In this document: one piece after another, positions 1 to 61,389 of the stretch
Layout of the letters: each line of letters starts with the position of its first letter
Numbering within the stretch: the first letter of the stretch is position 1
DNA from: a virus
Lineage: Duplodnaviria > Caudoviricetes
Virus record (IMG/VR): IMGVR_UViG_3300025132_007241
Span: 1 to 61,389 of that record
Direction: 5' to 3' (one strand)
Length of the DNA stretch: 61,389 bases
Translations under genes and position numbers: made by a program
Notes under the pieces: model-generated
Told to the model about the DNA's origin: nothing
Seen by the model: the letters and a program-made list of their open reading frames with translations, nothing else
The model's database searches: none

Positions 1-23
1 AGACCTAGTATAATAAACACAAT

Positions 24-99
<76 letters not shown>

Positions 100-109
100 G
101 AAAAAGATT

Positions 110-355
110 ATGACAAAGAAAAAACCAGATCTAGAAGTACTTGAAGAGGCAGTAGCCGGAGTCTATCTCCGAGAAGCTGAGTGCCGAATCTCGCCCATCG
201 CAGGGCGCACTTATCATGTATACCTTCGCGAAGACAAAACGTCTTTCATATCCCTTGTGGAGCCTGAATATTGGGATACTGAAAGATTTAAGGTTCAGTA
301 TGTCTGTAAAGCTATTTATAACGAAAGCGGGTGGCGTGAACTGCCCACAAAATAA
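110..355 (+). CDS. DUF2452-like small protein (start moved to ATG 110 because 74-109 overlaps tRNA-Thr)
   Basis: Motif PIAGRTYHVYLREDKTSFISLVEPEYW resembles the DUF2452 core as I recall it; fills the gap between two tRNAs. Confidence 0.6.
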   Translation: MTKKKPDLEVLEEAVAGVYLREAECRISPIAGRTYHVYLREDKTSFISLVEPEYWDTERFKVQYVCKAIYNESGWRELPTK

Positions 356-356
356 T

Positions 357-432
357 GGGGATGTAGCTCAGTTGGGAGAGCAGTTGCCTTGCACGCATCA
401 GGTCGCAGGTTCGACTCCTGTCATCTCCACCA
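357..432 (+). tRNA. tRNA-Ala(UGC)
   Basis: GGGGATG/CATCTCC acceptor with G3:U70 alanine identity pair, anticodon loop CTTGCAC, TTCGACT, CCA. Confidence 0.95.
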
Positions 433-438
433 TTTTTC

Positions 439-515
439 GGGCGGCTAGCTCAGTTGGTTAGAGCGTCTCGTTTACACCGAGAGGGTCGGGAGTTCGAGTC
501 TCTCGCCGCCCACCA
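439..515 (+). tRNA. tRNA-Val(UAC)
   Basis: GGGCGGC/GCCGCCC acceptor, TCTCG-TTTACAC-CGAGA anticodon arm, TTCGAGT, CCA. Confidence 0.96.
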
Positions 516-520
516 TATAA

Positions 521-597
<77 letters not shown>

Positions 598-602
598 TTT
601 AA

Positions 603-677
603 GCGGGTGTAGCTCAGTGGTAGAGCATCGCGTTGCCAACGCGAGGGTCGTGAGTTCGAATCTCATCACCCGCTCCA
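603..677 (+). tRNA. tRNA-Gly(GCC)
   Basis: GCGGGTG/CACCCGC acceptor, U73, TCGCG-TTGCCAA-CGCGA anticodon arm, TTCGAAT, CCA. Confidence 0.96.
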
Positions 678-704
678 TAATTAATGTGAGTGGCTATATA
701 ATAT

Positions 705-1493
705 ATGAGCGACACTGTTTTACTTTGCCCTCCTGTGCAATTCGACGTTGTTTATTCGATTAATCCCTGGATGAAAGGGGAGGCTGTCAATAAACAAAAA
801 GCCATGAATCAGTGGGGTCAACTTAAGAGCGCTATTGAAGACTGGGGTGTTAAAGTAAAGCTTATAGAACAGCCTCAACACCTTCCAGATATGGTATTCA
901 CAGCCAACGCTGGAACGATCCGCGGCTCCAAAGTTGTCCTTAGTAATTTTAAGTTCCCCGAAAGACAGGAAGAGACAGATTATTACGAGAGGTGGTTCAA
1001 AGACGAGGGATACGAGACATATCGTTTGCCTAAAAAAAATAGTTTTGAAGGTTGTGGTGATACAGTCCCCTGGGGGGATAAAATGTTGGCGGGATATGGC
1101 GTCCGATCGGATCTCGGGGGAATCCGTAGAGCTGCAAAGATTCTTGATGTGGAACTCATACCTCTGAAATTAGAGCATCCTAACTTTTACCATCTTGATA
1201 CGTGCTTCTGTTTGCTAGGTCCTCACAGTGCAATGTACTATCCTGGTGCGTTTACTCCGTCAGCAACCAAAAAACTTAAAAAACATATACCAGAGCTAAT
1301 TCCCCTCGATGTCACTGATGCAGCTATGTTTGCATGCAACTCAGTGGTCTATGGGAATCAAATATTGATGCCGCTTGGTCCGCAGAAAATAGTGGAAGAG
1401 CTAGAGATTAGAGGGTATGAGGTAACGCATATAAATACTAGTGAGTTTTTAAAGTCAGGTGGCTCTTTACAATGCATGACTTTGTGGATATAA
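705..1493 (+). CDS. Amidinotransferase/DDAH (pentein) superfamily protein, arginine dihydrolase (ArgZ N-terminal)-like
   Basis: Motifs PPxxFDVVYSINPWM, PDMVFTANAG, FEGCGD, FYHLDTCF, EFLKSGGSLQCMTL with catalytic Cys and His retained. Confidence 0.85.
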   Translation: MSDTVLLCPPVQFDVVYSINPWMKGEAVNKQKAMNQWGQLKSAIEDWGVKVKLIEQPQHLPDMVFTANAGTIRGSKVVLSNFKFPERQEETDYYERWFKDEGYETYRLPKKNSFEGCGDTVPWGDKMLAGYGVRSDLGGIRRAAKILDVELIPLKLEHPNFYHLDTCFCLLGPHSAMYYPGAFTPSATKKLKKHIPELIPLDVTDAAMFACNSVVYGNQILMPLGPQKIVEELEIRGYEVTHINTSEFLKSGGSLQCMTLWI

Positions 1494-1494
1494 T
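1466..1494 (+). promoter_or_regulatory. Sigma70-type promoter for tRNA-Asn and downstream genes
   Basis: TTTACA (1466-1471), 17 bp spacer, TATAAT (1489-1494), 9 nt before tRNA-Asn; the -10 box contains the TAA stop of the upstream gene. Confidence 0.7.
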
Positions 1495-1503
1495 GTAGTT
1501 TCT

Positions 1504-1579
1504 TCCGGGGTAGTTCAATTGGTAGAACGTCCGACTGTTAATCGGGTGGTTGTTGGTTCGAGTCCAGCTCCCGGAGCCA
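1504..1579 (+). tRNA. tRNA-Asn(GUU)
   Basis: TCCGGGG/TCCCGGA acceptor, G73, anticodon loop CTGTTAA, TTCGAGT, CCA. Confidence 0.95.
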
Positions 1580-1598
1580 AAGACAAGAGGTTTTTATA

Positions 1599-2087
1599 AT
1601 GAGTACAGAAAAAACAGTGTGTGTTTCGGGTGGCTTCGACCCGGTACACGTTGGTCATCTTCGCATGATGCAGGAAGCTTCTGAGCACGGTAAAGTGATC
1701 GTGATTGTTAACTCGGATGAGTGGCTGATGAGAAAGAAGGGCTATATTTTTATGCCCTTTGCAGAGCGCTGCGAGATTATTGAAGGCTTCGGCTGTGTAG
1801 CGGCGACCACTCATGTTAATGATTCGGATAACACCGTCTGCGAAGCGCTTCGAAGGATGAAGCCCACCTATTTTGCCAATGGCGGTGATCGCAAAACAGA
1901 TAATACTCCAGAGATGGATGTGTGTGAAGCACAGGGAATTCAACTTCTATGGGGTGTTGGAGGAGGAAAGGTACAAAGTTCCTCAACTCTGGTGGAGTCG
2001 AGCGGCATGGTAAAAACATCTCATGAGGAAGAAGACTGTCCCGAACCCGACAGTGTAGAGATCGTTTCCAGCTCTTCCGCCGACTAA
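1599..2087 (+). CDS. Cytidylyltransferase-like (HxGH) nucleotidyltransferase, TagD/RfaE-related
   Basis: SGGFDPVHVGH, VNSDEWLMRKKG, FANGGDR, KVQSSS; acidic C-terminal extension; GAGG SD. Confidence 0.85.
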   Translation: MSTEKTVCVSGGFDPVHVGHLRMMQEASEHGKVIVIVNSDEWLMRKKGYIFMPFAERCEIIEGFGCVAATTHVNDSDNTVCEALRRMKPTYFANGGDRKTDNTPEMDVCEAQGIQLLWGVGGGKVQSSSTLVESSGMVKTSHEEEDCPEPDSVEIVSSSSAD

Positions 2088-2111
2088 CTCAAGTAACAAT
2101 AAATATTTGAC

Positions 2112-2119
2112 ACTAGTTA
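2112..2119 (+). promoter_or_regulatory. Candidate phage late-promoter motif ACTAGTTA
   Basis: Intergenic, 22 nt before the PhoH ATG; the same motif recurs before structural genes. Confidence 0.4.
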
Positions 2120-2141
2120 CTTTAGAGTTAGAAAGGTCTAT

Positions 2142-3464
2142 ATGAGCCGTAAAAAGATATATGTTTTAGACACCAGCGTCTATCTCACCAATGCCGATGC
2201 AATCTATGCTTTTAAGAATCATGACATTCATGTTCCCCTGAAAGTTTTTGAGGAAATCGATAACCACAAAAAACGCCAAGATGCAGTCGGTGCACAAGCA
2301 CGAAAGATTATTCGCATCTGGGATGAACTGAGGGGTCACGGCTCCTTAGAGACCGGTGTGCGGATCCGCAAGGGTCTGGGCATCGTCCGAGCCATTAGTG
2401 GTCAAGGAATCACCCGAGAGGACCTCCCAGAGGATCTTAACCTCTCTGTTCCAGACCATCTGATTATTGCCACAGCTCTACGTGAACATCGAACATCAGA
2501 ACGTAAGGTTATCCTAGTCTCCCGCGATATTAACATGCGTGTTATTGCAGATGCGATTGGACTAACCTCCGAAGACTTCCAAAATAACCAGATTGTTGAC
2601 AATAGCGAAAGCATTTATACAGGATACACAACGGTACTTGTCGATGATCAGGTAATAGACCAGTTTTACGAGCAAAAAGATGTCTACCTTGATGAGGAGC
2701 ACAAACTCCATGCTAATCAATACCTCATGTTGGTTTCTAGTGCAAATGAAAAGAAAACTGCGTTAGCCCGATATCTTAATCCATCGACCCCTCTTCGACA
2801 ACTCATGCATAACAAGAAGGGTTGCTGGGGTATCAAGCCTCGTAACAAAGAGCAACATTTTTTAATGGATGCTCTTATGGATCCGACCATCGAAGTAATC
2901 ACGGCCATTGGTAAAGCAGGTAGCGGTAAGACGATCTGTGCCATCGCTGCAGGGCTTGAACAGGTCATAGATGAATCCTCAGCTGACTACTCGCGTATAA
3001 TCGTTTCTAGACCCGTACAGCCGCTTGGAAAGGACATCGGCTTCTTGCCGGGAACAATGGAGGAGAAAATGTCCCCCTGGTTGATGCCGATTCAAGACAA
3101 TCTGCAAACTTTAATGGGAAATGATAAAATGACCCTTGACATTTACATGCAGAAGGGTACAATAGAGATTGAAGCTATTACTTACATTCGGGGTCGTTCA
3201 ATCGCAAACGCCTTTATCATCATTGACGAAGCCCAGAACTTGACAACTCACGAATTAAAGACTATAATAACAAGAGTTGGTGAAGGAACAAAGATCATTT
3301 TGACTGGTGACGTAGAACAGATTGATAATGTCTACATAGACGCCACCACAAACGGATTGACCCATGCGGTTGAAAAGTTTAAGGACTTTGAGTTAGCTTC
3401 GCACATCACTCTCCACAAGGGAGAGCGATCTAGAGTTGCAACCTTCGCCGCACAAAATTTGTGA
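2142..3464 (+). CDS. phoH: PIN-PhoH family protein (PIN nuclease plus PhoH ATPase/helicase)
   Basis: N-terminal PIN (YVLDTS, EEID, DHLII, SRDINMR); Walker A GKAGSGKT; RP..GKDIGFLPG, IRGRS, DEAQN, GDVEQID, ERS. Confidence 0.93.
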   Translation: MSRKKIYVLDTSVYLTNADAIYAFKNHDIHVPLKVFEEIDNHKKRQDAVGAQARKIIRIWDELRGHGSLETGVRIRKGLGIVRAISGQGITREDLPEDLNLSVPDHLIIATALREHRTSERKVILVSRDINMRVIADAIGLTSEDFQNNQIVDNSESIYTGYTTVLVDDQVIDQFYEQKDVYLDEEHKLHANQYLMLVSSANEKKTALARYLNPSTPLRQLMHNKKGCWGIKPRNKEQHFLMDALMDPTIEVITAIGKAGSGKTICAIAAGLEQVIDESSADYSRIIVSRPVQPLGKDIGFLPGTMEEKMSPWLMPIQDNLQTLMGNDKMTLDIYMQKGTIEIEAITYIRGRSIANAFIIIDEAQNLTTHELKTIITRVGEGTKIILTGDVEQIDNVYIDATTNGLTHAVEKFKDFELASHITLHKGERSRVATFAAQNL

Positions 3465-3472
3465 GGTTAGAG

Positions 3473-3727
3473 ATGGAATTTAAAGACACTGTAAGGACCG
3501 GAGTAGTGACTTCGGATACTGGGCTCAAAGAGCTGGTAGTTAGTTATATTGGAGAAAGACTGGCTGGACCGGAAGATATTACTGTAGATATGGCAGTGCA
3601 GGTCTTCGCCGCTGAGTTCCCAGAGTTTCTTTTGGCTGTTGCGGAGGAAAACTTTCTTCGAGGATACGAGCAAGCACTCACTGATGTTGAAAACACAAAA
3701 AGACCCACAGAAGAGTTTTTAGGCTGA
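3473..3727 (+). CDS. Hypothetical protein (alternative GTG start at 3461)
   Basis: ORF fills the operon gap; GAGG upstream of ATG 3473; stop overlaps the next ATG. Confidence 0.75.
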   Translation: MEFKDTVRTGVVTSDTGLKELVVSYIGERLAGPEDITVDMAVQVFAAEFPEFLLAVAEENFLRGYEQALTDVENTKRPTEEFLG

Positions 3728-4338
3728 TGGAGTATTACATTTACAATATCCCAGTCTTTGCTTATGACCGGGTACCCGGAGGTGTGAGCATTCCGCAGTT
3801 TTGTCAGCAGGCTGAGGATATCCTTCATCAAAACATGCTTGTAAATGTCGATATCGTATATATTGGAAACATGCATATGCTCAAAGGTCGCAACGCCGCG
3901 TACCATGATGGGGCTATCTACATGACATCAGATGAGCCCACCGTAGAGGATATGCTAGAGAATTTTGTCCATGAAGTAGCTCACTCGCTAGAGAGCACGT
4001 TTGGACACGAGATCTATACAGAAGACTTGATAAATGAGTACCGTGCAAAACGGGAGAGGCTGTATCAAATTCTTCAAGCCCACGGTTATACCCCCGCCCG
4101 CGTTCATGCGTCGTTTACAGAGTATACACCTGCCTGGGATAAATACTTGGCAGATGAAGTAGGCTACCCAACACTGCTGAGCCTGACGATGGGGCTGTTT
4201 GCCTCTCCATACGCCGCCACCTCAATCCAAGAGTATTTTGCTAATGGATTTGAGAAGTACTATCTTGAGGAACCATGGGACCTGAAAAAAGTGAGTCCTG
4301 TGCTTTTTGATAAGATTGAGTCGGTGGTAAATGTCTAA
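3727..4338 (+). CDS. HExxH zincin-like metallopeptidase, putative
   Basis: VHEVAHSLE plus downstream QEYFANGF third-ligand-type motif. Confidence 0.6.
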   Translation: MEYYIYNIPVFAYDRVPGGVSIPQFCQQAEDILHQNMLVNVDIVYIGNMHMLKGRNAAYHDGAIYMTSDEPTVEDMLENFVHEVAHSLESTFGHEIYTEDLINEYRAKRERLYQILQAHGYTPARVHASFTEYTPAWDKYLADEVGYPTLLSLTMGLFASPYAATSIQEYFANGFEKYYLEEPWDLKKVSPVLFDKIESVVNV

Positions 4339-5110
4339 GCGTGAACACATTTCATATTCTGAATTAAAAGACTGGAACACTTGCCCCCATTACCATAAGA
4401 AAGCCTGGGTAGAGAAAGTGGCGCCCTTTGAAGGGAACGAATATACTGCTTTCGGATCAGCAATTCATGATGTCTGTGAGAAAAAGCTCCTGAAGGAGGA
4501 CATTAATGAGAACGCTATCTTTCAACTCGGATTTGCCGAAAGACTGCAAAAACTCTTAGAGAAAAACATTGAGTTTGATGCCAAGCGGGTTCAAGAGATG
4601 AAAGTAGCTGGACCTGCCATACTTGCAGAAGTTGAGGATGCATTGCAGGACTATTTTGGAGATTACGAAGTTTTCTCCTCCGAGGAAATGCTCTACGTTC
4701 CTATTGAGAACTTCAACGTATACTTTAAAGGTTTTGTTGACGCAGTGGTAAAGGTGGGAGATACCTACCACTTGTTTGATTGGAAGACATGCTCATGGGG
4801 CTGGGATTCCCGAAAGAAGTCTGAAAAGATGGTGACATACCAGCTCACACTCTACAAGCACTTCTTCTGTCAGAAACACAAGATTGATCCTGCTAATGTT
4901 GAAACCCACTTTGCGTTGTTAAAAAGAACAGCTAAAAAAGACCGTGTGGAAATATTTAGAGTAACCAGCGGTCCTAAGAAAACGGAAAACGCCCTTAAAC
5001 TTCTGTACCAAGCAATCTATAATATTATCAAAGGGGTCTCAATTAAGAACCGTTTGAACTGTCTTAAGCCCTATCGTTGCAAACTATACAACACAGAACA
5101 CTGTCGTTAG
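4331..5110 (+). CDS. PD-(D/E)XK nuclease, Cas4/AddB-like with predicted Fe-S staple
   Basis: ISYS..CPHY, GSAIH, E, GFVD, DWKT, YQLTLY; one N-terminal and three C-terminal Cys (CLKPYRCKLYNTEHC). Confidence 0.85.
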   Translation: MSKREHISYSELKDWNTCPHYHKKAWVEKVAPFEGNEYTAFGSAIHDVCEKKLLKEDINENAIFQLGFAERLQKLLEKNIEFDAKRVQEMKVAGPAILAEVEDALQDYFGDYEVFSSEEMLYVPIENFNVYFKGFVDAVVKVGDTYHLFDWKTCSWGWDSRKKSEKMVTYQLTLYKHFFCQKHKIDPANVETHFALLKRTAKKDRVEIFRVTSGPKKTENALKLLYQAIYNIIKGVSIKNRLNCLKPYRCKLYNTEHCR

Positions 5111-5118
5111 GAATATCC

Positions 5119-6369
5119 ATGTCAGAAAAAATTAAGATCTTTACGATCGGTGACCACCCTCTTTCTCCTTCGGGGGTGGGAACACAAACAAAATATATTA
5201 TCGAAGGAATGCTCAAAACTGGTAAGTATGAATTCATTTCGTTTGGGGGCGCCATCAAGCACCCCGATCACAACCCACAGAAAACGCAAGAATGGGGTGA
5301 CGATTGGGTGATTTGGCCAGTTGATGGATATGGCAACGCGGACATGGTTCGAGCTATGATTCACCAACAGAAGCCAGACATCCTGTGGTTCATGACAGAT
5401 CCACGTTTCTACGGGTGGCTCTGGTCAATCGAGAATGAAGTTCGAGCACATGTCCCCATGGTTTACTACCATGTGTGGGATAACTATCCTTATCCCGACT
5501 TCAATCGTAATGCATATTTGTCAAACGATCATATTGCATGTATCTCAAAGCTGACATACGATATCGTACAGACTGTCACGCCCGAAGTTGAGTCGTCCTA
5601 CATTCCGCATGCCGTAAACTCAGAGCTGTTCAAACCCCTAGACATTCCTCAGATCGCCGAGATCCGCACAGATCAGGGAATAGATGACAAGTTTGTAGTA
5701 TTCTGGAATAATCGTAATGCTCGTCGAAAACAGTCCGGGAGCGTCATTTTTTGGTTTAAGGAGTTTTTAGACCGAGTCGGTCATGATAAAGCATGTCTTA
5801 TTATGCATACAGACGTTAAAGATGTTCACGGTCAGGACCTGGAAGCTATCATTGCTAATCTGGGACTCACTAATGGAGAAGTGATGTTCTCCCGTCAGAA
5901 AGTGGAACCCCACAACTTAGCCGTGATGTATAATATGGCAGACGTTACAATTAATATAGCGGACGCCGAAGGCTTTGGGCTTGCAACGCTAGAGTCCCTG
6001 TCTTGCGGGACACCCATCATCGCCACGATGACCGGAGGTCTGCAAGATCAATTAACTGATGGAGAAAACTGGTACGGAATTCCAATATACCCAGCTTCAA
6101 GAGCAGTTATTGGATCTCAAGAGGTGCCTTATATTTATGAAGATCGGGTCGCCAAGGACGATGTCGTAAACGCATTAGTTGAGATGTATGAAATGGGTAG
6201 CGAAGGACGTTCCGAACTAGGGGCACGAGGTAGTGAGTGGGCGCGTACCACCTTTGGTTTTGAGACATTCATGGACAGTTGGGACGAACTGTTTACCAAG
6301 ATACACGAGACACAGGGCTCGTGGGATACACGCAAGGGATACACACCCTACGAAGTTAGGACTTTTTAA
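5119..6369 (+). CDS. Glycosyltransferase, GT-B fold (GT4-like)
   Basis: SGVG, IPHAVN, NRNARRKQ, EGFGLATLESLSCGTPII (ExFGxxxxE); start MSEK after AGGA. Confidence 0.9.
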   Translation: MSEKIKIFTIGDHPLSPSGVGTQTKYIIEGMLKTGKYEFISFGGAIKHPDHNPQKTQEWGDDWVIWPVDGYGNADMVRAMIHQQKPDILWFMTDPRFYGWLWSIENEVRAHVPMVYYHVWDNYPYPDFNRNAYLSNDHIACISKLTYDIVQTVTPEVESSYIPHAVNSELFKPLDIPQIAEIRTDQGIDDKFVVFWNNRNARRKQSGSVIFWFKEFLDRVGHDKACLIMHTDVKDVHGQDLEAIIANLGLTNGEVMFSRQKVEPHNLAVMYNMADVTINIADAEGFGLATLESLSCGTPIIATMTGGLQDQLTDGENWYGIPIYPASRAVIGSQEVPYIYEDRVAKDDVVNALVEMYEMGSEGRSELGARGSEWARTTFGFETFMDSWDELFTKIHETQGSWDTRKGYTPYEVRTF

Positions 6370-7623
6370 ATGAAAAAGAATATTTTGCTTAAAGGACCAC
6401 TGTTGTCCCGCTCTGGTTATGGAGAACAGGCACGATTTGCACTTCGAGCCCTACAGAGCCGACCTGAGTTGTTTGAAATTTATGTGCTAAATATCAACTG
6501 GGGTCAGACCGGTCATCTGACCACACATGATGAAGAGCACCAGTGGATCCTTCGCAGAATCCAGGAGACAGCTGTCTTTGCACAGCAAGGAGGTACTTTT
6601 GATATCTCTATCCAGGTTACGGTGCCCAATGAATTTGAAAAAATTGCTCCAGTTAATATTGGATATACAGCGGGCATTGAAACGACGAAGTGTTCGGGGC
6701 AGTGGATTGAGAAGATTAATGCATTCGTTGAACGTGTAATCACCATTTCGGCACACTCGCAAAAGGTGATGGAAAATACGACGTACGATGTAAAAGACCA
6801 ACAAGGTAATGAGATCAAAGACTGGGGAATTAATGTTCCCGTAGATTATGTAAGCTACCCCCATCTTGAAACAGAGCCCGAACCTTTAGAGTTGAACATA
6901 GATACAACGAATAACTTTCTTGTCGTCGCTCAGTGGTCGCCTAGAAAAAATCTGGAAAATACCATAAGATGGTTTGTAGAGAAGTTTGCTGAGGATCCTA
7001 CGGCTGGTCTCGTTCTTAAGACTAACACCGCCAGTGATAGTATTCGCGACAGGGAGTTCACATCCCAGCGCCTTCAAGCACTGCTTGAAGCGTACCCGCA
7101 GAGGCAGTGTAAGATTCACTTAATTCACGGTGAACTCACCCCAGGCAATTTAGTCTGGCTGTATCAGCATCCTACAATGAAGGCTCTTATCAACATCGGT
7201 CATGGCGAAGGTTTCGGGTTGCCAATGTTTGAGGCGGTATGTAATGGCTTGCCGTTGATCACCATAACGTGGAGCGGACAGCTTGATTTCATCACCAAGC
7301 CAAACAAAAGCAAGAAAGCAGTGCCTAGGATTATTAAGGTAGACTATGACCTAGCTAAGGTCCAGGACCATGCTGTTTGGCCGGGAGTTATTGAGGCAGA
7401 TTCTATGTGGGCTTATGCTCGCGAGGCATCGTTTAAACGCGCCCTCGGGGACGCACTGGAAAAAGAAACTCACTGGAGGAAGGAAGCTGCAGCACTGCAG
7501 AAGCATGTGCTGGGCAAGTTCACTAGTGAGAACATGTATGCCGACTTTGTAAGGCAGGTTTACGACCCATCGCCCGAGGAGATCGAATGGTTATCTCAAA
7601 TGGAAGACATTCAGATTCTGTAG
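6370..7623 (+). CDS. Glycosyltransferase, GT-B fold (GT4-like)
   Basis: SRSGYG, QWSPRKN, HGEGFGLPMFEA. Confidence 0.88.
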   Translation: MKKNILLKGPLLSRSGYGEQARFALRALQSRPELFEIYVLNINWGQTGHLTTHDEEHQWILRRIQETAVFAQQGGTFDISIQVTVPNEFEKIAPVNIGYTAGIETTKCSGQWIEKINAFVERVITISAHSQKVMENTTYDVKDQQGNEIKDWGINVPVDYVSYPHLETEPEPLELNIDTTNNFLVVAQWSPRKNLENTIRWFVEKFAEDPTAGLVLKTNTASDSIRDREFTSQRLQALLEAYPQRQCKIHLIHGELTPGNLVWLYQHPTMKALINIGHGEGFGLPMFEAVCNGLPLITITWSGQLDFITKPNKSKKAVPRIIKVDYDLAKVQDHAVWPGVIEADSMWAYAREASFKRALGDALEKETHWRKEAAALQKHVLGKFTSENMYADFVRQVYDPSPEEIEWLSQMEDIQIL

Positions 7624-8459
7624 TGTCGGTGCTATTCCTCGCTGATTTCTTCAGCGACCAGATCAACGGTGGGGGCGAGAACAATGATGCTGTCCTCATC
7701 GCTGATCTGCGTCAGAGGGGAATTTCAGTTGAAAAGGTTCACTGCCAAGCGGTCACGGTTGATCAACTACATGCAGCTGATACGGTTATAGTTTCAAACT
7801 TTGTTACTCTTGCATCGACGCATAGGGAATATATTACCGACAATTGTGATTACATCATTTATGAGCATGACCACAAATATGTAACAACGCGTGATCCCTC
7901 GAAGTTCGTAAACTTTATGATTCCTCCACAACATATTATCAACAAGATGTTCTATCACCGTGCACGAAAAGTGATTGTACTCAGTGAAATTTGCAAAACT
8001 GTCATGGAAAATAATTTGGGTAATACCAACGTCCACTCGATTGGTAGCAGCTTGTGGTCGAAAGAGAAATTCACATTTTTGCGTGAGTGCCCAAAGAACA
8101 AGACAAAAGGCGTAGCTGTGATCGATTCTAGCAACCCGACCAAGGGTAGGGCTGCAGCGATAGCCACTTGCGAGAAAAAGAACATAGAATTTGATCTTGT
8201 CTCATCACCTGATCAATATGAATTTCTCAAGATATTAAGCGAGTATAAATCATTGTTATTTGTCCCTCAAGTGTTAGAGACCTTTTGCCGATTAATAGCA
8301 GAAGCAAAGATGTTGGAATGCCAGGTTTACACTAACGGAAAATTAATTGGCATGATGAGCGAGCCATTTGCACAACAATCCGGACTTGAATTAATCGAAA
8401 CCCTGGAAGGTCAGGTCACTAGCGCCTTGGATTATTTTTATGAGTTGGTAAAAAAATGA
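7623..8459 (+). CDS. Glycosyltransferase-like protein (compact GT-B)
   Basis: GGGE, YEHD, KG, ETFCRLIAEAKML (ExxxxxxxE); likely GTG start at 7623. Confidence 0.65.
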   Translation: MSVLFLADFFSDQINGGGENNDAVLIADLRQRGISVEKVHCQAVTVDQLHAADTVIVSNFVTLASTHREYITDNCDYIIYEHDHKYVTTRDPSKFVNFMIPPQHIINKMFYHRARKVIVLSEICKTVMENNLGNTNVHSIGSSLWSKEKFTFLRECPKNKTKGVAVIDSSNPTKGRAAAIATCEKKNIEFDLVSSPDQYEFLKILSEYKSLLFVPQVLETFCRLIAEAKMLECQVYTNGKLIGMMSEPFAQQSGLELIETLEGQVTSALDYFYELVKK

Positions 8460-9316
8460 TTTTAGTGACAGGCGCCGCAGGATTTATAGGACAAAGCTTA
8501 GTCGACCATCTAGGCACCCGCGCCGTGATTTGCGCCGATCCCTCTGATTCAAATATGTTAACACCGGAAGAGGCTTTACGCCGTCTGGAGTTTACTGACG
8601 ATATCACCGTGGTATATCATATGGGCGCCATATCTTCTACTACAGAAACAAATATGTTGGCGCTCACTGAAAATAATGTTGCTTATAGTCTCAAACTTCT
8701 GTATCTTTGCCTCGATAAAGACATTCCCTTTGTTTATGCCTCTTCCGCATCGGTGTATGGCGCTGCCACTGGAACTCAGCGAGAGGACCAACCACACGCC
8801 CCCATTAACGGATACGCTATAAGCAAGTCGACCTTTGACAACTTTACGCATCAGATAATCTCACTATATCCAGACGCCAAAGTGTATGGGCTTAGGTATT
8901 TTAACGTTTATGGTCATCACGAACATCATAAGGGCAATATGGCGAGCCCTGTGCACAAATTCACGATGCAGGCAAGAGATACAGGTAAGATCCAGATTTT
9001 TGAGGGTAGCGAAAACTATCTTCGTGATTTCATTAATATTGAAGACGTAGTAAAAATTACCATTGAAGCAAGCAACCTCGCGCAAGCTGGTGTTTATAAC
9101 GTAGGAACAGGAGTCGCTCGATCGTTCCTAGATGTGGCTAAGATAATCGCTGCTGAGACGGGGGCGGAAATTGAGGAAATCCCCTTCCCAAACCATCTCA
9201 AAGGTAGATATCAGACCCACACCTGCAGCGATAACACAAAAATTGCGGACAATGGCTACACTCACCCGCGCCTCGATCTAGAGACTGGAATTAAAAACAC
9301 CCTGGCTTTGATATGA
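8456..9316 (+). CDS. hldD: ADP-L-glycero-D-manno-heptose 6-epimerase
   Basis: TGAAGFIG, GAISSTTE, YASSASVYG, YAISK, LRYFNVYG, HKGNMAS, RDFI, IPFP..LKGRYQ. Confidence 0.88.
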   Translation: MILVTGAAGFIGQSLVDHLGTRAVICADPSDSNMLTPEEALRRLEFTDDITVVYHMGAISSTTETNMLALTENNVAYSLKLLYLCLDKDIPFVYASSASVYGAATGTQREDQPHAPINGYAISKSTFDNFTHQIISLYPDAKVYGLRYFNVYGHHEHHKGNMASPVHKFTMQARDTGKIQIFEGSENYLRDFINIEDVVKITIEASNLAQAGVYNVGTGVARSFLDVAKIIAAETGAEIEEIPFPNHLKGRYQTHTCSDNTKIADNGYTHPRLDLETGIKNTLALI

Positions 9317-9711
9317 CAACAGTTTTTATTAATGGCTGTTTTGATATCTTGCATCGAGGTCACCTAGAATTGTTTAAATATGGTGCCTCCCTGGGTACTA
9401 CTCTCGTCGTTGCAATCGATTCAGACGAAAAGGTCAGAGCAGCCAAAGGACCAGATCGTCCTGTTAACAGTGTAGAAGATCGAAAGTTTATGTTATCCTC
9501 ATTACGATACATCGATCAGGTCGAAGTGTTTAACACACCAGAAGAGCTTGTCGCACTAGTAAAACAAACCGCCCCTGATATTATGATTGTAGGATCAGAT
9601 TGGCAAGGTAAGCATATTGTTGGCGGAGAGCACGCCAAAAAGATTAAGTATTTTGAGAGAATAGATGGATATTCCACAACCAAAATCATTCAAAGTATTA
9701 GTGATAGGTGA
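9313..9711 (+). CDS. hldC: Heptose 1-phosphate nucleotidyltransferase (HldE C-terminal domain, RfaE2)
   Basis: NGCFDILHRGH, KGPDRPVN, VGSDW, RIDGYSTT. Confidence 0.9.
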   Translation: MTTVFINGCFDILHRGHLELFKYGASLGTTLVVAIDSDEKVRAAKGPDRPVNSVEDRKFMLSSLRYIDQVEVFNTPEELVALVKQTAPDIMIVGSDWQGKHIVGGEHAKKIKYFERIDGYSTTKIIQSISDR

Positions 9712-10435
9712 TGCCTGCACAGATCGGTATTATTATGGGGACTGCACACGGCTAAGTCCAGAGGCGCCTGTGCCCGTTTTGAAGCACTTATACACTGAAG
9801 AGCGCCTAGGCATGTGTTTGAACGTTGGAGCCAATCTAAAGGCTCTGGGCGCCTCTGTAGACGTTTTAAAGAATGACGAAATGATCTATAAGGATCGCTT
9901 TGTCGACGTCAAAACAAAACAGCATCTTTTAAGAGCGGATTTCGGTGAAAGCAAAGCAGTGATACCGATGGATACGTCCTGTCTTAATGTAAATTCATAT
10001 GACGCTGTCGTGGTATCAGATTATGATAAAGGATTCGTTAGTCGAACAGCAGCCGTTGAAATATCAACAAAATGTAACGAAGCTAAAATTCCGCTGTTTG
10101 TGGATTCCAAGAAAAAGAAATTAACTTGCTATGAACACTGTTTCATCAAAATAAACGAAAAAGAAAGAAACGAACTGCATTCATATTCTAAAACGGCAGA
10201 CCTAATTGTGACCTTGGGCGCAAAGGGGGTAGAGTGGGCAGGCACGGTGTACCCCACAACAGAATGCGAAGTGTTTGATGTGTCGGGTGCAGGCGATACT
10301 TTCCTTGCTGCGCTGGTGCATAAATATCTTGAAACCAAAGATACACCCACAGCGCTTAAATTTGCTAATGATTGTGCTAGAATAGTAGTACAAAAGTTTG
10401 GCACCTATTGCCTAAAGCCAGGAGATCTTACATAG
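9665..10435 (+). CDS. hldA: Heptose 7-phosphate kinase (HldE N-terminal domain, RfaE1; PfkB family)
   Basis: RLSPEAPVPVL, VSDYDKG, VDSK, VTLGAKG, DVSGAGDTFLA. Confidence 0.88.
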   Translation: MDIPQPKSFKVLVIGDACTDRYYYGDCTRLSPEAPVPVLKHLYTEERLGMCLNVGANLKALGASVDVLKNDEMIYKDRFVDVKTKQHLLRADFGESKAVIPMDTSCLNVNSYDAVVVSDYDKGFVSRTAAVEISTKCNEAKIPLFVDSKKKKLTCYEHCFIKINEKERNELHSYSKTADLIVTLGAKGVEWAGTVYPTTECEVFDVSGAGDTFLAALVHKYLETKDTPTALKFANDCARIVVQKFGTYCLKPGDLT

Positions 10436-10765
10436 ATGAACTATGTATTTGATATAGATGGTACAATTTGTACCACCACAGAGGGGAACTATGAGACAGC
10501 TAAACCTCTCGCTGATCGTATTGCGATCGTTAATGCTCTTTATGATGAGGGGCACACAATTATTTTCCAAACGGCTCGTGGAATGGGGCGTAGCGATAAC
10601 TCTGTTGCCTATGCAAACACTGCATTTTATGAGTTAACAAAACGGCAGTTGAACAACTGGGGAGTTAAGTATCACTCTCTATTTTTAGGAAAACCAGCAG
10701 GAGATATATACATCGATGACAAAGGAATTAAAGACAAAGACTTCTTTGCCCATGAAACACGTTGA
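10436..10765 (+). CDS. Small HAD phosphatase (capsule biosynthesis phosphatase-like; candidate GmhB substitute)
   Basis: FDIDGTIC, TARG, GKP, YIDDK. Confidence 0.8.
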   Translation: MNYVFDIDGTICTTTEGNYETAKPLADRIAIVNALYDEGHTIIFQTARGMGRSDNSVAYANTAFYELTKRQLNNWGVKYHSLFLGKPAGDIYIDDKGIKDKDFFAHETR

Positions 10766-11093
10766 TAAAGGTTGGGGCTGGGAACGTTGGATTGTTAACT
10801 GTGAAGAATATTGCGGCAAACTCTTGTTTTTCAATTCTGGAAAGCGGTGTTCGTGGCACTACCATGTATTGAAGGACGAGGTATTCTATCTACAATCCGG
10901 TAAGATGATGATATACTTTTCCGAACAGGATGATATCACTAAGGCTGAGCAATTAGTTTTAAACGCCGGGGACAACTTCCATGTTTACCGCGGCTTACGT
11001 CATCAGATGGTGGCTCTGGAAGACTCGGAACTATTTGAGTTTTCGACACAACATTTTGACAGCGATAGCCATCGTGTCATAAAGGGTGATTAA
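10716..11093 (+). CDS. Cupin-domain protein (sugar-phosphate isomerase-like)
   Basis: KGWGWE, SWHYHVLKDEVF, RHQM cupin metal ligands. Confidence 0.8.
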   Translation: MTKELKTKTSLPMKHVDKGWGWERWIVNCEEYCGKLLFFNSGKRCSWHYHVLKDEVFYLQSGKMMIYFSEQDDITKAEQLVLNAGDNFHVYRGLRHQMVALEDSELFEFSTQHFDSDSHRVIKGD

Positions 11094-11789
11094 ATGACAA
11101 CAGAAATGGACTGGTTCCTGGAGAACCTCAGGACAAAAACTCCTTTTGGCTACGCGCGGTTTAACGATGGCGAGATGATGGCAATCGACCAGATTGGATC
11201 TGTAGTTGCCCGTGGCGATCAGGTTGTAGACGAGTCTTTACACAATGCGCTCAACGAAGCCATTATTCACAAACAAGAGCGTTACTATATTGGTATCCCT
11301 TGTTCATTATGTTACCCACGCCTTGCAGCTCTTGCCCACGAAGTAGTGGGTGACTACGACTATCTAACAAGCGCCGTCGCAACAACAAACAGAAATTGGA
11401 AGCATTTTATTACGTCTTTCCCGGCTGCAATGGAAGGTCGCCGGCTCGTATGGGTGGGAGGTAATGACCAGAACCCCGATGCAATTCGTGATTTAGGAAT
11501 TACTGTAGGGAAAACGGCACTTGTCCCGCGCAAAAACAGCTGGAAATTCTATGACAAGATTCGCCAGGCGCTTCCCGAACACTTCCAACCGGGAGATGTG
11601 GTGGGCATATCACTAGGACCAACTGCGAGGATCCTTGTTAGACAATGGTTTGAGGAGTTCCCGGATCTCACATTTATCGATATGGGTAGCAACCTTGATC
11701 CATTTACGCGCAACGTGCGTCACAATTGCCACAAGGGCTGGGACGAGACTGGATTTAACCTGACTAAGCGCTGCCCGGAGTGCAACTAA
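11094..11789 (+). CDS. GT-D fold (DUF1792-like) glycosyltransferase, putative
   Basis: ARFNDGE, SLGPTARIL, IDMGSNLD motifs. Confidence 0.6.
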   Translation: MTTEMDWFLENLRTKTPFGYARFNDGEMMAIDQIGSVVARGDQVVDESLHNALNEAIIHKQERYYIGIPCSLCYPRLAALAHEVVGDYDYLTSAVATTNRNWKHFITSFPAAMEGRRLVWVGGNDQNPDAIRDLGITVGKTALVPRKNSWKFYDKIRQALPEHFQPGDVVGISLGPTARILVRQWFEEFPDLTFIDMGSNLDPFTRNVRHNCHKGWDETGFNLTKRCPECN

Positions 11790-11790
11790 C

Positions 11791-12519
11791 ATGAGAATTT
11801 ACCTTTCTACTTCGAACAAATACAATGTTCTCTGTCCTATCAATATTCATTTTTTGAATAAGTATTGGCCTGGGCAAGACATCACATTGGTCGGGTATGA
11901 AAAGGTACTCGAACTAAAAGATCTCCCGGATAATGTAACAGTCCATAGCCTCGGTAACCAAGACAACTTTGGAAAGACATGGACGAACGCCCTTATTCCA
12001 TTCTTTCGCGATATCCCGGAAGAATATTTTGCTTTAATCCTGGACGATCAGGTGTTGGCGCACCCAGTAGATCAAAGTAAAATGGATCTTCTAGAAAAGT
12101 ATTTCAAGTTTGGCAGAGCAGAAAAAGCTATGATTGGGGGAGGTGTGCAATTCTCGGACGGTAAAAGAATTGGAAATGACTTAGTTGAAATTCGCCAGGA
12201 TGTCCCGTACAGAACGTCACTACACCCGGCTATTTGGAAGAAAAGTTATTTTCTCAAGTACCTAAAACCTAATTTTACTTCATGGGATTTTGAATTAAAA
12301 AATGAAGCCCGTAATGACCAAGCCAGAATTTTAAACTTTGATTATGATTACCCCAATGAGCCCCATCCCTATTGCAATGTGGAACTCTACAATAAGGGAG
12401 AGATCACAATCAACAGTGCAGGAGAGACGATTACCAATCAACCGTCGACCCCATTCTTCAAGAAAGAAGACTTAAAATATATGTGGGACGAAATCCACAA
12501 AGAAGGAATCAAGATATGA
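11791..12519 (+). CDS. Glycosyltransferase-like (GT-A) hypothetical protein
   Basis: ILDD, YRTSLHPAIWKK, SWDFE; position in glycan locus. Confidence 0.5.
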   Translation: MRIYLSTSNKYNVLCPINIHFLNKYWPGQDITLVGYEKVLELKDLPDNVTVHSLGNQDNFGKTWTNALIPFFRDIPEEYFALILDDQVLAHPVDQSKMDLLEKYFKFGRAEKAMIGGGVQFSDGKRIGNDLVEIRQDVPYRTSLHPAIWKKSYFLKYLKPNFTSWDFELKNEARNDQARILNFDYDYPNEPHPYCNVELYNKGEITINSAGETITNQPSTPFFKKEDLKYMWDEIHKEGIKI

Positions 12520-13439
12520 GAGCACTAGTATTAGGACACACAGGGTTTGTAGGATCAAACTTGATGACATACCTTATCGCACAGGGTGTCGATGTCATGG
12601 GGGTATCCCGAGAAAACTGCGATCTTCGCATTCAGGGACATTTTGAGGAATACCTTAGAGAAGCAGGAGAGGGGCTGGATGTTATTTTTAACTGCGCCGC
12701 AAATGTCGGAAGTGTTCATTACGTTACGGAATTTGCTGGCGACGTCATGTACGACAACACCCAAATGGTCTTAAACATTTATAACGCTGTTCGTGAAGTC
12801 ACCCCCTCTACGGTGATTGTCAACCCTCTGTCTAACTGTTGTTATGCTAACGGAACCCAAGTACAAGATGAAACCAAGTGGCTAGAGGGCGAAGTACATC
12901 CTTCAGTGTTTTCGTTTGGTAATTTTAAGCGGGTCCTATATTATATATCTCGTTGCTACAGTATGCAATACGGCGTAAGAAGCGTAAACCTTATGTTCCC
13001 CGGTATTTACGGTCCTGGTGATAGCACAGACCCGAACAAAGTACACGCACTTAACGGAATGATTATCCGCATGTTGGGTGCCATTGAGGCAAATGACGAG
13101 CACTTTGAAATTTGGGGTACCGGGAAGCCAATCCGCGAGTGGGCATACATTGATGACGTTTGCAAAATTATGCATATGAGCGTCGATTTAGGTGAGATGA
13201 TTGAGCCTGTTAACGTAGCTCAAGGTAAAGGATTTACTATTGCTGAAACCGGCGGGTGCATCGCCGCAGCCACTGGCTATACCGGAGAGCTTGTCTTTAA
13301 TACAGAATATCAAGACGGTGCCCCAGTGAAAATTCTAGGAATGGGCAAGTTTGCCACAGTTTTCGAAGGCTATGAATTCTCGGATCATCAAGAAGGAATT
13401 AACCATACAGTTGAATATTATAAAGGAGTACTAAACTAA
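12516..13439 (+). CDS. GDP-fucose synthase (Fcl/WcaG)-like epimerase/reductase with FxxxK in place of YxxxK
   Basis: GHTGFVG, CDLR, AANVG, SNCCY, IYGPGD, HALNGMI, IWGTGKPIREW, DGAP. Confidence 0.8.
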   Translation: MRALVLGHTGFVGSNLMTYLIAQGVDVMGVSRENCDLRIQGHFEEYLREAGEGLDVIFNCAANVGSVHYVTEFAGDVMYDNTQMVLNIYNAVREVTPSTVIVNPLSNCCYANGTQVQDETKWLEGEVHPSVFSFGNFKRVLYYISRCYSMQYGVRSVNLMFPGIYGPGDSTDPNKVHALNGMIIRMLGAIEANDEHFEIWGTGKPIREWAYIDDVCKIMHMSVDLGEMIEPVNVAQGKGFTIAETGGCIAAATGYTGELVFNTEYQDGAPVKILGMGKFATVFEGYEFSDHQEGINHTVEYYKGVLN

Positions 13440-14572
13440 TGGAACAAGATTACAAGATGGAAGAACCCGTCATTCGCTGCTGGAGTGTTTTCATTCCGGA
13501 CCATGCTGGTGATGAAGTAACAAAGACTCTTAAGTCAACCTGGATTAACACAGGCAAGAAAGAAAAGGAATTCCGCTCCAAGATTTGTGAACGGTTCAAC
13601 GCCCCCTATGCTGTCGCGTGTATGACGGGCACAGCTGCTCTTAAAATTGCTCTCAAGGCGCTAGGCATCGGTCCTGGAGATGAAGTCGTTAGCACGCCCT
13701 TTACCTTTATTGCCACCAACACAGCCATCCTTGAAGTAGGGGCAACCCCGGTATTTGCGGATATCCAATACGATACTCTGAATATTGATCCCAAGAGTGT
13801 CGCCGAAAAGATTACAGATAAGACAAAAGCTATTATGTGTGTGCACTACGCGGGCAACCCCGTCGATCTAGACGAACTCCGCGAAGTTGCCGCCGCCCAC
13901 AATCTACCAATTATTGAAGATAGTGCCCACGCACAGGGCACTCGCTATAAGGGTAATCCCATTGGTTCAACTGGAGATGTGGCTACGTTTTCATTTCAGT
14001 GTGTTAAGATTGTTACCAGCGGCGACGGCGGCGTGGTTACCACAACGCGCCCAGAGGTCTATGCAAAGCTTAAAAAGCAGTCATGGTATGGCATCGACCG
14101 CGACACCAAGAAAACGAGCATCCTCGACCCGCTCCCAGCCCCACCGGATGGTCTAGGATTCAAGTCTAACATGAATGACATCACGGCCACGCTCGCATGC
14201 GTAGCTATTGACAGTTTAGACGAAGCATTAGCTATCCGGAAAGAAATGGGTGAGCGATATCGGAATGAGCTGTCCGGACTCAACAAGGTGACGTTAGTAG
14301 ACTACAAGGATCACTGGACGCCGAATTATCAGATCTTCCCGATTCATGTAGAAAACCGAGATGAGTTTGCCCAGTACATGTGGGATCGTAATATTCAGGT
14401 CAATGTTAACAATCGACGTAATGACATTTATGAGATGTTTGGTGGTCTGTGTGATTTGCCTAATCTTAAGCGTTGTGATGAAGACGTTATCTTGATCCCC
14501 CTACATGCAGACCTTACATATGCGGATCTAACGCGCGTTATTGATGCGATTAAGGAATATGATGCTTTATGA
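13439..14572 (+). CDS. DegT/DnrJ/EryC1/StrS PLP-dependent sugar aminotransferase
   Basis: GTAAL, GDEV, TFIAT, PVFADI, VHYAG, IEDSAHA, SFQCVKIVTSGDGG. Confidence 0.93.
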   Translation: MEQDYKMEEPVIRCWSVFIPDHAGDEVTKTLKSTWINTGKKEKEFRSKICERFNAPYAVACMTGTAALKIALKALGIGPGDEVVSTPFTFIATNTAILEVGATPVFADIQYDTLNIDPKSVAEKITDKTKAIMCVHYAGNPVDLDELREVAAAHNLPIIEDSAHAQGTRYKGNPIGSTGDVATFSFQCVKIVTSGDGGVVTTTRPEVYAKLKKQSWYGIDRDTKKTSILDPLPAPPDGLGFKSNMNDITATLACVAIDSLDEALAIRKEMGERYRNELSGLNKVTLVDYKDHWTPNYQIFPIHVENRDEFAQYMWDRNIQVNVNNRRNDIYEMFGGLCDLPNLKRCDEDVILIPLHADLTYADLTRVIDAIKEYDAL

Positions 14573-15288
14573 GAGGGCTTATCGGTCATACTGGATTCGT
14601 AGGATCGAATATTCTAGAGCAGTCTAAGTTTGATAAGTGTTATAATTCCAAGAATATAGAGTCCATAGCAGGCGAAAACTTTGATGTTCTAGTCTGTGCG
14701 GGCGTAAGCAGCGTCAAATGGAGAGCGAACAAAGAACCTGAAGAAGATTTCAAGCAAATTGAGCGACTGATCAGCAGTATTAACAAGGCTACGTTCAAAA
14801 CATTAGTACTCATTTCAACGATCGCAGTGTATGATAATCCTGCAGATAGTGCATATGGTCGGCATAGATTGTATCTAGAGACCTATTTAATGAACAAATA
14901 TAAGAACGTTTATATTACTCGCTTGCCATCCTTATTCGGGAAAGGATTAAAAAAGAACGTAATCTATGATTTAATGAATGAGGATTATAGATTTGTTCCA
15001 AGTCCATGGAGTTATTTTCAATACTATTGCTTAGACAACATCTGGAAAGATATCCAAAAGCAGATTGATTTAGATATTAAGACATTAAATATTAACTCGG
15101 AAAGAGTGCCGTTTGGTAAGGTGTTGAATCTTTTTGGGCTAAACTTAGAACAATTTAGAAGAAATAAAGTAGTGCAAGAAAACATGTTGAGTGATCACGC
15201 TGAACACTGGGGACAGACGGGAGACTATCTGTATACTCAGGAAGAGACACTAGAAGAGATTAAGAAGTTTATAACACCACATGAATGA
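14569..15288 (+). CDS. NAD-dependent epimerase/dehydratase-like (atypical SDR)
   Basis: GHTGFVG, KWRAN, LISTIAVY, YGRHR, RLPSLFGKGLKKN. Confidence 0.75.
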   Translation: MRGLIGHTGFVGSNILEQSKFDKCYNSKNIESIAGENFDVLVCAGVSSVKWRANKEPEEDFKQIERLISSINKATFKTLVLISTIAVYDNPADSAYGRHRLYLETYLMNKYKNVYITRLPSLFGKGLKKNVIYDLMNEDYRFVPSPWSYFQYYCLDNIWKDIQKQIDLDIKTLNINSERVPFGKVLNLFGLNLEQFRRNKVVQENMLSDHAEHWGQTGDYLYTQEETLEEIKKFITPHE

Positions 15289-15568
15289 ATACTACGCAAA
15301 ATACTTAACGCTCCACAAGCACCCGACAAACCGGCTGCTGCATTTTGTTGGGCTTTGGGTCACAATTCTTTTTGTAGGCTGGGTAGTTGCTTCGAAGCTC
15401 TGGCTTCTTCTATTGCTAGCTCCATTTGTGGTATACCCGTTTGCTTGGTCGGGACACTACATTTTTGAAAAGAATAAACCAGCTGCATTTCATAATCCCA
15501 TTAAAGCTAAGATTGCTGATTGGATGATGTTTAGAGATATCTTACTTGGAAGGTTAAGGATATGGTAA
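15281..15568 (+). CDS. DUF962/Mpo1-like membrane protein
   Basis: YLTLH..PTNRLLHFVG, two hydrophobic helices, FAWSGHYIFEKNKPAAF. Confidence 0.85.
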   Translation: MNEYYAKYLTLHKHPTNRLLHFVGLWVTILFVGWVVASKLWLLLLLAPFVVYPFAWSGHYIFEKNKPAAFHNPIKAKIADWMMFRDILLGRLRIW

Positions 15569-16509
15569 AGAAGAAAATATTAGTTACCGGCGGTGCCGGA
15601 TATGTTGGAACAGCATTGCTTCCAAAACTACTTGAAGCCGGTCATGAAGTTACCGTCTTCGACAATCTGATGCAGGGAGGTAATCAATTACTCTCGTTCT
15701 TTAGAAATAAGAACTTTCATTTTATTAATGGGGATGTAACCATCAAGAAGGATCTAGAGGAGGCAGTAAAGGGGATGGATGTGATTGTCCACCTCGCAGC
15801 CATTGTGGGCTTCCCCGCCTGCAAGAATAATCCTGAATTAGCCACTGCTGTCAATGTTGACGGGACGCAGAACCTGATCGATGTAACAACCCCGGATCAG
15901 GTTATTTTGTATGGCTCCACGGGCAGCAACTACGGGAAAGTAACGGACATCTGCACAGAGGAGTCCCCGCTCAACCCCTTGAGCCTCTATGGTGAGACTA
16001 AGACTAAAGCTGAGCATATGCTGATGGCTCGCGGCAACACTGTTGCGTATCGTTTTGCTACTGCCTTCGGTGTGTCGCCTCGCCTTCGGCTAGACCTTCT
16101 TATCAATGACTTTACCAACAAGTGCCTCCGAGATGGGTATCTAGTGGTTTACGAAAAGCACTTCATGCGTACGTTCATACATGTTTCAGATATGGCCAAT
16201 GCTTTCATGCTGGCAATCAATAATTTGGACAAGATGGTTAACAATGTTTATAACATTGGTGATGACTCAATGAACTATAGCAAAGAAGAGATTTGCAATA
16301 TGGTGGCTGAAAAAACGGACGCCTTCATCCACTTTGAGGAGATTGGCTCTGACGCTGACAAGCGCAACTACGTAGTGAGTTACGACAAGGTCCGCGCCCT
16401 AGGGTTTCGCACGGAGGTCACAATCCAGGACGGCATCGACGAGATTATCAAGGCTCTGAACGTTGTAGACTTTACAAATCCCTATGTCAATATCAAGCGA
16501 GGTCTGTAA
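15562..16509 (+). CDS. NAD-dependent epimerase/dehydratase (extended SDR)
   Basis: TGGAGYVG, HLAAIVG, STGSNYG, YGETK, RFATAFGVSPRLRLDLLIN. Confidence 0.9.
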   Translation: MVKKKILVTGGAGYVGTALLPKLLEAGHEVTVFDNLMQGGNQLLSFFRNKNFHFINGDVTIKKDLEEAVKGMDVIVHLAAIVGFPACKNNPELATAVNVDGTQNLIDVTTPDQVILYGSTGSNYGKVTDICTEESPLNPLSLYGETKTKAEHMLMARGNTVAYRFATAFGVSPRLRLDLLINDFTNKCLRDGYLVVYEKHFMRTFIHVSDMANAFMLAINNLDKMVNNVYNIGDDSMNYSKEEICNMVAEKTDAFIHFEEIGSDADKRNYVVSYDKVRALGFRTEVTIQDGIDEIIKALNVVDFTNPYVNIKRGL

Positions 16510-17150
16510 TGTCAAAGCACAAATATAACTTCTCTCTCACTAACACTACTGCTAAAACCGATGAGCCACACCCCGAGAATCTGAAAAAAACATGGCAACA
16601 TAATAGACCAGTCGAAGGCGCTACTGCAGCTGCTGTATTCGGTGAAGGCAACGGTGACACGGAGTATGTCAACATCTTTAATGCTCATTATCCTAACTTT
16701 GAAGGCAAGGTTCTTGAAATTGGCGCCGGCACCGGTTGGTTTGCTAAACAGATTCTTACGAGTTGCCCTAATGTAGAATATACCATTTTAGACATTGAAA
16801 GGAATATTGAAGACACAATTAAGAACACGCTCTCGGATTTCCCTGATGTTTGTTATATAACCTCTGCTAACTATAAAGATGCTTTGACGGAAACATACGA
16901 CCTGTTTATAGAGACCCATTGTTTGTCGGAGACTCCTCAATATTACTATACAGACATTCTCGGTAAACTCCAGACCAAAAATTGTTTAGTGATTGATTAT
17001 GGCGGCGATCCAAATGATCCGGGTTTTAACGACACTCTCGACACATGGTTCTCTCAATTTGCACACCAGGACAAATCGATTAACCGAGCCCTCCTAGGCG
17101 GCAACAATTATCCCATCCCAGTCTATATTGGTAAATCAGACAAGGCATAA
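16509..17150 (+). CDS. Class I SAM-dependent methyltransferase (putative sugar O-methyltransferase)
   Basis: VLEIGAGTG, YTILD, HCLSE. Confidence 0.75.
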   Translation: MSKHKYNFSLTNTTAKTDEPHPENLKKTWQHNRPVEGATAAAVFGEGNGDTEYVNIFNAHYPNFEGKVLEIGAGTGWFAKQILTSCPNVEYTILDIERNIEDTIKNTLSDFPDVCYITSANYKDALTETYDLFIETHCLSETPQYYYTDILGKLQTKNCLVIDYGGDPNDPGFNDTLDTWFSQFAHQDKSINRALLGGNNYPIPVYIGKSDKA

Positions 17151-17872
17151 TGAATCCAAATATCTCCAATCCTTTTGCGCCCTATAAAGACTCTCATGCA
17201 GGGGCAACTGCAATCTTGTGCGGCTCTGGACCCACACTTTTAGAGTTTGATGCATCGCTGGTTCCTGAAGGAGTGTTGCGATTCGGTGTAAATGATCAGA
17301 TTTTCCTTGACCTAGATCTAGATTATTGGTTTATGGGAGATTCCGTTCCGCAAGTCCCGGACAAGTTTTGGAATCGGTACAACGACTTTAACGACTACCT
17401 ACCCAAGAGACAGAAGTTTGTGCGTTTCTGTAATTGGGTCGACGATAGGGAGATTATAATTCAACCCTACGGTCGTGTGCCGCGGAATGGACAGTTACCT
17501 CTTAACCTTAAAAACGCCAAGTACTATGTATCGGACAGTGGAGGAAACCCTGATCACTGCAAGTTCAAAAAGAATATAGCAGAGGGAAATTTGACTTCTG
17601 TTGCATCAATTACTTTTGAAGTGCTCCAATTCATGTTATACTGTGGCATAAAGAAGATCTTTTTAGTGGGACAAGATTGTGATTATTCTGGTGGAACCTT
17701 TGCCAAGATTATGATAGGCAAACAACAGAGGGCGGATTACTATATCCTCAGATACTGGAAGCATGTAAAAGAGTGGATTACAGAAAATCACCCTGATGTT
17801 GAGATTTATAGCATCAACCCCGTGGCTTTAGATATCTTCCCCGAAGCCAAGATAGAGGACATTAAATGTTAG
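17150..17872 (+). CDS. Maf/DUF115-like (sialyltransferase-related) glycosyltransferase, putative
   Basis: AILCGSGPTL, FGVN, YWFMGD, YCGIKKIFLVGQDC. Confidence 0.65.
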   Translation: MNPNISNPFAPYKDSHAGATAILCGSGPTLLEFDASLVPEGVLRFGVNDQIFLDLDLDYWFMGDSVPQVPDKFWNRYNDFNDYLPKRQKFVRFCNWVDDREIIIQPYGRVPRNGQLPLNLKNAKYYVSDSGGNPDHCKFKKNIAEGNLTSVASITFEVLQFMLYCGIKKIFLVGQDCDYSGGTFAKIMIGKQQRADYYILRYWKHVKEWITENHPDVEIYSINPVALDIFPEAKIEDIKC

Positions 17873-18846
17873 ACATTGAAGATTTTGAAAGAAAATATAA
17901 CGCTATCGTGAATAGCGAGCAGTTTGCCCAACTGCAAGAAACATATAACAAAGCCAAGTACGTGTTTTTCTTTGGACATGGTGGTAATATGGGCGTGGCA
18001 GAACACGCCGCTATTGATCACTCTCGCCTCACAGACAAGAATGTATTCGCCCCAGGAGGCGGAGTCATTGTGACATCAATCCAGGGTGACACCAGCTTTA
18101 ATGACTGGATCATGAACTGGCTAGATATTCGTACTCGCGGATTAGAAAAGAGCGAGTGCTTGGCTATTGGAATTTCGTGCTCCACCAACGGTATCTCCTC
18201 GGATTGCCTCTCTACTGCGCTGAACTGGGCTGCAGAAAACGGCATGCAAGCGTGTCTCTGGGCTGCGCAGCCGAAAGAAAAGGGCATCCACCCGCAAGTC
18301 AATCAGATTATCCAGCACACCAAATACTACCATACTTCGGAGATTATTTCTCTAACGATGACATATGAGTTGATTCATGGTGCCGGATTTATGTGCCCTG
18401 CAATCTCGACCAAAGCCCAGCAGCGTCGGTTTGAAAAGCTAGGGATTGAATCTGAGGTCGAAACCCACAATCAGCACGTTCCACCCGGCATGGAGACCCA
18501 ACTCAACAATTTGGCCATTGACTTCGATGGAGTTATTCATAACTTTGATAAGGGCTGGCACGATGGCACCTGCTATGGTGATCCCCTGCCCGGAGCACTG
18601 GATGCCATCCGCACACTGGCTGAGGACTGGAACATTATCGTCTTCTCTGCAAAGGTTCGCCCTGATCGACCACTAGTTGGCGGGAAAACAGGATACGAGC
18701 TGGTGGATGAATGGCTACAGGACCACGGAGTTCGTGACTTAGTCGCTGAAATTACTCATGAAAAGCCACGCGCTCAACATTATATTGACGATAAGGCTAT
18801 TGAGTTTACCAATAACTGGACTGAGATTCTGGAGCGCCTACAGTGA
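17866..18846 (+). CDS. SIS (GmhA-like sugar-phosphate isomerase) plus HAD phosphatase fusion
   Basis: N-terminal FFGHGGNMGVAEHAAIDHSR and IGISCS (GmhA-like); C-terminal IDFDGVI, SA, EKP, YIDDK (HAD). Confidence 0.75.
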   Translation: MLDIEDFERKYNAIVNSEQFAQLQETYNKAKYVFFFGHGGNMGVAEHAAIDHSRLTDKNVFAPGGGVIVTSIQGDTSFNDWIMNWLDIRTRGLEKSECLAIGISCSTNGISSDCLSTALNWAAENGMQACLWAAQPKEKGIHPQVNQIIQHTKYYHTSEIISLTMTYELIHGAGFMCPAISTKAQQRRFEKLGIESEVETHNQHVPPGMETQLNNLAIDFDGVIHNFDKGWHDGTCYGDPLPGALDAIRTLAEDWNIIVFSAKVRPDRPLVGGKTGYELVDEWLQDHGVRDLVAEITHEKPRAQHYIDDKAIEFTNNWTEILERLQ

Positions 18847-19508
18847 AAAGCATTACAGCTGTTGTACCTGTACGCAAGGGATCGGTAAGAGTAAAGAATA
18901 AGAATCTTAAACCTTTTGCTGGCAAAACACTTCTACAGATTAAGGTTGAGCAGTTAAAGCAAGTAAGCCTTATTGATAACATTGTCGTAAGTTCTGATTG
19001 TGATGACATGCTAGCCCTAGCAGCGGAGCTAGGAGTTAATACCCACCGTCGCGTTGATTACTTTGCTTCATCAGAGGCAACAAACTCAGAGTTCTTTGAA
19101 AATCTGGGGCAAGCCATTGAGGGTGACTATCTCATGTATAGTCCCGTGACTTGCCCTTTGATCTCATTGGAAACATATCATGATTGCATCTCAACCTTCC
19201 AACAGGATGAGGAGATGGAAAATCTAGTAACAGTTACCGCTGTGAAGCATCACCTGTGGTTGGACAACGAACCGTTAAACTATGATGTCACTAATTCCCC
19301 CAACAGTCAGGACCTTCCTGATATCTATGCCATCACTTATGGTGTTTGTATTATTTCCCGCGACGATATGATCGCTCGCCGCAATATCGTGACCCCAAAC
19401 CCTACCTTTAAAGTACTCGATGAAATTGAGTCTGTTGACATCGACACCGAGTTTGATTTTATGGTGGCGGAGATGATCTACAAGAAAATAAATAACTTGA
19501 CATTCTGA
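18843..19508 (+). CDS. Acylneuraminate (nonulosonate) cytidylyltransferase, NeuA/PseF-like
   Basis: VPVRKGSVRVKNKN, VSSD, TCPL, SQDL, SVDIDTEFDF. Confidence 0.88.
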   Translation: MKSITAVVPVRKGSVRVKNKNLKPFAGKTLLQIKVEQLKQVSLIDNIVVSSDCDDMLALAAELGVNTHRRVDYFASSEATNSEFFENLGQAIEGDYLMYSPVTCPLISLETYHDCISTFQQDEEMENLVTVTAVKHHLWLDNEPLNYDVTNSPNSQDLPDIYAITYGVCIISRDDMIARRNIVTPNPTFKVLDEIESVDIDTEFDFMVAEMIYKKINNLTF

Positions 19509-19525
19509 GGGTGAGGTGCTATATT
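19497..19525 (+). promoter_or_regulatory. Near-consensus sigma70 promoter with extended -10
   Basis: TTGACA (19497-19502), 17 bp spacer, TGc-TATATT (19520-19525), followed by GAGG SD and ATG 19544; the largest intergenic gap within the glycan locus. Confidence 0.8.
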
Positions 19526-19543
19526 CTTTAGAGGAAAAAGACT

Positions 19544-20182
19544 ATGAAACACAATCCATACCAAGTTATTACTAATTTTGAGGAGATCGTAGCAGAATAC
19601 TGCGGCTCTAAATATGCTGTTGCTGTTGATAACGCAACCAACGGTTTGTTCCTGTGCTTAAAGTACTTAGGAATTGAAGACCAAGACATTACCATCCCGG
19701 CTGTCACATTTATGTCGGTACCCTGCACCATCATTCAGACAGGAAACCGCGTCAGCTTTGATAAGAATCACCCGGCGATTATTGATGGTAAGAGACTCCG
19801 CGGACAGTATCAGCTGGCACCCTTCCCAGTTTGGGACAGTGCTCTCACATTTCATCGCGACATGTATATTCCAGGGCAGTTTATGAACCTTTCGTTTAGT
19901 GGTCCTCACAAGTTTTTAAAGTTGGGCAAAGGGGGAATGATTCTTACTGATGACAAAGAAGCGCACACATGGCTCAAGCGAGCTGCCTACTTTGGTCGCC
20001 GTCCTATGGACCATAAAGAAGAGAAATTTGATATGCTTGGGTGGAACTACTACATGCTCCCAGAGATAGCGGCACGAGGTGCTGTATTAATGTTGGGAAT
20101 AAAAGATGATAATAAAGATCTTGAAATTGAATACCAAGACCTATCTAAATATAAAGTATACACGGAGGCAAACCGCAAATGA
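19544..20182 (+). CDS. Compact DegT-family aminotransferase (212 aa)
   Basis: YAVAVDNATNGL, IPAVTFMSV, WDSA, LSFSGPHKFLKLGKGGMILTD, GWNYYM. Confidence 0.8.
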   Translation: MKHNPYQVITNFEEIVAEYCGSKYAVAVDNATNGLFLCLKYLGIEDQDITIPAVTFMSVPCTIIQTGNRVSFDKNHPAIIDGKRLRGQYQLAPFPVWDSALTFHRDMYIPGQFMNLSFSGPHKFLKLGKGGMILTDDKEAHTWLKRAAYFGRRPMDHKEEKFDMLGWNYYMLPEIAARGAVLMLGIKDDNKDLEIEYQDLSKYKVYTEANRK

Positions 20183-21558
20183 AGGTCGTTCTAATTCAAC
20201 CATATTACGAAAACATCTGGGAACCCATTGGTTTGGGTTTCATCTCAGCTTATCTTAAGAAGCACTACGAAGGAGAGCTGGATCTTTGTTGCTATCAGGG
20301 CAACTTTGACACTGATGAGGAGATCATCGAGGGGTGCACTGGCGCCGATGTGGTCGGGTTCTCTTGTACCTCCCCGGCTTGGCCTCATGCATTGCGGTTG
20401 GCTGAAGAGATTAAGAAAGTTAGCCCGGACACTCGCACAGTGGTCGGGGGATTCCACCCGTCTGCGCTTCCAGAGGAAAGTGTAGCCCACGATTGTATTG
20501 ATCAAGTAGTAGTCGGCGAGGGCGAAGAGGTTTTCCTTGATATTGTCAATGGCAACACAGATCCCATCGTTCAGGGGACAAAGCCTGCAATGCAGGATCT
20601 TCCTTGGCCAGATCGCTCAATTATTAAGAACTATCGCACCGTCGACCTTTGTGAGTCGATGAACGGTACTCGAACTGCCTCATTCCAGTGCAACCGGGTT
20701 TGCCCTGTGGCGTGCACCTTTTGCGCAGAACGCATTATTACTGGTAAGCATAATCGCCGCGATAATCCAATTCGTTCTCGGGACGTTAGTGAGTTGTGCG
20801 ACGAGATTGAGCATGTTATTGAAGAGCTGGATCTCACATATTTTAAGTTTGTAGATGCTACTTTTGATATCTCAGCAGACTTTGTTATTAGATTTTGCAA
20901 GGAGAAGATTAAGCGTGGTATTACCACAGAGTGGGAATGCCTGGTGCATGCTAGTTTTGCAACTGAAGAAATGTTTGAATGGCTCAAGAAAGCTCAGTGT
21001 AACCGAGTTGCCATTGGCTGCGAAAGCGGCTCCGACCGCATTTTGAAGCGCGTCGGTAAGGGACTAAAAGTTGATACAATCCGTAAAGTCTTTGCATGGG
21101 GACGAAAGCATGATGTCGAGCGCCGAGGTTTCTTCCTGCTGGGAATGCCTGAGGAAACCCGCGAGGACTGGTTGCTCACAGAACAGTTGATTGATGAAAT
21201 CGAACCCGATGTGGTTGGCTTCACAATTCTCTGCCCATATCCAGGTACCCATTACTATGATCCGCAGCTGCATAAAAATGTAGACTGGGAGAAGGCTGAC
21301 GAGTATTCTAATGATTTCTGGGCTACACCGCACTTTACTAACATTGAACTCAAAGCCAAGCAGGCATACTTTAAGACTAAGTATGACCTCTTACTCAATG
21401 AACGTCAGTTCGGCGAAGGATCCACATCGGCTGGTGCAACAGATATGCGTGAGCTAGAAAAAGAGTCGTTCTCGACACCAATTGGCACCAACGTCAATAA
21501 CGCACCAGACATTGCTGGTGTTGTCCAGCTTGATACTAGTAAAAGAACGGAAGCCTAA
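20179..21558 (+). CDS. Cobalamin-binding radical SAM enzyme (class B methyltransferase-like)
   Basis: EPIGLGFIS, VVGFS, VVGGFHPS, GEGE, CPVACTFC (CxxxCxxC), GCESGS, GMPEET, PYPGT. Confidence 0.9.
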   Translation: MKVVLIQPYYENIWEPIGLGFISAYLKKHYEGELDLCCYQGNFDTDEEIIEGCTGADVVGFSCTSPAWPHALRLAEEIKKVSPDTRTVVGGFHPSALPEESVAHDCIDQVVVGEGEEVFLDIVNGNTDPIVQGTKPAMQDLPWPDRSIIKNYRTVDLCESMNGTRTASFQCNRVCPVACTFCAERIITGKHNRRDNPIRSRDVSELCDEIEHVIEELDLTYFKFVDATFDISADFVIRFCKEKIKRGITTEWECLVHASFATEEMFEWLKKAQCNRVAIGCESGSDRILKRVGKGLKVDTIRKVFAWGRKHDVERRGFFLLGMPEETREDWLLTEQLIDEIEPDVVGFTILCPYPGTHYYDPQLHKNVDWEKADEYSNDFWATPHFTNIELKAKQAYFKTKYDLLLNERQFGEGSTSAGATDMRELEKESFSTPIGTNVNNAPDIAGVVQLDTSKRTEA

Positions 21559-21875
21559 TGACCCATGTGGTGGGGGATGCTTGCGTAAAATGTAGATATA
21601 CTGACTGCGCAGAGGTATGCCCGGTCACTTGTTTTCATGGCGCCCCGAATATGTTGGTTATCGACCCCGAAGTTTGCATAGACTGTGGGCTTTGCCTCCC
21701 GGAGTGTCCTGTGGACGCCATCTATCTGGATGATGACGTACCAGAAGATCAAATAGAATACATTCAGATCAATGCTAAGTTATCGCAGCAGTACGACATT
21801 ATAGAATACGCAGAAGATCCGCATCCTGAGGCGGACAAATACAAGGACGTTAAAAACAAGAAAGACTTAATTTAG
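21558..21875 (+). CDS. fdxA: 7Fe ferredoxin ([3Fe-4S][4Fe-4S], Azotobacter FdI type)
   Basis: CVKCRYTDCAEVCPVTCFH..LVIDPEVCIDCGLCLPECPVDAI. Confidence 0.92.
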   Translation: MTHVVGDACVKCRYTDCAEVCPVTCFHGAPNMLVIDPEVCIDCGLCLPECPVDAIYLDDDVPEDQIEYIQINAKLSQQYDIIEYAEDPHPEADKYKDVKNKKDLI

Positions 21876-22829
21876 ATGAATATTTTAGTAACAGGCGGAT
21901 GTGGGTTTATTGGCTCCAATCTCATTAAATTTATATTAGAAAGCAATTTTCCCGAAGTGGACCGGGTAGTGAATCTTGATGCAGTGACGTATGCTGGCGA
22001 TATCAGCAATACTGCTGCCTTCGCCGATCATGAAAACTATTTCTTTGAGAAGGTAGATATCCGTGACACTGCGCGCCTATGGAGTGTGTTTAGTAGACAT
22101 GATATTACTCATGTAATTCACCTCGCAGCTGAGTCTCACGTCGATAATGCGATTGCGTCTCCGGGCGCGTTCATGACAAGCAACATCATTGGTACTCACA
22201 ATCTACTCAAAATCTCCCGTGAGCTGGAAATTAAGAGGTTTCACCATGTCTCTACCGATGAGGTTTATGGCGAGCTGGGGGAAACTGGAACGTTTGATGA
22301 GGAGACACCGTATGATCCTCGTAACCCCTACTCAGCGTCCAAAGCAGCATCAGACTTTATTGTACGCTCTTACTTCCACACATATGACTTCCCAGTGACT
22401 CTATCTAATTGTTCGAATAACTATGGGCCGCACCAACACGACGAAAAATTAATCCCCACAGTGATTCGTTCAATATCCCGCGGCAACAAGATCCCCGTTT
22501 ATGGCAAAGGTCTGAATGTTCGCGATTGGATTTATGTAGGAGATCACTGCGAGGGGATCTGGAAAGTCTTTACCGAAGGGGCATTGGGTGAAACCTATTG
22601 TATTGGGGCTAACTGTGAGCGTCGTAACATCGACTTAATTCATATATTGTGTAAGGAGATGGGGGTATCCCCTGAGGAGTCGATCGAGTATGTTAAGGAC
22701 CGTGCAGGACATGACTTTAGATATGCCATTGACAACAAAAAAATTGTAGAGAAGTTAGGCTGGAAGCCTAAGACTTCTTTTGAGGAAGGGCTGAAGCAAA
22801 CAGTAGCATGGTACAATGAGAAATATTAA
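21876..22829 (+). CDS. rmlB: dTDP-glucose 4,6-dehydratase
   Basis: TGGCGFIG, TYAG, HLAAESHVD, STDEVYG, YSASKA, CSNNYGP, EKLIP, RDWIYV, DRAGHDFRY. Confidence 0.95.
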   Translation: MNILVTGGCGFIGSNLIKFILESNFPEVDRVVNLDAVTYAGDISNTAAFADHENYFFEKVDIRDTARLWSVFSRHDITHVIHLAAESHVDNAIASPGAFMTSNIIGTHNLLKISRELEIKRFHHVSTDEVYGELGETGTFDEETPYDPRNPYSASKAASDFIVRSYFHTYDFPVTLSNCSNNYGPHQHDEKLIPTVIRSISRGNKIPVYGKGLNVRDWIYVGDHCEGIWKVFTEGALGETYCIGANCERRNIDLIHILCKEMGVSPEESIEYVKDRAGHDFRYAIDNKKIVEKLGWKPKTSFEEGLKQTVAWYNEKY

Positions 22830-23538
22830 AGGTATTATTTTAGCTGGTGGCAAGGGAACACGTTTATATCCCTTAACCAAGGTTACAAACAAGCATCTGC
22901 TTCCTATCGCTGGAGAGCCGATGATTTATTATCCACTGCGCAAGTTAATTGAGGCAGGGATCGATGACATTATGATCGTGACGGGGGTGGAGCATAGTAC
23001 GGGTGTGACCGCTCTACTGGGTTCTGGACATGAACACGAGTGTTCACTCACCTACCGAGTCCAAGACCAGCCAGACGGCATCGCAGGGGCTCTCAGACTG
23101 TGTAGGAACTTTGTGGGAGATGATGCATGCGTAGTCCTTCTGGGCGACAACATCTTTAAAGATAATCTAAAAGAGCACGTTACAGATTTTATTCATGGTG
23201 AAGAGGATTGCAAACTGTTCTTCAAAAGAGTGACGGATCCCCGCCGTTATGGTGTTGGGACCTTCAAAAAGGACCGTCTCGTGGGACTAGAAGAAAAGCC
23301 CGAGGTGCCTAAGTCAAATTTGGCATGCGTAGGAATTTATTTCTACAGCAGCAATGTCTTCGACGCAATTGATAAAGTTGAGATGTCGGACCGAGGCGAG
23401 TTTGAAATTACCAGTGTTAATAATCTTTTTATCGAAAACAAATCCTGCGGACATGCTATTCTAGAAGATGTCTGGTCTGATGCTGGTACCATGGACTCAT
23501 ACCACAATACTAACTGGCTGATGTATCAAGAGAAATAA
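22816..23538 (+). CDS. rmlA: Glucose-1-phosphate thymidylyltransferase (short form)
   Basis: GIILAGGKGTRLYPLT, NKHLLP, QDQPDGIA, LGDN, EEKP, RGEFEIT, WSDAGT. Confidence 0.93.
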   Translation: MRNIKGIILAGGKGTRLYPLTKVTNKHLLPIAGEPMIYYPLRKLIEAGIDDIMIVTGVEHSTGVTALLGSGHEHECSLTYRVQDQPDGIAGALRLCRNFVGDDACVVLLGDNIFKDNLKEHVTDFIHGEEDCKLFFKRVTDPRRYGVGTFKKDRLVGLEEKPEVPKSNLACVGIYFYSSNVFDAIDKVEMSDRGEFEITSVNNLFIENKSCGHAILEDVWSDAGTMDSYHNTNWLMYQEK

Positions 23539-23539
23539 A

Positions 23540-24247
23540 ATGAAACTGCTGTTAACTACACGCGCTGATGGAAATAGTATTGAATGGGCCAAGCTGGTTC
23601 ATCCGATGTTTCAACAATACGCGCACAGAATAGGTGCAGACTTTCTAGTCCTAGATGAAGCAACAGACGCCCATGATGCCACAGGAGGCATTGGTAACGG
23701 AGTGTACCAGTATCGCATTATGAAGCATTACGATCTTCACGAGCATTACGATAGAATTATAGCGCTGGACACAGATATGATTCTGACTCCGTCACTTCCC
23801 AGTTTATTTGACGTAGTGCCCTACGATTGTGTTGGGTCGATCTATGAGGACGTAGGTTCCCGCGCTCCCCAGCGAGTTGGTTGTATGCGCAATGCACAAC
23901 GACAATTCGGGGACATTGGGTGGACCTCCGGGTACATTAACACAGGAGTTTTTGTTACATCAAAATGCCACAGGGATATTTATAGAAAAATAAACGATCA
24001 GTACTTTGTGGCATGGGGCACTGATGATATCCATATTGGATATTTGATCAACAAGTATGGATATAAAGTACATGAGCTGTCATATCATTTTAATCATATG
24101 ACAATGTTTTCTGAGCCGTGGAATGGTTCACCGGACCGGTTTGATTCGCACATTATACATTATGCAGGCGGGGGAGTATTCGAACCTGGAGTCGCAAGCA
24201 ATAAGCTGCACCAAGCTCAACTAGATTATGAGAGGTTATACGGATGA
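23540..24247 (+). CDS. Glycosyltransferase, GT-A (GT8/GT34-like)
   Basis: LDTD (DxD), YINTGVF, FNHM, IIHYAG. Confidence 0.8.
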   Translation: MKLLLTTRADGNSIEWAKLVHPMFQQYAHRIGADFLVLDEATDAHDATGGIGNGVYQYRIMKHYDLHEHYDRIIALDTDMILTPSLPSLFDVVPYDCVGSIYEDVGSRAPQRVGCMRNAQRQFGDIGWTSGYINTGVFVTSKCHRDIYRKINDQYFVAWGTDDIHIGYLINKYGYKVHELSYHFNHMTMFSEPWNGSPDRFDSHIIHYAGGGVFEPGVASNKLHQAQLDYERLYG

Positions 24248-25056
24248 GTAAATTAATAGTAGGACCCTGGGTGGGGGAGTTCGGATGGGAACTCTATGCA
24301 TGGCAAGGATATATTCGTGCTCTATCAAGAAACTTTGAACATACCACAGTGATCTCTCGCCCGGGCTCAGAGGCTCTGTATAGTGATTTCTGCGATATGT
24401 TTGTCCCATGGAATCCCACAGGGGGCTTGACGGATTCTTTCTTTATGCATGATGTTGACGTCAAAAAAGAGTGGATGCACGCAGTTAAATCTGCTAAGAT
24501 CCCCCTGTCTAAGGAGACCACCGTTTTCACCCCCCGTCGTCTAGGATTCCCACCCCACACTCACTACGAGCAATTTTTGATGATCGGCAATTATATGATT
24601 GCCCCAGAGTATATTACATATGGCAAGAAAGCAGAACGCACCTATGACTACATTTTTCATGCGCGCAGTCGTCCGCTTCGCCCTCAAGATAATTGGTCAA
24701 TCGAAAACTGGAACGAACTAAAAAATTTATTGGGAGATAAGCGGATCGCATGCATTGGCACGACAGCCGAGTCAGCCTTAATCGAGGGGGCTGATGACCT
24801 GCGTGATTTGCCATTAGGCGAGCTTTTTGACTTATTACATAACGCCGAATGTGCTTTCGGACCGTCTTCTGGACCAATGCATCTAGCTAGCCTCTGTGGT
24901 CTGCCGCATATAGTTTGGTCAATTCCGGATAACAAGATTCGATACGAGACGAACTGGAATCCCCTCCAGACACCAGTACTCTTTGATAGCACTGCAGACT
25001 GGCATCCAACTGCAGCTTACATACATGATGTCTTTACAAAGTGGAATCATGAATAA
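24244..25056 (+). CDS. GT9 (heptosyltransferase)-like glycosyltransferase
   Basis: GEFGWEL, NWSIENW, DLR, FGPSSGPMHLASLCGLP (GT9 C-terminal signature). Confidence 0.75.
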   Translation: MSKLIVGPWVGEFGWELYAWQGYIRALSRNFEHTTVISRPGSEALYSDFCDMFVPWNPTGGLTDSFFMHDVDVKKEWMHAVKSAKIPLSKETTVFTPRRLGFPPHTHYEQFLMIGNYMIAPEYITYGKKAERTYDYIFHARSRPLRPQDNWSIENWNELKNLLGDKRIACIGTTAESALIEGADDLRDLPLGELFDLLHNAECAFGPSSGPMHLASLCGLPHIVWSIPDNKIRYETNWNPLQTPVLFDSTADWHPTAAYIHDVFTKWNHE

Positions 25057-25912
25057 GATTCTGGTCACGGGTGGCGCAGGCTTTGTAGGCTCCTGTCTAA
25101 TTCGTGAACTGATCAAAGATCCAACTAACCTCATTACGTCCCTAGACAATTACTTTACCGGCACAGAGGATAATCACGTTGACGGTGTGTGTTATGTGCG
25201 GGGCGACTGTCGTAATATTGACGAACTCATTACTTTCACTCCAGATGTCATATATCATTTTGGAGAATACTCCCGGGTCGCCACCAGCTTTGAGGACTAT
25301 GATACAGTATGGGAATCAATCATTGCTGGCACACATGCAGTTCTGAATTTTTGTCGGTCTAGAGGCTCCAGGCTAGTTTATTCAGGGTCAAGCACTAAGT
25401 TTGGCGACGGGGGTAAGAACAAGAATGCGTCTCCGTACGCCTTTCATAAATCACAGAACACTGACACTATTGTCAATTACGCCGAGTGGTTTGGCATTGA
25501 TTATGCAATATGTTATTTTTACAATGTTTATGGTCCTGGTCAAATCTGTACAGGAAAGTATGCAACGGTAATTGGTATTTTTGAAACACAAGTAAATAAT
25601 AACCAACCCGTGAGTGTGGTATTACCTGGTACACAGAAGAGAAGTTTTACCCATATTAACGATATAGTGAGCGGACTGCTGCTACTTAAGGACGCTGGCA
25701 CTGGAGATGGATATTGCATTGGCAATCCGCATGAATATGAAATTAATCAAGTAGCTAAAATGTTTAGCAACAATGTAGTATACTTAGAGGAGCGACCCGG
25801 AGAGCGTCATGAGTCTGAGATCAATTTGACTAAAATGAAAGCTCTTGGGTGGGAACCTAAATATAATCTAAAAGACTATATTCATTCAAGGAGAAAAAAT
25901 GATGAAACTTAG
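25049..25912 (+). CDS. NAD-dependent epimerase/dehydratase
   Basis: TGGAGFVG, DNYFTG, GEYSRV, GSSTKF, YAFHK, FYNVYG, RSFTH. Confidence 0.88.
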   Translation: MNKILVTGGAGFVGSCLIRELIKDPTNLITSLDNYFTGTEDNHVDGVCYVRGDCRNIDELITFTPDVIYHFGEYSRVATSFEDYDTVWESIIAGTHAVLNFCRSRGSRLVYSGSSTKFGDGGKNKNASPYAFHKSQNTDTIVNYAEWFGIDYAICYFYNVYGPGQICTGKYATVIGIFETQVNNNQPVSVVLPGTQKRSFTHINDIVSGLLLLKDAGTGDGYCIGNPHEYEINQVAKMFSNNVVYLEERPGERHESEINLTKMKALGWEPKYNLKDYIHSRRKNDET

Positions 25913-26120
25913 CAATCAAGCAATTGGTGCCCTTATGATGGCACTGCAGAAGTCTCTTATGGAGCAGAGCGATATTGTCCCAACACTGCAGGAGATGGAG
26001 TTTGTTGCCAACGCTACGGGCGAACTGGGAGTAACTAATCCCCCTGTGGTTTCCCTAGATGGTGTAGAGGTTAACGAGACGCCAACAACAGAGAGCAGTG
26101 TTCTCATCCCAGAGGAATAA
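25899..26120 (+). CDS. Hypothetical protein
   Basis: AGGAG SD, contiguous with neighbours. Confidence 0.75.
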   Translation: MMKLSNQAIGALMMALQKSLMEQSDIVPTLQEMEFVANATGELGVTNPPVVSLDGVEVNETPTTESSVLIPEE

Positions 26121-26122
26121 GA

Positions 26123-26374
26123 ATGCCTCGCTACCGTTATCGTTGCGAGAAGTGCAGCAAGGAATACACAATCCAGCACCTTGTTGCCGAAACGATAACA
26201 GATTGTGAGGAGTGTGGTGCCACCAATACAATGAAGAAATTGCTGAGTCGCTTCACTACCTCGCCCAAAACAACCGCCTCACCCAAAAAGGTAGGACAAG
26301 TCACCGAAGAGTTTATCTCTGACGCTCGCGAAGACTTAAAAAAGCAAAAAAGAGAGCTTAAGGAGAATACCTAA
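26123..26374 (+). CDS. FmdB-type zinc ribbon protein
   Basis: MPRYRYRCEKC..CEECG..MKKLLS; GAGG SD. Confidence 0.85.
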   Translation: MPRYRYRCEKCSKEYTIQHLVAETITDCEECGATNTMKKLLSRFTTSPKTTASPKKVGQVTEEFISDAREDLKKQKRELKENT

Positions 26375-26691
26375 TGGAACTTTATCTCGCATTAGCTGTC
26401 TCTATTATAGTTAATAGCTTGCTATTATGGTATATCGTCCGTCTTCTGCGCAAATTTGTTTTTATTTCTGAAAACTTAGCAGACCTATTCCTGACTAACA
26501 AAGCATTCCAAGTGTTCTTAAAGTCGATGTATAGCATGCAGAATTACCACGGTGAGCCCATGATTCAGGAGCTTATGCTTCGCGTGGGAGACGTTGTTGA
26601 GGAAATGGAGAATTTTAGAGAAATTTTTCAATATAGCTTGGATATGGAATTAGAGGAAGAATTAGATGCCGCCGCGGAAGAAACGAACTAG
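26374..26691 (+). CDS. Hypothetical membrane-anchored protein
   Basis: N-terminal hydrophobic helix, acidic C-terminus; AAGGAG SD. Confidence 0.75.
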   Translation: MELYLALAVSIIVNSLLLWYIVRLLRKFVFISENLADLFLTNKAFQVFLKSMYSMQNYHGEPMIQELMLRVGDVVEEMENFREIFQYSLDMELEEELDAAAEETN

Positions 26692-27361
26692 AAACAAGAA
26701 CCACTACTTTACCAGTGTTCACGAAGAGGCAATTATCAAGTATGCCAACTCGGAGGACCGAGAGCTTCGCTCTAAACTCTACGAGGAGTATATTCAGCCA
26801 GCTTTCGATCAGATGGTAGATAAGATTATTTACACCTACCGGTTTACTACTTTACCTAACATTGATTACTTGAAGGCTGACTGTAAAGTGTGGCTCACAA
26901 CCATTCTCAACAAGTACGATCCAAGTAAAGGATCGAAAGCATTTTCATATTTTTCGGTCGTCACCAAGAACTGGTTCATACACAAGGTCAAAAGGACTCA
27001 GAAACGAAACAAGACCGAAGTATTCATGGAAGATATTATCAGTCAACTTGACGAGGACCTGATATCTCAGGAGAAGACTTATTTTCAAACTCGCTCAGAG
27101 CTAGAGTTCTGGACCTCACTTAATGGAGAAATAGATACTTGGGATTCCTTCATGCTTAAAGAAAATGAAAAAAAGGTTCTCATGGCAGTGCGCATCCTCC
27201 TGGAATCAGCTGATCAGATAGAAATTTTCAATAAAAAAGCTATTTACTTATATCTTAGGGAGATTACGGGCCTGAATACGAAACAAGTCGTCAATAATCT
27301 TAACAAACTAAGAAAAAGATATAGGACGTTTAAGAGCAAATGGCAAAACGGCGAGATCTAA
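26666..27361 (+). CDS. Phage RNA polymerase sigma factor, T4 gp55-like (late transcription), putative
   Basis: KNHYFT, YDPSKGSKAFSYFSVVTKNWFI resembles sigma region 2 of gp55-type factors; C-terminal HTH-like segment; precedes the structural module. Confidence 0.7.
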   Translation: MPPRKKRTRNKNHYFTSVHEEAIIKYANSEDRELRSKLYEEYIQPAFDQMVDKIIYTYRFTTLPNIDYLKADCKVWLTTILNKYDPSKGSKAFSYFSVVTKNWFIHKVKRTQKRNKTEVFMEDIISQLDEDLISQEKTYFQTRSELEFWTSLNGEIDTWDSFMLKENEKKVLMAVRILLESADQIEIFNKKAIYLYLREITGLNTKQVVNNLNKLRKRYRTFKSKWQNGEI

Positions 27362-27645
27362 GTCTAGATGAATACCTAGAAGAAACCACTAAAAACATTA
27401 GAGAAGACCGTGCAATGGCCAAGACGCTCTTGATGGATGTCATGGCAGACATGGCAGCGTCTGCGACAGACCGCCGCGAGATGGGACCCATCGCAGCCAA
27501 GTTTGTTGAGAATCTCCAACGCTCAAACGAGCAGATGGTCAAACTCGCCTCCATTCTTCAAAGACAGAAAACGAACGCTGTTGGTCTTACAGCCGATGAC
27601 AAAGAAGAGTTGTTTGATCTCTTGAATGAGGGGAAAGACTCATGA
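27340..27645 (+). CDS. Hypothetical helical protein
   Basis: Overlaps both neighbours; plausible composition. Confidence 0.75.
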   Translation: MAKRRDLSLDEYLEETTKNIREDRAMAKTLLMDVMADMAASATDRREMGPIAAKFVENLQRSNEQMVKLASILQRQKTNAVGLTADDKEELFDLLNEGKDS

Positions 27646-29072
27646 CTTTTTCTCTCAAAGAACTTAGGTTTGGTGAGCTAAATAATGTCAAAGATAACGA
27701 TGAAAACCCCTCAGGGGATCGAAGGCGCACTAGCACATCCAACGCTCTACGCATGGCAGCGGAAAAAGCTTTCGAGATCAACACGCTCTCCAGCATATCT
27801 GCATTAGTGGGTATTGTGGTGGGATCCCGCCGGATCAGCAGACCCATATCTGCATATAAGTCTACAATTGTGGGACTACAGCAGGAAGCCAACTCGGACG
27901 ACGGAGAAGCGTCGACTGAGGACGAAGTAGCAAAATACCTATATAAAGTATATATTCCAGAAATCGAGCCCCTACCAGCCCCAGTAGCCTTAGATGATCC
28001 CGTGGCGGGATTATACGCTGACGTAGCTTTAGCTGAGGGGATCCTAGGCGCCGACACTAACCCAGCGGAATTAAATGGTGCAATGGTGGAAGTGACATAC
28101 GAGGATATGGCTAATCTTAATGGACCCCAAATTACTCGAATCGTCAAGCAAGGCGCGATTTCCATCCCTGCGACGATGGAAGAAGCAAGAAGCTTCAACC
28201 AGGGGATCCCGCTCGGTAGCGGCGCAGGACAGCAAGGTTTTTCCACACCCGCGCGGTCGATAAGAGCTTTTACCTGGCAGGAAAGGGAGGTTTTGTATGC
28301 AGCTCTTAAACCATTATTCGATTATATCTCTAGTGGCGAAGGTAACATTAACTCACTAAACAGGGGTATAGCCGGTGACACGCCGTCTAAATATTCGTCG
28401 ACTGTGTTTACAGATGGAAAACCACTATCTCAAAGAACGATTGGGGAGGTTCAAAAATTATATAAAGGAGGATCGATGGCCAACAAGGTGTCTCTCTATA
28501 AAAAAGATAATACGAACCCCAGCGTATGGAAAAAATATCAAAACAATGACTACACTCCGGGAACTATGAGAAGTGCCAACAAGTCAGGCATCCTCGCAGC
28601 AGGAAAGTTCCAGTTCATCCCGGACACAATGAAATCCTGCATACGAGCCGTGGGGTTATCTCAAACTCAGCTTGATACTTTGATTTTTAATAATGACAAT
28701 CAAAATACGATGGGTACCTATCTTATTTTGGATAAGGCAGGTCGATCGCGTCTTGGCGGATATTTGCTGGGACTTCATGATAATGTTGCTGATGCGGGAC
28801 AAGAATTGGCAATGGAATTTGCCTCTGTCCCAAATCAATTTGACGCAAAGAACCCCAGCAAGAAGAAAAACTGGATTTGCCCCCGTGGATATAATCATTA
28901 TTGTAGCAACCCAAAGCCCGGCGGCAAAGAGGGCGCCAACGCCAAGTTTAAACCCACCACTAAAAAACCAGATGGAGTAGCACAAAAACTACGAGAAGCC
29001 CGGGAGGCTGTAAGAAAAAACCCCCAAGCAGTGGCAATTGCGCGCACCATAGATACATCGGCATTTGCCTAG
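27642..29072 (+). CDS. Baseplate hub-like protein with C-terminal lambda-lysozyme/GH104-like muramidase domain
   Basis: ISSGEG (candidate catalytic Glu), TIGEV, AAGKFQFIPDT, F....Q, LAMEFASVP. Confidence 0.65.
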   Translation: MTFSLKELRFGELNNVKDNDENPSGDRRRTSTSNALRMAAEKAFEINTLSSISALVGIVVGSRRISRPISAYKSTIVGLQQEANSDDGEASTEDEVAKYLYKVYIPEIEPLPAPVALDDPVAGLYADVALAEGILGADTNPAELNGAMVEVTYEDMANLNGPQITRIVKQGAISIPATMEEARSFNQGIPLGSGAGQQGFSTPARSIRAFTWQEREVLYAALKPLFDYISSGEGNINSLNRGIAGDTPSKYSSTVFTDGKPLSQRTIGEVQKLYKGGSMANKVSLYKKDNTNPSVWKKYQNNDYTPGTMRSANKSGILAAGKFQFIPDTMKSCIRAVGLSQTQLDTLIFNNDNQNTMGTYLILDKAGRSRLGGYLLGLHDNVADAGQELAMEFASVPNQFDAKNPSKKKNWICPRGYNHYCSNPKPGGKEGANAKFKPTTKKPDGVAQKLREAREAVRKNPQAVAIARTIDTSAFA

Positions 29073-29084
29073 GAATCCCACAGA

Positions 29085-30068
29085 ATGTCACGATATACCA
29101 CTAAAGCCATCAACCTTGATCTAATGACGGCGGCTCAGCGAAAAGTCTATGACTCGCTTTCGCCCAATGGAAAAGCAGAGTATCTAGGATACGGGGATCA
29201 AGCAACGCGTGTTGATTTTGATACCCCCAATTATATTACCAACGCCAATGAGAAAGTCTATAGCAAGGGGAATGCATTCCTCGTTCTGGGACTTGATCGC
29301 CCCGGAACGACCCTTACACAGAAACGAGAAACACATTGCGCTGCCATTGATTTAGTGTCGGGAAGAAAAGGATTCCGCGGTCGAGCGCGCAATAATGCTG
29401 GGAAACTGCTAGACGTGGATCCAGACATGGTGCTAGATGCCGCAAGAGTATACATATCTCAGAAAGCAAATCCCGATGGGTTCCTTCGATTGGCGGCTGG
29501 CTCGGTAGGAAATACCAGCGAGGAAGAGCCAAGAAGCACGGTTGCTGTCAAAGCTGATACAATTCGGATCGTGGGAAGAGAAAATATTAAGCTAGTGACC
29601 CGTACTGATTCTTACAACTCCCAAGGTGGTGAACTTACAAATATTTCAACCAAACCATTTGGCATTGATTTAATTGGTTGTAACGATGACAGAGATATTC
29701 AGCCCATGGTTAAGGGTGACAACCTTCGTGCATGTCTCACAGAGATTGTGAGCAGTATCAATGAATTGCGTGGCTTGTTTAACAACTATGTAGATGAGCA
29801 GCGCAAAGTTACTGTAGCTCTTATGAACCACACCCATCACTCTCCTTTCTATGGGGTCCTTACAAGTCCAGCTTTTACCAACTTAGCGCCGGCAGCAGCC
29901 ACAGCGTTAATCAATAATGTTATAGACGTAACCGCCCAACTCCCATTGCATGCAACTAAGTGTGCGATGATAGAAACTAGCTACCTGGGAGCCACCGAGG
30001 TGGCAGACTCAGTAGACGAAAACGGAAAAAGTTTATATATTTTAAGTAAATATAATAACACGAACTAA
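29085..30068 (+). CDS. Putative baseplate central spike protein
   Basis: Beta-rich segments (ARVYISQK, VAVKADTIRIVGRE), PMVKGD, HTH (HxH) apex-type motif; position before gp25. Confidence 0.55.
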   Translation: MSRYTTKAINLDLMTAAQRKVYDSLSPNGKAEYLGYGDQATRVDFDTPNYITNANEKVYSKGNAFLVLGLDRPGTTLTQKRETHCAAIDLVSGRKGFRGRARNNAGKLLDVDPDMVLDAARVYISQKANPDGFLRLAAGSVGNTSEEEPRSTVAVKADTIRIVGRENIKLVTRTDSYNSQGGELTNISTKPFGIDLIGCNDDRDIQPMVKGDNLRACLTEIVSSINELRGLFNNYVDEQRKVTVALMNHTHHSPFYGVLTSPAFTNLAPAAATALINNVIDVTAQLPLHATKCAMIETSYLGATEVADSVDENGKSLYILSKYNNTN

Positions 30069-30072
30069 GATC

Positions 30073-33000
30073 ATGGCCAACCTCTTTCCTAAACGATACG
30101 TCAACCGCGCATTTCAAATACCATTTCATGACGCAAACTCGAATGAGTTTAAGTTAAAGCTGAAATTCTCGCAGGGAGAAGACTTTAACAATAAGATAGA
30201 TAGGGCACTACGGTACTACCTCGACCACTTCTTCCCAGAGTTTTACCCTTACCGCGTCAACCCAGAGTACTACAACCAGCCCCGCAACATGAACGCATCC
30301 CCTCCCCCGGATATAGCTACTATCAACACGATTATGGAAGAGGTAAGGGATACTATCGATGTGACTGCCCGGTTTCCAACGTCCCCTCCCACCCAGAGGC
30401 AAGTAAATGTCTTTAGCACCTCTTACGACTTCATTGGCACCCGAACCCAGTTGGAAGAGGATGGGACAATGCCATCCTATGAAGACGCCTTGGATTATTT
30501 TAGGCAAGAGAAAAACCTGAGCACCCCCACCTCCGAGACCACCCTAGTCATTGCAGCCCTAGGCACGACCAACAACGCCTTTAATGACGGCATGGCAGCG
30601 TATAATAGGCAACTCCAGGGATTCGAGGGACAACTTAACATTAACCTAGACCTTAATTTTGTTCAGACAGATGTACAGAAGCTTCTTAACGCTTTGGTGA
30701 CTGATCTGGTTTATACTCTTCGGCGTACCGGAACTTCAACTGCTTTTACCGATGCCGACACGTTGACAATTCAGTTTGGCTTATTGGACGATCGCAAAGC
30801 TGCGGTTGTGGGCATTGAACATCTTTTGGTGGAGCAATCGATCGCTAGTGAGCCGGCTAAAGTGGGAGTGTTCACAAACCTTCTCTACAACCGAATATTC
30901 CGAGACCCGCTAAGCATCGCAGCATTAAAAAACTACCAGAACATTGTCGAATCAGTTCAGGGAGGACCGCTGGAGGCTAGTGCACTTCAACAGATGTTCG
31001 CCACTAGTGGCAGCATGGGGGGCACTTTTCTGGATTTTTTGGAGTCGCCCGACACATTAGCAACTCTTCAAGACCCTCCAACCATAGTGGATATGGATGA
31101 GTTTGACCCTACATTTAACTTAGGGAAGACACCTGTAACAGGCAGCGGTAATGATTTTCAAAACGCATTCATTCAGGTAGCATATGAGGAAGGTCTCTTA
31201 AGTCCTGCAAACCTCAATGCCCTCCAGAATGGATTCCAGGAGTTCTTCAGCTCCGATGAGATGAAGAAGATTAAGGCACAGATCTCGCAAAACCCTAAAC
31301 TGTACCGACGCGTTTTTGATAAGACTAAAGTGAAAACACTCACCAAAGCACGTAAAACTGTATCGGTTATCAACAATATTCTTCTTACAGGACCCATGGG
31401 TTTCCTTGATAAGAAGAACCCTGTAATAGGACGCCTCTTTCGAAGTCTTGGCTTAGATCAACTTATGAAAGAGGTAATGCTCTGTGCTACCTTCGGGCTG
31501 AACTATGAAGCTTCGCGTATTGGAACGGCAGTGGGAAATGCCCTCCAGCAAGCACAGTCACAAACTGGCGGCACCTCTGGTTTCTACAAGAAGCCCGAAT
31601 TACCTCCCCCCGGCGGAGCCGTTGAAATTCCAGCTATTGATTGGAGCCTCTTCAAACCCAAACTTAAAGATGGCGACATTTCTAAACTTATCAAAAATGT
31701 TCTAGTCGATGCTGTGCAAGAACTTGCCTTAAGTGTGATTCAAACTTTGTCGGAAATTTTAAAAGAAAAGTGTGAATTCAATAATCCTAATACTCACGAT
31801 TATGGTGCTATTGATATAGCAGATTTATTGCCACCGCCTAATACAACCTTCGTGGGAGGCGGCTCTCAACTCGACCAATTAGCAGCCACCTACAATCTGA
31901 ACACCGAGCAGTTAAGGAAGTATCTTCGTGACGTTTCTACTATTATTAGCTCCGTAGGCGTTTGCACCCTTTTTACAGCGAGAGATACCGCTTCACCCGA
32001 ATTAATCTCGGCAATTATAGAATACAACCAAGCATACCCAAACGAATTTGTCCAAGACAAACTAACAACACCCAGTTCATTGATGGGATTTTTTGCTCGC
32101 CTCTCTGAGATTGTGGATGTTACGGATATTTGTGACGAAATTGCCAACACTGTTTATGCACTTAACGAAGATAATATTTGTTTGCTTTTTGATGATGCGG
32201 ATCTCTTCGATAATCTTCTTGACCGGGTGCAGATGCCCGAAGTAAACTTTGATTGCCCAGATCAAGAAAACTTCATTAATGACCCTACCATTACAGTTGC
32301 TATTCCCGAGACCTTTAATGCGTTAGCAGAAACAGTTGAAGTTAGCTTTATTAACGCAGCCAGCTCTCTAAAGGAGGTGCTCCTGGAGCCCGTCATCATT
32401 CGGGGCACCGATTCTAACGTCCTGTCCAGTGCCAATTCAACAAAGGATTTAGGTCGCGACGTAAAATCCACAGGCAGTCTGGAAAGCATTGACCCTGCGA
32501 TCCTCAACAATATTATTAGCGTCTTTGACAAGATTGGTGAAGGCGCCGGTGACTTGCAGGACGCTTTCCAAAACTGCGACGTTAATATCTCTCAAGTATT
32601 AGGTTTTGACCCCGCAGTGGCTACCGAAGCTGCAGCAGTCGCCTTTGAGACCTTGGGTACTGCGGTGAATTCCTCCGAGTTCAAAAACGCTATCGAGGGC
32701 ATAAATACAAAACTTGAAGGTATTTCGCAACTGACCGAAACCGGACAAGCCGCGTCAGCCCCGGCGGTAACCACATACAAGTTTAACCAACAATTTACGC
32801 GAGCCTTCCTGGGGTACACAAATCCAGCCAACGCCACATGGACTAACGCTCCTACAGAATATCCCTATGAGTCTCCCATTTATTTTGACGCTCGACGAAT
32901 AGCACCAGATGTCACGTATCGGTCTGCTCAGGCAGCCCAGGAAGCTGCCAATGACTATACCCCAATAGAACTTAAGTTTAGGTTCCCCACGGACCTACCC

Positions 33001-35058
33001 GGCGTCACGACCCGAACCAGACAGGGAATATCGGAGTACATTACCGTCACCTACCCGGAATTTGGCGCCGAGAATAACATTGACTTTGGTTACGCGTCTG
33101 ACTCAGGGCTTATAATTGATGAAAGACTCATCTCGTCGTTTGCAGCGGTAGACGATCCTTACGTTGTAAACTTTGAAGATGAGTCGCCCCCTCATGCCAC
33201 TAATGTTTATGTAGATAGATTTGTGCAAGCGTATTTTGACTCTCCTCTTATTCAAGAACAATATCTCCAAGGAGATGCAGATGAACAACGCTCCTATCGG
33301 AATGAGGTAGAGTCACACGAATTTCCCAAAGCCAATGCTGCAATCGTAGAACAAATGATTCAATATATTGTAGATAATGGGGTCTTTGACGCCGCCACGC
33401 TCCAGTCATTGAATCTTTTTCACCTCAACACCAACTGTCAGCCTGAAGATATCGCCGATTTCTTAGATGTGCGCGGGATCCTTGAGCAAATGACAAAAGA
33501 ATATGCTGAGGCAGCTTGCGGTGACTCTGCTTTGGGCGTCCCGATGCGGACAAAAATTAGTGATGTGATCAAATATGGTTTCTATCTGCTTCTCATACAA
33601 ATTCATATAGCTGAGTTTATCATTAAGAATATTTTTGTTTTCTCAGCGTTTACAATGGATATGCTCCTACAAGATCGCAACAACTACCTATACCGTTTTT
33701 TCCGAAGCCAAGTATTGTCCTCGGTTCTAACTTTTCTTGACTCCACCAGCGTGGAAGTCGCAGACGAATCTATATACCGATTACAACTCGCTGAGTACTT
33801 TAATCGCAAAGTGCGCCGCCCGAATGTTACGCAGAACGGAGGTATCCGGTTTACCCAGACACCCAACGATGTTGCATTTATTCCAGAGACTAGCTTCTCG
33901 GCTACTGATGACAGTCCGCTCATTGGTTTTGACGAGATCATGGACTATCTGATCGTAGAGAGGCTGCATTATGCTCGCACACCGATAAATAATGCAATCC
34001 GTAAAGCACTCCCGGACACTACACCAGTTGACCTTAACCAGATTTTGTTGCAGGCTATGCCACTACTCGTAGCCCCAGATGAAGCCACCCCTCCAGGACC
34101 AGCCCGAATCCGTGAGGCTGCACGTATCGCTTTCTACAGTGACCCCACCATCTTTATGGTTAGTCGTCGCATGCAGACAGGCAATACGTCCATCGGCTCG
34201 CGAGTTGATCAGCGAGTTTATTCAATGTGGTTTTACGATGGGCAGACCGCCAAAGTGACTAACGCTTCAGGGGAGGTCGTCGAAACCGGGAATCTTTTCC
34301 AGGACGAGTTTGGCTCGACGGGTGATGTGGTGATGCTTTTGGATAATCTCTATATAGAAGATAAAATTCTGCCTCCTCTCGGCGCTGAGAACGCTGTCAC
34401 CGAGGAAGCTCTTGATTGTGTAGATTCGTCGATGCAAGCGCTTATCGAAAGTCTCGGTGGTCATGTGCCCGAACACCGGCGCTGCCCCGGAGCACCAAAT
34501 CCGCGCCAAGCGCCCCCAGGCGCCTTTGTGACCACTCTCCAGAGACTCAACGCCAACCGACCGCCCGAAACTTTTGAGATACAGGAGCTTAACGTGCTTC
34601 AAAATGGCGTTGATGAATTTGCCAACTTGTTCATCAATGCACAGATCAATCGATCTCCAGCGACGGGAAATACAGTAATTTACTACGTTGCCCGCGACCT
34701 TGACGTTGACGAGTATGAGGCTATGGAGGATGGACAAAACGCCCTTCGCCTGTATCAGGTAAACCCCACTCATCCGTTCTTTAACTTGGTGGTCTATAAC
34801 GCAGAGCCAATGGTTTTGGTTCAAACTACTATTGGTAATAATACTATAGAGCAAGTAGGATGGATGTTAAGCGCTGTGGTCGATGGAGACGTTAGCTTCC
34901 TCACGGAATTGGGACCACAAGAGGAGGAATCAGCCTTTGAGGCTCCCGCCACCACACGTGCACAGCAGCCCACCACACGTGCACAGCAGCGCTCCAAAAA
35001 TAGTCAAACAACTGGCGTAGGCTCTTCCGCTGGTAGTTTTGGGGATATAGAGGACTAA
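30073..35058 (+). CDS. Large hypothetical virion protein (1661 aa)
   Basis: Long ORF within the baseplate module; no recognised domain; low-complexity C-terminal tail. Confidence 0.8.
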   Translation: MANLFPKRYVNRAFQIPFHDANSNEFKLKLKFSQGEDFNNKIDRALRYYLDHFFPEFYPYRVNPEYYNQPRNMNASPPPDIATINTIMEEVRDTIDVTARFPTSPPTQRQVNVFSTSYDFIGTRTQLEEDGTMPSYEDALDYFRQEKNLSTPTSETTLVIAALGTTNNAFNDGMAAYNRQLQGFEGQLNINLDLNFVQTDVQKLLNALVTDLVYTLRRTGTSTAFTDADTLTIQFGLLDDRKAAVVGIEHLLVEQSIASEPAKVGVFTNLLYNRIFRDPLSIAALKNYQNIVESVQGGPLEASALQQMFATSGSMGGTFLDFLESPDTLATLQDPPTIVDMDEFDPTFNLGKTPVTGSGNDFQNAFIQVAYEEGLLSPANLNALQNGFQEFFSSDEMKKIKAQISQNPKLYRRVFDKTKVKTLTKARKTVSVINNILLTGPMGFLDKKNPVIGRLFRSLGLDQLMKEVMLCATFGLNYEASRIGTAVGNALQQAQSQTGGTSGFYKKPELPPPGGAVEIPAIDWSLFKPKLKDGDISKLIKNVLVDAVQELALSVIQTLSEILKEKCEFNNPNTHDYGAIDIADLLPPPNTTFVGGGSQLDQLAATYNLNTEQLRKYLRDVSTIISSVGVCTLFTARDTASPELISAIIEYNQAYPNEFVQDKLTTPSSLMGFFARLSEIVDVTDICDEIANTVYALNEDNICLLFDDADLFDNLLDRVQMPEVNFDCPDQENFINDPTITVAIPETFNALAETVEVSFINAASSLKEVLLEPVIIRGTDSNVLSSANSTKDLGRDVKSTGSLESIDPAILNNIISVFDKIGEGAGDLQDAFQNCDVNISQVLGFDPAVATEAAAVAFETLGTAVNSSEFKNAIEGINTKLEGISQLTETGQAASAPAVTTYKFNQQFTRAFLGYTNPANATWTNAPTEYPYESPIYFDARRIAPDVTYRSAQAAQEAANDYTPIELKFRFPTDLPGVTTRTRQGISEYITVTYPEFGAENNIDFGYASDSGLIIDERLISSFAAVDDPYVVNFEDESPPHATNVYVDRFVQAYFDSPLIQEQYLQGDADEQRSYRNEVESHEFPKANAAIVEQMIQYIVDNGVFDAATLQSLNLFHLNTNCQPEDIADFLDVRGILEQMTKEYAEAACGDSALGVPMRTKISDVIKYGFYLLLIQIHIAEFIIKNIFVFSAFTMDMLLQDRNNYLYRFFRSQVLSSVLTFLDSTSVEVADESIYRLQLAEYFNRKVRRPNVTQNGGIRFTQTPNDVAFIPETSFSATDDSPLIGFDEIMDYLIVERLHYARTPINNAIRKALPDTTPVDLNQILLQAMPLLVAPDEATPPGPARIREAARIAFYSDPTIFMVSRRMQTGNTSIGSRVDQRVYSMWFYDGQTAKVTNASGEVVETGNLFQDEFGSTGDVVMLLDNLYIEDKILPPLGAENAVTEEALDCVDSSMQALIESLGGHVPEHRRCPGAPNPRQAPPGAFVTTLQRLNANRPPETFEIQELNVLQNGVDEFANLFINAQINRSPATGNTVIYYVARDLDVDEYEAMEDGQNALRLYQVNPTHPFFNLVVYNAEPMVLVQTTIGNNTIEQVGWMLSAVVDGDVSFLTELGPQEEESAFEAPATTRAQQPTTRAQQRSKNSQTTGVGSSAGSFGDIED
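34949..34990 (+). repeat. Perfect 21-bp tandem duplication (CCACCACACGTGCACAGCAGC x2), in frame, encoding TTRAQQ twice
   Basis: Read directly from the sequence. Confidence 0.95.
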
Positions 35059-35061
35059 TTT

Positions 35062-36909
35062 ATGTCAAATAATTCACCTTATAATTCTTATCTACGACGA
35101 CGCCAAATTTATCGGGCTATGGGGCTTAACCCTACGCAAACGGACATCGAACTAATTCTCAAGCCACGCGATTCGCAGGACTTACGAAACCCCCCCGAAG
35201 AAATTCTGGATAAAGAAATGGCGACTCTAAATTATCTCAAAGACAATAGCGGTTTTACCCGTGATATCAATGAGTGGGCGGAGCGCTACGGAGGCGCAAC
35301 CGTTAACGACGTCATAGTAAACGGAGTTGTCGCCCCTCTTGCTACCGGCGCAAATATAGGGGACAAGAATGGAGCGCAGCGATCCCTTTGGTGGCCAGTA
35401 ATGTCCGGAATTCAAGTACTTTTAAATGATATGCATAATTCCATCGCTCGGACAGCCGTCAATCCACCGGCTGACTATGATATTATTGCCATGACATATG
35501 AGGGTACAGATGAAGAGACCGGTGCGGTTGTTGCTGTAACGGCGCAGGTGTCTAGACCCCCGCTATATACAGAAGTCCAAGACATCCTAAATCGATTCCG
35601 CAGCGTCGTGTTCGCCCCAAACTCTCAAAGCTCCACCATCCGGAGCCGCTATTTCGATGCAGCTTATGCCTCTACGCCCACGAAGTCTCGCGTCGTCCGC
35701 GTTAACAATATTTATAGTGAAAACGAAACTACTTTTAAAAATCTAGAGAGAAAAGCAATATCACGACCTGAACCAGACCTTTTCACATTTAATAATACAG
35801 TCGGCAATTATGGCAAACAGTCAAAATTTGTTGCTACTCGCCTAATCACAAGACTCTGTGCATTGCACAATGGGCTTTTTGGCACAAATATAGTGCCGTT
35901 CAGTCCGAACATTAAGACGGTGTATGTTGGTCTTACCATGGCTCAAAAAATGCTGGCTAATTGTCAAGCTGGATTACAAATTCTTTTAGATGACATCCAG
36001 AACTGGCAAGATGTAGTGTCTCCACAAATGGCAGAGGACCAAGAGGACGTCCGTGACGAGGTGCAAGCCTCAAATTTGGAGGAGACCGGGTTTATTCTAG
36101 GTTCTATGGGGCAGGGAGAAATTGATATTATTGCTAATAACTCGGCGTATAATGAACTCTTTTCCACTACCTTCAACCGTGGTGTCCTTACTTCAGTGCC
36201 GATTATTCATAATCTGTACTTAACAACTAAGTATTTTCCCGAGGCGGATGCAGTATTCGTAGGACCCAAGCAAAAGGTGCTTGAGTTGTTAAAGTCCACC
36301 ATAGCCCGCGACAACGAATTCCCTACAGAACCGAACCTCACGCGCCCAGCATCTCAGGCGGCAATCGCAAACGCAAACGGTCTTCCTCCAGATCAGTTTG
36401 GGTTGGATGCTGGTAAATTCATTCTTAAAATGCTTATTGAGACTCCTATCAGCATTCTCAAAGGATTGGTGGAACTTATTGACCCCCATGTAGCAGTGAC
36501 CAAACTTATCAAGGTTGGTTCTGCCACAGGATTTCGTGAAGCTTCAAAAAAACTAGACCCATTTGCTACCACCATCAACGACAGATTACAGCAAGAATTG
36601 GAGGTAGACTCCAACCTCACAGGTAAGAACCTTATGACACTTTTGTTATGCCTGGTTGATTATGGGTTTGAACAGGGAGATTCTGCTATTGATGCCGCAC
36701 TTCCCATTCCAGCACCGGGCAATTTCTTCCCGGATGTTTCCATGAAAGGTGTGGATTTTACTGGAACGGTTTCTGGTATGCTTATGGTACCCCCGACTCC
36801 GCTGGGGCTACTTTATTTGCTGCTAGAACTAGTTAAGAGTGAAATTGACAATATCACAATTAATGTTGACGACGCCGCGGCAGCAAACGCTGAAGAAAAC
36901 GAGTGTTAG
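35062..36909 (+). CDS. Hypothetical virion protein (615 aa)
   Basis: Long ORF in the baseplate module; hydrophobic helical C-terminal region. Confidence 0.8.
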   Translation: MSNNSPYNSYLRRRQIYRAMGLNPTQTDIELILKPRDSQDLRNPPEEILDKEMATLNYLKDNSGFTRDINEWAERYGGATVNDVIVNGVVAPLATGANIGDKNGAQRSLWWPVMSGIQVLLNDMHNSIARTAVNPPADYDIIAMTYEGTDEETGAVVAVTAQVSRPPLYTEVQDILNRFRSVVFAPNSQSSTIRSRYFDAAYASTPTKSRVVRVNNIYSENETTFKNLERKAISRPEPDLFTFNNTVGNYGKQSKFVATRLITRLCALHNGLFGTNIVPFSPNIKTVYVGLTMAQKMLANCQAGLQILLDDIQNWQDVVSPQMAEDQEDVRDEVQASNLEETGFILGSMGQGEIDIIANNSAYNELFSTTFNRGVLTSVPIIHNLYLTTKYFPEADAVFVGPKQKVLELLKSTIARDNEFPTEPNLTRPASQAAIANANGLPPDQFGLDAGKFILKMLIETPISILKGLVELIDPHVAVTKLIKVGSATGFREASKKLDPFATTINDRLQQELEVDSNLTGKNLMTLLLCLVDYGFEQGDSAIDAALPIPAPGNFFPDVSMKGVDFTGTVSGMLMVPPTPLGLLYLLLELVKSEIDNITINVDDAAAANAEENEC

Positions 36910-36927
36910 ACAAAAGGGAGAAATAAG

Positions 36928-37326
36928 ATGAGTTCTGGATTATCAGTAGCACTACCGCTCACACTGAGTGATGTCTTTGGTGCCTACAATTTAAATACTA
37001 ACTTTAAGGATCTTGCTGTACAGAACCTAAAAATGTTAATTTTAACTAATCCTGGCGAGCGTATGATGGATCCTGGATTTGGCGTAGGTCTACGCGCGTT
37101 CCTATTCAATCAAAACACACCCGAGACGTACTCCGCTATCACCACAACAATCCAGCGACAAGTGGATAAATATCTTCCTTTCATCAGTATCGACGGTATT
37201 AGGTACACAACACCAGAAAACAATTCAGATCTGTTCCCCAATGATTTGATCGTCACGGTAAATTTTACAATTGTACCTCTTCAGCAGTCAGCAGTTTTGC
37301 AAATACAACAGAATCAACCTATTTAA
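36928..37326 (+). CDS. Baseplate wedge/sheath initiator, T4 gp25-like
   Basis: QNLKMLILTNPGERMMDPGFGVGL, IQRQVDKYLP. Confidence 0.9.
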   Translation: MSSGLSVALPLTLSDVFGAYNLNTNFKDLAVQNLKMLILTNPGERMMDPGFGVGLRAFLFNQNTPETYSAITTTIQRQVDKYLPFISIDGIRYTTPENNSDLFPNDLIVTVNFTIVPLQQSAVLQIQQNQPI

Positions 37327-37338
37327 TGAGACACCAAA

Positions 37339-39132
37339 ATGACTAAAAAGATTCAATCGATTAACTACACTAGCCGCGACTTTGAATCCATTCGAAGGGA
37401 TTTAGAGAACTACGCCAAGACGTATTATTCTGACACTTATAAAGATTTTAACGAAGCGTCATTCGGCTCCCTTATGCTGGATACTGTGGCATATATCGGC
37501 GACATCCTGTCTTTCTATTTGGACTATCAAGCAAACGAATCATTTCTAGATACTGCTATTGAATATGATAATGTTATTCGCCTGGCCAAACAGATGGGAT
37601 TCAAGCTCAACACTAGCCCCTCCTCTTTTGGTCGCCTCACGTTCTACATCCAAGTGCCCGCCGTAGGAACCGGACCCAACCTTGCGTACGCGCCAGTGCT
37701 TCAAGCGGGATCGCGGTTCTCTTCAAATGGTGGTGGGTTGTATACGTTGATAGAAGACGTCGATTTTTCTCGCGCTAGCAATCAGGTGGTTGTGGGTACT
37801 GTTAACTCTTCCACCGGCGCCCCCACTAATTTTATTATTCGCGCAACAGGGATCGGCGTATCAGGACGATCAGGTTTCAAGGAATTTGAACTGGGAGCTT
37901 TCCAGCGATTCCGTTCAGTTGATCTGGGGGTAGCAAATGTTGCGGAAGTACTGTCGGTAACCGACACTGAGGGACACGAATACGTAGAAGTAGATCACCT
38001 ATCTCAAAATACAGTCTATAAAGCTATTCGCAATGTCAACACAGCCACAAATTCTACAGTCCGAAATATCTTGCGCGCTGTCCCTGTTCCGCGACGTTTT
38101 GTAGTAGATCGTCAGCGCAATCGCACATTGCTGCAATTCGGCTATGGTTCAGACTCTGAGCTGATCTCCGACTCGATTAATAACCCAGCTAACTTAGTGC
38201 TGGACCAAAACGGCAGAACCTACATCACAGATGCTGGCTTCGACCCCACAAAGTTGATGAGCACAGATAAATTTGGTATTGCCCCATCCAACACCACTCT
38301 TCGAGTAGGATACAGAGTAAACACTACCCAGGATGTAAACGCTGCTGTTAACACTATTGTGAATGTAGACCGTCCATTTTTCCGATTTACCTCTCAAGGA
38401 TCTCTTTCCCCATCTTTACGCAACACAACTCAAAATTCATTAGAGGTTATCAATGACGAGCCGTTTGTAGGCAGCATTAGTCTTCCGAACGCCGAGGAAA
38501 TTAAGCAACGAGTGTTCGGCTATTTTGCCACGCAAAACCGTGCAGTTACGACCGAAGACTATAGAACAATGGCTTATGCTATGCCAGGTGAGTTCGGCGC
38601 CGTAAAACGTGCAGCAGTGGTCCGGGATTTTAGTGAATTTCGGCGCAACCTAAACTTGTATGTGGTATCAGAAAACACTAGTGGAAAATTGGTTGCCGCC
38701 AACACAACTCTTAAAAATAACTTAAGAAATTGGATTCTTCAATATAAAATGGTGAACGATACGGTTGATATTCTTGACGCTTCGATCATCAATTTTTCGA
38801 TTGAGTACAGTGTGGTCGCGGACATCAATGCGAATAGGTTTACAGTGATCAATAGAGCCAGCGCTGCTCTCCGTGAGTATTTAGACAACAACCCCTATGA
38901 GATTGGTGAATCGATTATGATTACTGACTTTTACAAAGTTCTTCAAAAAGTAGAAGGAATTGTAGATGTAGAAAACCTAGAGGTCAAATCTGTCTCGGGA
39001 CCGCAGTACTCGGACGCAAGTTTCGATTTTGCCGGCAGTCTTGGTGCCACAGGACGCTCCATCAACATTCCGAACAATGCTGTTGTGGAACTAAAGTTTC
39101 CAAACGTAGATATTAAAGGGTCCGTTAGATAA
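37339..39132 (+). CDS. Baseplate wedge subunit, T4 gp6-like (baseplate J family)
   Basis: INYTSRDFESIR, LLDTVAY-type segment, ESFLDTA, LQFGYG, QNRAVTTEDY. Confidence 0.88.
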   Translation: MTKKIQSINYTSRDFESIRRDLENYAKTYYSDTYKDFNEASFGSLMLDTVAYIGDILSFYLDYQANESFLDTAIEYDNVIRLAKQMGFKLNTSPSSFGRLTFYIQVPAVGTGPNLAYAPVLQAGSRFSSNGGGLYTLIEDVDFSRASNQVVVGTVNSSTGAPTNFIIRATGIGVSGRSGFKEFELGAFQRFRSVDLGVANVAEVLSVTDTEGHEYVEVDHLSQNTVYKAIRNVNTATNSTVRNILRAVPVPRRFVVDRQRNRTLLQFGYGSDSELISDSINNPANLVLDQNGRTYITDAGFDPTKLMSTDKFGIAPSNTTLRVGYRVNTTQDVNAAVNTIVNVDRPFFRFTSQGSLSPSLRNTTQNSLEVINDEPFVGSISLPNAEEIKQRVFGYFATQNRAVTTEDYRTMAYAMPGEFGAVKRAAVVRDFSEFRRNLNLYVVSENTSGKLVAANTTLKNNLRNWILQYKMVNDTVDILDASIINFSIEYSVVADINANRFTVINRASAALREYLDNNPYEIGESIMITDFYKVLQKVEGIVDVENLEVKSVSGPQYSDASFDFAGSLGATGRSINIPNNAVVELKFPNVDIKGSVR

Positions 39133-40655
39133 TGTCAATTCTCAGGTATACAGCCAGCGCGGATACAACGATCACGAACGCTTTCGAAGCGAACCTCTTG
39201 ACCCGTGGCACTGGTTCCAATATGGGTTATGCAGATGCTCTAGAAGTATTCTCTATTTATGGTCAAGAGTCGGGATCTAACGGACAGTCACAAGAACTAT
39301 CCCGAATTCTTATTCAGTTTCCGATAAATCAAATCACTACAGATCGTGCAGCAGGCACGGTACCAGCTTCGGGCTCTGTGTCGTTTTATCTTAGGATGTT
39401 TAATGCTCGAACCCCGTTTACGCTTCCTCAGGACTTTAACCTTATCGTAGCGCCAGTGTCGCAGTCGTGGAACGAAGGAACAGGTCTGGATATGAACAAT
39501 TACCAAGATCTGGGTTTTTCAAACTGGGGATCAGCTAGTTCGACAGCCGGTTGGACTAGTCAGGGTGGTGATTACCTCACAGCCTCCAATTACAACGTAA
39601 GCTTCCCGCTAGGTTTTGAGGATATTGATCTGGATGTTTCCGAGATTGTTGAGCGCTGGATTACAACAGGTAATGAGTTTAATAACTATGGATTTGGCAT
39701 CCGTCTCACCGCCAGCCAGGAAGCATATTTTTCCAGCTCAGTGGGTGCCGACTCTGGAAGCGTCCTGCAGAACACGGTGGGATCGCGCCAGTCGTACTAC
39801 ACCAAGAAGTTCTTTGCACGTTCTACAGAGTTTTTCTATAAGCGCCCGGTTATCGAGGCGCGTTGGGACTCACGTATTCAGGATGATAGAGAGAACTTCT
39901 ACTATTCTAGCTCTTTGGCCCCTGCCGATGACAACTTGAATAATCTTCATATTTACAATTACATCCGCGGTCGCCTCGTGAATATTCCCCGGGTCGGAAC
40001 AAACAACCTCTTGGTATCTTTCTACTCTAGCTCCAATGGCGAGCCTACAGGGTCTAAGATCGCAATCTCAAAGGGGGGTGGCACTGTGAGCGCTGGGCAC
40101 CTGAATACCACGGCTAGCTATGTAAGCCCGGGCATTTACTCGTGCTCTGTAGCACTGACCGCTGCCTCTACTCCATTGTTAGCGATTCATGATGTTTGGC
40201 ACTCTGGTGGCGTTGAGTTTATCACTGGCTCCTTCTATCCCGAGAAGATGCCAACTTACGATTTTGCCCCTACGTTCAATTATGTGACCAGTTGCACAAA
40301 TCTTAAAAAGACATACACTAGCCAGGATACGGCTCGCTTCCGGTTCTTTGTTCGCAGCCGAGACTGGAATCCAACCCTGTATGTTAAAGCGACTGCCAAC
40401 AATCCAACAGAGATTATCCCCAGTGCGTCCTTTAGCATTGTGCGGGTAACCGATAATTTAACAGCAGTAAACTACGGAACGGGCTCGAATTACAGCACAT
40501 ACCTCTCCTACGACAAGGATGGCAACTACTTTGATCTTGATTTGGGTATGCTGGAGTCCGGATATATGTACGAAATTAAATTGTCATATCACAACGATAG
40601 CATAGGAGCATGGCAGGAACAACCACAAACGTTCAAATTTCGAGTTGAAGAATAA
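39132..40655 (+). CDS. Virion structural protein with DNRLRE/CBM96-like beta-sandwich, Ser/Thr-rich
   Basis: ADTTI, SRILIQF, SQSWNEG, DVSEIVERW, NYGFGI, RPVIEARWD. Confidence 0.65.
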   Translation: MSILRYTASADTTITNAFEANLLTRGTGSNMGYADALEVFSIYGQESGSNGQSQELSRILIQFPINQITTDRAAGTVPASGSVSFYLRMFNARTPFTLPQDFNLIVAPVSQSWNEGTGLDMNNYQDLGFSNWGSASSTAGWTSQGGDYLTASNYNVSFPLGFEDIDLDVSEIVERWITTGNEFNNYGFGIRLTASQEAYFSSSVGADSGSVLQNTVGSRQSYYTKKFFARSTEFFYKRPVIEARWDSRIQDDRENFYYSSSLAPADDNLNNLHIYNYIRGRLVNIPRVGTNNLLVSFYSSSNGEPTGSKIAISKGGGTVSAGHLNTTASYVSPGIYSCSVALTAASTPLLAIHDVWHSGGVEFITGSFYPEKMPTYDFAPTFNYVTSCTNLKKTYTSQDTARFRFFVRSRDWNPTLYVKATANNPTEIIPSASFSIVRVTDNLTAVNYGTGSNYSTYLSYDKDGNYFDLDLGMLESGYMYEIKLSYHNDSIGAWQEQPQTFKFRVEE

Positions 40656-40662
40656 TTAGAAC

Positions 40663-43600
40663 ATGAGCATTAAGAAGTATTTCGAAATTGCCGAAAACAT
40701 ACAGTCTCTCGCAAACAAGTCAGCCCAAGACATAGGGTCCGAGGTTGAGTCTGTTGGGTATCACGAGCAAGATATCATTGAGGAAGAGAGATTTATTCCC
40801 CGTATCGACTTTTCCAAGCCGGAAAACTTCGCTCGTTATGGTATGGCTGAGGAATACTATGAGTCTGCCATCAAGCGCATCTACAACACTTACCCTTATG
40901 ATGGTTCGCTGCAAGAGCGCCTCAAGTGGGTCAACGAATCGACATACCTCGACCTCTACATATATGACGAGAAATACCCCCGCACAACAGGATATATCAT
41001 TCTGTCAGCGGACGGCGCTGCCAGTCAGACTGTGGTCGACGGATACGGTCGCCCCACTACGCCAGAATACATTTATGTAAAGGGCGGACCAAACGTTAAT
41101 CCCAACGGGATGAAAAATACCGCGGTTAGCTTTACTGGATCAAATTATTACGAACCCTCCATGAACCGTGGCTCCAACCTGGAGCTAAATCTTTCATCCC
41201 AAGGCGCCTCTCTGGAGTTTTGGCTGAAAAAGTCAAGCTTCCCCGCTGTGGCAGTCGGTGCCCGCGAAGTTATTTTTGATGTCTCGACGGGCGCTGCCTC
41301 GTCCTCCGCCGGCTACGGACGTTTTCGCCTGGAGCTGAGCGGCAACTTAACTGACGGTTCGTCACCTGTCCAGCTCACCGCCATGTCCGGCGCCACTGGT
41401 ATCTACCGACAGTCTATTGCTGCGACCACGTTTACGAGCGCCTCGATAGCAGACAATAAGTGGCACCACTATGCAGTCACCGTTAAGAGCAGCGGGACAG
41501 ACCTGGTAACTAAGTTCTATGTCGATGGGTACCTTAATAAGGAAACTACCTTCAGCGGCAAGGCGGTGGCTGATCTGGATAGTACAACTCTCCGCGGCTA
41601 TGTCGGGGCTCTGTCAGCACCAGTATCAGGTGCTACCACCCCCAGCTCCACGGCTGCCGGCGATGGTAAGCTCGCTGCCTCATTGGATGAATTCCGATAC
41701 TGGAAGACGCAACGGACATCTAAAGACATAGGGAGGTTCTGGTTTACTCAAGTGGGTGGTGGCGTAAACACCGACCCAGAACCTTTTATTGAAACTCTAG
41801 AATCTGGTAACGTTGATTTGGGCGTTTACTATAAGTTCAACGAAGGCATTACGGGACAGTCGGCAACCGACAGCGTTGTTCTAGATTACTCTGGGCGCGT
41901 CTCAAATGGCGCATGGACTGGCTACAGCGCCACCGCTCGCAACACTGGTTCGGCAATTGTGTCTTCCTCCGCGGCCATCAAAGAGTTCCACGATCCAATT
42001 ATCTACTCCTTCCACCCTGATGTTGTATCTTTGAACGCGTCTCTTAAGCTTTCGGGCTCCGCTCACGATGTGACCAACAACGCGGCAGTGTACAACTCCA
42101 TCCCTGCGTGGATTACAGAAGAGGACCAGGAAGGTCAAAAGCAGCTTCTCCAGCTGACCCAGATCATGTCGAGTTATCTTGACACGGCGCAGCTGCAAAT
42201 TCAAAGCTTGAATAAACTGCGCGATAAACAATATCCTAGTGGTAGCGATAAGCCTCTCCCGTTTGCCGAGAAGCTTCTTGTTTCGCAGGGATTCATTGCC
42301 CCAGACCTTTTCTTGGATGCGGATTTACTAGAAAAGCTAGCTGATCGCAGCGAGGACCGAGTGTATGAAAAGTCTCTGCACGACATCAAGAATACGATTT
42401 ACCAGAACATCTATAATAACCTGACTTATATTTATAAGACCAAGGGCACTGAAAAATCGTTCCGTAACCTGATTCGTTGTTTTGGCGTGGACGAGGAGCT
42501 TATTAAGCTCAATATGTATGGCGACAACATCAGCTATACTTTGGAAAACAATCGCAAGAATGTAGTCGTTGCAGATAAGTTTGTTGATTTTAACACGGCA
42601 GAGAGTACAAATGCGGTGGTTTACAGCTATGCGGATGCAAGCAATGCCAATTCTGTAGGCGCAGTCCCGGTTAACTCTATCTTGACAGGGGGTTACGCAG
42701 TCACAATGGAGACTGAGATTCTCTTCCCTCGCAAGATGGAGGAAGATCGTCGCACCTATGTTAATACCAATGTTATTAGCTCTTCGTTGTTTGGCATGCA
42801 CTCTGCCAGTGCAACAGCGACGAACACCACCTGGGCAGGACCCGACACGGTTAACTTCCAGGTTTATGCCGAAAGAGACGAAATCTCCTCTACTAATGCG
42901 AAGTTTGTCCTCACAAGTTCTACAAATGGCTTAATTCCACGTCTTACATCTAGCTTAATTCAAGACCTCTACAACAACAATCGATGGAATCTGGCTGTTC
43001 GGATTAAACCAGCACAGTACCCACTTGCGGGATTGGTTAACTCCACGAGCAGCAACTACATTGTGGAGCTGCACGGCGTCCAGGCTGACTCTGGCGAAAT
43101 TCTCGAAGAGTTCACCGTGTCCCAGACCATTACGGCACCGACTCCTGGATTTGTTACAGGGTCTCGACGCGCCTACATTGGTGCCCATAGAACAAACTTT
43201 ACGGGCGCGGTACTGCAAAGTTCTGATGTCAAGGTAAACGCATGCCGTTTCTGGCTTGACTACCTCGATGATGACACGCTCCGTGCGCATATTTTAGATA
43301 CCGAAAACCATGGTCCACTACAGCCACACCTTTATGCTTTTGGATTTAATACCTGGGCCCAATTCGGCGATATCAAAAAAGCGGACACACTAGTCTTTAA
43401 CTGGGAGTTCCTACAGAACACAGGCTCTAATGCGTTAGGTCAGTTCTTAGTTAATGACCTAAGCTCAGGATCTGCTAACCTGACGCGCTTTGGATCGCTG
43501 GGCAATATTTTAAACAAGCAATATACGGCTAGTGGCTCGTTCTTTAAGGTGTCCTCGACAGACGCAATCGATAAAGATTTTGTAGTATCCTCCAAGCTGA

Positions 43601-46600
43601 ATCTTCCTGAGCATGTAGAATCCGTCGATATGGTACAGGTGGTTAGCCAGGAAGACACCGAAATCTTCACCTCCGAGTCACGACCAATAAACTACTACTA
43701 CGCTTTTGAAAAAAGCATGTATCAGGTTATCTCGACCCAAATTATCAATCACTTTGCTAACTTGAAAGACTTTCATAACCTGATTGGCGAGCCTGCGGAG
43801 AAATATCGCCCTGATTACAAGAAGATGCAAAAGCTGCGCCAACGCTTTTTTGAGACAGTACGCAACACCGAACTAGATTTTGATAAATTCTACGAGTACT
43901 ACAAATGGTTCGACAGCTCACTATCAGTGATGCTTGCGCAGCTCGTCCCAGCTTCAGCTGATTTTGCTGATAATATTTTAAACGTAATAGAAAATCATGT
44001 CTTGGAGCGCCCAAAGTATCGTCACAAGTTCCCGTTTATCGAGAAGATTGGTACACCGGACCCACTCAGCACAACAGCGCCAGCCGGAATGCCGACTAGC
44101 AATAACATCTATCCGATGTCAAGCCCAGATGGCAACTTTGGCTCAAACGATCGGTTTACCAAGCGCCAGCTTGGTTCTTCAAATCCCCCCGCGCAAAACG
44201 ACTGGAAAAAATTCCATGCTCCTGAAGATGGCAAGGCTAATAAAAATGCATACTGGCATCGCTATCGCGAAGAGCCAGTGGACTCGCCACGCAAAGACCT
44301 CATGGAGGCTATCAAGCAGACTTATAACCGTCGCTTAGGCTCGCCAGTCAAGTTCACTGCTGATGCTTCTAGTGTGGTCGCCGGCGTCGGGCGTCACCCA
44401 AACAACCGACCTGATTATGTTTTTGCTGCCACTGCGCCCTATGGTCCAACAGTTCCGGACACCAACATTCCAAAGAACGTAATGTTCGGCTATGGTGCTG
44501 ATGTCGAGGAGCTGATACCCACCAGTGATGAGTATTTCCCATCCCAGAAGCAGCGTTTAGGCTTTGGTCTTGATCCAGGGATTAACCATGACCCAGGTGA
44601 AATCAAGATGGATGGTAACATCTATGCACCGTTTAGCCTTTACAGTTCCTCCGTAAAAACGGGATACAACGACAACATCGTCCGCAAGTTTAAGTCTGGC
44701 TCCATGGTTACTAACCTTCACAATGATTTTGTTGGCAGCCGAGACATTCCAATGCAGGGACCATTCCCGGAGAAGTTTGTTGGAGGGCGCTTCTATCGAC
44801 ATACAGAGGTCAACCCGGGAACAGATACCCGGGAAAACCGTGCTGAAGGTTTCCGGATTGAGGTCGGCTCCCTTGCCCTACCATCGGTAGGTTATCTTGG
44901 AGTAGTGCCGCCCAACTATCCTTTTGGTTCCTCCCCTCCTGGCTCAGCGCCGTCTGGCTTCCTGCCTCGCTTGCCTACCGCTCAACGCCTTCGCGACGAG
45001 AGCGCAAAGCGTCCCGTAAACATCAAAAACATTCTGATGACGACAGCCTCAGCCGGCGTGCGGCTCTCGGGTACTATTACCCATGGCGCCATCGGCAACT
45101 ACCAGAAGAACTATCAAGTCATCAACACTGCAGGACGCATGGTTAATGATCCATTCTTTAAGGATCAGACATTCAAGTTTGCACCCTATCCGGAAACTCT
45201 CGCAACACGCGGTCGGTTCCCGCTCTATCTCGCCCCACCACTGGTTGGCAAATCCTATCTCTTCGACGGGTCTAATGACTTTGCAAAATCTAAAGATAAA
45301 ACTGCCAGTGACTGGAATACACTGATTGGTTCTTCCTCAGCCGGCGGCACCAAAGCTTACAGCATGTCCGTGTGGATATATGTAAATAATTGGGCTGGTG
45401 GTGATTCCGTTATGTCAATTGGACGATCCACCTATCTTCCTGGTGGTCGTGAAATCAACCTCTATGATGATGGCGGTGGTGATCTCGGAATTAGAGGAAT
45501 CGTGGGAGGTCTTAACTATCGAAGCTCAGACACAGCGATGACCACAGGGCGCTGGTATCATCTCACAGTTACCTATGCCGGCATGGCAGCAGGCTACGGC
45601 GGCACCACTGTCTTGCCTCTTATTTATGTTAACGGCGCCGACGACGGCGATAGTGGCAACACAAGCACACTAAGTCATGTTCAAGGAATTGGTACAACAG
45701 CTCTCCAACTAGGAAATTCCTCGACTCCAAGTAAGGGCTTCTTTGATGGGTACATGTGTGACGTCGCAGTGTACAACAAGCAACTTTCCGCGACGGAAGT
45801 GACAGAGCTTTATAATAGCGGACAGCGTTTCAATCCCCTAAACGCCACCTTCAGTAGCAACGTCATCACTTATCTTCCGATGGGCAACATGTCAACAGAT
45901 AGTGCAACAGTCATTACTGACCTTAAGGGTTTTGACAATCTAATTGGCGTAGACTTTACTTCGCCAATTAAGGAGGTTAGCCCTTCTGCACTGAGTCGCA
46001 CCGACTTCTCCGCCCTCGGCGGAGGTGGACTACCCGAAACGACCGCCAACACTGGGGGTGCCCTCAACTACATGATCCCACAGCGAACTGGTTCGGATTC
46101 TCAGGACACAGTTATTGTTTGTCGCTATGCAGGATCAGGCTATGAAGTCATGTCTCTTGGATACATGGATCCAGCGCACACTGAGCTGTCGGTATACAAT
46201 GCATCTCCATACCACAATCTTTCAATTATTGATCATGGTCTTTCGGGTTCTGCGTCTGTAGATCCCATCGCGGCCAAGACCATTACCGTGGTAGACCAGA
46301 TCGACAAGAACCGCGGTCTAGACCAGCGCGCTACTCTTCATTGCGGCAAGTTTGGCGCCGACTCGGCATATGGCACTGTCACGGCTGATACTTATGTAAC
46401 TGTTCCGTCGTGGCACAAGACCAACAGCAACCGCCGCCGCCGCATGGATAATAATGCTCTAGAGAACACGATGCCAGCCGGCAATCACACCGCGTCCGTC
46501 TATGATAACCTTTACGTCCAGCACGCGATCCCTCAGTCCACTCAGCAGTACGCTTGGGTAACTGGGTCGCTAATCCAAGGAAAAGCCATTCTCGGGCTTA

Positions 46601-49600
46601 CTAGACCCCTCTGCTTTAGTGCTTCGGTCCTTAACGAGTTAGTCACAAGTGGCGCTGTTCCCAATGCGGATTTTGTAGGTCTTCGACGCTATGTCCTTGA
46701 TCCAGTGAGTGCTTCAAGTCACATTCTTGGCTTCCCCCTAACTGCCGTACCAAGTTCGTCTTACTATAACTCTGATCTGGGCTTGCTCATGGCACCCACT
46801 CACAAGCGTTCCTTTGCAACGTCCTCGTACCTTAACACACTTATTAACAACCGCGGCGGTGCGTTTGGATATTCTAGCTGGAAGCAGCTCCGCGTAGGAG
46901 AAGGACCAGTCGCTCGCACTCTCCGTAAGGCTAACAAGATTGGGACTGTGGTGGCACCACCAACCATCCTTAATAAAATCGCAGGCAAAACAGTAGGAGC
47001 GATCACTCCAACACAGCCAAACACATTTGCGGATTACTTCGAGGCTCCAATCGCCAAGAATGCCTCGCCAATCAACTTCTATTTTGAGGACAACACAGAA
47101 AATTCAGACCCTGCAAACAACATCAATCTGACAGTTCCATACCGCAACTCGTTTGAGTACTTCACCAACAATGGCTTGAACAACCGCCTAGGACTAGAGA
47201 TAGACCTTGACACTCGCCGCGCGTATAATTCTGCCGTTGACTTTACATTGAAGAGTAATCTTAGTGTTATCGTGAATTATTCCGAAAGAGTATATCCTGC
47301 CGGAAGCAATGCGTATAAGCCAGAGGTTCGAGGACGTCAGAACTATACAATCAACAACATTTGGAATAAAGATCGTACGACTCGTAGCACGCCTTTGGGC
47401 GGCAAAGCCGATATCTTTAATTTGGGAATCATCGCCTCTGCGAGCATTTGGCCATTGGATGCACACCTTAATTTTACTATTACATCGTCAATCACCGCGT
47501 CCGATGGATCCGGCATCCTGCAGAATTCGTACAGCCGTTTCTACCATACTACCACAGCCTCTATCCAGCTAGCTCCCACATACGTTCAGCGCATCCCCAT
47601 GGGTTCAATTGGGGGACGTTCCGTCTTTGCGGGAGATACCCCGTGGTTAGCTCCAGCACAAGCCGGTAAAGATCCATACCAAGATTACACAACCTTCGCT
47701 GAGCGCATTCGTCTTGTAGGAAAGGATTATTCGATTCTACCGGAGTTCCGAATTAGTGAGCTGATGGAAACATATGTTATCCAAAAAGACGGAGACTTCC
47801 TAGCCAACATTAATAACGTCCTTACCCTAACAGGAGCCGCTACTCCCAACTCCTCAGAAGATGCGTTCTATCGAACATATACAAATGGGGATTTCCTGCG
47901 TTACTTTGGCGTTATTGACGACGATTTGAACGAGCAGCGCTCAGAAGATCTTAAGATTTTGCGCGACAAGGTTGTGCTTAAGTGCGATGCACTTGTAAAA
48001 TTCCTTCCGTATAAGGGTTTTTACCCCGCAGAGCGAACGCTAGAACTGTCGACATTGTTCTCCCAGTCATTTGGGAGAGCCTACTATAGGCGTTCCGGAG
48101 CGGACAATAAGATTATGCGCACCTTCTTCGAGCCGCTATATTCTCCAGGGATTATGTACAACACTATCAAATCCGGATTAGCAGTCAGCAACTTTATCAT
48201 CACTCGCGCTAATGCTAACCTGGTTCTGCCGCCCCCCTCTGCTTCGGTGAGCACCAATATGAGTGGACACTATAACGGCATCAATGTTGGACCACAAATT
48301 GTAATTTCTGGATCTGGCAAACAGTTCCCCACTATGGGCGGCGGCTCAGCTGGTCTGGGATGGCAGGTAACAAGGGTTCCTTTCGAAGCGTTACAACGTC
48401 CCGGAAGCTTCTTCCACGAAGATAATATAAGCGAAGTAGCAACGTCAGGCTCAACAATAGGAAATTCGTATATATATGACACGGGAATTTTCTCCTCCTC
48501 GCTTTACCTGGGTAATGCTCTCAATATTCTTCCTCGCCTAGACAAAGAAAGTAGCATACTCTATGAATTGGCTATGGATAATTATCTCTGTGAATCCAAC
48601 AGAATATTTATGGGATCTCTAGCCGGCTTTGAATCAAAGCGAGAAGAGTTATTCGAACCCGTAACATCGGGGTCCGTTTACGAGATGACCTTCAAGCTGT
48701 ACCGCACCCAGAATCTGGAGGGTTCCAGCCCAACTGTCGATCACAGCCGCTTTGAGATGTACGAGAACATCACTGCTTTTGGACCTTCCCTGGGATCATC
48801 TACTTCTCTTAGTTCACAACCTGACTTTTCACATCTTACCCCTCCCTACTATAACGGCTCTGCAAAAGTCACCTTTTACTATACCGCAAGTTTCTCTGGT
48901 CGCCCGACGCTAGATGAAATTTTTGCCAACACTAATTTGCTGTTTGATAGATTTGGAGTTACTAATACATTTGATTCTCTGCAGGGAACAACGCCTCTGA
49001 CTCCTTATGGAAAAAGCGATAGAATAATGCAAATAGATCAATCGTTTAACTTGCTGGGAATCGTGCCCACGGTACCGCCCGGGACAACAGCTCAGAAAAA
49101 CCAGTGGCTAATCCAGTCTAAGTACGAGTGCCCGATTTTAAACTTTGCCAACGTAAGTCAGTCCTTTGCTCCTGCCACAGTGGGCATTGGCTCAATAACC
49201 CCCGCCACCCTTAATACCAGAGGAATGTGGCATCAGTACGGCAGTCTTCCAAGTGGTTCCGGCATCGGCGTCTTCGCGGAGATTTCCAACATAGAAGGAG
49301 ATAATCCCTCGTTGGCAGAAATTGTTGGGTTTGATACTGGAGTTGCGAAGCGTATTGGTATTGTCAATCAGGAATACTCACTAGAAGAAGCCATTGTAGC
49401 TATTCCCTATAAACAAACTAACAACCGTCGCAAGTTTATTAAGTTCACCGACGAGACAAAACGCTCCGAGACTTACCAGAAGCTTACTAGTGCCATGCAA
49501 AAGTATGTTTTCCCACCGCGGTTTGATTTTATGGAATTTGATTCGGTCGATCCTGTTCTGATGTATGTTTTCGAATTCAGTGCGAAGTTGTCGCAGCAAG

Positions 49601-50247
49601 ACCTTAGCGACATCTGGCAAAACCTACCACCTTCAATCAATGAAAAATTTGAGACCAAAGAAGCAGTGGTTGAGGAAAGAGAATTGTTAGACCTCATTTT
49701 GGATAAAGATGCAGATACACACTGGATGGTTTTCAAGGTTAAGAGGAAGGGTACACGCAACTACGAGAAGTACCGACGATCGCTTGTTTCCAACGCTGAT
49801 CTTAGCTCCTTCCCAGACACATCTCGTACTCCGTACAGTTATAATTGGCCTCATGACTATTTTTCTCTGGTTGAGCTGGCGAAGATGGACGAAAAGGTGC
49901 AGTACGCATCGCGAGATCTTGCTCCACCAGCACCCACTCGAACTGGTGATGACACACCTCCGCCCGCCATTGCAAGCGTCGGCGCAAGCACATCGAGAGC
50001 ACGCCCAGCGACATCAGGTGCTCCAGGCTCCGCTGCATCATTAGCCAACCCGGAGCAGGCTGTTACCACGAGGACACCACAGACACAAACTGCAACCGCA
50101 CCGACCACCACCAGGGTCCAACAAACTGCAGCCACTACCACGGCTGCTGCCACCCAGGCGCCTCAAACTACTACAACTCAGGCACCACGCACAACTCGTA
50201 CCACTAGAGGTCGCGGCTCCGGCGGCGGAAGAGGAGGTAGCTACTAA
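40663..50247 (+). CDS. Giant baseplate/tail protein (3194 aa) with LamG/concanavalin-A-like domains and a gp7/P2 gpI-like KGT motif
   Basis: LamG motifs (SLEFW..WHHYAVT..FYVDG..LDEFRYW; MSVWIY..WYHLTVT..IYVNG..MCDVAVYNKQLS), YKTKGTEKSFRNLIRCFG, T/A/P/Q-rich tail. Confidence 0.8.
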   Translation: MSIKKYFEIAENIQSLANKSAQDIGSEVESVGYHEQDIIEEERFIPRIDFSKPENFARYGMAEEYYESAIKRIYNTYPYDGSLQERLKWVNESTYLDLYIYDEKYPRTTGYIILSADGAASQTVVDGYGRPTTPEYIYVKGGPNVNPNGMKNTAVSFTGSNYYEPSMNRGSNLELNLSSQGASLEFWLKKSSFPAVAVGAREVIFDVSTGAASSSAGYGRFRLELSGNLTDGSSPVQLTAMSGATGIYRQSIAATTFTSASIADNKWHHYAVTVKSSGTDLVTKFYVDGYLNKETTFSGKAVADLDSTTLRGYVGALSAPVSGATTPSSTAAGDGKLAASLDEFRYWKTQRTSKDIGRFWFTQVGGGVNTDPEPFIETLESGNVDLGVYYKFNEGITGQSATDSVVLDYSGRVSNGAWTGYSATARNTGSAIVSSSAAIKEFHDPIIYSFHPDVVSLNASLKLSGSAHDVTNNAAVYNSIPAWITEEDQEGQKQLLQLTQIMSSYLDTAQLQIQSLNKLRDKQYPSGSDKPLPFAEKLLVSQGFIAPDLFLDADLLEKLADRSEDRVYEKSLHDIKNTIYQNIYNNLTYIYKTKGTEKSFRNLIRCFGVDEELIKLNMYGDNISYTLENNRKNVVVADKFVDFNTAESTNAVVYSYADASNANSVGAVPVNSILTGGYAVTMETEILFPRKMEEDRRTYVNTNVISSSLFGMHSASATATNTTWAGPDTVNFQVYAERDEISSTNAKFVLTSSTNGLIPRLTSSLIQDLYNNNRWNLAVRIKPAQYPLAGLVNSTSSNYIVELHGVQADSGEILEEFTVSQTITAPTPGFVTGSRRAYIGAHRTNFTGAVLQSSDVKVNACRFWLDYLDDDTLRAHILDTENHGPLQPHLYAFGFNTWAQFGDIKKADTLVFNWEFLQNTGSNALGQFLVNDLSSGSANLTRFGSLGNILNKQYTASGSFFKVSSTDAIDKDFVVSSKLNLPEHVESVDMVQVVSQEDTEIFTSESRPINYYYAFEKSMYQVISTQIINHFANLKDFHNLIGEPAEKYRPDYKKMQKLRQRFFETVRNTELDFDKFYEYYKWFDSSLSVMLAQLVPASADFADNILNVIENHVLERPKYRHKFPFIEKIGTPDPLSTTAPAGMPTSNNIYPMSSPDGNFGSNDRFTKRQLGSSNPPAQNDWKKFHAPEDGKANKNAYWHRYREEPVDSPRKDLMEAIKQTYNRRLGSPVKFTADASSVVAGVGRHPNNRPDYVFAATAPYGPTVPDTNIPKNVMFGYGADVEELIPTSDEYFPSQKQRLGFGLDPGINHDPGEIKMDGNIYAPFSLYSSSVKTGYNDNIVRKFKSGSMVTNLHNDFVGSRDIPMQGPFPEKFVGGRFYRHTEVNPGTDTRENRAEGFRIEVGSLALPSVGYLGVVPPNYPFGSSPPGSAPSGFLPRLPTAQRLRDESAKRPVNIKNILMTTASAGVRLSGTITHGAIGNYQKNYQVINTAGRMVNDPFFKDQTFKFAPYPETLATRGRFPLYLAPPLVGKSYLFDGSNDFAKSKDKTASDWNTLIGSSSAGGTKAYSMSVWIYVNNWAGGDSVMSIGRSTYLPGGREINLYDDGGGDLGIRGIVGGLNYRSSDTAMTTGRWYHLTVTYAGMAAGYGGTTVLPLIYVNGADDGDSGNTSTLSHVQGIGTTALQLGNSSTPSKGFFDGYMCDVAVYNKQLSATEVTELYNSGQRFNPLNATFSSNVITYLPMGNMSTDSATVITDLKGFDNLIGVDFTSPIKEVSPSALSRTDFSALGGGGLPETTANTGGALNYMIPQRTGSDSQDTVIVCRYAGSGYEVMSLGYMDPAHTELSVYNASPYHNLSIIDHGLSGSASVDPIAAKTITVVDQIDKNRGLDQRATLHCGKFGADSAYGTVTADTYVTVPSWHKTNSNRRRRMDNNALENTMPAGNHTASVYDNLYVQHAIPQSTQQYAWVTGSLIQGKAILGLTRPLCFSASVLNELVTSGAVPNADFVGLRRYVLDPVSASSHILGFPLTAVPSSSYYNSDLGLLMAPTHKRSFATSSYLNTLINNRGGAFGYSSWKQLRVGEGPVARTLRKANKIGTVVAPPTILNKIAGKTVGAITPTQPNTFADYFEAPIAKNASPINFYFEDNTENSDPANNINLTVPYRNSFEYFTNNGLNNRLGLEIDLDTRRAYNSAVDFTLKSNLSVIVNYSERVYPAGSNAYKPEVRGRQNYTINNIWNKDRTTRSTPLGGKADIFNLGIIASASIWPLDAHLNFTITSSITASDGSGILQNSYSRFYHTTTASIQLAPTYVQRIPMGSIGGRSVFAGDTPWLAPAQAGKDPYQDYTTFAERIRLVGKDYSILPEFRISELMETYVIQKDGDFLANINNVLTLTGAATPNSSEDAFYRTYTNGDFLRYFGVIDDDLNEQRSEDLKILRDKVVLKCDALVKFLPYKGFYPAERTLELSTLFSQSFGRAYYRRSGADNKIMRTFFEPLYSPGIMYNTIKSGLAVSNFIITRANANLVLPPPSASVSTNMSGHYNGINVGPQIVISGSGKQFPTMGGGSAGLGWQVTRVPFEALQRPGSFFHEDNISEVATSGSTIGNSYIYDTGIFSSSLYLGNALNILPRLDKESSILYELAMDNYLCESNRIFMGSLAGFESKREELFEPVTSGSVYEMTFKLYRTQNLEGSSPTVDHSRFEMYENITAFGPSLGSSTSLSSQPDFSHLTPPYYNGSAKVTFYYTASFSGRPTLDEIFANTNLLFDRFGVTNTFDSLQGTTPLTPYGKSDRIMQIDQSFNLLGIVPTVPPGTTAQKNQWLIQSKYECPILNFANVSQSFAPATVGIGSITPATLNTRGMWHQYGSLPSGSGIGVFAEISNIEGDNPSLAEIVGFDTGVAKRIGIVNQEYSLEEAIVAIPYKQTNNRRKFIKFTDETKRSETYQKLTSAMQKYVFPPRFDFMEFDSVDPVLMYVFEFSAKLSQQDLSDIWQNLPPSINEKFETKEAVVEERELLDLILDKDADTHWMVFKVKRKGTRNYEKYRRSLVSNADLSSFPDTSRTPYSYNWPHDYFSLVELAKMDEKVQYASRDLAPPAPTRTGDDTPPPAIASVGASTSRARPATSGAPGSAASLANPEQAVTTRTPQTQTATAPTTTRVQQTAATTTAAATQAPQTTTTQAPRTTRTTRGRGSGGGRGGSY

Positions 50248-51179
50248 TGGAATTCTTTAACAAAAAAGAGGAAGTACTGAATGTCGAATTGACAGAGTAC
50301 GGAGAGTATCTTCTGGCTATCGGGAAGCTCAACCCCACATTTTATGCTTTCTTCGACGACGATGTACAGTACGACACTTTGGGTTCGGGGTACACAGAAA
50401 CACAGAACGATATCGCCAATCGTATTCAATACGATACCCCGCAACTCAAGATATTGAAAAACCGTACAGGCGCAGAAACACGCGTTGAGCGCTCCCTTTC
50501 CTCAGTTAGTGGGGGAGTGGGAACCCTAAGTGCTAATTCAACAACAGACGAGTACATCGAAATATTCCGCGCCCAACAAGATTTTGAGGATGGCACCAAG
50601 CTTGCCACCTATCCTATCGGTACCTCAATGCTTACAACCCCCTACAATGCCTCGTGGCAGCTGGAGGTATTGTCCGTTCCTGAAATTACTAGTGCCACTC
50701 GCACATTTGAGCCAGCTCCTCAAGGAAACATAGAGAATATACCCCAGGTTAATATCACCGTGGACTACGAAACCTACTTCCGTGACGGAGAAGTGAACGA
50801 TGAATCTATTACAGGATACCTCCAGGGCGAAAACATTTTTTTGGCTATGCGTGACAATTATCTTATGATTGAATTGATTGAAAATAATACAGTTTTTGAA
50901 AAAGATAATTTCGAACTTGAGGTTTACCATTCCTCATCTGGAGAGAACGGTGTAGGATCACTAACACAGAAGCAGTTTTTTGTAGACACCGAGACGTCCC
51001 AGTTTGGGGAGCCTAACCCGAACGAGGTCGAGTACTTTATGAATGTCCTTCTTGACGGAGACATTCCGCAAGAAGTTCTTTCGCAACTAGGTATATCTGA
51101 AGCAGTGGTCAATACGAGCGCCACTCGACTCCGCCTCAACCGCGACCTATATGAAACTGACAACGAGGAGCCCTGCTAG
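50247..51179 (+). CDS. Putative baseplate/tail-collar protein (paralogue of 56681..57622)
   Basis: N-terminal LTEYG..LLAIG....YAFFDDDVQYD. Confidence 0.6.
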   Translation: MEFFNKKEEVLNVELTEYGEYLLAIGKLNPTFYAFFDDDVQYDTLGSGYTETQNDIANRIQYDTPQLKILKNRTGAETRVERSLSSVSGGVGTLSANSTTDEYIEIFRAQQDFEDGTKLATYPIGTSMLTTPYNASWQLEVLSVPEITSATRTFEPAPQGNIENIPQVNITVDYETYFRDGEVNDESITGYLQGENIFLAMRDNYLMIELIENNTVFEKDNFELEVYHSSSGENGVGSLTQKQFFVDTETSQFGEPNPNEVEYFMNVLLDGDIPQEVLSQLGISEAVVNTSATRLRLNRDLYETDNEEPC

Positions 51180-51181
51180 AA

Positions 51182-53803
51182 ATGTTTGCTACCGGACCCT
51201 ACAACCGCCCCGTGCCTTTTGTCACACTCCAGGGAGCTATGGTTAGTGATAATGTTGATGGACAAAATCTAAACATTTCGCTGGAAATTTCCAATGAGGT
51301 CTCTAAAGTTCCCAACCTGGTGCGGTTCTCCAATTATTGTTTAGTTCTTTCGGATAGGACAAAGTTTAATTCCCTGGTATCAAATCCGACTCGTCTCATG
51401 AGTCATGTCATGGGAGATAAAAAGAATGTTCGTTCATTTGCGCTCGGCAAGGGAGACTTCGCGGTTAAGACAGTCCTCGACTCCACCCGTGGAACATACA
51501 TTTTTAATAATACTCATACTATTACGCGCGCCGTTCCAAAAACCCAGCAGCTGTATGTGGCAGTTGTTTCCTTTATTGAGCACAAGGATCGCATGCTTTT
51601 TGGCAACCTCACTAAGGAGATCATTCTTGCTAAAAACCAGACCCCAACAAATTCGTACATTTATCGATTGACCGAGACTGTTTCGGGATATGGTAAAGAA
51701 GGTGCCATATGGACTGGAGGGGTTCATCGTCATGAGGGCATTTTTATGGCCGGCAACACTCATATAACCGACAAGCACCCAGAAGTCAGCCAGGAAGTGG
51801 TCTTAAACTCCAAAATTAAAGACTTACGTGTTCTAAAAGAGGCGCAAGCGTTCTCTGTTATCGCAGGACCCAACACTAGTAATACGTCTTATCTCTCCCC
51901 TATCACGCTTTCGCGAAACGTTGATGGCAATGTACATGGATTATTTTCGCTGAGCCACATAGACTTTGCTAGAGAAAATACTCAATTTGGAGCACTCATC
52001 AAAAATGCAGACTCCCTCCTCTCGGCGTCCCCGCTAGAGGATATTGTAGTGTACCAGAAGGTAGTAAAAGAAGATGCTTCGGGTAATGCCCTTACTCCGG
52101 GTCGTCCCTCGCGGTGTGCTATTACGGAAGTTAGCACTTTTAAACAAGTTGCATCCTTGAATAACGGACTACAACTTGTGAATGGATTTAATAGTAACCA
52201 AATTCTTAATTTTTCTTTTATTGATACGGCTGCCCAAGAATATCAATCCAACATGCTAGAGTATAAGGTGGAAATTGTTCTTAAGGACGAAACTAAGGAA
52301 GCTATGCAGTTGATCACGCAAAGCCTAGCAACCAGCCTGAAAGTGCAGGAAACCGCACAAGACTCCTTAGCTCCCAATCAGCTCAAGTCTTTGGTGGACG
52401 CTTACTTAGCCGCAGTAGGATATCTTTTGGGACAAAACGCATTTCGCACGAGGGGTGCTTCGTCATTCCAGCAGAATCTTCTTGCGCTGATAAATGGCGG
52501 CACTGAATTCCGAGGACAAGTTATTGAACTTATTAGGAATTTTGCCGTTGGTGTTACGGCAGCCACCCAGCCCAACAAAAATATTACATATGGCGGAGCC
52601 GACTATAAGTCATTCATCTATCGCTCAAAAAAGGACAATACCGTAAGACTGACACATACTTTCCAAGATAAGCTTAGGATTCTGTATCGTAAGGGGATTG
52701 GTCTTGAATACGTCGACGCTACAATCTTAAATTCCGGAACCCCTGTTCCCGGAATCAGTCATCCCAGCCTAGAATCCCGTGTCACGGTAGAGGTGGAAAA
52801 ATATGCTCTAAACAACCCTAATGCTGGAGCTATAAACAAATATGGGTATCTCACCCCCGTCGCAGCAAGATTGCGAGACAACCCTATTGTGGTGCCGTCA
52901 ACAAGCCTGGTGAACAGCACCAAGAACTTCGCAGGAATTATTCGCAGCACAATTGATACAAATCCTGCCCTCTCACTGGAGCCAGCCAAAAGTGTAAGTA
53001 CCAACATGGTTGAAACTTTGAGTCAAGCTGGCGTGGGAGTTAAGACCAATAATATTAGTATTGTTGAAATTGCTAATGCTAGCGAGACCCAAGGCGAACA
53101 GACCACAGATTCTACGAGCTATTTGCCGAGTGGATCGGGCTTTGCAACAGTGGACACTCCCCAAGATTTCATCGTCAGCGGATCCTCAGAGGGGATAGCA
53201 TTTTCGAATGTTATCCCTGAGCGCCTGGAAGCTTCCCCGTTGGTTAACACCATGGTCAATCAAACCATCACAAATTTCTCAGTAATCAGCGCAATCACTA
53301 ATCAGGCCAACATTGCGGGCTCAATCCCACTACAAAAAGCTACAGAGGATGCCAACGCATTGCTCGCCGCCGATTCGATGACAAACCTAGTTAACTTCGG
53401 ATCCATTGTGCAAATTCAATATTTAACCAATTACTCTCAAATCTCGGGTATTCGCCAGCAGAATTGGGAGTTGCTAACATCCCAGGTTTATGAGAGAGTC
53501 CGCACTGCCGGCGCCTCCTTGTTGTGTCGTCTGGTTCTGATGTCTGAAACATTGAACGCTCCCAATATTGTAGACCTAAAGCCGCTAGCTTCGCTGTTTG
53601 TTCTGGGACCAACCCCCCAAACTAGACCGCAATTGAGTTACCAGGAGAGTTTTGCGCAGATAAAAAATAATCTACAACAGACAAACAGTCAAGTATTAAC
53701 AACTATGGATTCTTCTGATACTCTATACGCGGCTAACATTCCAATGGCGACACAGACAACTCGCCCCGCTAGCCCGCAACCTACTGAAGGGAGAGGATAC
53801 TAG
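51182..53803 (+). CDS. Hypothetical virion protein (873 aa)
   Basis: Long ORF in the structural module; W.GGVH.H..FMAG..H..HP short motif; tail ending EGRGY. Confidence 0.75.
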   Translation: MFATGPYNRPVPFVTLQGAMVSDNVDGQNLNISLEISNEVSKVPNLVRFSNYCLVLSDRTKFNSLVSNPTRLMSHVMGDKKNVRSFALGKGDFAVKTVLDSTRGTYIFNNTHTITRAVPKTQQLYVAVVSFIEHKDRMLFGNLTKEIILAKNQTPTNSYIYRLTETVSGYGKEGAIWTGGVHRHEGIFMAGNTHITDKHPEVSQEVVLNSKIKDLRVLKEAQAFSVIAGPNTSNTSYLSPITLSRNVDGNVHGLFSLSHIDFARENTQFGALIKNADSLLSASPLEDIVVYQKVVKEDASGNALTPGRPSRCAITEVSTFKQVASLNNGLQLVNGFNSNQILNFSFIDTAAQEYQSNMLEYKVEIVLKDETKEAMQLITQSLATSLKVQETAQDSLAPNQLKSLVDAYLAAVGYLLGQNAFRTRGASSFQQNLLALINGGTEFRGQVIELIRNFAVGVTAATQPNKNITYGGADYKSFIYRSKKDNTVRLTHTFQDKLRILYRKGIGLEYVDATILNSGTPVPGISHPSLESRVTVEVEKYALNNPNAGAINKYGYLTPVAARLRDNPIVVPSTSLVNSTKNFAGIIRSTIDTNPALSLEPAKSVSTNMVETLSQAGVGVKTNNISIVEIANASETQGEQTTDSTSYLPSGSGFATVDTPQDFIVSGSSEGIAFSNVIPERLEASPLVNTMVNQTITNFSVISAITNQANIAGSIPLQKATEDANALLAADSMTNLVNFGSIVQIQYLTNYSQISGIRQQNWELLTSQVYERVRTAGASLLCRLVLMSETLNAPNIVDLKPLASLFVLGPTPQTRPQLSYQESFAQIKNNLQQTNSQVLTTMDSSDTLYAANIPMATQTTRPASPQPTEGRGY

Positions 53804-53805
53804 TC

Positions 53806-56643
53806 ATGGCAAACGCGGCATATCAGGACAAACTCACCATTGTTAACACTGAAATGGCAGGAACAGTTGATCGACTGGCTAATCCTACAGGATATCATCC
53901 TTTGGTGAGGGAGGAGTGGGGAATTGAAGACCGGTTCAGAGGATTGATGGGGAAGTATTATACGCCTGTTTTTACAAACAGCCCCACCTTAGCGTCCGTT
54001 GCCATGATAAGTTATAGCGAGGTCTACAATAGTCCCGTGACATATGCGTTTGTCCCACTTCAGGGCAGCGACCTTACGCTGGGACAACAAGTACTTGGAG
54101 GCAACGAGGGTACTAACTTAATGTTTGATATGACGGTTGAGCCTTCGCCCGAATTGGGAGCCGCCGGTAAAAACACAATCACCCTTACCTTTGACGACGC
54201 AGGATGGAAGAGCCCAGGATATCAGCTTTCCTGGCCAGCAGCCGAAACATATTTTGACACGCAGCCCCCGAGATCTTCGGTCCCAGTAACCGACTCAGAG
54301 ATAGCCACTCGACTTACTCGGCTTTTAGGAACAAATACCGATAGTCTTCCTTATGCTCGCCTAGGCGCTAGCCCGTCTAGTGTAGCGCAAGCTATCGTGG
54401 ACGACGAGCCGGTTCCCGGCACACCAGTTCGTGGAACCTTTTTTGGGAGTGGACAGTTTATAGACTATGCATTTGAAATGCACGCCCCATCTGCGCATGC
54501 AACAATCCGCGAAAAAGCAGAAGATCGACTTTCGCTTGAATCGAATTATGTCCAGTACATCGATTCCATCCCCGCGTTAGAGGATGTGTTTGCCAATGAT
54601 GCGGTAACAGAGAATCTGCTCCCCAACGTCTACTATCTTCAGCTTGAATTACAAAACACTGGCTCAACACCACTAGCCAACGGTAGGTACGTCGACGCTT
54701 TACAGCTTAAATACAACAACAATTATAACGGTTCCTATGTGGACTGGTTCCGTAACTTGGGACAGGGACAATTTACTGAACGCAATATTAAGCAGTTTTA
54801 CGAGCAATATGTTAAGGGGCTAAACAATGCTCTTATAGATGACAACATTGATGCCTTGAACCAAGCTTTGGCATACACTAAGAATCTCTTTATCCTCCAT
54901 CGAGATAGGGACCTGTTAAAGGCGGAGACTATCAATGTTGGTACGACCCCCTTTTACAACGAGATAAGAATCCCAGCCGACAACCCTATTGGTTACAAAT
55001 CAGAGGTATCGGTCTTGGGAGATGTGGTAGCCGAAGCCGAGTTCGATGACAACAACCTTATAGATCTTCTACAGTATAGCGCCATTGAGAATTTAGAGTC
55101 TTCAAATAGTGCGGCTCTGTCATTCACAGCAGTGCTAAAAAAGATCAACACTGCAGCTGGTTACAGCACCCCAGCTGATGTTACATACACTCTCAACGAA
55201 GGCACCTATACGTCGGTCTATAATGTCAACACCAAACTCGATCTGTTTTTGGGAGCCGGTTTACCCGAGTCTCCTGGCTTGATGTCTTTACCCTCACCGA
55301 TGGGACCCAGTCCGGCACCTCCTCCCTTAGCAATGCCACAAGATAATGCCCCCGTGGGCGGACAACTGGCTCAGGCAATTGAGGACGATTCCCTCGTTGG
55401 GGCGCAACAAGCCTCCTCGCTCAATAATCGTCCTGCCGCAGGTATTGAAGTGAGCCCTTCGACAGAAGCCTGCTTTGATATGTTAGGTAACGCCACGGAA
55501 GTTAATCGTACATATTCTCAAATTATTAACGGACAATTCTGCCACGTTGAGACTCTGATGTTTGTGGTAAAGAAATACCGAGTTCAGGATGCAGGTGAGA
55601 CTCTGGTACAAACCTTCTACTTAACAAATCGCTTTGATGGTGACGATATAGTATTTTATGACTCCCAGGTAAAAACTAAACAAAAATATCGTTACGACAT
55701 TCAAAAAGTCGTAATTGTTTTTGGCAGCAAGTATAGCTATGACGGCAACCCTCGCTTTCTTCCTACGACAAGCCCAAGAGACGTACTACAGCGCACGACT
55801 TACCAGGGTACTGTTGATTGCACGGTAGAGCCTTCCTACATGCAGGCATTACTCGTGCCGCATGTGGTAGGGGGAATCGTGACGGTCCTAGATGACAAGC
55901 CTCCGATCGCGCCTGATATGTCTTTTTACTCCTTCCGCGGCGTGAACAATCAGTTAAAGATTTTATTACAGCCTACCACAGGAGTTCGAACTGAAAAGCC
56001 AGTGCGGATTGAGCCTACAGATACGCAATTATTTTTGGATGAATATTTAGCCCAAACAGGTATCGATGTTGACACCATCGGGGGAATCCCTGAATTGGAG
56101 TTTAGATCCGATGATCCCGTAGATGCGTATCAAGTGTTTAAGATCACCAAAAAACCTGAGTCTTATGCCGACTTTGCCGGGAGCTTAATAGAAGTTAACC
56201 CCAGACTTGGTCGCGCTGGTGCCCTAGATGAGTTAATATTACCAAACACAGTTTATTATTATTGTGCACGCGCAGTAGATATAAACGGGAACGTCTCTAA
56301 TCCTACTCACATCTTTGAAATCGAGATGGTAGACAATGCAGGGCAGATATTTTTGAGACAAGAGATATTTACTTTCGAAACAGCAAAACCAAAGTTTACT
56401 ACACAAGGAAGAAGATTTATTTACATAGAGCCCACTCTCCAGCAGCTTGCGCTACCGGATACCCAAAATGTGGGACAAGCTAACATTTATAATCCACCCA
56501 ATTCCTCTATACTTGGAGCCCCAAACATTTCTAAAGTGTGGGGGGAGACATACAAAATTCGAGTGAGAAGCACCAAGACAGGAAGAAAACTGGATCTAAA
56601 TGTTACATTTAAGAACACTGGGATTGTAAATCCTAGCGAATAA
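53806..56643 (+). CDS. Hypothetical virion protein (945 aa) with fibronectin-III-like segments
   Basis: FYDSQVK..KYRY and ILPNTVYYYCARAVDINGNVSNP. Confidence 0.7.
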   Translation: MANAAYQDKLTIVNTEMAGTVDRLANPTGYHPLVREEWGIEDRFRGLMGKYYTPVFTNSPTLASVAMISYSEVYNSPVTYAFVPLQGSDLTLGQQVLGGNEGTNLMFDMTVEPSPELGAAGKNTITLTFDDAGWKSPGYQLSWPAAETYFDTQPPRSSVPVTDSEIATRLTRLLGTNTDSLPYARLGASPSSVAQAIVDDEPVPGTPVRGTFFGSGQFIDYAFEMHAPSAHATIREKAEDRLSLESNYVQYIDSIPALEDVFANDAVTENLLPNVYYLQLELQNTGSTPLANGRYVDALQLKYNNNYNGSYVDWFRNLGQGQFTERNIKQFYEQYVKGLNNALIDDNIDALNQALAYTKNLFILHRDRDLLKAETINVGTTPFYNEIRIPADNPIGYKSEVSVLGDVVAEAEFDDNNLIDLLQYSAIENLESSNSAALSFTAVLKKINTAAGYSTPADVTYTLNEGTYTSVYNVNTKLDLFLGAGLPESPGLMSLPSPMGPSPAPPPLAMPQDNAPVGGQLAQAIEDDSLVGAQQASSLNNRPAAGIEVSPSTEACFDMLGNATEVNRTYSQIINGQFCHVETLMFVVKKYRVQDAGETLVQTFYLTNRFDGDDIVFYDSQVKTKQKYRYDIQKVVIVFGSKYSYDGNPRFLPTTSPRDVLQRTTYQGTVDCTVEPSYMQALLVPHVVGGIVTVLDDKPPIAPDMSFYSFRGVNNQLKILLQPTTGVRTEKPVRIEPTDTQLFLDEYLAQTGIDVDTIGGIPELEFRSDDPVDAYQVFKITKKPESYADFAGSLIEVNPRLGRAGALDELILPNTVYYYCARAVDINGNVSNPTHIFEIEMVDNAGQIFLRQEIFTFETAKPKFTTQGRRFIYIEPTLQQLALPDTQNVGQANIYNPPNSSILGAPNISKVWGETYKIRVRSTKTGRKLDLNVTFKNTGIVNPSE

Positions 56644-56654
56644 AGACATTTAAG

Positions 56655-56662
56655 ACTATTTA
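56655..56662 (+). promoter_or_regulatory. Candidate phage late-promoter motif ACTATTTA
   Basis: Intergenic, 18 nt before ATG 56681, upstream of GAGG SD. Confidence 0.5.
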
Positions 56663-56680
56663 TATGAAGAGGACAATAGC

Positions 56681-57622
56681 ATGGGATTCTTAGATAACTC
56701 TGGCGATATTATTTTAGACGCCGTTTTGACTGACCTGGGTCGAAAAAGACTCGCCGAGGGCAACGGTCGTTTTAGCATTGCAAAGTTTGCGATGGGCGAC
56801 GACGAAATCGATTATGGACTGTATGACAAGAACAACACTAGCGGCTCCGCCTACTACGATGTAAGCATTCTGCAGACGCCAGTTCTGGAAGCATTCACCA
56901 ATAACATGTCAAGCATGAAATCGCGACTCATGTCCTATGCCCAGAATGACCTCCTCTATTTACCGGTCGTAGAAGTCTTTAATATTGGCGACTCGGCACT
57001 CAACTCTAGCCTTTCCAGCTATCTGGTACTAGTTGACGAAGAAACAGTCAATTCTCTCACCACCGATAACAACTCTCTTGATGCGGGTCTTCTCAACGGC
57101 TTCCGTCCGGACCTGGGTGATAATCTTTTACGCGCCGACCAGGGACTCAACACCGGCGAACTCTCCTCTGACTCGGTGATTAACCCAACACTTCTTGAGA
57201 CCCAGTATTTTATTCAGATAGATAATCGCCTAGGATTTCTCTCGCCTCAGCAGGGTGGCGATGCCAGCACATCCGCGGCGTTTAACCCCACATCAATTGA
57301 TGATGATAACATTGCCACATATGTCTTCTCGATGGATGATGGTACCCGCGTGCTCTCCTCGATTGCCCCGGGCGCTGCATCACAGATTGCTGGTCCCCGA
57401 GGAAGCCGCGTGAGCTTCAAGGTTGGATCGTCCCTAAGCACAAGGACTAGTACCTTCTTGTTCGATCAGTTGGGGAGCCAAGGCACAGCTGCAATTACAA
57501 GCGGAACCAAGACCCTGGCAGCTGCCAATTATAAGTTCATCGATACCACAGTGCGAATCTCTGGTGTATCGACTGGATACACATTGGACGTCCCCTTCCG
57601 CTTTGTAAAGAAGACTAGTTAA
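56681..57622 (+). CDS. Putative baseplate/tail-collar protein
   Basis: MGFLDN..DAVLTDLGRKRLAEG..FSIAKFAMGDDEIDY. Confidence 0.65.
   Translation: MGFLDNSGDIILDAVLTDLGRKRLAEGNGRFSIAKFAMGDDEIDYGLYDKNNTSGSAYYDVSILQTPVLEAFTNNMSSMKSRLMSYAQNDLLYLPVVEVFNIGDSALNSSLSSYLVLVDEETVNSLTTDNNSLDAGLLNGFRPDLGDNLLRADQGLNTGELSSDSVINPTLLETQYFIQIDNRLGFLSPQQGGDASTSAAFNPTSIDDDNIATYVFSMDDGTRVLSSIAPGAASQIAGPRGSRVSFKVGSSLSTRTSTFLFDQLGSQGTAAITSGTKTLAAANYKFIDTTVRISGVSTGYTLDVPFRFVKKTS
57614..57621 (+). promoter_or_regulatory. Candidate phage late-promoter motif ACTAGTTA
   Basis: 15 nt before ATG 57637, overlapping the upstream stop. Confidence 0.45.
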
Positions 57623-57636
57623 TAAAGGAAACAATA

Positions 57637-58764
57637 ATGGCCACTTCATTCAAAACTTTTGACCCCACAAAAGACTCGGTTGTAACCAGGAACCTCCTTC
57701 ACGAGGCTATCCCGATCACAGGCACGATTGTATCAGGAACGTACGCAGACAACAACATCAAGAACTATGCCCATGGCATGTTCCAGTCGGTATATGACTA
57801 TCCGTTCCTCAGCTCCTCCGCCAACCATATCTTTGATATCACACTCGGATTCCCAGCGGCATCGTCGCTTTCGCGGTCCTATGGTACCACGACGCAGCAG
57901 TCAAAGAAAATTAACCTCTACAACCAGATGGCTCAGGTCCTTGCGGGATATGACGCCAATGGTGCTATTCGACGCTTTGATGAGGATGGGGACCTCACAG
58001 GCGGCACGAAGATTGATGAGGCTTACTTCATTAACTTCACGCGACTTCTTTCCAAGGACGAGGTCAAGAAAGGCAGCTTCTCGCTTAAACTCAACGTTGG
58101 CGCCCCGGGATTCTCGGGATACACCAGTCTTTCTAAAGATACGCTCACAATCACTGACAAGAGTGGATCCAACGGCTACAAGGTTAACTCTCCAGCAGGC
58201 GAGTATGGCGTACTCTTCGCCACAGGTTCTGGTAAAGTCTGGAATCAGTCGGCTGGTGGTTACAACGCCAAGTGGGATCGGGGCTATGCTAAGGTCGGTT
58301 TGATTTATTATCAGGCTGGCATTGTTGTATTGAGTTCCTCTGTTTTTGGAAGCCTACTATCCTCTTCGGTTAGTATGAGTCGTACGGAAGGTGTTCGCGG
58401 TCCAGCGATCATGCTCAGTGCGAGCGTCGACGGTAACTTTATTAGTTCGTCAATTTCTGGAAACTGCGATAATCTTCGCCACCGCGTGCAGAATATCTCC
58501 TTCAACAACTCTACAGAATTGAACTCCACAGTTTACTTCTGCCGAGCCAACAACACGGACTTTAACTACTCCAGTAACCCAACCTACTTGAGTTCTAGCA
58601 AGATTGTTGTTAAGAATAACTCTCAGGATGTACCAGTATCGTATGTGACTTCGGTTGGTCTGTACTCTGGAGATAATGAGTTGCTGGCTGTTGCTAAACT
58701 CTCTGAGCCTCTGAAGAAGGACCCAACAACGGAGTTCACTATTAGAGTCCGTCTAGACTACTAA
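57637..58764 (+). CDS. Putative baseplate/tail-collar protein (paralogue of 58786..60096)
   Basis: C-terminal YSSNPTY..YVTSVGLY..NELLAVAKLSEPLKK..RVRLDY. Confidence 0.65.
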   Translation: MATSFKTFDPTKDSVVTRNLLHEAIPITGTIVSGTYADNNIKNYAHGMFQSVYDYPFLSSSANHIFDITLGFPAASSLSRSYGTTTQQSKKINLYNQMAQVLAGYDANGAIRRFDEDGDLTGGTKIDEAYFINFTRLLSKDEVKKGSFSLKLNVGAPGFSGYTSLSKDTLTITDKSGSNGYKVNSPAGEYGVLFATGSGKVWNQSAGGYNAKWDRGYAKVGLIYYQAGIVVLSSSVFGSLLSSSVSMSRTEGVRGPAIMLSASVDGNFISSSISGNCDNLRHRVQNISFNNSTELNSTVYFCRANNTDFNYSSNPTYLSSSKIVVKNNSQDVPVSYVTSVGLYSGDNELLAVAKLSEPLKKDPTTEFTIRVRLDY

Positions 58765-58785
58765 TGAAGATGATGTGGTCATGGC

Positions 58786-60096
58786 ATGCCGTACTATAAG
58801 TTTAAGAAAAATGAGATCTATAGAAACAATCTAAAGACTTACCCTAGTATTAAATTTGTAACTTATAGTGGCTCGTCATTTTACAACGACACTCCTAATA
58901 TTTCTGGCGCCTTCGCTAGCCCAATTCGACTAACTGATTCAAGCCATATCTCGCTCTATGAGATGAATGTGGACAGGATCAGTTCATCCACGGGGCGCTT
59001 CATCGGCTCTGCACCGGCAGGTCCCACTGCCGTTCCAGACAACGGATTAATTTACTCCTATGTTGTGAAGAACGGGTCACGCATGGGCTTCCGCACTCTG
59101 GCGTCGACCGCCTCATGGAATTCTTCTGAGTACGGGCAGGTAATGTTTGGGAATTTCCCCTACACTGCCAGCATTTCGAAAGAATTTTATCACGCGGAAA
59201 CCCCCAGATCCGGGACGACCGCCGCAGCTCCGGGTGATGGTTATAAGTCAGGGTCTGTCTCGCACTTGCTGGCACTGAAGAACACAATTAACTATTACGA
59301 GTACGTCAACCCCGACTTCCAGTACTCCTCGTCAGTTAGAGATTTTAACTCTATTGATGTGGGGCTCATCAATGTGCCCACCATTTTCTATGGGTCGTCG
59401 ATTAAAAAGGGCACTATTGATCTTAAGTATTATATCACCGGTACACTTTTGGCCCGTGCTCAAGACAAATATAAAAATGGTCTCTTGTATTCAACATATG
59501 GAGTTATGTCGGGAAGCGTTATCGGACTAGCTTTGTACAACGAGGGCTTCCTGATCCTTACCAGCTCTGCTAATCTTACAGTGGCTAGTGCCCCGCATAA
59601 AGACTATTACACTAGTTCCGCTGGACGAACGAGTCCTCGCTGGACCTTCTTTGGGCAGTCTACTCGCTCTGTTCTGACATCTTCTGCTGATGGACTTAGT
59701 CCAGTCGTCAGCACAGCTTATCGCCCCGCCCCTGCTAGTGCATCTTTTATAATGGATATGAGCGGTACCACCACTACCCAGACGATTACGATGTTTGCTA
59801 ACGCCAAAAAGGGAGCACTTAACCAATCGAATAATCCAACATTCCTTCAATACTCTACCAACAATTACGCAGGTAGCGGGAGCAAGTCCTACATTGAGAA
59901 TGATAAGCTGCAAATTAAGAATGTTGTCAGTTCAGCGTACGCTGACCCAACTGGATCCTTTGAAAAAACAACCTACATCTCCAAGGTGGGTATCTACGAC
60001 GAGAACCAGAACCTGATTGCAATCGCTAAATTAGCTACCCCCGTGAGAAAAACAGTTGAGAGAGATTTTACTTTTAAGATCAAGCTCGATCTCTGA
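58786..60096 (+). CDS. Putative baseplate/tail-collar protein
   Basis: C-terminal SNNPTF..YISKVGIYDENQNLIAIAKLATPVRK..KIKLDL. Confidence 0.65.
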   Translation: MPYYKFKKNEIYRNNLKTYPSIKFVTYSGSSFYNDTPNISGAFASPIRLTDSSHISLYEMNVDRISSSTGRFIGSAPAGPTAVPDNGLIYSYVVKNGSRMGFRTLASTASWNSSEYGQVMFGNFPYTASISKEFYHAETPRSGTTAAAPGDGYKSGSVSHLLALKNTINYYEYVNPDFQYSSSVRDFNSIDVGLINVPTIFYGSSIKKGTIDLKYYITGTLLARAQDKYKNGLLYSTYGVMSGSVIGLALYNEGFLILTSSANLTVASAPHKDYYTSSAGRTSPRWTFFGQSTRSVLTSSADGLSPVVSTAYRPAPASASFIMDMSGTTTTQTITMFANAKKGALNQSNNPTFLQYSTNNYAGSGSKSYIENDKLQIKNVVSSAYADPTGSFEKTTYISKVGIYDENQNLIAIAKLATPVRKTVERDFTFKIKLDL

Positions 60097-60108
60097 TAAC
60101 ATGCCTTT

Positions 60109-60630
60109 ATGATTTTAGGGTTAGATATTTCGACCAGTATTACTGGCTACACAATTTTAGATTTTCAAGGCAACATCTTAGTCTGCAATCACATTGACTT
60201 AAGAAAAGAAAAAGATTTCTTTAAGAAAGTAGAAATTGTCAACGCCGAACTTCAGAAGATTGATTCCAACTACGAGATACAAAAAGTTTATATAGAGCAA
60301 TCTCTTCAGTCTTTTCGGTCTGGGTTCTCATCGGCACAGACATTGTCTCTTTTGTCAAAAATTAATGGCATTATTTCATGGCTGTGCTACAATACGTTTG
60401 GTGGCACCCCGGAATATATTGCTGCCACATCTGCTAGGAAGACTTGTGGTATCAAGGTTCCCAAGGGACACAAGGCAAAAGACGTCGCTCTTCAATTTGT
60501 TCTTGACAACGTACCCTCCTTTGATATAGAATATACAAGATACGGCAATCCAAAGGCTGGTTATGCTGACCGGTCGGATAGCTATGTGATTGCAAAGGCA
60601 GGGTGGATCCGTGAAAGCAAAGAAGCTTAA
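60109..60630 (+). CDS. ruvC: RuvC-like Holliday junction resolvase
   Basis: ILGLDISTSITGY, YIEQ, DRSDSY catalytic acidic residues. Confidence 0.8.
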   Translation: MILGLDISTSITGYTILDFQGNILVCNHIDLRKEKDFFKKVEIVNAELQKIDSNYEIQKVYIEQSLQSFRSGFSSAQTLSLLSKINGIISWLCYNTFGGTPEYIAATSARKTCGIKVPKGHKAKDVALQFVLDNVPSFDIEYTRYGNPKAGYADRSDSYVIAKAGWIRESKEA

Positions 60631-61389
60631 GATTTTAACTAATGTTCTCGGAGCATCTTACCGTTCAAACGATGAGCATCTTTTTACTTGCCCTTACTGC
60701 AAGCATCATAAGCGCAAATTTTCTGTTAATGTGGCTAAGGGCTACTACAAATGCTGGATATGCGACACGCGTGGTAAAAATATCTATCGTGTTATTCGCC
60801 GCTTCGGCAGTAGTCATGATAAGGCACAGTGGCGCGAAATTACAGAAACTGTTGATTACGACAAGCTCGAAGATCTATTTACCGAGAAAGTAGAAGAAAA
60901 ACAAATACTTGAGATGCCCGAAGGTTTTGTATCTTTGGCAAACAAAGATATACCGCCGACCGGCTTCGCTGCTAGAAACTACCTCCGAAAACGGGGTGTC
61001 ACGAAACAAGACCTTGTTTGGTGGAAGATGGGGTATTGCGCAAGTGGCGAGTACGAAGGACGCATCGTCATTCCATCGTTTGACGAAGAGGGCGATCTAA
61101 ACTATTTCATCTCTCGGTCCTACGACAAGAGAGCCTACCCCAAGTACAAGAACCCTCCAGCGAGTAAGAATATTGTATTCAATGATTTGTTTGTGGACTG
61201 GAGTTCTGATATTATTCTGGTGGAGGGTGTGTTTGATGCCATCACGGCAGGTCGAAACGCGGTACCTATCTTGGGGTCTACACTCAATCAGAACTCTGTT
61301 TTGCTCCGTAGGATTGTCAAAGAGGATGCAGGAGTTTATGTGGCTCTAGATCCGGACGCAAAGATGAAAGAGCTTGAGATTATCAAGAC
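60611..61389 (+). CDS. DNA primase, DnaG/TOPRIM type (truncated by window end; absent from the ORF track)
   Basis: Manual translation from GTG 60611: CPYC..CWIC zinc finger, YLRKRG, GRIVIP, KYKNP, VEGVFDA, ALDPDA; open to the window edge. Confidence 0.9.
   Translation, partial: MKAKKLKILTNVLGASYRSNDEHLFTCPYCKHHKRKFSVNVAKGYYKCWICDTRGKNIYRVIRRFGSSHDKAQWREITETVDYDKLEDLFTEKVEEKQILEMPEGFVSLANKDIPPTGFAARNYLRKRGVTKQDLVWWKMGYCASGEYEGRIVIPSFDEEGDLNYFISRSYDKRAYPKYKNPPASKNIVFNDLFVDWSSDIILVEGVFDAITAGRNAVPILGSTLNQNSVLLRRIVKEDAGVYVALDPDAKMKELEIIK

Follow-up and report, generated by a model that had tools for sequence, protein, structure and literature searches.

Organisation of the locus

The window (the whole 61,389-nucleotide stretch analysed) carries 27 tightly packed open reading frames between positions 5119 and 25912 (ORF list, 5077-25912), all on the plus strand, as are the features given below. 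Their ends overlap or abut, the sole gap being one of 36 nt at 19508-19544, and the start of the first at 5119 follows the alignment of its relatives. The initial annotation had described 26 contiguous genes forming a glycan-building locus of about 21 kb; ORF layout and Pfam and NCBIfam families confirm the locus and its contiguity, while the gene count rises to 27.

Three GT-B glycosyltransferases lie at the left end. The first, GT4-1 (5119..6369), is of the retaining type: it matches Glycos_transf_1 over the cut-off (48 bits) and the GT4-conflict profile at 29.5 bits (cut-off 26), and its E-x7-E motif (E284..E292) is invariant in the alignment of relatives. GT4-2 (6370..7623) shows weak Pfam GT4 matches below the cut-off, profile matches to GT-B structures and, in the alignment of its relatives, an invariant E280..E288. 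For both proteins the best solved relative is B736L of chlorovirus NY-2A (3oy2; 1e-10 and 1.7e-5 respectively). The third is a compact protein of 290 residues (7587..8459) with no Pfam or PDB match by sequence; its AlphaFold model (pLDDT 90.9) has a GT-B fold, E231..E239 is invariant, and Foldseek aligns the model with GT4 2jjm, T4 AGT 1y8z and GtfC 9hu9 (E ~1e-7). It is present in 9 of 24 related islands under strict clustering and in 48 of 80 loci by tblastn.

Further glycosyltransferases are more varied. A GT-D fold enzyme (11094-11789; PF08759, 31.9 bits, cut-off 27) has 4phr GalT1/DUF1792 as its best PDB match (0.003). A CMP-sugar-type transferase with a CstII/Maf-like fold (17150-17872; MptE/Maf-like, 26.5 bits, below 34.6) yields a model (pLDDT 91.7) resembling CstII 2x61/1ro7, the P. 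multocida sialyltransferase 9c08 and Maf 5mu5 in Foldseek (E ~6e-4, TM ~0.45). A GT8-like ORF (23540-24247) has homologues of which 18 of the 120 listed carry GT8 PF01501, and among those listed the sources use the label 'lipopolysaccharide biosynthesis glycosyltransferase'; it is followed by a weak GT9-like ORF (24244-25056; 18.3 bits, below 22, plus an Atlas lead). The glycosyltransferase set claimed earlier thus stands for three GT-B/GT4 enzymes, the GT-D, the Maf-like and one GT-A (GT8-like) enzyme; the GT9 assignment is weak, and the supposed second GT-A, a 242-aa ORF (11791-12519), stays unassigned, as not one of its 46 homologues carries a Pfam domain.

The remaining genes form sugar-building cassettes. 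The ADP-heptose-type cassette (8456..11093) comprises an HldD epimerase (8456-9316; heptose_epim 271.6 bits, cut-off 274.6), a split HldE with domain II adenylyltransferase (9313-9711; rfaE_dom_II, 1.6e-32) and domain I kinase (9665-10435; rfaE_dom_I, 2.2e-48), an HAD phosphatase (10436-10765; EcbF/BcbF phosphatase, 3.3e-11) and a cupin (10716-11093; Cupin_2, 27.0 bits, slightly under the 27.2 cut-off); the Pfam and NCBIfam search of the island recognised no GmhA isomerase. An amino/deoxy-sugar cassette (12483..16509) holds an Fcl-like SDR (GDP-fucose-synthase-like, 1.2e-43), a PseC/ArnB-like DegT aminotransferase at 13439 (DegT 1.7e-92, PseC 7.7e-73), a weak SDR-like ORF, an Mpo1-like 2-TM ORF of 95 aa (15281-15568; 5.5e-28) and a GalE/dehydratase-like SDR. 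A SAM methyltransferase (16509-17150, by Pfam/NCBIfam profiles), a 326-aa ORF with an Atlas SIS-domain match that is a lead only (17866-18846; score 0.89) and a PseF-like cytidylyltransferase (18843-19508; PseF, 4.9e-21) precede a dTDP-sugar and C-methylation cassette (19544..25912), which contains a short, conserved DegT-like ORF at 19544, a B12-binding radical SAM enzyme at 20179 (B12-binding 5.9e-19, Radical_SAM 7.7e-18), an FdxA ferredoxin at 21558 (137.7 bits, cut-off 135), RmlB (420.6 bits, cut-off 365.1), RmlA (2.4e-64), the GT8-like and GT9-like ORFs and an SDR. The three nucleotidyltransferases (9313, 18843, 22816) and two methylating enzymes (16509, and 20179 with the ferredoxin) named in the initial annotation are recovered; five of its six SDRs are solid (8456, 12483, 15562, 21876, 24983) and the sixth (14569) is weak, and of its two aminotransferases one is a full DegT and the other the short DegT-like ORF.

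A fixed slot with rapidly exchanged contents

In all 24 uncultured relatives examined (G005 and G006 counted once, G022 removed as a copy of G024) the island occupies the same slot, in which a PD-(D/E)XK nuclease is followed by the conserved GT4 pair, the variable genes and a late-sigma-like gene. The nuclease (4331..5110; PF12705, 1.9e-12) anchors the left side in 24 of 24 islands. On the right (25899..27361) lie a small ORF, an FmdB-like zinc-ribbon ORF, a small membrane ORF and the late-sigma-like gene, found in 19, 23, 23 and 24 of 24 islands; the last of these (26666-27361) matches the late sigma factor family phrog_234 (1.2e-5), and in the PHROG profile comparison the right anchor also matches phrog_1076. 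Between the anchors, 158 of the 238 protein clusters (24 islands, 641 ORFs) are confined to a single genome; NeuB, CMP-transferases and GT10/GT11 fucosyltransferases are encoded as additional enzymes in islands of relatives. Island gene content is therefore exchanged fast, with an O-antigen-like turnover of cassettes across the 24 genomes; the synteny comparison proposed in the initial annotation thus finds the slot kept and its content changed.

The GT4 pair does not share this turnover, GT4-1 being present in 24 and GT4-2 in 23 of the 24 islands. The order nuclease-GT4-GT4-glycan genes recurs in two cultured phages, immuto of Flavobacterium and Mel-JY01 of Microcystis, which infect hosts of other phyla; in both, the nuclease is upstream of the GT4 genes and the GT4-2 homologue stands in tandem arrangement. 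GT4 identity to these phages (~31-34%) is comparable to that of a gp6-like baseplate protein (28-31%), and a pattern scan of 185,579 GTDB species genomes returned 11 loci, each of them arranged as in the phages. Judged by these comparisons, the GT4 pair resembles a core phage gene in its behaviour. An acceptor specific to one host would hardly be expected to persist through such shifts between host phyla.

The bacterial family names on many island genes (NCBIfam, Pfam) could point to an assembly chimera in which a bacterial polysaccharide locus was wrongly fused to phage DNA. We reject this, and regard its probability as negligible: GC is even (0.43-0.50 over the whole window) and all genes share one coding strand, the slot is occupied in 24/24 relatives and also in two cultured phage groups, and an independent assembly of the likely source run spans both island ends, with a 17,079-bp contig extending 4,088 nt upstream of position 7400 at the left and a 6,662-bp contig covering 20586-27247 at the right. 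The chimerism that the initial annotation had raised against itself is thereby set aside, and with its phage gene matches the contig is a genuine piece of marine phage DNA. Its CheckV completeness is 39%; near-complete relatives measure 165-203 kb, so the relatives, called 'jumbo' phages earlier, are borderline for that term.

GT4 enzymes also have lipids and small molecules as substrates, and the top NCBIfam matches of GT4-1 are the small-molecule enzymes BshA, MshA and sucrose-phosphate synthase. The island could accordingly make a soluble product (a glycosylated small molecule, compatible solute or free oligosaccharide) that reprogrammes host metabolism. We consider this improbable, since these scores are far under the family cut-offs, and at least six glycosyltransferases of different folds with extreme cassette turnover point away from a metabolite and towards an oligosaccharide displayed on a surface.

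Soluble enzymes and the question of export

A Kyte-Doolittle scan found hydrophobic segments in the island only in the Mpo1-like ORF and one borderline Rossmann N-terminus, so that, as the initial annotation had it, the enzymes look soluble, with the 95-aa ORF as the sole membrane protein. None of the 641 ORFs of the 24 related islands is polytopic (at least three hydrophobic segments), and in three relatives at least 91% complete the sole polytopic proteins carry no Pfam family. The earlier statements that dedicated export genes are absent and that synthesis of a complex glycan is cytoplasmic agree with the enzyme families and hold for the window and the 24 islands.

Bacterial hypervariable O-antigen and capsule loci bring their own Wzx/Wzy or ABC genes. 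Glycans of the LOS/LPS-core type, by contrast, are built on lipid A-core by soluble or peripheral glycosyltransferases and flipped by the housekeeping MsbA, so the absence of Wzx, Wzy, ABC or ligase genes does not exclude a host-surface product. The argument from a missing exporter to a virion acceptor is consequently weaker than first proposed; the heptose route and the GT9-like, GT8-like and CstII-like enzymes also fit a LOS/LPS-core scheme. Campylobacter jejuni LOS classes have variable content between conserved flanking glycosyltransferases, with heptose, sialic-acid-like sugars, CstII-type, GT8 and GT9 enzymes and no exporter in the locus, all of which is matched here. Unlike them, the present locus belongs to a lytic phage, its flank genes are GT4 rather than the heptosyltransferases waaC/waaF, and a lipid A-core acceptor is hypothetical.

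Promoters and timing

Two consensus sigma-70-type promoters (TTGACA-16-TACAAT and TTGACA-17-TATAAT, the latter 12/12) lie inside the 3' end of phoH (3136..3268) and point toward the nuclease and island; the same pair, with identical hexamers, occupies the same place in G006 (125635, 125531) and G011 (132876, 132772). A further promoter (19497..19525; TTGACA-17-TATATT with TG) sits at the sole intergenic gap, and island-internal promoters occur in G006 (112264), G011 (123390, 119590) and G024 (48250, 52837, 63267, 63645). Coding-strand sites scoring at least 11/12 number five in the window against a shuffle mean of 0.7, whereas the baseplate module has a single consensus sigma-70 promoter in G011 and none in G006, G024 or the window. 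By its promoter sequences the island thus lies in early-type territory, unlike the adjoining baseplate module. Because of this difference, adjacency to the virion module does not imply co-regulation, and the argument that the initial annotation drew from it loses weight.

The acceptor

We tentatively favour the reading that the phage lineage uses the island early in expression to build a glycan within the infected cell, with one of the phage's own proteins, probably of the virion, as acceptor. Host sigma-70 RNA polymerase would transcribe it from the phoH-end and internal promoters. The enzyme families suggest that several activated sugars would be made: one of ADP-heptose type; derivatives of dTDP-4-keto-6-deoxyhexose, which the B12-radical-SAM enzyme with its ferredoxin would C-methylate before a reduction step; a 4-amino sugar; and an ulosonic acid activated with CMP. 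The island encodes an O-methyltransferase as well. The three left-end GT-B enzymes, two of them conserved lineage-wide, would begin the chain, and the variable GT-D, GT8-like, CstII/Maf-like and GT9-like enzymes would attach strain-specific sugars. One or several virion proteins, as the likeliest acceptor, would be O-glycosylated in the cytoplasm before assembly (compare chloroviruses and some mycobacteriophages). If so, fast cassette exchange would leave every strain with a distinct surface glycan, comparable to a serotype.

A phage-own acceptor is favoured by the conservation of the GT4 pair and its order, its restriction to phage context among GTDB genomes, its closeness to chlorovirus B736L among solved structures and the lack of polytopic island proteins. 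The solved relatives of the GT-D enzyme, moreover, presumably all come from serine-rich adhesin glycosylation. Early expression is compatible with it, the soluble glycosyltransferase genes of PBCV-1 being described as early genes (PMC9614988). Against it, a Thr/Pro-rich C-terminal tail of a 3194-aa protein is not conserved among relatives, GT4 enzymes have the other substrates mentioned above, and the island's place in early-promoter territory, away from the late structural genes, would agree no less well with host remodelling. Nor is island content convincingly coupled to baseplate or fibre-like proteins in 14 genomes (Mantel r 0.01-0.30; best p 0.019 and 0.033, uncorrected for 15 tests; 27340-27645, with 2 genomes only, yielded no value), capsid and tail-tube genes lying outside the window. 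Of the virion glycosylation proposed in the initial annotation, the exporter-free cytoplasmic glycan stands, and virion proteins as its acceptor are not established.

A possible but less probable reading is that the phage's soluble enzymes add sugars to lipid A-core, or to some other host intermediate carried on a lipid, on the cytoplasmic face; host MsbA/Lpt or a host flippase would export it, and the new surface would block superinfection and stop progeny adsorbing to infected cells or debris. The heptose, GT9-like, GT8-like and CstII-like repertoire, with the NeuB, CMP-transferases and fucosyltransferases of relatives, is that of Campylobacter/Helicobacter-type LOS/LPS loci, which have no exporter, and early promoters suit a function needed soon after infection. 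Host-surface change is also the long-standing reading given for the clusters of P-SSM2 (PMC1079782) and S-SCSM2R (PMC12801897), and chloroviruses are described as altering the host surface early (PMC9614988). However, the fibre-like proteins, which would be expected to track host strain, are not convincingly coupled with island content, and host export machinery would need to pass very diverse glycans. The GT4 pair, found in phage context only among GTDB genomes, is moreover kept in phages of Bacteroidota and Cyanobacteria, hosts whose inner cores differ.

DNA hypermodification, with sugars placed on a modified base against restriction, was named as an alternative earlier, and we judge it very unlikely. 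The 7587-8459 model does match T4 alpha-glucosyltransferase, among many other GT-B folds, and the island adjoins a nuclease and phoH amid early promoters. Phage clusters with HAD/kinase, cytidylyltransferase and GT-B genes are described as placing heptose, di-heptose and Kdo on 5hmC (Pyle et al., 10.1101/2023.12.21.572611); they share sugar activation, GT-B enzymes and heptose/Kdo chemistry with the present island, which is far larger. Yet searches of the window and of G006, G008, G011 and G024 (three of these at least 91% complete) turned up no thymidylate-synthase-like hydroxymethylase, C5 DNA methylase, 2OG-Fe(II) oxygenase PF13640 or TGT/DpdA; Tet_JBP gave no match either, though the control for that profile was silent as well. 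Immuto_2-6A keeps the same gene order, and its DNA is reported to have yielded dA, dC, dT and fdPreQ1, with no mention of a glycosylated nucleoside (preprint 10.1101/2023.04.13.536721).

Comparison with other viral systems

Virus-encoded soluble cytoplasmic glycosyltransferases, early expression and methylated or rare sugars are shared, as far as the available descriptions go, with chloroviruses (PBCV-1 A064R, NY-2A B736L), which differ in their eukaryotic host and N-linked glycans on the major capsid protein, whereas the present island is known from genes alone. Among solved proteins B736L comes nearest to both GT4 proteins, its own acceptor not being known in those descriptions. Mycobacteriophages that use their own glycosyltransferases, as proposed here, reportedly have few such genes and no large nucleotide-sugar island. 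They are described as decorating their own virion proteins by O-glycosylation (Freeman et al. 2023, as cited in PMC12619734).

Marine myoviruses with large sugar clusters go back in the literature to P-SSM2 (2005), a large T4-like cyanophage with a 24-gene 'LPS'/cell-wall cluster (PMC1079782); S-SCSM2R has 22 genes with 13 glycosyltransferases, and S-SCSM1 also carries such a cluster (PMC12801897). Like the present island, these clusters in lytic marine myoviruses hold, according to those accounts, at least 20 epimerase, transferase and sugar-synthase genes. The present island, in contrast, comes from another phage lineage (nearest isolates immuto and Mel-JY01, ~30% identity), follows the conserved GT4 pair at a fixed site, shows cassette turnover like that of O-antigen loci over 24 genomes, and has early promoters mapped by sequence.

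Outside the range first annotated, a cytidylyl/adenylyltransferase-like gene (1599..2087; phrog_7878, 1.1e-16; rfaE_dom_II, 53.9 bits, well under the cut-off) occurs in 67 of 80 related loci, and its product may supply activated donor.

A glycan locus in a fixed slot

The glycan locus that the initial annotation had described in the window is confirmed, and extends to a lineage, all 24 larger relatives examined carrying one in the same slot. The island, as we call this block of glycan genes (window 5119-25912, +), is a lineage-wide, hypervariable, early-promoter glycan locus in a fixed position and without export genes.

The island belongs to the phage genome. The window spans an entire IMG/VR virus record (61,389 bp), which is linear, with a completeness of 39% (CheckV); all its long ORFs lie on the + strand and GC is even (0.43-0.50). 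Phage marker genes comprise gp25-like and gp6-like baseplate wedge genes and late-sigma-like, lysin-like, resolvase and primase genes, and a PIN-PhoH gene, a PD-(D/E)XK nuclease and six tRNA genes also mark the record as phage. The initial annotation had allowed that the contig might be chimeric with a bacterial locus. Checking this, we found both island ends spanned by Logan contigs, assembled independently from the likely source run: one of 17,079 bp covers 7400-20390 and a further 4,088 nt upstream, and one of 6,662 bp covers 20586-27247. We consider the chance that the island is an assembly artefact to be negligible. Of the public sequencing runs, the likely source alone contains the stretch (0.97), with small shares in all others.

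A query with the nuclease yielded 150 related IMG/VR stretches, 80 of which were kept. Following the nuclease, a first GT4 gene (GT4-1, window 5119-6369) is present in 78 of these loci, a second (GT4-2, 6370-7623) in 77 and a third GT-B gene (7587-8459) in 48, while most other island genes occur in 0-15 of the 80. In all 24 larger relatives a late-sigma-like gene lies 9.9-24.0 kb past the nuclease; the corresponding distance in the window, computed from coordinates, is 21.6 kb. A search for related loci with the 476-aa lysin-like protein returned no relatives.

We analysed 24 island intervals (two of them, G005 and G006, are identical; G022 was omitted because its coordinates are the same as those of G024). 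Together they encode 641 + strand ORFs, packed at full coding density, and not one has three or more hydrophobic segments. The ORFs fall into 238 clusters, 158 restricted to a single genome and 39 to two, and only a small backbone is general: nuclease, GT4-1 and sigma-like gene in 24/24 islands, GT4-2 in 23/24. By this comparison island content is decoupled from the backbone: for genome pairs with 70-85% GT4-1 identity (n = 86), the variable clusters overlap with a mean Jaccard index of 0.11 (range 0-0.82), and the window has 20 of its 28 clusters in common with one relative (G003) and none with another (G008). Glycan chemistry also runs through the island genes that the window lacks. Of their 202 cluster representatives, the 150 longest were surveyed, and the 25 most frequent families in each survey include SDR epimerases, GT2, GT1/4, FkbM methyltransferases and radical SAM enzymes, as well as NeuB/PseI synthases, CMP-transferases, sulfotransferases and GT10/GT11 fucosyltransferases.

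The island takes up about a tenth of the genome and combines a conserved priming-type pair with a rapidly exchanged, O-antigen-like variable part, which implies strong diversifying selection on the glycan. No explanation has been found since 2005 for the large sugar-gene clusters that lytic marine phages carry; in one widespread lineage such a cluster proves to be a constant part of the genome and not cargo picked up now and then. Large sugar clusters of marine myoviruses were already known; what this locus adds is the comparative pattern, along with two cultured phage groups (immuto and Mel-JY01) in which the acceptor question is open to experiment.

Gene content of the island

Families were assigned with Pfam and NCBIfam profiles, and a hydrophobicity scan of the window's island revealed no polytopic protein (three or more hydrophobic segments). 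The gene inventory of the initial annotation therefore holds with small corrections, the block between 5119 and 25912 consisting of 27 abutting or overlapping ORFs rather than 26.

GT4-1 (5119-6369, +) is a GT4, and GT4-2 (6370-7623, +) is GT4-like with a weaker match. The third GT-B protein (7587-8459, +) matches no family, but its AlphaFold model (pLDDT 90.9) has the GT-B fold; T4 AGT (1y8z) ranks second for it, among hundreds of GT-B matches that score alike. An E-x7-E pair, which we take to be the C-terminal motif of GT4 (retaining GT-B) enzymes, is invariant in alignments of all three proteins with their homologues (E284/E292 in that of GT4-1, E280/E288 in that of GT4-2, E231/E239 in that of the third GT-B). 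Fold and motif thus both point to GT4, as do Pfam and PDB matches. We dropped a GtfA/GtfB-like reading of the GT4 pair, as one active enzyme with one dead partner, because both proteins retain the invariant E-x7-E. The best solved relative of GT4-1 and GT4-2 alike is chlorovirus B736L.

A cassette of ADP-heptose type comprises HldD (271.6 bits against a cut-off of 274.6), HldE domains I and II as separate ORFs, a HAD phosphatase and a cupin; no protein matches a GmhA/SIS profile, and the SIS-domain match of ORF 17866-18846 in the Atlas (0.89) is a lead only. This ORF and ORF 11791-12519 have no family, and PDB sequence searches with four family-less ORFs gave nothing usable. The HAD phosphatase and cupin (10436-11093) are the most widely shared of the variable genes, in 16/24 and 11/24 islands. 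Between the window and G024 the cupin is 83% identical and backbone proteins only about 60%, which suggests either a recently spread cassette or strong constraint.

Further along are a GT-D enzyme (Pfam score over the cut-off), related to adhesin-glycosylating enzymes, an Fcl-like SDR, a full DegT aminotransferase (1.7e-92), further SDRs, a 95-aa Mpo1-like membrane ORF, a SAM methyltransferase and a PseF-like CMP-transferase. A 240-aa MptE-like protein scores 26.5 bits with PF01973, below the cut-off of 34.6, and its model (pLDDT 91.7) matches CstII, Pasteurella multocida sialyltransferases and Maf (E ~6e-4, TM ~0.45). For a Maf we looked for an MptE-like/DUF115 catalytic domain inside a protein of about 600 aa with flagellin-binding domains; with only 240 aa, and a model that fits CstII as well as it fits Maf 5mu5, this ORF was not accepted as one, and the model predicts a CMP-sugar-transferase-like action instead. 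The match of a short DegT-like ORF (19544-20182, 212 aa) to the aminotransferase profile is confined to the N-terminal portion. The ORF is kept in 12/24 islands, and gp172 of the Flavobacterium phage immuto is similar in size and annotation, which suggests a conserved short version and not a broken gene. The remaining genes include a B12-binding radical SAM enzyme adjoining an FdxA ferredoxin, RmlB (420.6 bits against a cut-off of 365.1) with RmlA, ORF 23540-24247, for which 18 of the 120 homologues listed carry GT8, and a weak GT9-like ORF (PF01075, 18.3 bits against a cut-off of 22; one Atlas viral cluster has GT9 on 14% of its members). A last SDR closes the island.

Promoters and timing

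On the coding strand, sigma-70 sites matching at least 11 of 12 positions far exceed the shuffle mean in the window (5 against 0.7) and in the relatives G006 (22 against 1.3), G011 (33 against 1.8) and G024 (29 against 3.4), with antisense counts of 0, 1, 0 and 4, respectively. A looser scan (at least 9 of 12) gave no enrichment (41 against 37.3). The 3' end of phoH contains two of these sites (window 3136 and 3240), which G006 and G011 share, hexamers included, and in G024 a 12-of-12 site lies just upstream of the nuclease. Internal sites are present in every island examined, that of the window at 19497, in its sole gap. The downstream baseplate/fibre module of 33-40 kb has no such site in the window, G006 or G024, and one in G011.

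Upstream of the start codons of the structural module we instead find the motif ACTATTTA(T/A), at a distance of 25-45 nt, in 33 of 200 upstream regions (11-fold enriched). It occurs in G006, G011 and G024 and, in the window, at 37319 and 56656, before the gp6-like gene and before 56681, and may serve the gp55-like sigma factor as a late promoter. The T4-type late promoter TATAAATA was uninformative (6 matches against 2.6 expected, only one on the + strand). From these motifs we infer that the island is probably of the early class and the adjoining virion module of the late class. Beside the internal promoter, four contigs of 151 nt from a marine RNA-seq run (oligo-dT) match exactly (19278-20247), for which DNA carry-over is possible; this is too little to support a claim of island transcription.

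Cultured relatives and cellular genomes

By megablast, the island has no match in cultured phages. At the protein level, Rhodothermus phage RM378 has a homologue of GT4-1 alone, and immuto has the order nuclease, small ORF, GT, GT, followed by about 9 kb of glycan genes (GT2, aminotransferase, methyltransferase, epimerase and further GT genes). Gene order in the Microcystis phage Mel-JY01 is similar, so the identity of the glycan acceptor can now be tested in culture. The gp6-like protein of the window is 28-31% identical to those of immuto and Mel-JY01, so the GT4 pair, at about 31-34%, has diverged to a similar degree as this core structural protein.

We scanned 185,579 prokaryote species, one genome each, with two peptide patterns, a basis that leaves room for distant cellular homologues. 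The result was 11 loci, all with phoH, nuclease and GT4 arranged as in phage. They lie on contigs of GTDB MAGs (L153-L163) binned as Pelagibacter, Maricaulis, Woesearchaeota, Flavobacteriales, WOR-3, Gammaproteobacteria and Neomarinimicrobiota. Given phage gene order in all 11 and at least seven unrelated taxon labels, these loci are probably mis-binned phage DNA, and the labels are uninformative for host assignment. One locus sits within a 2.85-Mb 'chromosome' of a WOR-3 MAG, where it may reflect a mis-join or an integrated copy.

What carries the glycan?

Were the glycan attached to DNA, an enzyme making a hydroxylated base would be expected, either a ThyS-like hydroxymethylase or a C5-methylase with a TET/JBP oxygenase, and none was found. 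PF00303, PF00145 and PF13640 are absent from the window and from G006, G008, G011 and G024 (91%, 82%, 100% and 100% complete) in searches whose controls worked, and TGT is absent from the same five; Tet_JBP (PF12851) gave no match in a search whose control stayed silent. One preprint describes phage gene clusters that attach heptose and Kdo to 5hmC (10.1101/2023.12.21.572611), which lends the idea a precedent, but the bases that another reports for Immuto_2-6A DNA by LC-UV-MS, dA, dC, dT and fdPreQ1 (10.1101/2023.04.13.536721), count against it. We therefore regard DNA as a very improbable acceptor.

The absence of export genes had been taken to set the island apart from bacterial surface-glycan loci. 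The absence itself stands: nucleotide-sugar genes and several GTs are present, but a polytopic initiating phosphoglycosyl transferase, flippase, polymerase or ABC permease is found neither in the window nor in the 24 islands. As an argument against the host surface it is weak, since LOS/LPS-core enzymes fit too, and synthesis of the LOS/LPS core requires no dedicated exporter. The heptose, GT9-like, GT8-like and CstII-like genes fit such a core, the putative early promoters would fit as well, and modification of the host envelope is the classical reading of cyanophage sugar clusters in the accounts consulted (PMC1079782, PMC12801897). In that case the glycan would be built on lipid A-Kdo and leave through MsbA/Lpt. 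The host envelope is thus a serious candidate, if a doubtful one. A soluble product is unlikely.

That the acceptor is a protein of the phage itself, on the virion, comes close to an even chance. Soluble virus-encoded GTs are present, as in virion glycosylation of the chlorovirus or mycobacteriophage type. Several comparative observations favour this reading. The GT4 pair is vertically conserved between phages whose hosts belong to different phyla and, in the scan with two peptide patterns, is confined to phage. Chlorovirus B736L is the nearest solved structure to both GT4 proteins, GT-D is kin to adhesin-glycosylating enzymes, and none of the 24 islands, greatly as they differ, has a cognate Wzx/Wzy gene. 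For expression early in infection, PBCV-1 offers a precedent (PMC9614988).

We tentatively propose, at somewhat less than even chance, that this lineage of abundant marine myoviruses, which has cultured cousins on Flavobacterium and Microcystis, coats its virions with a strain-specific 'serotype' glycan. The two lineage-conserved GT4 enzymes would prime a virion protein in the cytoplasm, and exchangeable cassettes (heptose, C-methylated deoxysugars, nonulosonic acids, fucose, sulfate) would diversify the coat at the pace of bacterial O-antigens. If true, this would amount to an overlooked arms race targeting the phage particle, with host sensors, decoys, grazers or particle adhesion as the driving force; with the virion as carrier, phage particles would have serotypes, and this would have consequences at sea for adsorption, decay, grazing and host sensing.

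As to which virion protein might be involved, a giant protein (40663-50247, 3194 aa) has two Laminin_G_3 (ConA-like lectin) stretches and a tail of about 110 aa, rich in Pro, Thr, Ala and Gln, that ends in an RGG-like run. Its homologues (3727-4325 aa) have other tails, although that of G024 also ends RGG-like; we rejected the Thr/Pro-rich tail, the sole hint in the sequence at a glycosylated virion protein, as a conserved acceptor, given that it differs in G006, G011 and G024. Mantel tests of island content against baseplate/fibre-like proteins in 14 genomes gave r of 0.01-0.30, with best p values of 0.019 and 0.033, uncorrected for 15 tests; the one for 27340-27645 had only two genomes and yielded no value. 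Island content is thus weakly coupled to structural proteins, and not significantly so once the number of tests is allowed for.

Other genes of the lineage

The only polytopic proteins of G006 (25982-29281, 1099 aa, 14 hydrophobic segments) and G024 (144365-147103, 912 aa, 7 hydrophobic segments) belong to no Pfam family and have no counterpart in the window. A 203-aa ORF (3727-4338) is kept in 80/80 loci, and its zinc-metallopeptidase-like matches are all sub-threshold. Six tRNA genes (Thr, Ala, Val, Pro, Gly, Asn) lie at the left contig end (24-677 and 1504-1579), and with them an arginine dihydrolase/dimethylargininase-like gene (705-1493; NCBIfam 5.4e-71, below the equivalog cut-off). The latter is rare, being present in 4/80 related loci, and is possibly an auxiliary gene of nitrogen metabolism.

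Follow-up and report, generated by a model that had tools for sequence, protein, structure and literature searches.

Does a short serine tripeptide, recurrent in some virion proteins of a marine phage and absent from a neighbouring one, mark sites at which these proteins are glycosylated, and is it read by the sugar genes of the same genome? The question is raised by a stretch of 61,389 nucleotides (IMG/VR record IMGVR_UViG_3300025132_007241, Caudoviricetes), hereafter the window, in which a first-pass annotation had proposed [S/T]-[G/A/S]-S as a candidate sequon of four proteins. The genes concerned are listed below; the gp25-like wedge protein identifies the module as a contractile-tail baseplate.

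36928..37326, plus strand: gp25-like baseplate wedge protein (PF04965, E 1.1e-10; PHROG 261)
37339..39132, plus strand: gp6-like / Baseplate_J wedge protein of 597 aa (PHROG 219, PF04865); 0 motifs, internal negative control
39132..40655, plus strand: 507-aa protein with several beta-sandwich domains, directly downstream of the gp6-like gene; 16 motifs
40663..50247, plus strand: 3194-aa giant fibre or baseplate-distal protein with two Laminin_G_3 stretches (PF13385, E 9.9e-28); 42 motifs
57637..58764, plus strand: 375-aa protein, paralogue of the product of the next gene; 8 motifs
58786..60096, plus strand: 436-aa protein; 13 motifs

[ST][GAS]S was counted with overlaps and the expectation was taken from composition-preserving shuffles. 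The shuffle mean was 3.2 for the 507-aa protein (z 7.4), 13.4 for the 3194-aa protein (z 8.1), 3.0 for the 375-aa protein (z 2.95, p 0.009) and 3.6 for the 436-aa protein (z 5.2), and the four proteins pooled contained 79 copies vs 23.3 (z 11.9). Exactly these four, out of 49 ORFs tested, reached p<0.01. The gp6-like protein contained none vs 1.8 expected, with 24 vs 81.9 in 45 of its homologues, and the 1661-aa protein contained 4 vs 2.7. In ten further proteins of the structural module, some of them just as rich in Ser, the total was 10 copies vs 15.1, with no enrichment; a 313-aa protein (12% Ser) is among these Ser-rich neighbours. The earlier hand counts (16, about 40, 8, 13, 0 and about 3) were therefore right, as was the estimate of about 3 expected copies in the 507-aa protein. 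The enrichment was also correctly described as selective, and the excess in the four proteins survived both composition-preserving shuffles and shuffles confined to blocks of 10, 20, 40 or 100 residues; the first-order Markov expectation was 47.4 for the 79 copies observed. Mapping bore out that the copies are scattered and not tandem, and in the 3194-aa protein they are distributed over the whole length (200-aa bins). Many different codons encode them, which places the signal at the protein level.

The form of the motif is specific. In the four proteins, the near misses [ST][GAS]T (23 vs 18.1), [^ST][GAS]S (111 vs 99.5) and [ST][GAS][^S] (205 vs 196) were not enriched, and [ST][^GAS]S was depleted (42 vs 66). 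A hydrophobic residue before the motif ([FYLIV][ST][GAS]S, 38 vs 6.7) or after it ([ST][GA]S[VAFILY], 29 vs 5.0) sharpens the signal, so that the tripeptide first proposed, which is indeed enriched, was too narrow a definition. The fibre modules of four independent lineages gave 2.8-4.0x for T[GAS]S, only 1.1-1.3x for S[GAS]T and 0.5-1.5x for T[GAS]T; the motif is directional, T-x-S being enriched and S-x-T and x-x-T not. The hydrophobic-flanked form reached 5.2-8.1x in these modules. When all tripeptides were ranked without bias, SGS and TGS were in the top four in 4/4 lineages, with TAS, SAS and/or SSS in the top 12 in 3/4, and the same kind of search recovered the motif in relatives infecting Flavobacterium and Microcystis. 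The sequons D[ST][AILVMT] (18 vs 16.1) and N-x-S/T (50 vs 52.9) were not enriched here.

The motif is maintained in homologues. The 507-aa protein has more than 4,600 of them in metagenomes, and 47 of the 54 taken from IMG/VR (31-83% identity) were enriched with z of at least 4. Similarly, 28 ORFs homologous to the 3194-aa protein totalled 1031 motifs vs 349.9, and homologues of the 375-aa and 436-aa proteins had 6-11 motifs vs 1.7-3.0 and 6-13 vs 1.1-3.7, respectively. Motif columns are conserved in the 507-aa and 436-aa alignments, and substitutions at these columns stay within the class, down to homologues of about 31% identity; position 193 of the window's 507-aa protein, for example, is TAS in 19 cases, SSS in 6, TSS in 4, TGS in 3 and SAS in 2. 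The motif was kept in 62% of homologue cells (507-aa) and 43% (436-aa), against only 28% and 15% for near-miss control tripeptides. Among distant homologues, the number of sites is held at 10-14 with only about one quarter of the positions in common. As judged from these alignments, the motif class is under purifying selection.

The proteins that carry the motif are more numerous than the four first named. In two complete relatives, a genome-wide count made the fibres, the tail sheath, the major head protein and the neck/adaptor protein stand out, which adds sheath, head and neck proteins and further fibres to the list. The tail sheaths contained 13 motifs vs 4.9 and 10 vs 4.1, the major head protein 6 vs 1.8 and a 1381-aa fibre 34 vs 8.8. 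In 3/3 sheaths, every motif precedes the conserved C-terminal core, and the motifs of the head protein fall at residues 115-279, in or near a variable insertion. The motif sits on outward-facing parts of the virion, namely fibres, outer sheath domains, the head insertion and the neck protein.

The 507-aa protein matched no Pfam or PHROG family. Its AlphaFold2 model (mean pLDDT 79.6) was assigned by Foldseek to CBM-like jelly-roll and Ig/FN3-like domains. Of its 16 motifs, the model places 7 at the ends of strands, 3 within strands, 4 in coil and 2 in helical turns, so that in this model the motifs have no single local geometry; the surface loops that had been expected do not fit the 3 that lie wholly inside strands. 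The model of the 436-aa protein (pLDDT 47.6) was too poor for use. The C-terminal domain of the 375-aa protein aligns to the 436-aa protein (E 2e-9), and the C-terminal domain of the latter also occurs in two cultured phages, Rhodothermus phage RM378 and Microcystis phage Mel-JY01 (tblastn).

The left half of the window holds the candidate sugar genes.

5077..6369, plus strand: GT4a, GT4-family glycosyltransferase (PF00534, 48 bits vs a cut-off of 26.4), the most conserved gene of the locus
6370..7623, plus strand: GT4b, more divergent GT4-like protein, always adjoining GT4a and below Pfam cut-offs
7624..26122, plus strand: variable sugar island, from Pfam and NCBIfam assignments
7587-8459, 11791-12519, 17866-18846, 23540-24247 and 24244-25056: island ORFs without a Pfam family at E<=0.001
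26123..27361, plus strand: backbone genes at the right border of the island (ORFs of about 85 aa, 105 aa and 231 aa)
26666-27361 (backbone gene) and 3727-4338 (sub-threshold match only): other family-less ORFs of the left half

GT4a is 57-62% identical in 5/5 complete or near-complete relatives, and among solved structures chlorovirus B736L (3oy2, E 1.1e-10) is closest to it. GT4b scored below the gathering thresholds (PF20706, 24.7 vs 26; PF00534, 19.9 vs 26.4) and had no significant solved relative, its single match (E 0.04) being unrelated. The E-x7-E signature in the C-terminal Rossmann domain is the family hallmark of GT4. It is invariant in 7/7 aligned sequences of both proteins, as E298-x7-E306 in GT4a and E280-x7-E288 in GT4b. 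GT4b was found in contigs of 9/10 relatives and also in Flavobacterium phage immuto, Mel-JY01 and RM378, and the pair are the only glycosyltransferases conserved across the motif-bearing genomes.

The island encodes an ADP-heptose module (HldD, HldC, HldA), a dTDP-sugar module (RmlA/RmlB-like, DegT aminotransferase), a PseF/KdsB-like cytidylyltransferase, a B12 radical-SAM enzyme, a methyltransferase, several epimerases, and weak GT-D-like and MptE/Maf-like proteins. The MptE-like match (PF01973, 26.5 bits vs 34.6) lies two genes from the PseF-like cytidylyltransferase, itself a weak match (75 bits vs 205.7). Among the scanned left-hand ORFs we found no NeuB/PseI-type synthase family and no kinase or acyltransferase family, and no heptosyltransferase family (GT9/BAHT-type) was found in the 30 scanned, which include family-less ORFs. 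Both length (0.65, 3.5, 6.1, 7.2, 8.7, 13.9, 18.4 and 18.7 kb) and content of the island differ between relatives. At its right edge, the family of the approximately 85-aa ORF is present in 7/7 island-bearing genomes, and it directly follows GT4b in an island-less relative, G006; apart from it, no gene family of the island recurs in all 7. The 231-aa backbone protein is 52-64% identical across relatives.

Eight genomes share the order PhoH...PD-(D/E)XK-GT4a-GT4b-[island]-backbone-baseplate. Seven, with islands of 3.5-18.7 kb, showed 2.1-5.3x enrichment in the homologues of the 507-aa and 3194-aa proteins. The eighth, G006, has an empty island site and no enrichment (23 vs 19.1), so that motif presence matched the sugar island in 8/8 syntenic genomes, only one of them negative. 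The G006 homologues keep their length and similarity without the motif, with unrelated, often charged residues at the motif columns (KKS, KES, EEQ, EAT, IGT), which implies that these positions can vary and that they probably lie at the surface. G006 represents one lineage only, its contig has an estimated completeness of 23%, and an island could lie elsewhere in that genome; the joint loss of motif and island may also reflect common ancestry, not function. No other empty site was seen (0/71 GT4b loci), and islands shorter than 10 kb occurred at 2/48 loci of the 231-aa backbone gene. One further contig was motif-poor (3 vs 2.5) and is too short to show the island.

G006 also retains an apparently intact GT4b, with E-x7-E and 77/83 invariant columns, and a fragment of GT4a. 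Because GT4b is kept where the motif is missing, the GT4 pair is not sufficient for the motif and may have another acceptor. Enrichment accompanied the pair in all relatives examined with both pair and island and did not in this genome. Also, the proposal that a phage glycosyltransferase, the GT4 pair, reads the motif becomes doubtful, since it is contradicted by G006.

Outside these contigs, the cultured phages immuto, Mel-JY01 and RM378 have the GT4 pair and the same motif in syntenic fibre genes. GT4a and the C-terminal domain of the 436-aa protein match all three, and the head protein of one relative matches theirs at 37-50%. By these sequence relationships, the window phage belongs to a marine myovirus clade related to RM378, for which we use the name Far-T4-like as it appears in PMC4360716. 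T4 showed no enrichment (36 motifs vs 36.9 in 27 ORFs of at least 400 aa). Cyanophage P-SSM2 has a heptose cassette in common with the window at 44-63% identity, with an enrichment of only 1.19x. In Pelagibacter phage HTVC008M, enrichment was 1.7x overall (S[GAS]S, 41 vs 13.0 in five large proteins), weaker and less directional (T.S 1.47x vs S.T 1.52x); in this phage, neither a homologue of the GT4 pair nor an above-threshold match to Glycos_transf_1 or Glycos_transf_2 was found. Equal enrichment in relatives without glycosyltransferases had been named as evidence against a glycosylation code; HTVC008M, which has no clear glycosyltransferase, shows a partial signal.

Taken together, our data are best read, tentatively and with slightly less than even confidence, as indicating an O-glycosylation acceptor site on exposed virion proteins. 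Phi-[S/T]-[G/A/S]-S-Phi (Phi, hydrophobic) would be a selected, direction-specific surface motif of marine Far-T4-like myoviruses, whose Ser would accept O-linked glycans in the cytoplasm of the infected cell, before assembly. The hypervariable island, which lies between the conserved GT4 pair and the baseplate module, would provide the activated sugars and so give the virion a coat of glycans that differs chemically from one strain to the next. Of the dedicated O-glycosylation code proposed at first, the selective and conserved motif on outward-facing proteins and its occurrence together with a sugar island in the relatives examined stand; the glycosylation itself is putative and the GT4 reader doubtful. 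We infer the covalent modification, its glycan nature and the identity of the reading enzyme. The impression that no such sequon had been described agrees with a full-text literature search, which returned no description of it nor of a glycan on its Ser/Thr. A broader form is conceivable and is advanced with more reserve: a general O-glycosylation system run by one of the abundant phage groups of the ocean, in which Phi-[S/T]-[G/A/S]-S would be the direction-specific sequon, present in many copies in every outward-facing virion protein, the GT4 pair would add a core, the hypervariable island, exchanged horizontally, would act as a phage 'serotype locus' and diversify the glycan coat, and the sequon would decay on island loss.

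Alternatively, the motif could be an unmodified structural or physico-chemical feature of the exposed edges of beta-sandwich and beta-helix domains, in which two hydroxyls, separated by a small residue, would face the solvent and the hydrophobic flanks would point to the core. It would be inherited, and kept for the sake of folding, solubility or low stickiness. The flanks and the small middle residue do fit an amphipathic beta-strand with both hydroxyls on one face; 3/16 motifs of the 507-aa protein lie fully inside predicted strands and 7/16 at strand ends, and the 1381-aa fibre of one complete relative (G002) has one motif per approximately 16-20 residues, like the rungs of a solenoid. However, the local geometry in the 507-aa model is heterogeneous, T-x-S but not S-x-T directionality has no obvious structural reason, and the beta-rich fibres, baseplate and decoration proteins of T4 show no enrichment. 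Under this explanation, the island and the GT4 pair would act elsewhere, for example on the host envelope or DNA. The island sugars (heptose, an ulosonic-acid-type CMP-sugar, 6-deoxy-amino sugars) serve to build lipopolysaccharide too, so its role could instead be to remodel the envelope of the host, and the heptose cassette recurs in P-SSM2, in which the motif is hardly enriched. The Pfam model that fits the pair best includes 'GT4 in conflict systems', and the neighbours of the pair are a nuclease and PhoH. The weaker S-x-S excess of HTVC008M and the GT4 pair kept without the motif in G006 point the same way. Against this, the charged residues at the G006 motif columns indicate that the fold can do without the motif, neighbours in the module that are as rich in Ser lack the excess, and the number of sites is maintained while positions turn over. 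We consider an unmodified feature unlikely, and the most serious competitor.

A different covalent modification (phosphorylation, acylation, phosphoglycerol or phosphosugar), or a different reader with the GT4 pair uninvolved, appears quite improbable. G006, which separates the GT4 pair from the motif, favours it, and candidate readers would be the weak MptE/Maf-like or GT-D-like proteins, the former near the PseF-like one of two small cytidylyltransferase-like genes, or the seven left-half ORFs without a Pfam family, five of them in the island. Yet the 7 island genomes have no island gene family that all of them share, although their motif is identical, and the lack of kinase and acyltransferase families among the scanned ORFs speaks against another modification. 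Finally, chance, amino-acid composition, low-complexity sequence or a nucleotide-level repeat, which the Ser content of the four proteins (9.6-13.6%) might suggest, has practically no likelihood left, being refuted by the pooled excess over composition-preserving shuffles, its persistence in 10-residue local shuffles, the diverse codons and scattered copies, and the recurrence of the motif in homologues at 31-83% identity and in independent lineages.

The O-glycosylation reading can be compared with known systems. GtfA/GtfB and SdgA/SdgB are GT4 enzymes that O-GlcNAcylate Ser in the serine-rich or Ser-Asp repeats of Gram-positive adhesins. The phage system resembles them in its GT4 fold, its adjacent gene pair and, putatively, in modifying Ser in S-small-S contexts and acting in the cytoplasm. 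The similarity is generic to GT4 (SdgA model, 19.9 bits vs a cut-off of 800; GtfA 4pqg, E 0.0024), with no GtfA/GtfB model among the NCBIfam matches. Moreover, both phage proteins keep E-x7-E, unlike the catalytic-plus-inactive GtfA/GtfB pair, the motifs are scattered in folded beta domains and not in long tandem repeats, and the phage has no accessory Sec system. A GtfA/GtfB accessory-Sec pair was rejected on these grounds. Enzymes of the Aah/TibC (BAHT) family heptosylate autotransporters using ADP-heptose. As there, a cytoplasmic ADP-heptose supply (HldD, HldC, HldA) is encoded, and many Ser sites lie on beta-rich surface proteins, at a spacing of about 16-20 residues in one relative's fibre. 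A BAHT heptosyltransferase was likewise rejected for the left-hand ORFs with an assigned family, though a family-less ORF may be one; the supply genes are present, but the 30 left-hand ORFs yielded no such family and the heptose module is missing from most motif-bearing relatives.

Maf (MptE-like) proteins glycosylate flagellins with CMP-nonulosonic acids, at sites without a strict sequon in a hydrophobic context. The weak MptE-like protein near the PseF-like cytidylyltransferase recalls this arrangement, but its match is below cut-off, a NeuB/PseI-type synthase is lacking in the scan, and the genes are not conserved in relatives. The general O-glycosylation sequon of Bacteroidetes, D-(S/T)-(A/I/L/V/M/T), is read in the periplasm, through which phage structural proteins do not pass. 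It is likewise of three residues and borne by many proteins, in the phylum to which the host of one cultured relative belongs; unlike the putative phage sequon, it is not enriched here. Virion O-glycosylation is known in mycobacteriophages (Freeman et al. 2023, as described in PMC12619734), with glycans reported, in that description, at the C-termini of capsid and tail-tube subunits. Insofar as that account covers them, the two cases share phage-encoded glycosyltransferases near structural genes, and the glycans of exposed mycobacteriophage proteins correspond here to candidate sites, putatively modified, on exposed virion proteins. They differ, within the same account, in that our candidate sites are a defined tripeptide scattered over fibres, sheath and head insertion, and in that the phages here are myoviruses (hosts of the cultured relatives: Flavobacterium, Microcystis, Rhodothermus) with a large hypervariable nucleotide-sugar island adjoining.

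If the Ser residues were unmodified, the motif would still be a directional surface feature under strong selection that calls for an explanation. If they are glycosylated, the motif would be the first O-glycosylation sequon to be defined for a phage, and glycosylated virion proteins would become predictable from sequence alone; the cultured relatives immuto, Mel-JY01 and RM378 make this reading directly testable. Virion glycosylation would then belong to the core traits of a very abundant group of marine phages. It would explain why these phages have nucleotide-sugar islands, which reach about 19 kb and vary in the manner of bacterial O-antigen loci, and it would matter for the stability and adsorption of virions, for grazing and for the stickiness of particles in the sea.

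The tripeptide motif [ST][GAS]S is selectively enriched in four virion proteins of the window, as the first-pass annotation had proposed from hand counts, and the present analysis confirms this observation and extends it to relatives. The IMG/VR record analysed for this genome has 61,389 bases, and its long ORFs all lie on the + strand. In the right half of the window lies a module for the baseplate and fibres of a contractile-tailed phage, and the left half carries two adjacent GT4-type glycosyltransferases (GT4a and GT4b) followed by an island of nucleotide-sugar genes.

Main features of the window
Left half, + strand: PhoH-PIN protein (2142-3464)
Left half, + strand: PD-(D/E)XK nuclease
5077-6369, + strand: GT4a glycosyltransferase
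6370-7623, + strand: GT4b glycosyltransferase
7624-26122, + strand: nucleotide-sugar island, about 18.5-18.7 kb
27642-29072, + strand: endolysin-like protein
36928-37326, + strand: gp25-like protein
37339-39132, + strand: gp6/Baseplate_J-like wedge protein
39132-40655, + strand: 507-aa protein
40663-50247, + strand: 3194-aa protein with two Laminin_G_3 stretches
After the 3194-aa protein, + strand: five further proteins, including the paralogous 375-aa (57637-58764) and 436-aa (58786-60096) proteins
Right half, + strand: Holliday-junction resolvase

The island encodes an ADP-heptose module (HldD, HldC, HldA), RmlA/RmlB-like enzymes, a DegT aminotransferase, a PseF/KdsB-like cytidylyltransferase, a B12 radical-SAM enzyme, a methyltransferase and several epimerases, together with weak GT-D-like and MptE/Maf-like matches. 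No cultured phage was found near the window at the DNA level by megablast, nor any close cultured relative by tblastn with the 507-aa protein; among 7,998 candidates scored, 4,698 homologues of this protein had E<=0.001, many of them from marine surveys. Elsewhere in the left half, positions 705-1493 encode a DDAH/amidinotransferase-fold protein with no homologue among the nine genomes compared, and the PhoH protein, with its fused N-terminal PIN domain, is about 60% conserved in relatives. Adjoining PhoH, and kept there in relatives at 36-43% identity, is a 203-aa ORF (3727-4338) whose Pfam match to the model for the N/C-terminal domain of anthrax lethal factor stays below threshold (19.5 bits vs a cut-off of 27.4; E 8.8e-4); its product is probably a small protein, either zincin-like or unrelated.

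Counted with overlaps and compared with shuffles, the motif occurs 16 times in the 507-aa protein (3.2-3.3 expected) and 42 times in the 3194-aa protein (13.4-13.6 expected), 8 times in the 375-aa protein (shuffle mean 3.0) and 13 times in the 436-aa protein (shuffle mean 3.6). These are exactly the 4 of the 49 ORFs tested that reach p<0.01; pooled, they hold 79 motifs vs 23.3 expected (z 11.9). As the annotation had noted, the gp6-like protein contains none and the 1661-aa protein is unremarkable (4 vs 2.7). Ten further proteins encoded in this module, several of them just as rich in Ser, have 10 motifs between them vs 15.1 expected. The pooled excess outlasts composition-preserving shuffles as well as shuffles confined to blocks of 10 to 100 residues, which rules out local low complexity as the cause; it also holds against the first-order Markov expectation for the four proteins, 47.4. 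The instances are dispersed along the proteins and written with many codon combinations. Thus, the signal lies at the protein level, and a nucleotide-level cause is ruled out. Chance and composition are excluded as causes of the excess.

Near-miss patterns are flat in the four proteins ([ST][GAS]T, 23 vs 18.1; [^ST][GAS]S, 111 vs 99.5; [ST][GAS][^S], 205 vs 196), and bulky residues are under-represented in the middle ([ST][^GAS]S, 42 vs 66). Among tripeptides with a meaningful expectation, the leading ones are SGS (18 vs 4.0), TAS (13 vs 2.9), TGS (12 vs 3.1), SAS (11 vs 3.8) and SSS (17 vs 5.6). A hydrophobic or aromatic residue is favoured before the motif and V/A/N/F/I after it, so that in the window proteins [FYLIV][ST][GAS]S reaches 38 vs 6.7 and [ST][GA]S[VAFILY] 29 vs 5.0. 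The other sequons D[ST][AILVMT], N-x-S/T, SG.G and [ST]P are not enriched in the window proteins; the first of them is the Bacteroidetes D-(S/T)-x sequon.

The enrichment is conserved among homologues. One IMG/VR scan gave 54 loci with 507-aa homologues (31-83% identity), where z was at least 4 in 47 and 2-4 in 5, with no enrichment in the remaining two (L049, L050); 19 of 21 additional loci were enriched in a further scan. In an alignment of 44 distinct 507-aa sequences, duplicates removed, motifs occupy conserved columns and are substituted within their class: window position 193 shows TAS 19, SSS 6, TSS 4, TGS 3 and SAS 2, position 299 SSS 17, SGS 11 and SAS 1, and position 450 TGS in 39 of 44. 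In 62% of homologue cells a window motif is still matched by a motif, vs 28% for near-miss control tripeptides; the corresponding values for the 436-aa protein are 43% and 15%. Homologues at 55% identity or less keep 26% of the window's sites, and the total per protein is 10-14 in most of them, so sites turn over while their number is maintained.

Family-wide motif totals (duplicates and ORFs below 40% of the query length left out)
507-aa family: 553 observed, 132.5 expected
3194-aa family: 1031 observed, 349.9 expected
gp6-like family: 24 observed, 81.9 expected
327-aa family: 2 observed, 13.8 expected
1661-aa family: 62 observed, 57.8 expected

Between 6 and 13 motifs, vs 1.1-3.7 expected, were counted in homologues of the 375- and 436-aa proteins, and homologues of the 313-, 873- and 945-aa proteins are at expectation. 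A proteome-wide depletion outside the enriched proteins is not claimed, the totals for the rest being biased downward by prior removal of top-ranked rows; depletion figures are cited only for families predefined by homology (gp6-like, 327-aa).

In a genome-wide scan of two complete relatives (191 and 186 kb; 166 and 175 ORFs), the top of the ranking consisted of virion proteins only, and homologues of all four window proteins were among them. The scan also yielded the tail sheath (13 vs 4.9 and 10 vs 4.1), the major head protein (6 vs 1.8), a neck/adaptor-like protein (5-6 vs 1.5), a 1381-aa fibre (34 vs 8.8) and a 443-aa protein (7 vs 1.3). The motifs of all three sheaths lie N-terminal of the conserved C-terminal core (102-685 of 1075, 155-621 of 982, 62-393 of 709), a domain which we take to be the inner layer, as in T4 gp18. 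Head-protein motifs fall at residues 115-279, largely in a stretch unaligned with other T4-type head proteins. The 1381-aa protein (72123-76268 of the relative G002; 12126-16268, minus strand, of locus L080) opens with a duplicated module of about 160 aa; in G004 this module is a small gene of its own. Between positions 444 and 1166 of the 1381-aa protein the motifs are spaced roughly 16-20 residues apart, a spacing suggestive of a solenoid fibre in which each rung bears one motif.

An AlphaFold2 model of the 507-aa protein, built from 36 of the 44 distinct aligned sequences (mean pLDDT 79.6), predicts beta-sandwich domains arranged in series: a CBM-like jelly roll and domains of Ig/FN3 type. 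Foldseek returned only generic beta-sandwich matches (CBM, Ig/FN3, complement-like; TM <=0.27 on the query), and therefore no specific baseplate homologue is named. In this model the 16 motifs share no single local geometry: 4 are placed in coil, 7 at strand ends, 2 in helical turns and 3 inside strands rather than in the loops that the annotation had expected. The model of the 436-aa protein (13-row alignment, mean pLDDT 47.6) was unusable. The 375- and 436-aa paralogues (57637-60096) have in common a C-terminal domain of about 100 residues, also present in Rhodothermus phage RM378 and Microcystis phage Mel-JY01.

GT4a was found at 57-62% identity in 5 of 5 complete or near-complete relatives, and GT4b in 9 of 10 further contigs. 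Both look catalytic from their sequences, since E-x7-E is invariant in each. In G016 and G011, the contigs behind loci L018 and L044, the GT4b open frame reaches 698 and 667 aa vs about 420 elsewhere, which suggests fusion with a neighbouring gene. In eight syntenic genomes the island always lies at the same site, flanked by GT4b and a conserved ORF of about 85 aa, and ranges from 0.65 to 18.7 kb with almost unshared gene content; no island gene family is common to all seven island-bearing genomes. Such a variable island at a fixed site resembles a bacterial O-antigen locus. The tblastx matched median (island 0.29 vs structural flank 0.51) gives no more than a crude indication that the island varies, since paralogous epimerases push the matching up. 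A four-gene heptose cassette at 9313-11093 (HldC, HldA, a 109-aa ORF, cupin) has a counterpart with identical gene order in cyanophage P-SSM2 (about 238.2-239.9 kb of NC_006883; 44-63% protein identity). It is far closer than anything else common to the two phages, which suggests that sugar cassettes are horizontally exchanged between unrelated marine myoviruses.

Island length and motif counts (observed/expected) in the 507-aa homologue and the adjoining N-terminal 3194-like ORF
Window: island 18.7 kb; 507-aa protein 16/3.2-3.3; 3194-aa protein 42/13.4-13.6
G004: island 18.4 kb; 507-aa homologue 15/3.7; 3194-like ORF 52/13.7
G010: island 13.9 kb; 507-aa homologue 15/3.8; 3194-like ORF 11/3.9
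G001: island 8.7 kb; 507-aa homologue 10/2.5; 3194-like ORF 11/5.4
G002: island 7.2 kb; 507-aa homologue 17/3.2; 3194-like ORF 15/4.6
G008: island 6.1 kb; 507-aa homologue 8/3.3; 3194-like ORF 14/5.2
G003: island 3.5 kb; 507-aa homologue 9/3.8; 3194-like ORF 38/17.7
G006: island 0.65 kb; 507-aa homologue 2/2.5; 3194-like ORF 15/12.7

All seven island genomes show the enrichment; G006, the only negative among the eight, has GT4b without it. In G006, the 85- and 105-aa backbone genes directly follow GT4b, so the island site is empty. Its five homologues total 23 vs 19.1 without T.S/S.T asymmetry, and the motif columns hold unrelated, often charged residues (KKS, KES, EEQ, EAT, IGT). The simplest reading is joint loss of island and motif in this single lineage (contig estimated 23% complete), because the more distant Flavobacterium phage vB_FspM_immuto and Mel-JY01 have both. 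No second empty site was found in 71 GT4b loci with at least 3.5 kb downstream (no backbone genes within reach), nor in 48 loci of the 231-aa backbone gene, where only 2 of 48 islands are below 10 kb. A second motif-poor lineage, the 18-kb IMG/VR contig L335, was found with the G006 protein, to which its own is 35% identical. Its 507- and 3194-aa homologues lack a motif excess (3 vs 2.5; 3 vs 4.0; 1 vs 0.9), and the contig, with only 1.2 kb of sequence upstream of the gene, is too short to include the island site. The GT4 pair as the enzyme reading the motif, which the annotation had put forward, is doubtful, as motif-free G006 keeps a GT4b with E-x7-E and 77 of 83 invariant columns.

GT4a homologues occur in 11 cultured-phage records, the closest being those of immuto, Mel-JY01 and RM378. 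The order PD-(D/E)XK nuclease, GT4a, GT4b is conserved in immuto and Mel-JY01, and RM378 keeps the adjacent pair. When the tripeptides of the fibre modules (genes after the baseplate wedge) were ranked without bias in immuto, Mel-JY01 and two uncultured relatives, SGS and TGS came out first or close to first, and three of the four had TAS, SAS and/or SSS in the top 12. Across these four modules, T[GAS]S stands at 2.8-4.0x expectation and S[GAS]S at 2.8-3.6x, vs 1.1-1.3x for S[GAS]T and 0.5-1.5x for T[GAS]T; the motif with a hydrophobic flank (Phi) reaches 5.2-8.1x. RM378 is also directional (Phi-T.S 30 vs 6.7; Phi-S.T 5 vs 6.7). Over all ORFs of at least 400 aa, T.S vs S.T is inconsistent (Mel-JY01 59 vs 105, immuto 65 vs 60), so the asymmetry holds for fibre modules and not for whole proteomes. 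An 805-aa ORF of Mel-JY01 (PP395634.1, 635-3052) with 76 S[GAS]T and 35 S[GAS]S reverses that phage's genome-wide ratio; this is evidently a protein of tandem Ser/Gly/Thr repeats and should not be confused with the dispersed motif.

Among the control phages, T4 shows no enrichment (36 vs 36.9 in 27 ORFs of at least 400 aa) and P-SSM2 stands at 1.19x overall, but Pelagibacter phage HTVC008M reaches 1.7x overall, 2.8x for Phi-[ST][GAS]S and 41 vs 13.0 for S[GAS]S in its five largest structural proteins, with weak directionality (T.S 1.47x, S.T 1.52x). Neither a GT4a homologue nor a Glycos_transf_1 or Glycos_transf_2 match above cut-off was found in HTVC008M; thus, some of the S-small-S signal can appear in a phage that lacks an obvious glycosyltransferase.

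From the statistics, conservation, distribution and comparative pattern described here, we infer a modification and an enzyme that would read the motif. Quite possibly, and this reading, our best, we hold tentatively, Phi-[S/T]-[G/A/S]-S-Phi marks serines of outward-facing virion proteins, which would receive O-linked glycans in the cytoplasm before assembly. The closest analogues in mechanism are the GT4 enzymes GtfA/B and SdgA/B, which attach O-linked glycans to Ser-rich repeats of adhesins; the phage pair falls outside them, having only generic GT4 similarity, two apparently catalytic partners and dispersed candidate acceptors. The main rival, unlikely though serious, is that the motif plays a purely structural part at the surface: it would form an amphipathic strand that presents both hydroxyls on the same side, and the sugar genes would act elsewhere, e.g., on the host envelope. 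The hydrophobic flanks, the HTVC008M signal and the GT4 pair retained in G006 all fit it, but it leaves unexplained the directionality, the heterogeneous motif geometry, the blank T4 result and the charged residues replacing the motif in G006. A different modification or a different reader enzyme seems improbable. BAHT-type heptosylation and Maf-type nonulosonic-acid transfer were weighed as well: no heptosyltransferase family was detected in the window ORFs scanned, and the MptE-like match is below cut-off.

Full-text search of the literature found, in the main texts, no account of such a motif and none of virion glycosylation among these phages, and the main text of the Far-T4 genomics paper, as far as available, does not mention glycosylation, heptose, lipopolysaccharide or Bacteroidetes (PMC4360716). 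Mycobacteriophage virions are O-glycosylated at the C-termini of capsid and tail-tube subunits, as described in PMC12619734. For the phages studied here, the glycosylation reading of the motif is plausible and unproven. Under it, the variable island would supply the sugars, giving strain-specific glycan coats, and the reading is testable in three cultured phages.
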